Of a stretch of DNA of 24,000 bases, positions 1-24,000 are shown piece by piece. Under the pieces are notes generated by a model. It did not search any database. It was given only the letters and a program-made list of their open reading frames with translations, and was not told the DNA's origin. Source of the stretch: Rhodocyclaceae bacterium (lineage in GTDB: Bacteria; Pseudomonadota; Gammaproteobacteria; Burkholderiales; Rhodocyclaceae); contig JBNKCS010000003.1 of assembly GCA_050287865.1 (NCBI GenBank), forward strand, positions 1,711-25,710, read 5' to 3'. Each line of letters opens with the position of its first letter. Within the stretch, counting starts at the first letter, position 1. Made by a program: the position numbers and the translations under genes.

Positions 1-416
1 GGCCGCTGGTTTGCCGTCCCGCGACGGCGTGCCCGACGGCCCGAAGCGGCGTCGGCGGCGCCCTCCCGGAACGTTGTCATCTCCCCGTCACCTCCCGGAA
101 ATCCCGAGGTAATGCCGAGATGGCGAGGGTAGTGTCAGCCGCTGGACAGTTGATTGTCGCGGCAACACCCCACGGAGCAGCCCCGAGGGTATGTCGCTCG
201 CCCGAAGCAGCGATACTACTTGATTGCGCGTAGCACAGGCACAGACGATTTCCCGACGTCGATCCCCGAAGCGGGTTGACCGACGCCGGACAGGAAAACA
301 ACGACAACCGTTTGCCGACAGGCCCATGACCCTGCCAAATATTTCGCAGACTTAGTCAGTCGCCACCGCTTGATTCAAGCGGTGCGTCGTCGTGCCCTGC
401 CCGCGCGGGAGCACAC
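1..416 (+). promoter_or_regulatory. Long non-coding leader / 5-prime UTR region upstream of rne (promoter not located)
   Basis: No credible ORF on either strand; the 76-79 aa minus-strand ORFs have no protein-like sequence. There are several short GC hairpins, e.g. GCCGTC-ccgc-GACGGC at 13-28. CCCGAAGC occurs 3 times (40-47, 201-208, 265-272). Long autoregulatory rne leaders are established in other Proteobacteria. Confidence 0.45.
364..384 (+). promoter_or_regulatory. Perfect 10-bp inverted repeat CACCGCTTGA-t-TCAAGCGGTG, 33 nt upstream of the rne ATG
   Basis: Read directly from the sequence. Candidate leader hairpin or operator; function not established. Confidence 0.35.
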
Positions 417-3122
417 ATGAAACGCATGCTGTTCAATGCGACGCAAGCCGAGGAACTCCGCGTCGCGATAGTCGATGGTCAGAAACTGATCGACCTCGAT
501 ATCGAGTCGGCCGCCAAGGAACAACGCAAGAGCAACATCTACAAGGCCGTCATCACCCGCATCGAGCCCAGTCTCGAAGCAGCCTTTGTCGACTATGGTG
601 CGGAACGCCACGGCTTCCTGCCCTTCAAGGAAGTTTCCCGTTCCTATTTCCGCTCCGATGCGGATGCCGGTCGCGCCAAGATCCAGGACGTCCTCAAGGC
701 CGGCCAGGAACTGATCGTCCAGGTTGAAAAGGACGAGCGAGGCAACAAGGGCGCGGCGCTGACCACCTTCATTTCCCTGGCAGGACGCTATCTGGTTCTG
801 ATGCCGAACAATCCTCGCGGCGGCGGCGTTTCGCGTCGTCTCGAAGGCGAAGATCGCCAGGAACTCCGTGAAGTCCTCGACCAGGTGGAAGTGCCCAGCG
901 GGATGAGCCTGATCGTGCGCACCGCCGCAATCGGCCGTACCGCGGAAGAACTGCAGTGGGACATGAACTACCTGCTGCAACTCTGGACGGCCATCGACGG
1001 CGCTGCGAAAGCGCAATCCGGCGCATTCCTGATCTACCAGGAATCCAGCCTGGTGATCCGTGCGATTCGCGACTACTTCCAGCCCGACATCGGCGAAATT
1101 CTGATCGACACGGATGACATTTACGAGCAGGCACAGCAGTTCATGGCCCACGTGATGCCGGGGAACGTGGCGCGCGTCAAACGCTACAGCGACGACGTGC
1201 CACTGTTCTCGCGCTTCCAGATCGAACATCAGATCGAATCGGCCTATTCCCGCCAGGTCAATCTTCCCTCGGGCGGCGCCGTGGTCATCGACCATACCGA
1301 AGCGCTGGTGGCGATCGACGTCAACTCCGGACGTTCCACCAAAGGCTCCGACATCGAGGAAACCGCGCTGCGCACGAACCTCGAAGCCGCCGACGAAGTC
1401 GCCCGGCAACTGCGTCTGCGCGACCTGGGCGGCCTGATCGTGATCGATTTCATCGACATGGAAAGCACGCGGAGCCAACGGGAAGTGGAGAACCGCCTGC
1501 GCGACGCACTGCGCTACGACCGTGCCCGCATGCAGGTCAGCAAAATCAGCCGCTTCGGCCTGCTTGAGCTTTCCCGCCAGCGTCTGCGCCCCGCCCTGGC
1601 AGAGACAAGCTACATCACCTGCCCGCGTTGTACGGGTACCGGCCACATCCGCTCGACCGAATCGGCGGCACTGCATATCCTGCGCATCCTCGAAGAGGAA
1701 GCGATGAAGGAAAACACCGGCGCCATCCACGCGCAGGTTCCCGTCGATGTCGCCACCTTCCTGCTCAACGAAAAGCGGGTCGATATCGCGCGTGTCGAAG
1801 TTCGCCACCGGATCAACCTGATGATCGTGCCGAATCGCCAGTTCGAGACGCCCCAGCATGAAATCGTCCGTTTCCGTCACGACCAGCTCAATACCGAGGA
1901 TTTGACCGTTCCCAGTTATCAACTGGCGGCAAAGGCCGCAGAGGAAGCGGAGGAATCATCGTCGGCGCAAGCGGAAGCACGCCCGCCAAGGCAACAGGCC
2001 GCCGTGAAAGGTATTACGCCAGACCAGCCGGCCCCGATCGTTCAACCCAAGCCGGAACCGGTATCTGAACCCGTCGCGAAACCGGGCATCATCGCCAAGA
2101 TCTTTGGTTGGTTCAGCGGCAACAAAGTTGCCGTCGCCCCTCAACCGGAAGCGAAGCCGGCAAAACCGGCCCGCCGCGAGCGTGGCGAGCGCAACGGCCG
2201 TGACCGAAATCGGAATCGGCGCGATCGCGACGGTCGCGAAGAGCGCCAGGGTCGCGATCAGGGAGAACGCAAGGAGCGTTCGGACGGTTCACCGCGCGGC
2301 CAACAATCACGCCGCGGAACCGCCGAAACCCAGCCACGCGAGGGCGGCCGCCGTGGTCGTGGCCAACGAGGCGAACCACGCGAAGAGCAGCGCGACGAAC
2401 AGCGTGCAGGCGAACCGCGTCCGCCCAAAGCGCCGAGGAATGAAGGCGGCCTGACCGGCTCGCCCGAAACCACCAGTCCGGCGCAACCAAAAGCAACAGC
2501 AGAGGGCAACGGAGAAGGTGGCCGCCGTCGCGGCCGCCGGGGTCGCGGACGTGGCGAAAAGCGCGAAGGCGTCGCACCAACCGCCACCGCGCAGGACACT
2601 TCCGCTCTCGAAGCTCGCATAGCCGAGCCGGCTAGCCACGAAAGCGCAGCGACCGAACCCGTTGTCGCAGCCCGCCCGATGCCGTGGCCTGTGCCAATGC
2701 CAATGCCCATCGCAACGCCGCCCGTGGAACCGACCTCGCCTGCGGAACCTCCCGTGGCCCCGGTGGAAGCAATCGCACCTCCCGTGACGGAAGAGCAGGA
2801 CGTCGTTACACCGGTCGTCGAGATGGCCGTCGAAGTATCGCCGGAACTCCCGATCGCGCCGGTCGTTGCGGCTGAGCCGGAACCAATGCCTCCCTTGACG
2901 CCTGTCGAGACAGCCGAACCGGAGCCAGTCAAGCCCGTGGCGCCGGTCGACCTGTCCATCAACCTCAAGGAAAGCGGACTCGTGCTGGTCGAAACGGCAG
3001 CCAATAGCCTTGCCGCCGCCGCACCGATCGAAATATCCAAGCCTCAGTTGGGACGCAAGCCGAAGCCACCGGTGATCGTACCCGATGAACCGCTGCAGAT
3101 GGTCGAAACGCGGCACGACTGA
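417..3122 (+). CDS. rne: Ribonuclease E
   Basis: 901 aa. N-terminus [30 protein letters not shown] (S1 domain start typical of RNase E/G). Zn-link CPRCTGTG. Long Arg-rich then Pro/Glu-rich disordered C-terminal half typical of the degradosome scaffold. GGGAG RBS upstream of the ATG. Confidence 0.95.
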
Positions 3123-3137
3123 CCGATGATCGACGCC

Positions 3138-3176
3138 AAACGGCCGCCCGATGAACCGGGCGGCCGTTTGTTTTTC
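3138..3176. terminator. Bidirectional rho-independent terminator between convergent rne and the phosphatase gene
   Basis: 13-bp stem AAACGGCCGCCCG / CGGGCGGCCGTTT (3138-3150 / 3157-3169) with loop atgaac. It is followed by GTTTTT on the plus strand and preceded by an A-run that gives a U-run on the minus strand. Confidence 0.7.
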
Positions 3177-3646
3177 TAGATTCGTTGCCGGATGTGATCC
3201 ACCAGTCCCTCGCACGCGTCCTCGATCATGTCCAGCACGCGTTCGAAACCGGCCGGACCGCCGTAATAAGGGTCCGGTACCTCGTCCTCCTGGGTATGCC
3301 GAGCGTAGTCGAGCAGCAATCCAAGCCGGTGCTGCTCCTCTTCCGGACACGCGTCGCGCAGCATGGCGAGATTGTCGCGATCCATGGCCAGTATCAGATC
3401 GAATCGCAAAAAGTCAGCCGTGGCGACACGCCGAGCCCGCAGTTTGCCCAACTCGTATCCGCGCTCGGCGGCCACTTTCCGGGAGCGGGGATCGGGAGGC
3501 TCCCCGACATGGTAGGCATGCGTTCCCGCCGAATCGATCTCCACTTCCTTGCTCAATCCGGCACGTTCGATTTGGGCGCGAAGCACGCCCTCGGCAGTCG
3601 GCGAACGACAGATATTGCCCATGCATACCACGAGTACTCTGAACAT
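3176..3646 (-). CDS. Low-molecular-weight protein-tyrosine phosphatase (arsenate-reductase/LMW-PTP fold)
   Basis: 156 aa from ATG at 3646 (MFRVLVVCMGNICRSPTAEG...). CX5R(S) P-loop CMGNICRS and D-loop VPDPYYG. AGAGGAA RBS. The longer 488-aa ORF in the track is an upstream extension antisense to the idh gene. Confidence 0.9.
   Translation of the reverse strand: MFRVLVVCMGNICRSPTAEGVLRAQIERAGLSKEVEIDSAGTHAYHVGEPPDPRSRKVAAERGYELGKLRARRVATADFLRFDLILAMDRDNLAMLRDACPEEEQHRLGLLLDYARHTQEDEVPDPYYGGPAGFERVLDMIEDACEGLVDHIRQRI
3410..3433 (-). repeat. Copy 1 of the 24-nt element (minus strand reads CGGCGTGTCGCCACGGCTGACTTT)
   Basis: Exact match to the consensus. Lies inside the phosphatase CDS in sense orientation, encoding RRVATADF. 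Shares an identical 23-mer (AGTCAGCCGTGGCGACACGCCGA) with copy 3. Confidence 0.85.
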
Positions 3647-3835
3647 GATTCCTCTAACAATCCGACGACTTTTCCGTGAAAACCCGACGCCAACGCTAGT
3701 TGCTACCGAATTCGGAATAGAATAGCAACCGATGATGTGGCGATCAGTACGAGTTATGCAACCGCGATGTTGCGCCGCCACACCGCTCAGACTTGGGCGG
3801 ACCAATAATAATCGACTGAAGCGGAGTCCCCAACA

Positions 3836-4873
3836 ATGAATGAACAGAAAGTCATTCCTGCGACACTGATTCCCGGCGATGGGATCGGTCCGGAAATCAC
3901 CGACGCAACCCTCATGGCACTCGATGCGCTTGGTGCTCCTTTTGAATGGGACCGTCAAACCGCCGGCGCAGCAGGCGTCGCGGCTTGCGGCGATCCACTG
4001 CCGTCCGCCTGTCTCGACAGCATCCGCCGGACCCGTTTGGCACTCAAGGGGCCGCTGGAAACACCGGTCGCCGGCGGCTATCGCTCCTCCAACGTCCGCC
4101 TGCGCGAGGAATTCAAGCTCTACGCCAACCTCCGCCCCGCGCGCACGATCGTTCCTGGCCGCTTCGACAACATCGATCTCGTCCTCGTGCGTGAAAACAA
4201 CGAAGGCCTCTATATGGGCTACGAGCATTTCATCCCGATCGACGGCGACCCGCATGCCGTCGGGATGGCCACGGGGATCAACACGCGCCAAGGCTGTCGC
4301 CGCATCTGCAAGTTCGCCTTCGAGTATGCCCTCGGACAAGGTCGCAAAAAAGTTACTGTCGTACACAAAGCCAACATCATGAAAGCGCTGACAGGTATCT
4401 TCCTGGAAACGGCGCGACAGATTTATGCCGAAGAGTACAAGGACAAGTTCATTTTGGAGGAAGTCATCGTCGACGCCTGCGCGATGAAACTGGTCATGAA
4501 TCCCTGGCAATTCGACGTGCTGGTGACGACCAATCTGTTCGGCGACATCCTTTCCGACGAAATCGCCGGTCTGGTAGGTGGCCTCGGCATGACGCCGGGA
4601 GCAAACATCGGCGAGCAGGCGGCGATATTCGAAGCCGTACACGGCTCCGCGCCGGACATCGCCGGCAAGGGCATCGCCAACCCTATCGCGCTAATGCTGG
4701 CCGCCGCGATGATGCTCGACCACGTTGGCCGTCTCGACCTGGGCAACCGGCTGCGTAAAGCGATCGACGAAACCCTGAACGTCGATCAGTTGCGCACTGG
4801 AGATCTGGGCGGAAAAGCCTCGACCGGCGAGTTTGCCGCCGCGCTGGTCAAGAGAATACAGGCCGGAGCCTGA
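3836..4873 (+). CDS. Isocitrate dehydrogenase, short IDH3-like (probably NAD-dependent) member of the isocitrate/isopropylmalate dehydrogenase family
   Basis: 345 aa. Motifs GDGIGPEI, SSNVRLREEFKLYANLRP, VHKANIMK and NLFGDILSDE are family signatures. Size and motif pattern resemble ~340-aa NAD-IDH rather than LeuB. Cofactor and substrate specificity are inferred. Confidence 0.72.
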   Translation: MNEQKVIPATLIPGDGIGPEITDATLMALDALGAPFEWDRQTAGAAGVAACGDPLPSACLDSIRRTRLALKGPLETPVAGGYRSSNVRLREEFKLYANLRPARTIVPGRFDNIDLVLVRENNEGLYMGYEHFIPIDGDPHAVGMATGINTRQGCRRICKFAFEYALGQGRKKVTVVHKANIMKALTGIFLETARQIYAEEYKDKFILEEVIVDACAMKLVMNPWQFDVLVTTNLFGDILSDEIAGLVGGLGMTPGANIGEQAAIFEAVHGSAPDIAGKGIANPIALMLAAAMMLDHVGRLDLGNRLRKAIDETLNVDQLRTGDLGGKASTGEFAAALVKRIQAGA

Positions 4874-4885
4874 TTCCAGAGGGCG

Positions 4886-5533
4886 CTAACGCCCCGTCGC
4901 GGCGATTCTGGTTCTGATTAGGCTGGCAATTTCGCTGTTGCCAGCCTTTTCGGCCAGTTCAACCGCGGTATTCCCCCGCAGATCGCCAACGCGCGCGTTT
5001 GCGCCAGCGTCCAAGAGGATCTTCACGATCATCCGGTGTCCGTTCCGTGCGGCGAGCATCAAGGCGGTGTTGTGATTGGGCGCACGGGCATTTACCTTGG
5101 CGCCCCAGGCGATCAGATCTCGGGCAATTTCATCATGTCCATTAAAGGCAGCGTAGTGGAGTGCCGTCCAGCCCGGACCATCGACCGGAACACCCCAGTG
5201 GAGCAAGCGACGAACCGTCGACTGGCGCCCATTGAGCGCAGCCAAAGCCAAAGCCGTATCTCCATATCTATTCTGTTTCAGTGCGTTAGCGTGATTTGCT
5301 AACAAGAAGTCTAGAAGTTCGTCGTTGCCATTGGTTGCCGCCATCATGGTGAGCGTGGTACCGGAGTGGTCGGCCGTGTCGATGTCCACTCCACGCTGCA
5401 CAAGGTCCACGACGGCTGTCGTCCTGTCATTGAGAGCTGCCGCAACGACGTCCTCGTAAGCGCCCGCGTGCGCCGCTCCCGCGCACCACAAAACCGCCAG
5501 AACACCCAGCCGGAAAATCATCGTTTTGAACAT
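4886..5533 (-). CDS. Secreted ankyrin-repeat protein
   Basis: 215 aa from ATG at 5533. Sec-type signal peptide MFKTMIFRLGVLAVLWCAGAAHA/G. Several tandem ankyrin repeats follow (e.g. GWTALHYAAFNGHDEIARDLIAWGA, NTALMLAARNGHRMIVKILLDAGA). The start is 2 nt after the tatD stop. Confidence 0.85.
   Translation of the reverse strand: MFKTMIFRLGVLAVLWCAGAAHAGAYEDVVAAALNDRTTAVVDLVQRGVDIDTADHSGTTLTMMAATNGNDELLDFLLANHANALKQNRYGDTALALAALNGRQSTVRRLLHWGVPVDGPGWTALHYAAFNGHDEIARDLIAWGAKVNARAPNHNTALMLAARNGHRMIVKILLDAGANARVGDLRGNTAVELAEKAGNSEIASLIRTRIAATGR
4920..4951 (+). terminator. Rho-independent terminator for idh, embedded in the 3-prime end of the convergent ankyrin CDS
   Basis: GGCTGGCAA (4921-4929), 8-nt loop, TTGCCAGCC (4938-4946), then TTTT. 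It lies 48 nt downstream of the idh stop. Confidence 0.6.
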
Positions 5534-5535
5534 TT

Positions 5536-6306
5536 TCAGTTCAGAACGACCCCGAAAAGACGACAAAAGTTCGCGGTGGTAGCCTCGGCGACGGCTTCGA
5601 ACGAAATCGACCTCAACTCGGCAATGTGCTGCGCGACATAGCGGACATATCCGGGTTCGTTCAATTTCCCCCGATACGGGACCGGTGCCAGATAGGGAGC
5701 GTCGGTTTCTACCAGCAGTCGGTCCAGTGGAAGTTCGGCGGCAACCTTCTTGAGTTCGCTCGCGTTCTTGAAGGTCACAATCCCGGAAAAGGAGACATGA
5801 AAGCCAAGGTCGAGGGCTTTCCGGGCGGTCGCCATGTCCTCCGTAAAACAATGAAACACACCCCCGACTTCGCCCGCGCGCTCTTCCTCAAGAATGCGCA
5901 GCGTATCTTCCTTCGCTTCCCGAGTATGGACAATCAAGGGCTTGCCGGTGATTCTGGCGGCCTCGATATGAACCCGAAAGCGTTCGCGCTGCCATTCCAG
6001 ATCGCCTTCAAGCCGATAGTAATCGAGCCCGGTTTCTCCGATAGCCACTACCTTCGGATCTTCGGCCAGACGAACCAGCGTCGCTACATCGACTTTCGCT
6101 TCCTGAGCTGTATCCGGGTGAACACCCGCTGCTCCGTAAATGTTCGGGTGGGAATGGACTATCCTGAGCACTTCCGGAAAGCGATCCAGCGTCACCCCGG
6201 CGCACAGTGCGGCGCCGACGCCCGCCGCCGCCATGCGATCGAGAATATGCGGCAAATTGGCCGCCAGCTCCGGAAAATCCAGATGACAGTGTGAATCAAC
6301 CAGCAT
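5536..6306 (-). CDS. TatD-family metal-dependent hydrolase/DNase (YcfH-like)
   Basis: 256 aa. MLVDSHCHLDF HxH motif and full-length TatD pattern. Position downstream of holB matches the E. coli tmk-holB-ycfH order. Confidence 0.9.
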   Translation of the reverse strand: MLVDSHCHLDFPELAANLPHILDRMAAAGVGAALCAGVTLDRFPEVLRIVHSHPNIYGAAGVHPDTAQEAKVDVATLVRLAEDPKVVAIGETGLDYYRLEGDLEWQRERFRVHIEAARITGKPLIVHTREAKEDTLRILEEERAGEVGGVFHCFTEDMATARKALDLGFHVSFSGIVTFKNASELKKVAAELPLDRLLVETDAPYLAPVPYRGKLNEPGYVRYVAQHIAELRSISFEAVAEATTANFCRLFGVVLN

Positions 6307-6311
6307 GCGGT

Positions 6312-6686
6312 TCAGAGGGTGTGGGTGGCGCGAGAGGAACTCAAATGACCGCCCAGGATGCCCTCGATTTTCTGCTGCACCGCCAGTCCGCTTTCATCAT
6401 TGGCAAACTGCACGCCGATCCCCTGCGCCTTGTTGCCTTGGCTGCCTTCAGGCGTCATCCAAACAACGCTTCCCGCGATGGGCAAACGGGCAGGTTCGTC
6501 CATCAGTGTCAGCAGAATGAATACTTCGTCGCCAAAGGCGTATTCGCGCGTGGTCGGAATAAACAGCCCACCCCGTTTGAGGAACGGCATATAGGCCGAG
6601 TAGAGGGCCGATTTTGAATTGATATTCAAGGAGAGGACGCTGGGCTTCGCGCCAGCGCTCTTCGATGCGGGTGCCGAATCGCTCAT
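6312..6686 (-). CDS. pilZ: Type IV pilus assembly protein PilZ (PilZ-domain protein)
   Basis: 124 aa. LSLNINSKSALYSAYMPFLKRGGLFIPT...GDEVFILLTLMDEP...VVWMTPEGSQGNKAQGIGVQF closely follows the Pseudomonas aeruginosa PilZ pattern. Its start overlaps the holB stop as ATGA, as in the Pseudomonas tmk-holB-pilZ cluster. Confidence 0.85.
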   Translation of the reverse strand: MSDSAPASKSAGAKPSVLSLNINSKSALYSAYMPFLKRGGLFIPTTREYAFGDEVFILLTLMDEPARLPIAGSVVWMTPEGSQGNKAQGIGVQFANDESGLAVQQKIEGILGGHLSSSRATHTL

Positions 6687-7726
6687 ATTCGTTCGCTCGC
6701 CAATGCACGCAAGTAACGCTCGGCGATATCCTCGAAGAATAACTGCGGGTTCAACGGATGGGACGCCAGTGACCGAGCTTTCATCAGTTCATTGTAACAA
6801 CGTAACAGGGCTCCCGCAGAAGCGTGGCCCGCCAGTTGACGAAGCGCATCCGCTCCACCACCGAGACGCGTGCGACCGGCCAGCTTGAAAAGAAGCAGAT
6901 CGAAGACCCACTTCTGGACCGTCTCGACAAAGGCCTGCATCGACAGTCCCCCATCGCTTTTCGGCTGCAATTGGGTCTGCCACCGCGCGGCCAATGCCAA
7001 AGGATCCCGGCCGGGATCCGCCAGGCTCGCCAGAACGCCGAGGTAAATCGAACCGCGTCCCGATTCGCTTGCCGCATGCGCCAGCAACGGTGCGTTACCA
7101 AGTAACGGCAGCAGCTTGATCGCCGTCTCGTCCCGTGTCTTGAGCCACGCCCGCGCTTCGCTTGACGAGGGACGGGGTAGCGGCAATTTCCGGCAGCGGC
7201 TCCGTATGGTCGGAAGAAGACGTCGCCAATGGCACGATATCAATATAAAATAAACACTTGACGGAGGTTCTTCGAGTATTTTAAGAAGAGCGTTCTGAGC
7301 CGGCTGATTCATGGCATCGGCGGGTTCCACGACGACCACGCGCGCACCGCTACGGTGTCCTCCGATAAAGACGAAGTCCTCCAAGGCCCGAATCTGGTCA
7401 ATCAAAATCTGCCGACTACCCGGCTTCTTGCGCTCCCCCTCCGAAGCCGTGCCTTCTATATCGACGTCGGCTTCGGGAATGACATGCCGAAAATCGGGAT
7501 GGTTGCCCGATGCAAACCAGCGGCAGGACGGACAGTTCCCACAGGCATCGCCCGAAGATGGCGTTTCGCACAAGAGCCGCGCCACCATCGCCATGGCGAA
7601 ACGACCCTTGCCTATTCCCTCCGAACCGGTAAGCAACAAGGCATGGGGCAAGCCGCCCTCGCCTGCCCAGAGCCGGCCCCATACGGGGTCGTGCCATTTA
7701 TATTGTTTTATATCAGATTGTTGCAA
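6683..7726 (-). CDS. holB: DNA polymerase III subunit delta-prime
   Basis: 347 aa. [12 protein letters not shown]-loop-like motif, CGNCPSCRW zinc module and [11 protein letters not shown] box. The start overlaps the tmk 3-prime end by 14 nt, so the exact start is somewhat uncertain. Confidence 0.85.
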
Positions 7727-8324
7727 TTATTTTTTCAAGTGATGCTTGAATTTCGCTAACGGACCGTGAGGCATCTACAAGCTGAATTCTGCCTCCACTT
7801 GCGGCGGCTCTCGCCAGATACTCGTCGCGAACGCGAGAAAAGAAATCCTGCTGTTCCCTTTCAAAGCGATCCAGATCCCGCCCCATGCCGGTCACGCGAC
7901 TCCTTGCCACATCGGGCGATAAATCGAACATCAGCGTCAAGTCCGGCTGCAGACCGTTCTGTACCCACTTTTCCAGGATTTCCAGCTTGCCTCGCTCCAA
8001 GCCGCGACCACCGCCTTGATAGGCAAAACTCGCATCCGTGAACCGGTCGCAGACCACCCAGTCGCCGCGCGCCAGCGCCGGGGCGATGACTTGGGCAATA
8101 TGCTCCCTTCGCGCGGCGAACATCAGCAGCGCCTCCGTTTCCAGATGCATCGAGTCGGCTAAAAGCAGCGCCCGCAGCTTCTCGCCCAGCGGCGTTCCAC
8201 CAGGCTCGCGGGTCTGAACCACGACGTGGCCGCGTGAGCGTAGTGTATCGACCAGCCAGGTCAAATGCGTGCTCTTGCCCGCCCCATCCAGGCCTTCCAG
8301 GGTAATGAACCGCCCGTGCGCCAC
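7713..8324 (-). CDS. tmk: Thymidylate kinase
   Basis: 203 aa. [15 protein letters not shown]-loop and full-length Tmk pattern. GTG start immediately after the mltG stop. Confidence 0.93.
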
Positions 8325-9329
8325 TCAATTTCCTCCCGTTTTCTTCTTCTGGTGCTGGGCCACGGCGCGATTATGCTCCTCGAGGGTTCGCGAAAACACG
8401 CTCGTGCCGTCGCCGCGAGCGACAAAGTACAGCATCTCGGACTGCGGTGGATGCAGCACAAGGTGAATGGATGCCTGCCCCGGCATGGAGATCGGGGTCG
8501 GCGGCAAACCGGGCCTCATATAGGTGTTGTACTCGCCGTCGGTCACCAGATCCCGCTTGCGCAAGTTTCCGTCAAATGCCTCACCCAAGCCGTAGATCAC
8601 CGTCGGATCGGTTTGCAACAGCATGCCGCGGCGCAGGCGATTGGTGAATACCGAGGCGACGAAGGGGCGATCTTCCGGCCGACCCGTTTCCTTTTCGACG
8701 ATCGAGGCCATGATCAGCGCTTGATAGGGATCTCCGTAAGGCACTGACACATCGCGATTTTCCCACTCAGATTCCAAACGCTGTCGCATGGTCTGGTAGG
8801 CCCGGCGCAAAACATCAAGGTCACTCGATCGTTTGGCGAAGAGATAGGTATCCGGGAAAAACAACCCTTCCGGGTGCGATTCCGTCGCGCCGATACGGGT
8901 CAGCACCTCACCGTCCGTGAGCCCCCTTGTATCGTGACGCAGGTTTGGATTGGCGTCCAGGACAGCACGTAGCTCCCGGAACGTTTTGCCCTCGACGAAC
9001 ACGATTTCGGCCTGCGAGACGTCCCCCCGGGTGATCCTGCGGAGGATTTCCCAAGGCGTTACGCCTTGCACCAACTCGTAGCTCCCCGCCTTGACCTCGC
9101 CCGCCTTGCCGGTAAACCGCCCGAGCCAGGTGAATTTCCAGGACTGAAATTCGACACCTGCCCTGGCAATCTCGTTGGCGGCGCCACGTAGGCCGGTCTT
9201 GGGGAAAATTTCGAATTCGAGCGGCGTCTTGACCAGCGAAACCGGCGTGAACGCAAACCAGGCCAGCCAGCCGGCAAAGCCGGCGACGACAAGAATTACA
9301 AAGGAAATCAGGCGTATGGTGAAGCGCAT
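8325..9329 (-). CDS. mltG: Endolytic murein transglycosylase MltG (YceG family)
   Basis: 334 aa from ATG at 9329 (MRFTIRLISFVILVVAGFAGWLAW, N-terminal TM anchor). YceG-like body (ASIVEKETGRPEDRPFVASVFTNRLRRGMLLQTDPTVIYG). The longer ORF start at 9422 would add a non-conserved extension. Confidence 0.9.
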   Translation of the reverse strand: MRFTIRLISFVILVVAGFAGWLAWFAFTPVSLVKTPLEFEIFPKTGLRGAANEIARAGVEFQSWKFTWLGRFTGKAGEVKAGSYELVQGVTPWEILRRITRGDVSQAEIVFVEGKTFRELRAVLDANPNLRHDTRGLTDGEVLTRIGATESHPEGLFFPDTYLFAKRSSDLDVLRRAYQTMRQRLESEWENRDVSVPYGDPYQALIMASIVEKETGRPEDRPFVASVFTNRLRRGMLLQTDPTVIYGLGEAFDGNLRKRDLVTDGEYNTYMRPGLPPTPISMPGQASIHLVLHPPQSEMLYFVARGDGTSVFSRTLEEHNRAVAQHQKKKTGGN

Positions 9330-9420
9330 CGAGTTCGCGGCAAGGGTGCCATGCCGGGCCTGCAAAGGAGGGCATAATAATACCCAGACACCCCATGAAA
9401 TGCTGTCGGAGAATACCAAC

Positions 9421-10440
9421 ATGAGCCTGACCCGCTGGACCGAATTTCTTGCTGCCCATCATCTGACGCCTGACGGCGAGAGCTTTGGCGACCTGACCGG
9501 CGAGCTCGCCGCCGCGCGGGAAGATGCCGTGCTGGCCCCGCTGACCGACTACGCAGTGATTCGCGCCCGTGGCGAAGACGCCGCCGAGTTCCTGCACAAC
9601 CTGCTCAGCAACGACATCAAGAACCTTCCGGCCGATGGCGTCCGGTTCGCCGGTCTTTGCACCCCGAAAGGCAGGCTGCTGGCGACATTTCACATCTGGC
9701 ACGACGGCCCGGACATCCTGCTTGCCCTTTCCGCGGACATCCAGCCGGCGATCCTGAAGCGCTTGTCGATGTACATCCTGCGCAGCAAGGTCACACTGAC
9801 CGACGCGAACCTTGCGCTCATCGGCCTGGCGGGACCGCAGGCAAAAGCCGTGGCGAGTGAGGCTTTCGGACACGCGCCTGAGACTATGAACGTCACCGAG
9901 GTTCCGGGTGGACAACTGCTCGGGCTGACCGGTCAACGCTACCTCCTTGCCCTGGCCCCGGAGGCCGCGATCGACGCTTGGCCAAAATTGACGGAGAAAG
10001 CCCGCCCAACAGGCGCCGCCACCTGGCGCTGGAGCGAGATCGCGGCCGGACAGCCGCGAGTCGTCCAGGCGACCCAGGAAGCCTTCGTGCCGCAGATGGT
10101 CAACATGGAGATTCCGGCCGTCGGCGGCGTCAGTTTCAACAAGGGCTGCTATCCAGGGCAGGAAATCGTCGCCCGCACGCAATATTTGGGCAAGGTGAAG
10201 CGCCGCATGTATCGGGCCAGGATGGATACCGCGCTGCCGCCGGGTACAGACGTCTTTACCCTGGAATCCGGCGACCAGCACTGCGGCGCCCTGGTGACTA
10301 CAGCTCCCTCCCCCGACGGCGGTTTCGAGTGCCTGGTGGTCGCCCAATCCTCTGGTGCCGAAGGCGCCGAGGTATTTGCGGGTGGCCCCGGCGTGCCGCC
10401 ACGGCTGACTTTGGGGACGCTGCCCTACACCCTCGACTGA
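9421..10440 (+). CDS. ygfZ: Folate-binding Fe-S cluster repair / tRNA-modification protein YgfZ (GcvT-like)
   Basis: 339 aa from ATG at 9421. Signature KGCYPGQE (NKGCYPGQEIVARTQYLGKVKRR) and GcvT-like N-terminal half. Confidence 0.85.
   Translation: MSLTRWTEFLAAHHLTPDGESFGDLTGELAAAREDAVLAPLTDYAVIRARGEDAAEFLHNLLSNDIKNLPADGVRFAGLCTPKGRLLATFHIWHDGPDILLALSADIQPAILKRLSMYILRSKVTLTDANLALIGLAGPQAKAVASEAFGHAPETMNVTEVPGGQLLGLTGQRYLLALAPEAAIDAWPKLTEKARPTGAATWRWSEIAAGQPRVVQATQEAFVPQMVNMEIPAVGGVSFNKGCYPGQEIVARTQYLGKVKRRMYRARMDTALPPGTDVFTLESGDQHCGALVTTAPSPDGGFECLVVAQSSGAEGAEVFAGGPGVPPRLTLGTLPYTLD
10389..10412 (+). repeat. Copy 2 of the 24-nt element (CGGCGTGCCGCCACGGCTGACTTT)
   Basis: Lies inside the ygfZ 3-prime end in sense orientation, in a different frame from copy 1; it encodes GVPPRLTL. 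Confidence 0.85.
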
Positions 10441-11210
10441 TGTGCCTGATTCTCGTCGCCTGGGAGGCGCACCCCGACTACCCGCTGGTGGTCGCCGCCA
10501 ACCGCGACGAGTTCTTCAGCCGCCCGACCGCCCCGGCCTCGTTTTGGGGCGACGGAGAGATATTGGCAGGGCGCGATTTGCAGAGTGGCGGCACGTGGAT
10601 GGGCGTGACCCGCTCCGGCCGCTTCGCGGCGCTGACCAACTTCCGCGACCCAGGCCTGCATAGTGAAAACCGGGCGTCCCGAGGCAAGCTGGTCGCCGGT
10701 TTCCTTGAAGCGGACGAAGCGCCGCTGACGTGGCTCGAACAGAGGCGTGCCGAAGCGGACCACTACAATCCGTTCAATCTTCTTGTCGGCGACCGAAGTT
10801 CGCTGGCTTGCTATTCGAGTGTCAGCCACGAACTGCTGCCCTTGGGTCCAGGCATCTACGGCCTGTCCAACCATTTGCTCGACACACCCTGGCCGAAAGT
10901 TCAGGCCGCGAAGTCGTCGCTCTCCCTGGCATTGGCCGCCCTGCCCGACACCGCGCCCCTGTTCGAACTGTTGCGCGACGATGCGATCCATGCCGACACG
11001 GCGCTGCCGCGCACCGGCGTCGGTCTGGAATGGGAACGGCTGCTGTCGGCGGCCTTCGTCAAGGCACCAGGCTATGGCACCCGCAGCTCGACGGTTCTGA
11101 TAGTCAGCCGTGGCGACACGCCGATATTCGACGAGCAGACCTGGCTCGAAGGGGGAATAGCGGGCGGCCGCAGCCGCTTCCGCTTCAAGCGGTCAAACGC
11201 CGCCTCATGA
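10440..11210 (+). CDS. NRDE-family protein (DUF833 / TANGO2-like)
   Basis: 256 aa. MCLILVAW...VVAANRDEF motif. The ATG overlaps the ygfZ TGA by 1 nt (cTGATGt). Confidence 0.8.
   Translation: MCLILVAWEAHPDYPLVVAANRDEFFSRPTAPASFWGDGEILAGRDLQSGGTWMGVTRSGRFAALTNFRDPGLHSENRASRGKLVAGFLEADEAPLTWLEQRRAEADHYNPFNLLVGDRSSLACYSSVSHELLPLGPGIYGLSNHLLDTPWPKVQAAKSSLSLALAALPDTAPLFELLRDDAIHADTALPRTGVGLEWERLLSAAFVKAPGYGTRSSTVLIVSRGDTPIFDEQTWLEGGIAGGRSRFRFKRSNAAS
11100..11123 (-). repeat. Copy 3 of the 24-nt element (minus strand reads CGGCGTGTCGCCACGGCTGACTAT)
   Basis: 23/24 match to the consensus; only the TTT tail differs. It lies inside the NRDE-family CDS in antisense orientation, where the plus strand encodes IVSRGDTP. 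Confidence 0.85.
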
Positions 11211-12081
11211 GGACGTGCGAAATTCCTGCCTCGACGAACTCCTCACCTTCCCGGATGAAGTCGAAACGCCGATAGAACGGTTCGGCCGATATCTGCGCAT
11301 GGAGGGCGACTTGCCCGATACTGCGCTGTCGCGCGGCTTCCATCAGGTGCAGCAAAAGCAAGGTGCCGACCCCTTTGCCGCGCCAGTCCTTCAGGACCGC
11401 CATACGTCCGATACGGCCGTCGGGCAGCAGGCGTCCGGTACCGATGGCGCGGCCATCTGGACCGCGCGCCACGGCATGATGACTGAGCGCATCCCAGCGA
11501 TCCCACTCCATTTCGACGGGAACCCCCTGCTCGCCGACAAAGACCGCATGGCGGATCGGCCCGGCCAACGGCCCCAGTTGCTCCCAATCGGCGTCCTCGA
11601 CACCAAATTCCACGATATCCACGGGCGTGTACGGCGGCACGAGATCGAAGAGTTCGACGATATCGCGGTTGCGCATGCGGATACAGCCGATCGAACCCGG
11701 ACGGCCCATTTCGACGATATCCGGACTGCCATGGATGTAGATATAGCGACGCATCGTATCGACCTGCCCCAGCCGGTTGATGCCCGGTTCGCACCCCGAC
11801 AACCAAAGAATCCGGGTCAATATCCAGTCGCGCCCCGGATGAGTCGCCGCGAGATCCGGCGACCATATCTCGCCGGTCGGCCGCCGCCGGACGAACACGG
11901 AATTCTCCGGCGCGCCCGCTCCAATCTTGGCGCGAACGACGTGCCGTCCGCGTGGTGTCCTGAAGCTGCCGTTGATTTCGCCCACACCATTGGCTGCAGT
12001 CGAGACTGGATATCGCCGTAAAAAAGTTGAATTATTATATAATTCAACTTGTTGAAACGGTATATTAATCCAGATTCTCAT
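11185..12081 (-). CDS. Fusion protein: N-terminal YkuD-type L,D-transpeptidase catalytic domain plus C-terminal GNAT N-acetyltransferase domain, no signal peptide
   Basis: 298 aa. YkuD signature YIYIHGSP...GSIGCIRMRNRDIVELF (His...Cys catalytic pair) in aa ~1-150. GNAT pattern RMAVLKDWRGKGVGTLLL...AQISAEPFYRRFDF...GISHVLM in aa ~155-298. The N-terminus MRIWINIPFQQVELYNN has no hydrophobic signal. The ATG directly abuts the tadA stop. Confidence 0.8.
   Translation of the reverse strand: MRIWINIPFQQVELYNNSTFLRRYPVSTAANGVGEINGSFRTPRGRHVVRAKIGAGAPENSVFVRRRPTGEIWSPDLAATHPGRDWILTRILWLSGCEPGINRLGQVDTMRRYIYIHGSPDIVEMGRPGSIGCIRMRNRDIVELFDLVPPYTPVDIVEFGVEDADWEQLGPLAGPIRHAVFVGEQGVPVEMEWDRWDALSHHAVARGPDGRAIGTGRLLPDGRIGRMAVLKDWRGKGVGTLLLLHLMEAARQRSIGQVALHAQISAEPFYRRFDFIREGEEFVEAGISHVLMRRRLTA
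12025..12049 (-). terminator. AT-rich perfect 11-bp inverted repeat with T6 tail (terminator-like or operator-like), inside the 5-prime end of the YkuD-GNAT ORF
   Basis: The minus strand reads AGTTGAATTAT-ata-ATAATTCAACT followed by TTTTTA, 33 nt downstream of the tadA stop. It sits in a ~55-nt AT-rich island within otherwise GC-rich DNA. Confidence 0.4.
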
Positions 12082-13111
<1,030 letters not shown>

Positions 13112-13137
13112 GATTACTCCTTGCTTATCGATGCATA

Positions 13138-15915
13138 TTACTTGCCGGCATGCTTCAGTTGCGCCTGAGCCGCCGCCAACCGGGCAATCGGCACACGTGG
13201 GCCGGAGCACGAAACGTAGGTCAGTCCGATTTCGTGGCAGAACTCGATGGAAGCGGGGTGGCCGCCGTGTTCGCCGCAAATGCCGATCTTGAGTTCGGGG
13301 TTCGTTTCGCGTCCCAACCTGACCGCAATCTTCATGACTTCGCCAACACCCTTCTGATCGAGTACCTCAAACGGATTGTCCTGCAATATGCCGGTCTCGT
13401 TATACGCGGGTAAGAACTTGTTTTCCGCGTCTTCACGTGAGAATGAGAAAGTCGCCTGGGTCAGGTCATTGGTGCCGAACGAGAAAAACTCGGCCATTTT
13501 CGCCATGCGCCCGGCACGCATGCAGGCCCGGACCACTTCGAGCATGGAACCGAACTTGAACTGGACGTCGATACCCTGGGTCAGCTCGACAATCTTGTGG
13601 ATTCGGTCGACGTAACTCTTGATACGCTCCAGTTCCTCAACGGTCGCCACCTGCGGCACCATGATTTCCGGATTGACGGCGATACCTTCCCTGGCACACA
13701 AAGCGGCCGCTTCGAGAACCGCCTGGATCTGCATCGAGTAGATTTCCGGATAGGTGATACCGAGCCGGACGCCGCGATGGCCAAGCATCGGATTCACCTC
13801 CGCCATGGCGCGTACTTTGCGCAGCGTCTTTTCCTTCTTGACGATGACGTCGTCTTCGAGGTGCGACTCCTTGAAGACATCCAGCGCTTCGTTAAGGCGA
13901 CCCAGTCCGTCGGCGTACTTCTGATGCAGGGCTGGATTGAGGAGTTTGAGCGTTTCCGGCAGCTCCTCGATACCCTTGATGGTGTCCTTCAGGTGCCGCA
14001 GATGGGTAATTTCGAGTTCCAGTTGCGCCGCCGTCGGCAGGAATTCATGCATCGGCGGATCGAGCAGGCGCACCGTCACCGGCAAGCCCTTCATGGCCTT
14101 GAAGATACCCTTGAAATCGTTTCGCTGAATGGGCAGCAGGCGATCCAGCGCCGCCTGACGTTCTTCCAGCGATTCGGCGAGGATCATCTCCTGAACGATG
14201 GGCAGGCGGTCGGTGCTGTTGAACATGCGTTCGGTACGGCAAAGACCGATGCCCTTGGCGCCGAAAGCACGTGCCTTGGCGGCATCGGTCGGCGTATCGG
14301 CGTTGGCGCGGACTTCCAGGCGCGCGACTTCGTCGGCCCAGTCGAGCAACACATTCAGTTCAGGAGAAAACTCCGGCTCGACAGTCGGCACTTCGCCTGA
14401 ATAGACGTGACCGGTACCGCCGTCGATGGTCACGACATCGCCTTCGTGCAGCGTCGTATCGCCGATCGTCGCCTTGCGCATCACATCGTCGATATGAATG
14501 GCTTCGCAGCCGGAAACACAGGGCTTACCCATGCCGCGCGCAACGACCGCCGCATGCGAGGTCTTGCCGCCTCGGCTGGTGAGAATGCCTTGGGCCTGGA
14601 AGAAGCCATGGATGTCCTCGGGCTTGGTTTCCTCGCGAACCAGAATGATCTTTTCCCCGGCACGGCCGCGAATTTCGGCAGTGTCGGCATCGAAAACGAT
14701 ATGGCCCGACGCCGCGCCAGGCGATGCGGGCAGCCCCTGGGCGAGCGATTTACCCTTGAAACTGGGCGCCAGCTGCGGCACAAGCAATTGCTCGAGGACT
14801 GCCGGCTCGACCCGCAACAACGCCTTCTCGCGCGTAATGAGACCATCATTGGCCATTTCCACCGATGTACGCACCATCGCACGCGCATTCATCTTGCCGT
14901 TTCGCGTCTGCAGGCAATAGAGCTTGCCTTTCTCGATAGTGAACTCGAAGTCCTGAACTTCCTTGTAGTGGGACTCCAGGCGATTGTGCAACTCAATCAA
15001 CTGCGCGTAGATCTCCGGCATTTCGGCTGCCATGTCGGCGATCGGCTTTGGCGTACGAATGCCGGCGACGACATCCTCGCCTTGGGCATTGACCAGATAT
15101 TCACCATAAATCTGATTCTCGCCGGTACCCGGATTACGCGTAAATCCGACGCCGGTGCCGGAGTCGTTGCCCATGTTGCCGAAAACCATGGTGCAAACGT
15201 TGACCGCCGTGCCGTTGGCCATGGCCGGCGTGATCCTGAACTGCTTGCGATAGTCGATCGCGCGCTTGCCGTTCCACGAGCGGAAGACTGCCTTGAGCGA
15301 AATTTCCAGCTGTTCGTATGGATCCTGCGGAAACGGCTTCCCGGACTGGGCGAGCACAATGGCCAAAAATGCCTCAGTCAGTTCCTTGAGGTGCTCGGCC
15401 TTGAGATCCACGTCCTGACGGGCCGCATACTTGGTCTTGATCTCCGCCATCTTTTCGTCGAAATGCTCGTCCGAGATGTTCAGGGCGATTTTCCCGAAGA
15501 GCTGGATGAAACGCCGATAGGCATCCCAGGCAAAACGTTCGTTCTTGGTCTGCTTGATGAGTCCCTTGATCGACTCCTCATTCAGCCCCAGATTGAGGAT
15601 GGTATCCATCATGCCCGGCATCGACATCGCGGAGCCGGAACGAACCGAAACCAGCAGGGGGTTTTCGTTGGAGCCGAAACCCTTGCCCGTCTTCTTCTCA
15701 AGATCGGCCACGTACTGCTTGATGGTTTCCCAGAGCCCGTTGGGCAGGTTTCCTTTTTCGAGATAGGCAAGACAGGCCTCGGTACTGACCGTAAAACCGG
15801 GCGGGACCGCCAGGCCGATCTGGGTCATTTCGCAAAGATTAGCCCCCTTGCCACCCAGAAGCAGCTTGTTCTTGCCGTCACCTTCCTCGAAAGAAAACAC
15901 GTACTGCTTGACCAT
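13138..15915 (-). CDS. ppdK: Pyruvate, phosphate dikinase
   Basis: 925 aa. N-terminus GGKGANLCEMT. Catalytic-His motif TSRGGKTSHAAVVARGMG. PEP-utilising C-terminal domain (GLCRTERMF, GICGEHGGHP). Confidence 0.95.
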   Translation of the reverse strand: MVKQYVFSFEEGDGKNKLLLGGKGANLCEMTQIGLAVPPGFTVSTEACLAYLEKGNLPNGLWETIKQYVADLEKKTGKGFGSNENPLLVSVRSGSAMSMPGMMDTILNLGLNEESIKGLIKQTKNERFAWDAYRRFIQLFGKIALNISDEHFDEKMAEIKTKYAARQDVDLKAEHLKELTEAFLAIVLAQSGKPFPQDPYEQLEISLKAVFRSWNGKRAIDYRKQFRITPAMANGTAVNVCTMVFGNMGNDSGTGVGFTRNPGTGENQIYGEYLVNAQGEDVVAGIRTPKPIADMAAEMPEIYAQLIELHNRLESHYKEVQDFEFTIEKGKLYCLQTRNGKMNARAMVRTSVEMANDGLITREKALLRVEPAVLEQLLVPQLAPSFKGKSLAQGLPASPGAASGHIVFDADTAEIRGRAGEKIILVREETKPEDIHGFFQAQGILTSRGGKTSHAAVVARGMGKPCVSGCEAIHIDDVMRKATIGDTTLHEGDVVTIDGGTGHVYSGEVPTVEPEFSPELNVLLDWADEVARLEVRANADTPTDAAKARAFGAKGIGLCRTERMFNSTDRLPIVQEMILAESLEERQAALDRLLPIQRNDFKGIFKAMKGLPVTVRLLDPPMHEFLPTAAQLELEITHLRHLKDTIKGIEELPETLKLLNPALHQKYADGLGRLNEALDVFKESHLEDDVIVKKEKTLRKVRAMAEVNPMLGHRGVRLGITYPEIYSMQIQAVLEAAALCAREGIAVNPEIMVPQVATVEELERIKSYVDRIHKIVELTQGIDVQFKFGSMLEVVRACMRAGRMAKMAEFFSFGTNDLTQATFSFSREDAENKFLPAYNETGILQDNPFEVLDQKGVGEVMKIAVRLGRETNPELKIGICGEHGGHPASIEFCHEIGLTYVSCSGPRVPIARLAAAQAQLKHAGK

Positions 15916-16096
15916 GACCGCTCCCTCAGACTGTGTGAATTATCTTGAAAACATAGCAGAAACTCGGCCTTCCGGGTACTGCTCTTTGTCAAAAGAAGCG
16001 CCTTTGCCGGTACTCAGGCACGCCGATGGTGCTATGCCACTGAAGGAGTTAGTATTCGTCTTCCCCTTCAACAACTCGCGCAATCTTCCGACCGCC

Positions 16097-16645
16097 ATGA
16101 AATATCGCAAACCTGTACTGAGCTCCCTGCTGACCTCTTTCCTCGTATGCGGCATCGGCCTTGCCGGCTGCATGACCAACGAGAGCAAGCCCTCCGAACC
16201 GGCGCAACAAGCGCAGCCAGCGTCCAAGAAAGCCGAGGCACCTGCCCCGGTCGCGGCTGCGCCGATGGCAAATGGCCAATACGATCTTTCCCGCAACAAG
16301 CCTGTCACCGACTCGAGCACAGTCGAGGCCGGAAAGGGCACCCTGGTCAAGGGTATCAACGACTGGGAAGGTGAAATTTCCGGAATCCCGGCACGGGGAA
16401 GCAAGTTCACCAAGCTCAAGATCGGCATGTCAACCGACGAGGTTTTCCGTTTAATCGGGCAGCCGTCGGGCATGTCGAGCTACCCAACGGGCAAGGCACA
16501 CATTCCGTTCTACCACGGAGCCGATCGCTGGCGCCAAGAAGCAATCTACAAAGGCCAAGGCCGCCTGATTTTCTCCCAGCAAGGGGGGTGGGGTGCGTCG
16601 GAATTCAACCTGATCTGGATCATTCACAGCGCCAACGAGAAGTGA
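16097..16645 (+). CDS. Lipoprotein of unknown function (possible SmpA/OmlA-BamE-like C-terminal domain)
   Basis: 182 aa from ATG at 16097. Signal peptide plus lipobox LAGC. Low-complexity Ala/Pro/Gln linker. LKIGMSTDEVFRLIGQP resembles the SmpA/OmlA motif. The ORF-track start at 15848 is an upstream extension. Confidence 0.7.
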   Translation: MKYRKPVLSSLLTSFLVCGIGLAGCMTNESKPSEPAQQAQPASKKAEAPAPVAAAPMANGQYDLSRNKPVTDSSTVEAGKGTLVKGINDWEGEISGIPARGSKFTKLKIGMSTDEVFRLIGQPSGMSSYPTGKAHIPFYHGADRWRQEAIYKGQGRLIFSQQGGWGASEFNLIWIIHSANEK

Positions 16646-16669
16646 TTTAGCAAGCTGGGCTGCACCGCT

Positions 16670-16693
16670 CGGCGTATCGCCACGGCTGACTTT
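16670..16693 (+). repeat. Copy 4 of the 24-nt element (CGGCGTATCGCCACGGCTGACTTT)
   Basis: Intergenic. It starts 25 nt after the lipoprotein stop and ends 4 nt before a 10-bp GC hairpin. Confidence 0.85.
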
Positions 16694-16697
16694 CTGG

Positions 16698-16722
16698 CAG
16701 CGCCCGGCTCGACCGGGCGCTG
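16698..16722. terminator. GC-rich hairpin between the convergent lipoprotein gene and guaA (candidate terminator)
   Basis: CAGCGCCCGG (16698-16707), loop ctcga, CCGGGCGCTG (16713-16722). Only a weak T-run follows (gccgTTTa). Confidence 0.5.
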
Positions 16723-16727
16723 GCCGT

Positions 16728-18293
<1,566 letters not shown>

Positions 18294-18311
18294 GAGCTGC
18301 CTCAAATGCAG

Positions 18312-18335
18312 GACGGGCGGCCAGTGCCGCCCGTC
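18312..18335 (-). other. Intercistronic 9-bp GC hairpin between guaB and guaA
   Basis: GACGGGCGG-ccagtg-CCGCCCGTC, located between the guaB stop (18351) and the guaA RBS and start (18293). Confidence 0.4.
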
Positions 18336-18350
18336 GGGTTGTGTCGTGGA

Positions 18351-19838
<1,488 letters not shown>

Positions 19839-19901
19839 TTATACGCAGGCTGGCGGATCGGTCGCAAAAGTGCTGCCGCCGCCCCGACATAAGGAGGTTC
19901 C

Positions 19902-20372
19902 ATGCGTCTCGCCGCCATTGCCGCGTTGCTCGTTTTGCCACTCGTCGCCAACGCCCAGGTCTATAGATGGAAGGATGCCAGCGGCAAGGTCCACTACTCC
20001 GACCAGCCGCCCGCCGAACGGAGTATCGGAAGCCAGCGCCTGGCGCCGCCGACGAGCTACAGCGACGACGTCGAAAAGGCGACCGCAACAACCGCCGACA
20101 AGCGCGAGGAAGCCGCGAAGCAGGCCAAGGAAGCGGCCGAGAAGAATGCCAAGGCGGAACAGGAACGTGCCGAGGAAGCCATCCGTCAAGAGAACTGCCA
20201 GCGCGCCCGACAAAACCTTGCCGGCATGGAGTCCGGACAGATACGTTTCCGCATGACCGCCAGCGGCGAACGTGAGGCACTCGATGGTGACGTGCGGGAA
20301 GCGGAGTTGGCCGACGCCCGTCGCGCGGTCGAAACCAATTGCAGCCCGCGACCGACCGCCGCCAAGAAATAA
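19902..20372 (+). CDS. DUF4124 domain-containing secreted protein
   Basis: 156 aa. Signal peptide MRLAAIAALLVLPLVANA/Q followed by the DUF4124 signature VYRWKDASGKVHYSDQPP. Charged coiled-coil-like middle region. AAGGAGG RBS. Confidence 0.8.
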   Translation: MRLAAIAALLVLPLVANAQVYRWKDASGKVHYSDQPPAERSIGSQRLAPPTSYSDDVEKATATTADKREEAAKQAKEAAEKNAKAEQERAEEAIRQENCQRARQNLAGMESGQIRFRMTASGEREALDGDVREAELADARRAVETNCSPRPTAAKK

Positions 20373-20379
20373 TCCAGCG

Positions 20380-20700
20380 TTATTCCTCGGCGGTCGCTCC
20401 GCCGCCCTTCTTCATCGTCTTTCCGTCGGCGGCGCGCTGCTTGCGGACCTCCTTGGGGTCGGCGATCAGCGGGCGATAGATTTCCACCCGATCGCGATCG
20501 CGCACAACCGTGTCCAGGCGGCTCAATTTGCCGTAGATGCCGACCTTGGCCTTGGCCAGATCGATTTCCGGATGGCGCTGCGGCAGTCCGGACGACTCGA
20601 TGGCCTGCTGGATCGTGCTTCCTTCCGGCAACTTCAAGGGAACAACGTCCTGCCGATCCGGCTTGGCATAGGTGACTTCGACTTGGATGGATTCAGCCAT
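20380..20700 (-). CDS. rnfH: RnfH-family ubiquitin-like protein (UPF0125, RatB/YfjF)
   Basis: 106 aa from ATG at 20700 (MAESIQVEVTYAKPDRQ...VGIYGK...DRVEIYRPL). It overlaps the ratA stop by 8 nt. Confidence 0.8.
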   Translation of the reverse strand: MAESIQVEVTYAKPDRQDVVPLKLPEGSTIQQAIESSGLPQRHPEIDLAKAKVGIYGKLSRLDTVVRDRDRVEIYRPLIADPKEVRKQRAADGKTMKKGGGATAEE

Positions 20701-21124
20701 AGACTTGTTGTGCCCTCTTGACGAACGATTCGACGAAGGTATCGGCAATGTGATGAAAAACCGGTCCCAGCGCCTTTTCGAGTATTTTGCTGGAAAACTC
20801 GTATTGCAGGCGAAATTCGACCTTGCAGGCGCTTTCGCCGAGCGGCGTGAATCGCCAGCCGCCCTCCATGCGCCGAAACGGCCCTTCGCGCAGCTCGATG
20901 TTCATCCAAAGCGGCGCCTGCTTGGCGTTCTCGGTGGCAAAATGCGCCTTGAGTCCGTGGTAGTTGATATGGATGCGCGCGGCGGTCTTGCCATCGGTGC
21001 GTTCCAGCAGTTCGGTACCACCGCACCACGGCAGGAACTCGGGATAGTCCTCGACGCGATCAACCAGATTGAACATCTGCGTCACTGTACGCTCGATCAG
21101 GACGGACTTTTCGACTGCGGCCAT
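20693..21124 (-). CDS. ratA: SRPBCC-family RatA/YfjG (COQ10-like, annotated as a type II toxin RatA)
   Basis: 143 aa. Polyketide-cyclase/SRPBCC pattern (MFNLVDRVEDYPEFLPWC...). Divergent from smpB as in E. coli. Confidence 0.85.
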   Translation of the reverse strand: MAAVEKSVLIERTVTQMFNLVDRVEDYPEFLPWCGGTELLERTDGKTAARIHINYHGLKAHFATENAKQAPLWMNIELREGPFRRMEGGWRFTPLGESACKVEFRLQYEFSSKILEKALGPVFHHIADTFVESFVKRAQQVYG

Positions 21125-21172
21125 GTCGCTTCGCTGGATTAGAATCCTTTGATTCTATCCCGCGTCCGTACC

Positions 21173-21622
21173 ATGAGCATCGTCGACAACAAGAAGGCCT
21201 TTCACGACTACTTCATCGAGGAGCGGTTCGAGGCCGGACTGACACTCGAAGGCTGGGAAGCCAAGTCGATCCGCGCCGGTCGGGCGCAGATCAAGGAGGC
21301 CTACGTCGTCGTCAAGGACGGCGAAATCTTCCTGATCGGCGCTCACATCAGCCCGCTTGCCCAAGCGTCGACGCATGTAAGCCACGACCCGGTTCGTACG
21401 CGCAAGCTGCTGCTGCATGCGCGCGAGATAAGCAAGCTGATCGGCAAGGTCGAACGCGCCGGTTACGCGCTGGTACCGCTCGACCTGCATTTCGCCAAGG
21501 GCCGGGTCAAGGTCGAAATCGGCCTGGCCAAAGGGAAGAAGCAATACGACAAGCGCGAAACCGAGAAACAGAAGGACTGGGTACGCGAAAAGGCTCGCAT
21601 GATGCGGTCCGCCGCCCGATAG
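21173..21622 (+). CDS. smpB: SsrA-binding protein SmpB
   Basis: 149 aa from ATG at 21173 ([17 protein letters not shown]...), full-length SmpB pattern. The TTG at 21149 in the ORF track is an unlikely extension. Confidence 0.93.
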
Positions 21623-21633
21623 CCTCTTGCAGG

Positions 21634-21657
21634 TGGCGTACCGCCACGGCTGACTTT
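21634..21657 (+). repeat. Copy 5 of the 24-nt element (TGGCGTACCGCCACGGCTGACTTT)
   Basis: Intergenic, starting 12 nt after the smpB stop. Its GGCTGAC segment pairs with GTCAGCC at 21662-21668. Confidence 0.85.
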
Positions 21658-21668
21658 TCGCGTCAGCC
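21648..21668. terminator. Weak 7-bp hairpin GGCTGAC-ttttcgc-GTCAGCC between convergent smpB and the SPFH gene
   Basis: Read directly from the sequence. The left arm is part of repeat copy 5 and the right arm overlaps the SPFH stop codon. There is no strong U-run on either strand. Confidence 0.35.
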
Positions 21669-22517
21669 CAGCTTGCCCAGCAGGCCGCGTACGGTTTCCT
21701 GAATATCCGCTGGCAGCAGGATCGTCTTGGCGTTTTGCGAATCAGCCAACTTGCTCATCGCGGTAATGTACTTCTCGCCGAGCATGTAACGCATCGGCGC
21801 CTCCTCCGTCCCGATGGCGGCAGTCACACGTTTGATAGCCTCGGCGCTTGCCGTTGCCAATGTAACGGCAGCATTGGCATCGCGCTGGGCCGATTCCAGC
21901 CGCGCTTCGGCCTGCAGGATCATCGACTGTTTTTCGCCCTCGGCCTGGGTCACCATGGCCTTGCGCTGACGCTCGGCTGCCGCCTGCATTTCCATGGCCT
22001 TCTGCATCGACGGCGACGGGTTAATATCCTGAATCTCGACCGATTTGACGGTCAGTCCCCAATCGATGGCTTCGTCGGAGATGCTTTCGCGCAGACGCGC
22101 CTTGATCTTGTCGCGGTTCGAGAGGGCCTCGTCGAGCTGCATTTCGCCGACGATGGACCGCAGCGTGGTCATGATCAGGTTGCGGATCGCCTCGGAAAAA
22201 TCGGTCACACCGTAGACCGCCTTGATCGGGTCGGTCACCTTGATGAAGGCGATGGCGTTGGTCAGGATCACCGCGTTGTCACGGGTAATGACCTCCTGCT
22301 CCTGCACATCGAGGATGATGTCCTTGGTGACAAGCTGATAAGCGACGCGATCAAGATAGGGAAGGATGATGTTAAGCCCAGGATGCAGCGTACTGTGGTA
22401 TTTGCCCAGACGCTCGACTATCCATTCCGTGCCCTGGGGAACGATGCGCACGCCCTTGAGCAGGGTGATAACGGCAAAAGCGATCAGCGCAACGACAACG
22501 ATAAAACCTTCGGTCAT
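21663..22517 (-). CDS. SPFH/band-7 (stomatin/paraslipin-like) membrane protein
   Basis: 284 aa. N-terminal TM helix, then an SPFH domain (GVRIVPQGTEWIVERLGKY...TRDNAVILTNAIAFIKV...) and an Ala/Gln-rich coiled coil. The start overlaps the NfeD stop (ATGA). Confidence 0.9.
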   Translation of the reverse strand: MTEGFIVVVALIAFAVITLLKGVRIVPQGTEWIVERLGKYHSTLHPGLNIILPYLDRVAYQLVTKDIILDVQEQEVITRDNAVILTNAIAFIKVTDPIKAVYGVTDFSEAIRNLIMTTLRSIVGEMQLDEALSNRDKIKARLRESISDEAIDWGLTVKSVEIQDINPSPSMQKAMEMQAAAERQRKAMVTQAEGEKQSMILQAEARLESAQRDANAAVTLATASAEAIKRVTAAIGTEEAPMRYMLGEKYITAMSKLADSQNAKTILLPADIQETVRGLLGKLG

Positions 22518-22957
22518 GACGTCCTCCCAACTTTCAGCAGACTGCCTTCAACTGCTATCACGCGAACCCGGTCACCCGCCCGGATCGCCTCGTCGGCGAT
22601 GCACGGCCAGGTATCCGTCCCCAGCAAGGGCTTCTGAAAACGCACTTCGCCCTTTTCGAATGGCGCCACATCGCGGGCCAGCAAGCCGATTTCACCGATC
22701 ATGGCAGGAGCCGACATGCCGATGCGCGTCTTGTGACGCTCCGGCCGGAATACCTTGAACCAGAGAAAGACCAGCACCAGTGAAACGACGAGCCAGACGC
22801 TCAACTGGGCAGTAACGCCGATGGCGGCCAACGCCACCACCAACGCAACGACCAAGGCGCCCAACCCGAACCAGACCAGCACGAAGGCCGGTACCGCCAG
22901 TTCGGCAAGGATCAGAACGATCCCCGCCACGGCCCAATGCCACCACTCCAGTTCCAT
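22514..22957 (-). CDS. NfeD-family membrane protein (YbbJ-like), partner of the SPFH protein
   Basis: 147 aa. Three predicted TM helices plus a C-terminal OB-fold-like soluble domain (GEVRFQKPLLGTDTWPCIADEAIRAGDRVRV). Canonical nfeD-SPFH operon arrangement. Confidence 0.85.
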   Translation of the reverse strand: MELEWWHWAVAGIVLILAELAVPAFVLVWFGLGALVVALVVALAAIGVTAQLSVWLVVSLVLVFLWFKVFRPERHKTRIGMSAPAMIGEIGLLARDVAPFEKGEVRFQKPLLGTDTWPCIADEAIRAGDRVRVIAVEGSLLKVGRTS

Positions 22958-22982
22958 GAGGCTGCCTCCCGAAACGGGTTGA

Positions 22983-24000
22983 TTATTTGTTGGCCAGTTT
23001 AAGCCAAGTATCCACCACTGTATCAGGGTTGAGGGAAATGCTCTGGATGCCTTGCTCCATCAGCCACTCGGCGAAATCGGCATGATCCGAGGGCCCCTGC
23101 CCGCAGATGCCGACATACTTCCCGAGCCGATTGGCGGTCGAAATCGCCATCGACAATAACTGCTTGACGGCGGGGTCGCGCTCGTCGAAGGCGTGCGCTA
23201 CCAACCCGGAGTCGCGATCGAGGCCAAGCGTCAGTTGCGTCAGATCGTTCGAGCCGATCGAGAAGCCGTCGAAGATTTCCAGAAACTGCTCCGCCAGCAG
23301 CGCGTTGGACGGAATCTCGCACATCATGATCAGGCGCAGTCCGTTCTCGCCCTGCTTGAGCCCATTTTCCGCCAACAAGTCGACAACGGCCCTGCCCTCT
23401 TCCAGATTGCGTACGAAGGGCACCATCAGTTCGACGTTGGTCAACCCGAGTTCGTTGCGCACCTTCTTCATGGCCCGGCATTCGAGTTCGAAGCAGTCGC
23501 GGAAGGAATGGGCGACATAGCGCGATGCACCGCGGAAACCCAACATCGGGTTTTCCTCCTCCGGCTCGAAAATGTCTCCGCCGAGCAACTTGCGGTACTC
23601 GTTCGACTTGAAATCGGACAGTCGCACGATCACGGGCTTCGGGTAGAACGCGGCGGCAATAGTGGCGACACCTTCGACCAGCTTCTCGACGAAGAAACCC
23701 TCCGGGCTGGCATAACCGCGCGCGCGACGGGAAATCTCGTCCCGCAGATTTTCCTTCATTTCGGAGAACTCGAGAATGGCTTTCGGGTGCACACCGATCA
23801 TGTTGTTGATGACAAACTCGACGCGCGCCAGGCCGACTCCGGCGTTCGGCGTCTGCGCAAACTCGAAGGCCAATTCGGGATTACCGACGTTCATCATGAC
23901 CTTCAAAGTCAGCGGTGGCAGCACGCCGACATCCTGGCTCGATATCTCATATTCGAGCGCACCGCGATAGACGTGGCCGGTATCGCCCTCGGCGCAACTG
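22983..24000 (-). CDS. ppsA: Phosphoenolpyruvate synthase, C-terminal part (5-prime end lies beyond the window)
   Basis: LKVMMNVGNPELAFEFAQTPNAGVGLARVEFVINNMIGVHP, GSNDLTQLTLGLDRDS and GICGQGPSD match the PpsA C-terminal PEP-utilising domain. The frame stays open to 24000 (CAEGDTGHVYRGALEYEISSQDVGV precedes the track M, which is an internal GTG). Confidence 0.93.
   Translation of the reverse strand, partial: SCAEGDTGHVYRGALEYEISSQDVGVLPPLTLKVMMNVGNPELAFEFAQTPNAGVGLARVEFVINNMIGVHPKAILEFSEMKENLRDEISRRARGYASPEGFFVEKLVEGVATIAAAFYPKPVIVRLSDFKSNEYRKLLGGDIFEPEEENPMLGFRGASRYVAHSFRDCFELECRAMKKVRNELGLTNVELMVPFVRNLEEGRAVVDLLAENGLKQGENGLRLIMMCEIPSNALLAEQFLEIFDGFSIGSNDLTQLTLGLDRDSGLVAHAFDERDPAVKQLLSMAISTANRLGKYVGICGQGPSDHADFAEWLMEQGIQSISLNPDTVVDTWLKLANK
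23905..23928 (-). repeat. Copy 6 (diverged, 21/24) of the 24-nt element (minus strand reads CGGCGTGCTGCCACCGCTGACTTT)
   Basis: Lies inside ppsA in sense orientation, in the same frame as copy 2. It encodes GVLPPLTL, versus GVPPRLTL in ygfZ. Confidence 0.55.

Follow-up and report, generated by a model that had tools for sequence, protein, structure and literature searches.

A dispersed bipartite 24-nt element as a candidate DNA-uptake-sequence-type self tag in uncultured Rhodocyclaceae

To our knowledge, DNA uptake that depends on a specific sequence has been described in just two families, both host-associated. Its evolutionary purpose is debated (repair, sex, food or selfish word). The DNA uptake sequence (DUS) of the Neisseriaceae is 5'-AT-GCCGTCTGAA-3' together with its dialects, and its receptor is the minor pilin ComP. 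The uptake signal sequence (USS) of the Pasteurellaceae has a 9-nt core, AAGTGCGGT or ACAAGCGGT, in a motif of ~29 nt. Neisserial DUS are concentrated in the core genome and mostly intergenic, are missing from genes of recent acquisition, and form inverted pairs; their locations are permissive, yet the sequence itself is highly conserved (PMC2397512). USS lie mostly inside genes, where coding compatibility sets a bias of frame and orientation, and show a bias toward gene ends; known uptake sequences favour one intragenic orientation (PMC2346458).

We analyzed a dispersed 24-mer in a stretch of 24,000 nucleotides of Rhodocyclaceae DNA (henceforth the window). An earlier note on this DNA had located six copies on both strands, in coding as well as intergenic positions, and had likened them to uptake sequences. 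Searching the window with the consensus CGGCGTGTCGCCACGGCTGACTTT returned the same six copies at the same coordinates and on the same strands, with 0, 1, 1, 1, 3 and 3 mismatches. The 13-mer CGCCACGGCTGAC occurs five times, against 0.09 expected in 24 kb, and four of the five extend to the 16-mer, as had been claimed. The identical 23-mer ascribed to copies 1 and 3 was also found (AGTCAGCCGTGGCGACACGCCGA, at 3412-3434 and 11102-11124); it covers element positions 0-22, and the two copies differ at position 23 of the 24-mer. A k-mer census identified the 24-mer as the sole over-represented word of the window, and an independent repeat finder returned the same two families. No match was detected in 100 shuffled windows, versus the six observed. 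These counts and shuffles rule out chance or codon bias as the origin, which the earlier note had already dismissed. Recent segmental duplication, which the note had named as a possible refutation, is ruled out because the flanks of the six copies do not resemble each other.

Copies 1, 2, 3 and 6 are genic, and copies 4 and 5 lie in convergent spacers. Copy 1 (3410..3433, minus strand) is a perfect consensus. It is located inside a low-molecular-weight phosphotyrosine phosphatase (LMW-PTP) gene (~3176-3640, minus strand), in sense orientation at codon offset 0, and encodes RRVATADF. These residues align without gaps to PDB homologues, so the copy originated by substitution and not by insertion. 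Copy 6 (23905..23928, minus strand; CGGCGTGCTGCCACCGCTGACTTT), degenerate with 3 mismatches, is on the sense strand of ppsA at offset 2, where it encodes GVLPPLTL immediately upstream of the conserved KVMMNVGNPE motif. It aligns without gaps to PpsA of N. meningitidis (2ols), and degenerate orthologues were found at two related loci (L103 and L110). The absence of any indel at the element in both alignments rules out an in-frame 24-nt insertion; copies arise by substitution. Copy 2 (10389..10412, plus strand; CGGCGTGCCGCCACGGCTGACTTT) lies on the sense strand of a YgfZ-like (GCV_T) gene at offset 2, encodes GVPPRLTL and ends 25 nt before the stop codon. In two other species (L100 and L047) 23 of its 24 positions are kept, at a flank identity of 75-82%. 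Copy 3 (11100..11123, minus strand; CGGCGTGTCGCCACGGCTGACTAT) is antisense within a TANGO2-family gene (~10440-11210, plus strand) that reads IVSRGDTP there, and is kept at 20/24 positions in L100 and 22/24 in L047.

Copy 4 (16670..16693, plus strand; CGGCGTATCGCCACGGCTGACTTT) is placed between an ORF at 15848-16645 (plus strand) and guaA at 16728-18305 (minus strand). A GC-rich hairpin without a T-run follows it, and orthologous copies are present at 13094-13117 of L100 and 19603-19626 of L110. Copy 5 (21634..21657, plus strand; TGGCGTACCGCCACGGCTGACTTT) occupies a 40-nt spacer between smpB (21149-21622, plus strand) and a Band_7 gene (21663-22517, minus strand). It has the T1/AC form typical of unconstrained sites, and its GGCTGAC pairs with a GTCAGCC that takes in the Band_7 stop codon. 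At the corresponding site the element is on the same strand in L103, is inverted to the other strand in L105, and is missing in L110.

We assessed placement across genomes in sequence tiles. Coding status was called by a local 3-periodic Markov classifier, which was correct for all six window copies and called 89% of random positions coding. In these tiles, each of which contains at least one match by construction, 39% of the copies are non-coding compared to 11% of random positions, and 61% are intragenic. The classifiable non-coding copies comprise 20 in convergent spacers, 14 in tandem spacers (either sense) and 2 in divergent spacers; the last count rules out a sigma-54 or other promoter. 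Among the intragenic copies, 51 are sense and 79 antisense. Usage of the six frame/strand combinations ranks exactly as their coding compatibility: the frame that reads TGA is never used and every stop-free frame is, in line with the tolerance inside genes that had been proposed. Because five frame/strand combinations and intergenic sites are occupied, a protein motif behind the DNA similarity is ruled out.

An RNA-level role (terminator, 3'-UTR stability element or sRNA target) would fit the enrichment of copies just 3' of stop codons in convergent spacers, and tail-to-tail pairs of the element fold strongly (-34 kcal/mol). However, the element takes both orientations relative to transcription, in tandem spacers (6 versus 8) as in genes, and 8 nt separate the hairpin from the T-run. 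Rfam covariance models detected no family in the window at the gathering score, and no canonical terminator was found adjoining copies 4 or 5. We regard an RNA-level role as exceedingly improbable. The earlier description of copies as often sitting at terminators applies in a loose sense only: convergent gene ends are preferred, but copies 4 and 5 lack an adjoining canonical terminator and inverted pairs number just 3 among 212 elements.

The reported lack of strand bias holds, with 3 versus 3 copies in the window and 92 versus 120 among the 212 elements. Orientation is weakly related to the GC skew of the tile (89 versus 63, or 58:42), and the GC skew of the window is uniformly negative, yet its copies are evenly split. 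These numbers rule out a polar motif of the Chi/KOPS type. Chi, KOPS and the cyanobacterial HIP1 are, like the 24-mer, over-represented chromosome-specific words tolerated within genes, but Chi and KOPS have 5-8 nt and are strongly co-oriented with replication, and HIP1 is an 8-nt palindrome whereas the 24-mer is an asymmetric unit.

Conservation along the element was counted in the 93 copies that were not forced by the search pattern. Positions 3-5, 17-22 and 24 are near-invariant and positions 1, 6-10 and 12-16 are variable. The near-invariant cores are GGCG and CTGACT-T, and the unconstrained form is approximately gg-TGGCGTAC-CGCCACGGCTGACTTT-t. The 24-mer is a sharply bounded unit with uninformative flanks; its right half almost never occurs without the left half, and few degenerate copies are present among the matches listed. 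Two structural proposals of the earlier note are not supported. Positions 7-8, thought to be a non-contacted spacer, are not neutral, as their preferences ("dialects") differ by lineage. The small GGCG/CGCC dyad around them lacks compensatory changes: where positions 9-12 vary, positions 2-5 do not follow. The description of the element as not palindromic survived testing, and a palindromic binding-site reading fails.

The substrates of HUH-type enzymes consist of a hairpin plus a 3' tail. The 24-mer could be such a single-strand substrate (REP/RAYT-like or relaxase-like), with the hairpin TGGCG-TAC-CGCCA followed by a conserved single-stranded tail, CGGCTGACTTT. Its T1 form matches this layout, with a predicted hairpin of 6 bp (-6.6 kcal/mol, z = -2.8). 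We nevertheless consider this reading very improbable: the C1 form, which is more frequent, lacks that hairpin, the variants at positions 9-13 go uncompensated, paired REPIN-like arrangements are rare, and copies are mostly intragenic and arose without indels whereas REPs are extragenic and spread by insertion. The 24-mer resembles REP/REPIN (RAYT) families in its hundreds of short copies per genome, small dyad and some inverted pairs, but REPs are also longer palindromes. Membership in these families is ruled out by the intragenic share (61%), the lack of indels, the 3 pairs in 212 elements and the uncompensated dyad. A MITE or other mobile insertion is likewise ruled out, as flanks are already unrelated directly outside 24-26 nt; the earlier statement that the element is neither a MITE nor a REP thus stands.

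The 24-mer is over-represented on both strands, and at least 10 metagenome-assembled genomes (MAGs) of Rhodocyclaceae, Rhodocyclales or Burkholderiales from independent studies each contain many copies. The search of close relatives suggested in the earlier note therefore shows that the cluster in the window is no local accident. Because the element is found in independent Illumina and long-read MAGs and within conserved genes, an artefact of assembly or adapters is ruled out. We also sampled loci anchored on guaB, a choice independent of the 24-mer. Within the clade, these loci contain 15 copies in ~79 kb of native DNA (~1 per 5 kb). The element is restricted to this clade: no copy was found in ~125 kb of guaB-anchored loci from six related genomes (three Denitratisoma, one Sulfurisoma, one Nitricoxidivorans and one Rhodocyclaceae metagenome contig). 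The carriers are uncultured and free-living, from wastewater, groundwater and saline biofilm. Single matches in unrelated taxa (Vogesella, Nocardia, Luteimonas and others) deviate from the element by 2-5 mismatches at positions that the search left free. They fit chance matches, of which ~17 to the search pattern were estimated over the 596 billion bases of the collection. Two further matches, on short contigs assigned to Steroidobacter and Anaerolineae, have 1 mismatch only, and these contigs are probably mis-binned.

Elements are kept above their flanks, with 88/96 identity at orthologous sites versus 74-82% in flanks (small sample). One spacer holds the 24-mer in the opposite orientation in another species. 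The element is absent from the mobile DNA sampled: we detected no copy in ~24 kb of phage-like, ICE and island DNA at these loci, where ~4.6 would be expected (P ~0.01, small sample), and no match among the 2.9 million viral contigs of IMG/VR.

This pattern could also reflect an array of binding sites for a clade-specific chromosomal DNA-binding protein, such as a nucleoid organiser or the reader of a self marker, with selection at each locus, not uptake bias, maintaining the sites; in the latter version the reader would belong to a machinery of repair, recombination or defence. The length, asymmetry and high information content of the site, together with two invariant cores 11 nt apart, resemble the footprint of a two-domain protein or a dimer plus arm, the site is chromosomal only (absent from islands and phages), and it is conserved at orthologous positions. 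However, no known family of nucleoid or segregation sites has hundreds of asymmetric 24-nt copies that are mainly intragenic and occupy any frame that tolerates them, and marked polarity of the Chi or KOPS kind is lacking. At each site, selection would need the strength to override synonymous and even some non-synonymous positions over ~8 codons, and one spacer where the element changes orientation or is lost between genomes speaks against a locus-specific role. We consider a binding-site array unlikely. The 24-mer might instead be a selfish word propagated through biased gene conversion or repair (concerted evolution), with neither receptor nor cellular function; this seems to us improbable. 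The lineage preferences at positions 7-8 suggest homogenisation within genomes, and the substitutional origin and near-perfect state of the copies, few being degenerate among the matches listed, would fit. Yet 24-nt tracts with unrelated flanks fall far short of the homology required for RecA-type conversion, the repair-driven words known so far (VSP-type, HIP1-like) have 5-8 nt, and the lack of copies in islands that share the cell would be left unexplained.

We compared the 24-mer to the two described uptake systems. Like DUS, it is present on both strands, within genes and especially at gene 3' ends, is conserved in permissive places and absent from recently acquired DNA, and has occasional hairpin-forming inverted pairs and lineage dialects; its host is also a betaproteobacterium. 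The invariant CTGA coincides with what we take to be the CTG(A) core invariant across DUS dialects, a lead at present. Neither GCCGTCTGAA nor a 10-12-nt dialect is contained in the 24-mer: the CTGA core alone is shared, and the sequence is otherwise unrelated to GCCGTCTGAA (6/10 identities at the best alignment). Whereas DUS have 10-12 nt at ~1 per 1.1 kb, the 24-mer has 24 nt and two cores at ~1 per 5 kb; it seldom forms inverted pairs at terminators (3 in 212), and its hosts, known as MAGs, are free-living environmental bacteria, not host-associated ones. The 24-mer resembles USS in being an extended motif of near-invariant core bases and weaker context positions, mostly intragenic, with a bias of frame and orientation set by coding compatibility and a gene-end bias. 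However, its logo is unlike that of USS: it is GC-rich and unrelated in sequence, has neither the AAGTGCGGT/ACAAGCGGT core nor AT-rich helically phased flanks, and its hosts do not share the phylum-level context of Pasteurellaceae. Compared to both systems, density is 4-5 times lower, and the 22 specified bases are much longer and more information-rich than a DUS (10-12 nt) or a USS core (9 nt).

Of the readings considered, the analogy to uptake sequences drawn in the earlier note agrees best with all computational tests applied. This applies to over-representation on both strands in multiple genomes, to clade restriction, to substitutional genic copies in coding-tolerant frames, to non-coding enrichment at gene 3' ends, and to retention above flanks with none in acquired DNA (small sample). 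We consider it about an even chance (probability ~0.5) that the 24-mer acts as a self tag of the kind represented by DNA uptake sequences, lineage-specific and spread genome-wide; uptake bias, a receptor and competence itself we infer from this pattern. The putative reader would be a surface DNA receptor, most plausibly a minor pilin of the type IV pilus, preferring double-stranded DNA that bears the cores GGCG and CTGACTTT. DNA of relatives would be imported and recombined more often when the fragment contains the 24-mer. As a consequence, molecular drive would spread any point mutation that yields a new or better match, within the limits of coding or regulatory constraints, and existing copies would be retained under the uptake bias. 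Counting against this reading are the greater length and lower density of the 24-mer compared to the described uptake sequences, the small number of degenerate copies among the matches listed and the scarcity of inverted terminator pairs. Apart from pilZ, the window contains no pilus-related gene, and a prepilin-motif scan of the 720 kb of fetched DNA detected no prepilin ORF. Natural competence is not known to have been reported for this Rhodocyclaceae group. Nothing relevant emerged from literature searches for Rhodocyclaceae uptake sequences or for the 24-mer itself (both strands), and an element of this type is not reported for the group in the literature searched. The sequence-based literature matches were unrelated primers.

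We tentatively propose, at somewhat less than even odds, that free-living uncultured Rhodocyclaceae use a bipartite uptake sequence of 24 nt that contains a CTGA core, as a third independently recognisable lineage. If true, this would be the first sequence-specific natural transformation outside the host-associated Neisseriaceae and Pasteurellaceae. A third, environmental lineage would independently test molecular-drive models, for which the longer bipartite signal and visible dialects offer extra material. The sharp boundary between the clade and Denitratisoma, Sulfurisoma and Nitricoxidivorans offers good conditions for identifying the putative receptor from its phyletic pattern. The 24-mer is also a highly specific marker for binning or detecting the clade in metagenomes, and could be a handle toward genetic tractability of the organisms that carry it. 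Should it mark self DNA for another machine, it would be a new kind of chromosomal signal. If the uptake-sequence reading is true, a ComP-related minor pilin might read the 24-mer, which would place the origin of DUS-type self-recognition deeper in the Betaproteobacteria.

We searched the window for the 24-nt word, allowing up to three mismatches, and recovered exactly the six copies that the earlier note had placed at 3410-3433(-), 10389-10412(+), 11100-11123(-), 16670-16693(+), 21634-21657(+) and 23905-23928(-) (copies 1 to 6); 100 shuffles yielded none. The 13-mer CGCCACGGCTGAC occurs five times in the window, against 0.09 expected. An independent repeat finder returned the same two strand families of the word, together with the identical 23-mer reported for copies 1 and 3. 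No other over-represented word emerged from a k-mer census of the window, and no relatedness was found among the flanks (70 nt either side of each of the six copies). The claimed absence of strand bias was borne out, as the copies are split 3:3 by strand although GC skew is negative over the entire window.

Three unrelated genes carry copies 1, 2 and 6 on their sense strand, at two different codon offsets; a fourth gene has copy 3 in antisense, and copies 4 and 5 occupy short spacers with convergent genes either side. A local coding classifier reproduced all six coding/non-coding assignments. The phosphatase and PpsA align to solved homologues without gaps across the element-encoded residues. 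Therefore, the coding copies arose by substitution, and these alignments rule out an inserted 24-nt cassette. Copies inside genes without indels also speak against the word being a HUH/REP-like hairpin substrate, an explanation that we consider very improbable.

The gene order of the window was obtained from Pfam scans. It begins with rne, a low-molecular-weight phosphotyrosine phosphatase gene (minus strand), an Iso_dh gene (isocitrate/isopropylmalate-dehydrogenase family) and an ankyrin-repeat protein gene, followed by tatD, pilZ, holB, tmk and mltG, and then by genes for a YgfZ-like GCV_T protein, a TANGO2-family protein and a YkuD-GNAT fusion, tadA and a response regulator. Next come PPDK, an ORF without assignment, guaA, guaB and a DUF4124 protein gene. 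Two ORFs with no Pfam match in the window, at a position occupied in relatives by Polyketide_cyc2 and Ub-RnfH genes, precede smpB, and the order ends with smpB, Band_7, NfeD and ppsA. Pyruvate phosphate dikinase (13138-15915) and PEP synthase (22983-24000) place two PEP-utilising enzymes within 8 kb; a gene for the PpsA regulator (Kinase-PPPase) adjoins ppsA in relatives. One ORF (11185-12081(-)) combines L,D-transpeptidase (YkuD) and GNAT acetyltransferase domains, and the same fusion is found in L100, a stretch fetched from a metagenome. The ankyrin-repeat gene (4886-5851(-)), beside tatD, pilZ and holB, is unusual for a free-living betaproteobacterium; the listed ORF overlaps tatD, so the gene probably begins further downstream than listed. 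In composition, the window has one outlier, 2001-3000 (GC 0.67, AT skew +0.33), which encodes the C-terminal half of RNase E, probably a low-complexity scaffold region.

We scanned the pattern GGCGTNNCGCCACGGCTGAC over 185,579 species genomes (596 billion bases), and at least 99 8-kb tiles matched. Among the matches listed, about ten MAGs with the labels Rhodocyclaceae, Rhodocyclales, Betaproteobacteria or Burkholderiales account for nearly all tiles, one 'Gammaproteobacteria'-labelled MAG (JAHJPX01) is also present, and two or three copies share a tile in many cases. Singletons also occur among these matches, in taxa such as Nocardia, Luteimonas and Vogesella; they have 2-5 mismatches, all at unspecified positions, and fit the ~17 chance matches estimated for the pattern in 596 billion bases. 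The pattern had no match in 2.9 million viral contigs. The guaB product of the window shares 99% identity with its counterpart in the JAHJPX/JAHJNI MAG and 87-90% with the counterparts in Denitratisoma, Sulfurisoma and Candidatus Nitricoxidivorans, which places the host in an uncultured lineage of Rhodocyclaceae close to Denitratisoma. Two short contigs, L016 (3.4 kb, Steroidobacter bin) and L097 (511 bp, Anaerolineae bin), carry a near-perfect word with 1 mismatch. Both come from unrelated MAGs and are probably mis-binned pieces of the word-carrying Rhodocyclaceae, which suggests a use for the word as a marker in binning.

Among the matches listed, an alignment of 200 copies delimits a sharply bounded 24-nt unit (perhaps 26) with uninformative flanks, and 178 of 189 occurrences of the right half ACGGCTGACTTT are accompanied by the left half at ≤2 mismatches. 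The word is a single unit, not two motifs. In the unforced sample, comprising 93 copies outside the search pattern, mismatches never or hardly ever fall at positions 3-5 (GCG), 17-22 (CTGACT) and 24, and the variable positions are 1, 6-10 and 12-16; the architecture is one of two cores 11 nt apart in a weaker context. The commonest form in unconstrained DNA among the matches listed, gg-TGGCGTAC-CGCCACGGCTGACTTT-t, is able to fold as a 6-bp mini-hairpin. The earlier note had entertained a loop at the dyad and neutral positions 7-8, and neither was supported. We take the dyad for a sequence feature rather than a structural one, since the commoner C1 form does not make this hairpin and arm variants are not compensated in the opposite arm. 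At positions 7-8, JAHJPX favours AC/AT and CAZRRI and JADJAS favour GC/GT (chi-square p = 2e-6); A is favoured at position 16 in L100, L105 and L110. These lineage preferences look like dialects, whose variants might include CACGACTGACTTT, or an exchange of A and G at position 7.

About 21 kb around guaB was fetched per relative, a choice of loci that did not depend on the word. For members of the clade, the copy numbers are 6 in the window, 3 in L100 (94% guaB identity), 2 in L103 (99%), 2 in L105 (91%), one of them weak, and 2 in L110 (92%). This amounts to 15 copies per ~79 kb of native DNA, or ~1 per 5 kb. Outside the clade, there were 0 copies in ~125 kb of guaB loci from Denitratisoma sp. 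DHT3, Denitratisoma sp. agr-D3, D. oestradiolicum, Sulfurisoma sediminicola, Ca. Nitricoxidivorans and one further Rhodocyclaceae contig, part of these loci being syntenic with the window. DNA inserted into the clade loci amounts to ~24 kb: L100 has a phage/GTA-like tail module, L103 an integrase/Trb/VirB conjugative element, and L110 a primase-helicase/HipA island. This inserted DNA also had 0 copies, against ~4.6 expected (P ~0.01).

The tail module (L100 1-9900, on a 1.43-Mb metagenome contig) immediately adjoins guaB, has no 24-mer copy and encodes DUF2460, Phage_BR0599, Phage-tail_3/Rcc01698_C, a GH19 lysozyme and a D12 adenine methyltransferase. Five relatives have an island just downstream of guaA (L102 13381-14911, L103 13384-21461, L108 13382-14903, L109 13320-14850, L110 13492-19313), with integrase and AlpA in four of the five, followed by Trb/VirB conjugation genes in L103; that of L110 carries primase-helicase and HipA. 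These islands make the guaA 3' end a hot spot of integration in the family. The site lacks an island in the window (equivalent 16646-16727) and in L100.

Copies 2 and 3 occupy the same codons in two other species, and identity at orthologous sites is 88/96 for the elements versus 74-82% for the flanks. Copies 4, 5 and 6 also have orthologous counterparts. In the smpB/Band_7 spacer, the word is on the opposite strand in L105 and absent from L110. These comparisons point to long-term retention plus turnover of copies, with orientation immaterial. An RNA element fails on orientation, has no Rfam match in the window and lacks adjacent terminators, and its probability is close to negligible.

For the distribution, we used 212 copies among the matches listed, of which 39% are non-coding, versus 11% of random 24-nt windows under identical scoring. 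The 36 non-coding copies with classifiable neighbours lie in convergent (20), tandem (14) and divergent (2) spacers, those in tandem spacers being oriented 6 versus 8, and many copies adjoin a stop codon. Intragenic copies are antisense in 79 cases and sense in 51. The counts for the six frame/strand combinations (51, 32, 19, 17, 11 and 0) exactly follow the ranking of these combinations by log-likelihood in the coding model, and the frame with 0 copies is the one that reads TGA. Strand choice is weakly related to GC skew (89 versus 63). There are 3 inverted pairs among the 212 copies (L099 5412-5449, L049 6578-6639, L030 3384-3437); the tail-to-tail pair in L049 folds at -34 kcal/mol, and the head-to-head copies in L099 overlap via their common GGCG..CGCC dyad as a 38-nt perfect palindrome. 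Sites for a chromosomal protein or a self-marking system would account for the two-core footprint and the chromosomal specificity, but fit poorly with frame-governed intragenic placement and orientation flips, and we regard this as rather unlikely. Biased conversion or repair without a receptor is hard to square with 24-nt homology tracts, which makes it quite improbable.

The properties of the word are those documented for the Neisseriaceae DNA uptake sequence (DUS), which is core-genome enriched, absent from recently acquired genes and mostly intergenic, with inverted pairs, and is itself highly conserved yet in permissive locations (PMC2397512). Among known uptake sequences in general, intragenic copies are biased in orientation and sites lie near gene ends (PMC2346458). 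We put the probability that the word is an uptake-type sequence at about 0.5, and we infer uptake, receptor and competence alike; a DUS-type mechanism would be the most economical. Word-carrying DNA would be preferred by a receptor on the cell surface, for which a minor pilin of a type IV pilus is the most plausible candidate, and favoured import of such fragments followed by homologous recombination would let matches accumulate wherever constraint allows. The window's pilZ gene would fit with type IV pili but is no proof of them. While likened in working to DUS and to the Pasteurellaceae uptake signal sequence (USS), the word belongs to neither sequence family. It differs in being 24 nt and bipartite, at ~1 per 5 kb, with rare terminator pairs and a different host ecology; the CTGA core is the sole coincidence with DUS, which we treat as a lead. 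Full-text literature searches returned no report of uptake sequences in Rhodocyclaceae or of the sequence of the word. With so sharp a clade boundary, the question of the receptor is open to direct testing, and a third, environmental lineage of uptake-type sequences would surprise specialists.

Follow-up and report, generated by a model that had tools for sequence, protein, structure and literature searches.

Introduction

Descriptions of uptake signals come from two families alone, Neisseriaceae and Pasteurellaceae (bioRxiv 10.1101/2025.10.24.684340; PMC2817400). The signal of Neisseriaceae, DUS (GCCGTCTGAA and its dialects), is bound by the minor pilin ComP. That of Pasteurellaceae, USS, consists of a 9-nt core with AT-rich flanks (~29 nt), and ComN is its predicted receptor. 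Upkeep of a sequence at the DNA level despite protein change has so far been described only for the uptake tags of Neisseria and Haemophilus. Other abundant words and repeats are also known. HIP1 (GCGATCGC) of cyanobacteria is a hyper-abundant 8-nt palindrome that occurs in coding and non-coding DNA and is conserved at the DNA level, its function being unresolved, and the REP/BIME and Neisseria NIME/dRS3 elements are dispersed short repeats enriched 3' of genes.

A search of the literature found no paper tying uptake signals to Rhodocyclaceae. Herein, we describe a 25-nt word, YGGCGTRYCGCCACGGCTGACTTTT, in a 24-kb stretch of DNA from a bacterium of this family (hereafter the window), and we follow it through the genomes of the family.

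Results

Copies of the word in the window

A repeat search and a pattern search found six sites of the word in the window, four coding and two intergenic. The 25-nt spans of the six copies, taken from the printed sequences, are as follows.

Copy 1, 3409..3433, minus strand: in an LMW phosphotyrosine phosphatase gene (~3176-3646, minus strand), sense, RRVATADF
Copy 2, 10389..10413, plus strand: in ygfZ (folate-binding GCV_T family; ~9502-10440, plus strand), sense, GVPPRLTL
Copy 3, 11099..11123, minus strand: in a TANGO2/NRDE-family gene (~10440-11210, plus strand), antisense, the gene reading IVSRGDTP
Copy 4, 16670..16694, plus strand: intergenic, between a convergent ORF (15848-16645, plus strand) and guaA (16728-18305, minus strand)
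Copy 5, 21634..21658, plus strand: intergenic, between a convergent ORF (21149-21622, plus strand) and an SPFH/Band 7 gene (21663-22517, minus strand)
Copy 6, 23904..23928, minus strand: partial or diverged, in the gene of a PEP-utilising enzyme (ppsA-like), sense, GVLPPLTL

The core CGCCACGGCTGACT was exact in five of the six copies. When up to 3 mismatches were allowed, the window held 13 matches against 4.1 expected, a count reached by none of 100 shuffles. The ygfZ copy covers residues 297-304 of 312 and lies 9 residues from the C-terminus, and the NRDE copy, in which the T-run of the word is broken (ACTAT), covers residues 221-228 of 256. Copy 6 follows the ygfZ reading frame and carries both the 5' GGCGT and the 3' CTGACTTT blocks; its middle is diverged because the conserved LPP holds this part back. 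Of the intergenic copies, copy 4 stands directly 5' of a 10-bp GC hairpin, and in copy 5 GGCTGAC pairs with a flanking GTCAGCC.

An earlier note on this DNA had read the element in three coding contexts, namely in sense as RRVATADF, in sense with a 1-nt shift as GVPPRLTL and in antisense within a gene reading IVSRGDTP. All three were confirmed, and the sequence likewise agreed with its reading of a diverged ppsA copy that encodes GVLPPLTL in the ygfZ frame. The element and its interpretation at the DNA level stood; the genome- and genus-wide scale described below had been missed.

Abundance and form of the word

In the 1.9-Mb MAG G000 (71% complete), the word was found in 457 copies at up to 3 mismatches, and the exact 14-mer core was observed 241 times against 0.04 expected. 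K-mer counts placed the word as the top 10- to 14-mer by far in both G000 and its relative G004. It takes up ~0.6% of the genome at a density of ~1 per 3.5-4 kb, and the 457 copies are split between the strands as 227 plus and 230 minus. The sequence logo of the G000 copies has sharp 25-nt borders and random, featureless flanks; within the borders the 5' GGCGT and 3' GGCTGA[C/G]TTT blocks are strongly conserved, and the middle is more variable.

The distribution along the chromosome was determined on 400 kb of G004 (contig C17), where the spacing of copies was exponential, as for random placement, without regional pattern, and 62 of 113 neighbouring copies had the same orientation. A polar motif of the Chi/KOPS kind was rejected on this stretch, given 48 plus and 66 minus copies and no relation to GC skew. 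A hairpin or RNA function was also rejected: the GGCG/CGCC stem has only 4 bp, the word by itself folds at -3.6 kcal/mol (z = -0.69), no better than shuffles, and the stem is lost in the spelling of the word in the relative G010, which speaks against a REP-like hairpin as well. The orientation of copies relative to genes is symmetric, and Rfam matched neither the window nor the composite units described next.

In addition to single copies, G000 contains eight composite units of 104 nt (word, ~80-nt conserved spacer, word), and tandem arrays of the word with a 35-37-nt period are present. In one place two copies are fused head to head into a perfect hairpin of 18 bp with T-runs, which resembles a bidirectional terminator. 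When G000 was compared with an 87%-identical relative, one copy was interrupted by a 24-nt insertion.

Placement relative to genes

The genes of G000 were called with a custom codon-bias ORF model and not with a standard gene finder, and the counts of coding and non-coding copies are therefore uncertain by ~10%; with this margin, 240 copies lie inside ORFs, 172 of them confidently coding, and 217 (47%) lie outside ORFs, in 14% of the genome, where their density is ~5-fold higher. Ninety-five of these 217, with both orientations represented, have their start no more than 30 nt past a stop codon, and the orientation of copies relative to genes was symmetric throughout G000. Coding copies are read in each of the five frames that are free of stops. 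The sixth, which contains TGA, holds no coding copy; its one use is to provide the stop codon of 9 genes. The C-terminal location pointed out in the earlier note applies to the ygfZ and NRDE copies and did not extend to the whole genome, where 7% of coding copies lie less than 60 nt from the stop, against 5.8% expected.

Upkeep at the DNA level and origin by substitution

Between G000 and its 87%-identical closest relative, the 21 fixed positions of the word diverge by 2.3% and the flanks by 13.9%, a 6-fold lower divergence within the word, which bears out the claim that conservation is at the DNA and not the protein level. At 22 further coding sites compared with word-poor congeners, peptide identity was 36% inside the word versus 72% in the flanks, as proposed for a force that acts on the nucleotide word while the host proteins tolerate the imposed peptide. 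Eighteen of these 22 orthologous sites had no indel, and gaps of 2-7 residues were present in the other four.

The peptides at the four coding sites of the window also differ in relatives that lack the word. At the phosphatase site, the ancestral RRVKDADF, as seen in word-poor congeners, has become RRVATADF by substitution without indel, and synonymous changes likewise shift towards the word. At the ygfZ site, the outgroup consensus G-PRLxF is replaced by GVPPRLTL, with one extra codon in the word-bearing clade. At the NRDE site, LLxDxxGxxxF is replaced by IVSRGDTPIF, and this copy has an orthologous counterpart in 9 of the 10 word-rich congeners compared, but in neither of the two word-poor congeners compared nor in the outgroups. 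At the ppsA site, G(x)LPPLP(L/V) has become GVLPPLTL; the conserved LPP was retained, and only the flanking codons were converted. Given the lower divergence within the word, the different peptides and the few indels, the word was built in place by substitution and is kept at the DNA level. It is written genome-wide and maintained as DNA even at the cost of protein changes, and whatever force acts on it outweighs amino-acid preference at hundreds of sites.

Distribution across genomes

In the genus-level clade, an uncultured group represented by MAGs alone, the word occurs in 12 of 17 genomes, at 200-740 copies each, and 198 genomes from 88 other genera of the family had 0-8 copies per genome. 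The word is thus confined to one genus-level clade of Rhodocyclaceae. Within it there are species dialects: G010 and G011 have consensus spellings of their own, in which GGCGT ... GGCTGAsTTT is kept and the middle drifts. Five congeners do without the word, which has been lost in some lineages. No replacement word was found in 200 kb of one of these five (G015), and in another (G002) the sole repeated word was a CRISPR repeat, with no replacement dialect. A phage-borne or mobile origin of the word was rejected: 2.9 million viral contigs gave 24 single 16-mer matches, about the number expected by chance on a rough estimate, and in none of the 24 was the 5' GGCGT block in register.

Uptake machinery in word-bearing and word-poor genomes

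comEC was found in G000, comEC and dprA in five of five congeners tested, and type IV pilins are present. G000 also encodes a PF16732 (ComP_DUS-type) minor pilin, which occurs in 38 of the 41 genomes searched in the order, word-bearing or not. The presence of these components speaks for uptake as the force behind the word; that word-poor congeners have comEC, dprA and pilins just as word-bearing ones do speaks against it. Also against it, an HHH_3 profile search of 16 genomes of the genus revealed no ComEA-type protein. The matches above the family cut-off were long, Tex-sized ORFs (452-871 aa) and one marginal 27-bit match in G016, and in 9 other genera of the order the search did recover small ORFs of the ComEA-like kind. 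Two pilins were considered as receptors. A 174-aa orphan pilin did not co-vary with the word, since G001 and G002, both word-poor, have it and the word-bearing G010 lacks it, and the identity of a PilE-like pilin showed no split between word-rich and word-poor genomes. Because the machinery also occurs in word-poor congeners and neither pilin co-varies, no receptor candidate emerged. Other points against uptake are the length of the word, which at 25 nt is roughly double that of a DUS and highly specific throughout, its density of ~1 per 3.5-4 kb, below the ~1 per kb of DUS and USS, and its random rather than even spacing.

Discussion

Of the forces considered, biased DNA uptake or transfer seems the likeliest, and the best reading, which we put forward tentatively, is that the word may tag DNA for uptake or for biased transfer in the manner of DUS and USS. 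Such a tag would be genus-specific and recognised at the double-strand level. A DNA-exchange step, be it receptor-mediated uptake at the cell surface or some other transfer with a sequence bias, would favour fragments that carry the word, and homologous recombination would then fix match-improving mutations, a form of molecular drive. The word would accumulate at tolerated positions and be retained there, and purifying selection on proteins would limit it to permissive positions and stop-free frames. This would be the same force as has been proposed for the DUS of Neisseriaceae and the USS of Pasteurellaceae. More doubtful is the further proposal that the word may represent a third, independently evolved family of uptake (self-recognition) signals, one that is long and bipartite, has dialects, uses a non-ComP-like or diverged receptor, works free of ComEA and has been lost unreplaced in several member lineages of this uncultured genus. 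If true, sequence-biased DNA exchange would reach well beyond the two textbook families.

It is unlikely that each copy is instead the binding site of an abundant, lineage-specific chromosomal protein (nucleoid-organising, self-marking or acting as a roadblock) and is kept by selection site by site. A long, information-rich and apparently bipartite motif whose ends are kept across dialects would fit a protein with two contacts, and the strand symmetry of the word, its strong conservation at the DNA level, the missing ComEA and the concentration of copies at gene ends all agree with a bound site. However, ~40% of copies lie in genes, where they cost amino-acid changes, and their spacing is random without regional pattern. 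The known chromosome organisers that act at specific sites (parS, matS, SlmA and Noc sites) work through tens of them, whereas the word occurs in 450-740 copies. In addition, five congeners manage without the word, with no replacement word found in G015 (200 kb) or G002, and no candidate protein was found.

A tiny mobile or templated-insertion element, of which the word would be the footprint or one end and which may be tied to the 104-nt units and tandem arrays, seems improbable. The eight composite units of G000, the arrays with their 35-37-nt period, the gaps at 4 of 22 coding sites and the copy split by a 24-nt insertion are what such an element could leave behind, but 18 of the 22 coding sites show no length change, and the phosphatase and ppsA sites step by substitution from a partial match, with intermediates in other species. 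The flanks have neither target duplication nor conserved ends, and the word, at 25 nt, is too short to encode or mimic known transposon ends. Very improbable, in turn, is a context-specific mutation or repair bias, of the very-short-patch-repair kind, that makes and preserves the word without transfer or binding. It would account for substitutions directed towards the word and for the low divergence inside it; known repair biases, however, act on 4-6-nt contexts, which cannot specify ~21 positions, and the sharp borders and the single dominant word also argue against it. Convergence of peptides under protein constraint and codon bias, to which the partly matching conserved start peptides (RRV..ADF in the phosphatase, G.PRL in ygfZ, G.LPPL in ppsA) lend some colour, is refuted by the use of five frames on both strands with nearly half of the copies non-coding, by the other peptides in word-less orthologues, by the divergence data with conserved synonymous positions inside the word and by the 22-site comparison, and the same peptides spelled with unrelated codons in distant taxa were not seen among the orthologues.

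Whatever its basis, an environmental betaproteobacterial genus gives ~0.6% of its genome to one 25-nt word and rewrites proteins in doing so. In some sister lineages the force has been turned off, and these offer a natural contrast in the search for the gene behind it. The word is also a clean marker when sequences of the genus are binned or checked for contamination, can aid the detection of recent gene transfer, word-less regions being candidates, and is a candidate handle for the genetic tractability of these uncultured bacteria.

Comparison with known systems

Chi and KOPS are, like the word, over-represented chromosomal words tolerated in coding DNA, but they are 8-mers strongly co-oriented with replication, whereas the word showed no polarity over 400 kb of G004. 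The 104-nt composite units (word-spacer-word) resemble RS blocks flanked by dRS3; REP and dRS3, however, are extragenic and palindromic, whereas the word often lies in genes (at least 172 copies confidently). HIP1 is likewise hyper-abundant and kept at the DNA level, but it is an 8-nt palindrome, in contrast to the asymmetric 25 nt of the word.

USS is similar in length, and both end in a T-run. Both use several frames, occupy poorly conserved residues and arise by point mutation rather than insertion (PMC2817400). USS differs in having a core with weak flanks, whereas the word is strongly conserved at all 23 defined positions; in its helically phased flanks, which are absent around the word; and in its host, the word being found in another taxon with a GC-rich genome.

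DUS, whose hosts belong to the same GTDB order as the host of the word, is shorter (10-12 nt versus 25 nt) and denser (~1 per kb versus ~1 per 4 kb), and it occurs in inverted pairs, whereas the word is mostly found as single copies. DUS hosts have ComEA (ComE), of which no homologue was found in the genus of the word. Hosts of both encode a PF16732-type pilin, which here is ubiquitous across the order, whether or not a genome has the word, and a CTGA core is common to both, a resemblance that serves as a lead and not as a test. DUS and the word are alike in being hyper-abundant, non-palindromic, present on both strands and lineage-specific with species dialects. Both avoid stop-containing frames. 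DUS is enriched at gene 3' ends and terminators, which its inverted pairs can form; copies of the word concentrate after stop codons, and one fused inverted pair is terminator-like. The share of copies within ORFs is 34.5% for DUS in N. meningitidis (PMC2817400) versus 38-52% for the word, and the placement and frame features of the word resemble those reported for DUS and USS (PMC2817400; bioRxiv 10.1101/2025.10.24.684340).

Copies of the word in the window

The repeat finder and a pattern scan agreed on six copies of the word, a 25-nt DNA sequence, in the 24-kb window, five of which contain the exact 14-mer core CGCCACGGCTGACT. Their locations, with host genes assigned by Pfam, are as follows.

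Minus strand: in the gene for a low-molecular-weight phosphotyrosine phosphatase
In the gene for a ygfZ-type folate-binding protein
In the gene for a TANGO2/NRDE-family protein
In the gene for a PEP-utilising (ppsA-like) enzyme
16670-16694: intergenic, between convergent genes, adjoining a hairpin
21634-21658: intergenic, between convergent genes, adjoining a hairpin

Translation confirmed the coding contexts described in the earlier note: the phosphatase copy is sense (RRVATADF), the ygfZ copy is sense in a different frame (GVPPRLTL), the ppsA copy uses the ygfZ frame (GVLPPLTL), and the NRDE copy is antisense (IVSRGDTP). Elsewhere in the window, one minus-strand ORF (11185-12081) joins YkuD L,D-transpeptidase and GNAT acetyltransferase domains, as the first reading had also noticed.

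Abundance and placement of the word in the source genome

The source MAG, G000, comprises 1.89 Mb in 289 contigs (71% complete, 62.6% GC). There were 241 exact occurrences of the 14-mer core, against 0.04 expected from base composition, and 392 when one mismatch was allowed; the word topped the 10-, 12- and 14-mer counts by a wide margin. A logo built from the core copies had sharp borders and featureless flanks, giving the 25-nt consensus Y-GGCGT-RY-CGCCACGGCTGAC-TTTT. With at most three mismatches over the 21 fixed positions, 457 copies were found, split between the strands 227 to 230. In contig C52, a 24-nt insertion splits one copy exactly at the variable RY position; the orthologous copy in G004, the closest relative, is intact.

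A simple codon-bias gene model called about 1,600 ORFs, covering 86% of the genome. Since 217 copies (47%) lie outside ORFs or across ORF ends, the word is about 5-fold denser in non-coding DNA. Of these 217, 95 start within 30 nt past a stop codon, with both orientations relative to the gene equal, and in nine genes the internal TGA of the word is the actual stop codon. The 172 in-ORF copies with coding signal on both sides were distributed over all five frames available to the word, among them the three contexts first recognised in the window. Coding copies showed no C-terminal concentration genome-wide in G000.

Table. Reading frames of 172 in-ORF copies of the word in G000
Frame; peptide; copies
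Sense 0; GV[PS]PRLTF; 49
Sense 1; RRxATADF; 21
Sense 2 (contains TGA); no peptide; 0
Antisense 0; KVSRGxTP; 59
Antisense 1; SQPWRxA; 12
Antisense 2; KSAVAxR; 31

Conservation at the DNA level

The four host proteins of the window were aligned with orthologues lacking the word, and the peptides were found to differ at the site of the element. At the phosphatase site, word-poor congeners encode RRVKDADF (CGG CGC GTC AAG GAC GCC GAC TTC), whereas G000 and G004 have CGG CGT GTC GCC ACG/ACC GCT GAC TTT; two amino-acid replacements and the synonymous changes are all towards the word, with no indel, and other species show intermediate states. The ygfZ family consensus G-PRLxF has become GVPPRLTL with one codon added, and the variable turn LLxDxxGxxxF of the NRDE protein has become IVSRGDTPIF. 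The ppsA site retains the invariant LPP, and the codons on both sides have been converted, so that the 5' GGCGT and 3' CTGACTTT blocks are present.

When 22 further coding sites were set against their orthologues in G015 and G002, both word-poor congeners, 18 had no gap, and peptide identity was 36% within the word versus 72% in the flanks. Between G000 and G004 (87% nucleotide identity), 27 orthologous ungapped sites diverged by 2.3% at the 21 fixed positions and by 13.9% in the 40-nt flanks, while the variable RY positions diverged by 30% and 7%; about five gapped or one-sided sites were left out of this comparison, so retention of the word is high, not absolute. Collectively, the site histories, the 22 coding sites and the G004 comparison bear out the earlier claim that the word is conserved at the DNA level and not at the protein level.

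Distribution and dialects

The host belongs to an uncultured Rhodocyclaceae genus; the MAGs neighbouring it bear the names Rhodocyclaceae bacterium or Sterolibacterium sp. At three or fewer mismatches, 12 of the 17 genomes of this GTDB genus are word-rich, with 200-740 copies (G000, G003-G008, G010-G014), and the remaining five are word-poor, with only 8-23 (G001, G002, G009, G015, G016). Two genomes have spellings of their own, GGCGTGTTACGACGGCTGAGTTTC in G010 and GGCGTACCACCGnGGCTGACTTT in G011; both outer blocks are retained and the middle drifts. In a five-protein tree, the word-poor G002 and G015 fall among word-rich genomes with weak support, and k-mer spectra, from 200 kb in the case of G015, revealed no replacement word in either. 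The spectrum of G002:C2:100001-300000 (L155-L164) is dominated by a CRISPR array of about 72 repeats. One gain followed by losses is the simplest history of the word.

None of 24 genomes outside the genus, drawn from other genera of its family and order, contained the exact 16-mer. A dialect-tolerant pattern, run on 198 genomes representing 88 other genera within the family, matched 0-8 times in each. Canonical copies in such genomes are few, 1-3 each (G230:C71:2509-4098, three sites in G083, and G099:C35:5989), and look like transfer or binning carry-over. The two G230 copies match G012:C1:433026/434593, from a complete genome, in sequence and in their 1,567-nt spacing, which suggests that they stem from recent transfer or MAG contamination from the word-bearing genus. 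G060, from another genus of the family, has eight matches (6 plus, 2 minus) that share no more with the word than its 3' CGGCTGACTTT block; these may reflect a neighbouring genus with a weak dialect of its own.

Composite units and rejected mechanisms

Local duplication of the word does occur, in intergenic tandem arrays and in eight 104-nt word-spacer-word units. The arrays have a 35-37-nt period.

G000:C266:181-310 (L238): four copies
G000:C14:21683-21745: two copies

Each 104-nt unit consists of two words in the same orientation throughout around a conserved spacer of about 80 nt, which holds a TAACCGGC...GCCGGTTA hairpin. The eight spacer copies in G000, in tandem in C20, are located as follows.

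G000:C2:43710-43837, C5:28380-28506 and C20:11348-11579 (L236, L237)
G000 contigs C10, C27, C47 and C95

The unit had no match in Rfam and is similar to NIME/dRS3 blocks or to a small MITE. At G000:C87:1193-1230 (L239:280-350), two words are fused head to head with the GGCG/CGCC part in common, forming a perfect 18-bp hairpin with A/T runs on its flanks (-37 kcal/mol, z = -7.6) that is built like a bidirectional intrinsic terminator.

Copy-and-paste insertion was rejected as the main mode, since the phosphatase and ppsA sites changed by stepwise substitution and 18 of the 22 further coding sites had no gap. In 400 kb of G004 contig C17, the 114 copies (about one every 3.5 kb) were exponentially spaced (median 2.39 kb, mean 3.45 kb) and the largest word-free gaps tended towards lower GC. 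A replication-polar motif was rejected on this stretch: orientation was unrelated to GC skew and neighbours were co-oriented in 62 of 113 pairs. An RNA or hairpin element was also rejected: the word folds weakly, its stem is not conserved and Rfam gave no match. A phage or mobile origin was dismissed because viral-contig matches were, by our own rough estimate, at roughly chance level, and in none of them was the 5' GGCGT block in register.

Competence machinery

ComEC was found in G000; all five congeners tested, word-rich and word-poor alike, have both ComEC and DprA. Type IV pilins were found, together with a PF16732 (ComP_DUS-type) minor pilin in a fimT-pilVWX cluster; G000 has four non-T2SS pilins. 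Members of the PF16732 family are spread across the whole order, and the presence of the word follows neither this pilin nor an orphan pilin. No ComEA-type small HHH_3 protein was found in the rest of the genus (16 genomes, G001-G016), where matches above the family cut-off were long Tex-sized ORFs, except for one marginal 27-bit match in G016; the same search did pick up small ComEA-like ORFs elsewhere in the order, in nine other genera. The missing ComEA counts against canonical transformation, though not decisively: some transformable gram-negative bacteria have no ComEA or depend on it weakly.

Comparison with known uptake sequences

Two readings are put forward. The one ranked first, tentatively, is that the word may be a transfer-bias, uptake-signal-like tag; its rank follows from genomic behaviour that matches the published Neisseriaceae DNA uptake sequence (DUS) and Pasteurellaceae uptake signal sequence (USS) in nearly every point. 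Ranked second, and rather doubtful, is a selected binding site for a chromosomal protein. Our literature search found no paper extending uptake signals to Rhodocyclaceae.

Published accounts of DUS and USS (PMC2817400; bioRxiv 10.1101/2025.10.24.684340) describe sequences that occupy several frames and avoid those with a stop, lie at residues that tolerate change, originate by substitution, gather at gene ends and terminators, and come in dialects. The word likewise is used in multiple frames and avoids the stop-containing one, sits at permissive residues, arises by substitution, is enriched at gene ends and perhaps at terminators, and has dialects. It differs in being 25 nt long and apparently bipartite, in its lower density, in the missing ComEA, and in having no receptor that varies with it among the pilins compared. 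On this comparison, the word is classed only as something that would work like DUS and USS, not as belonging to either.
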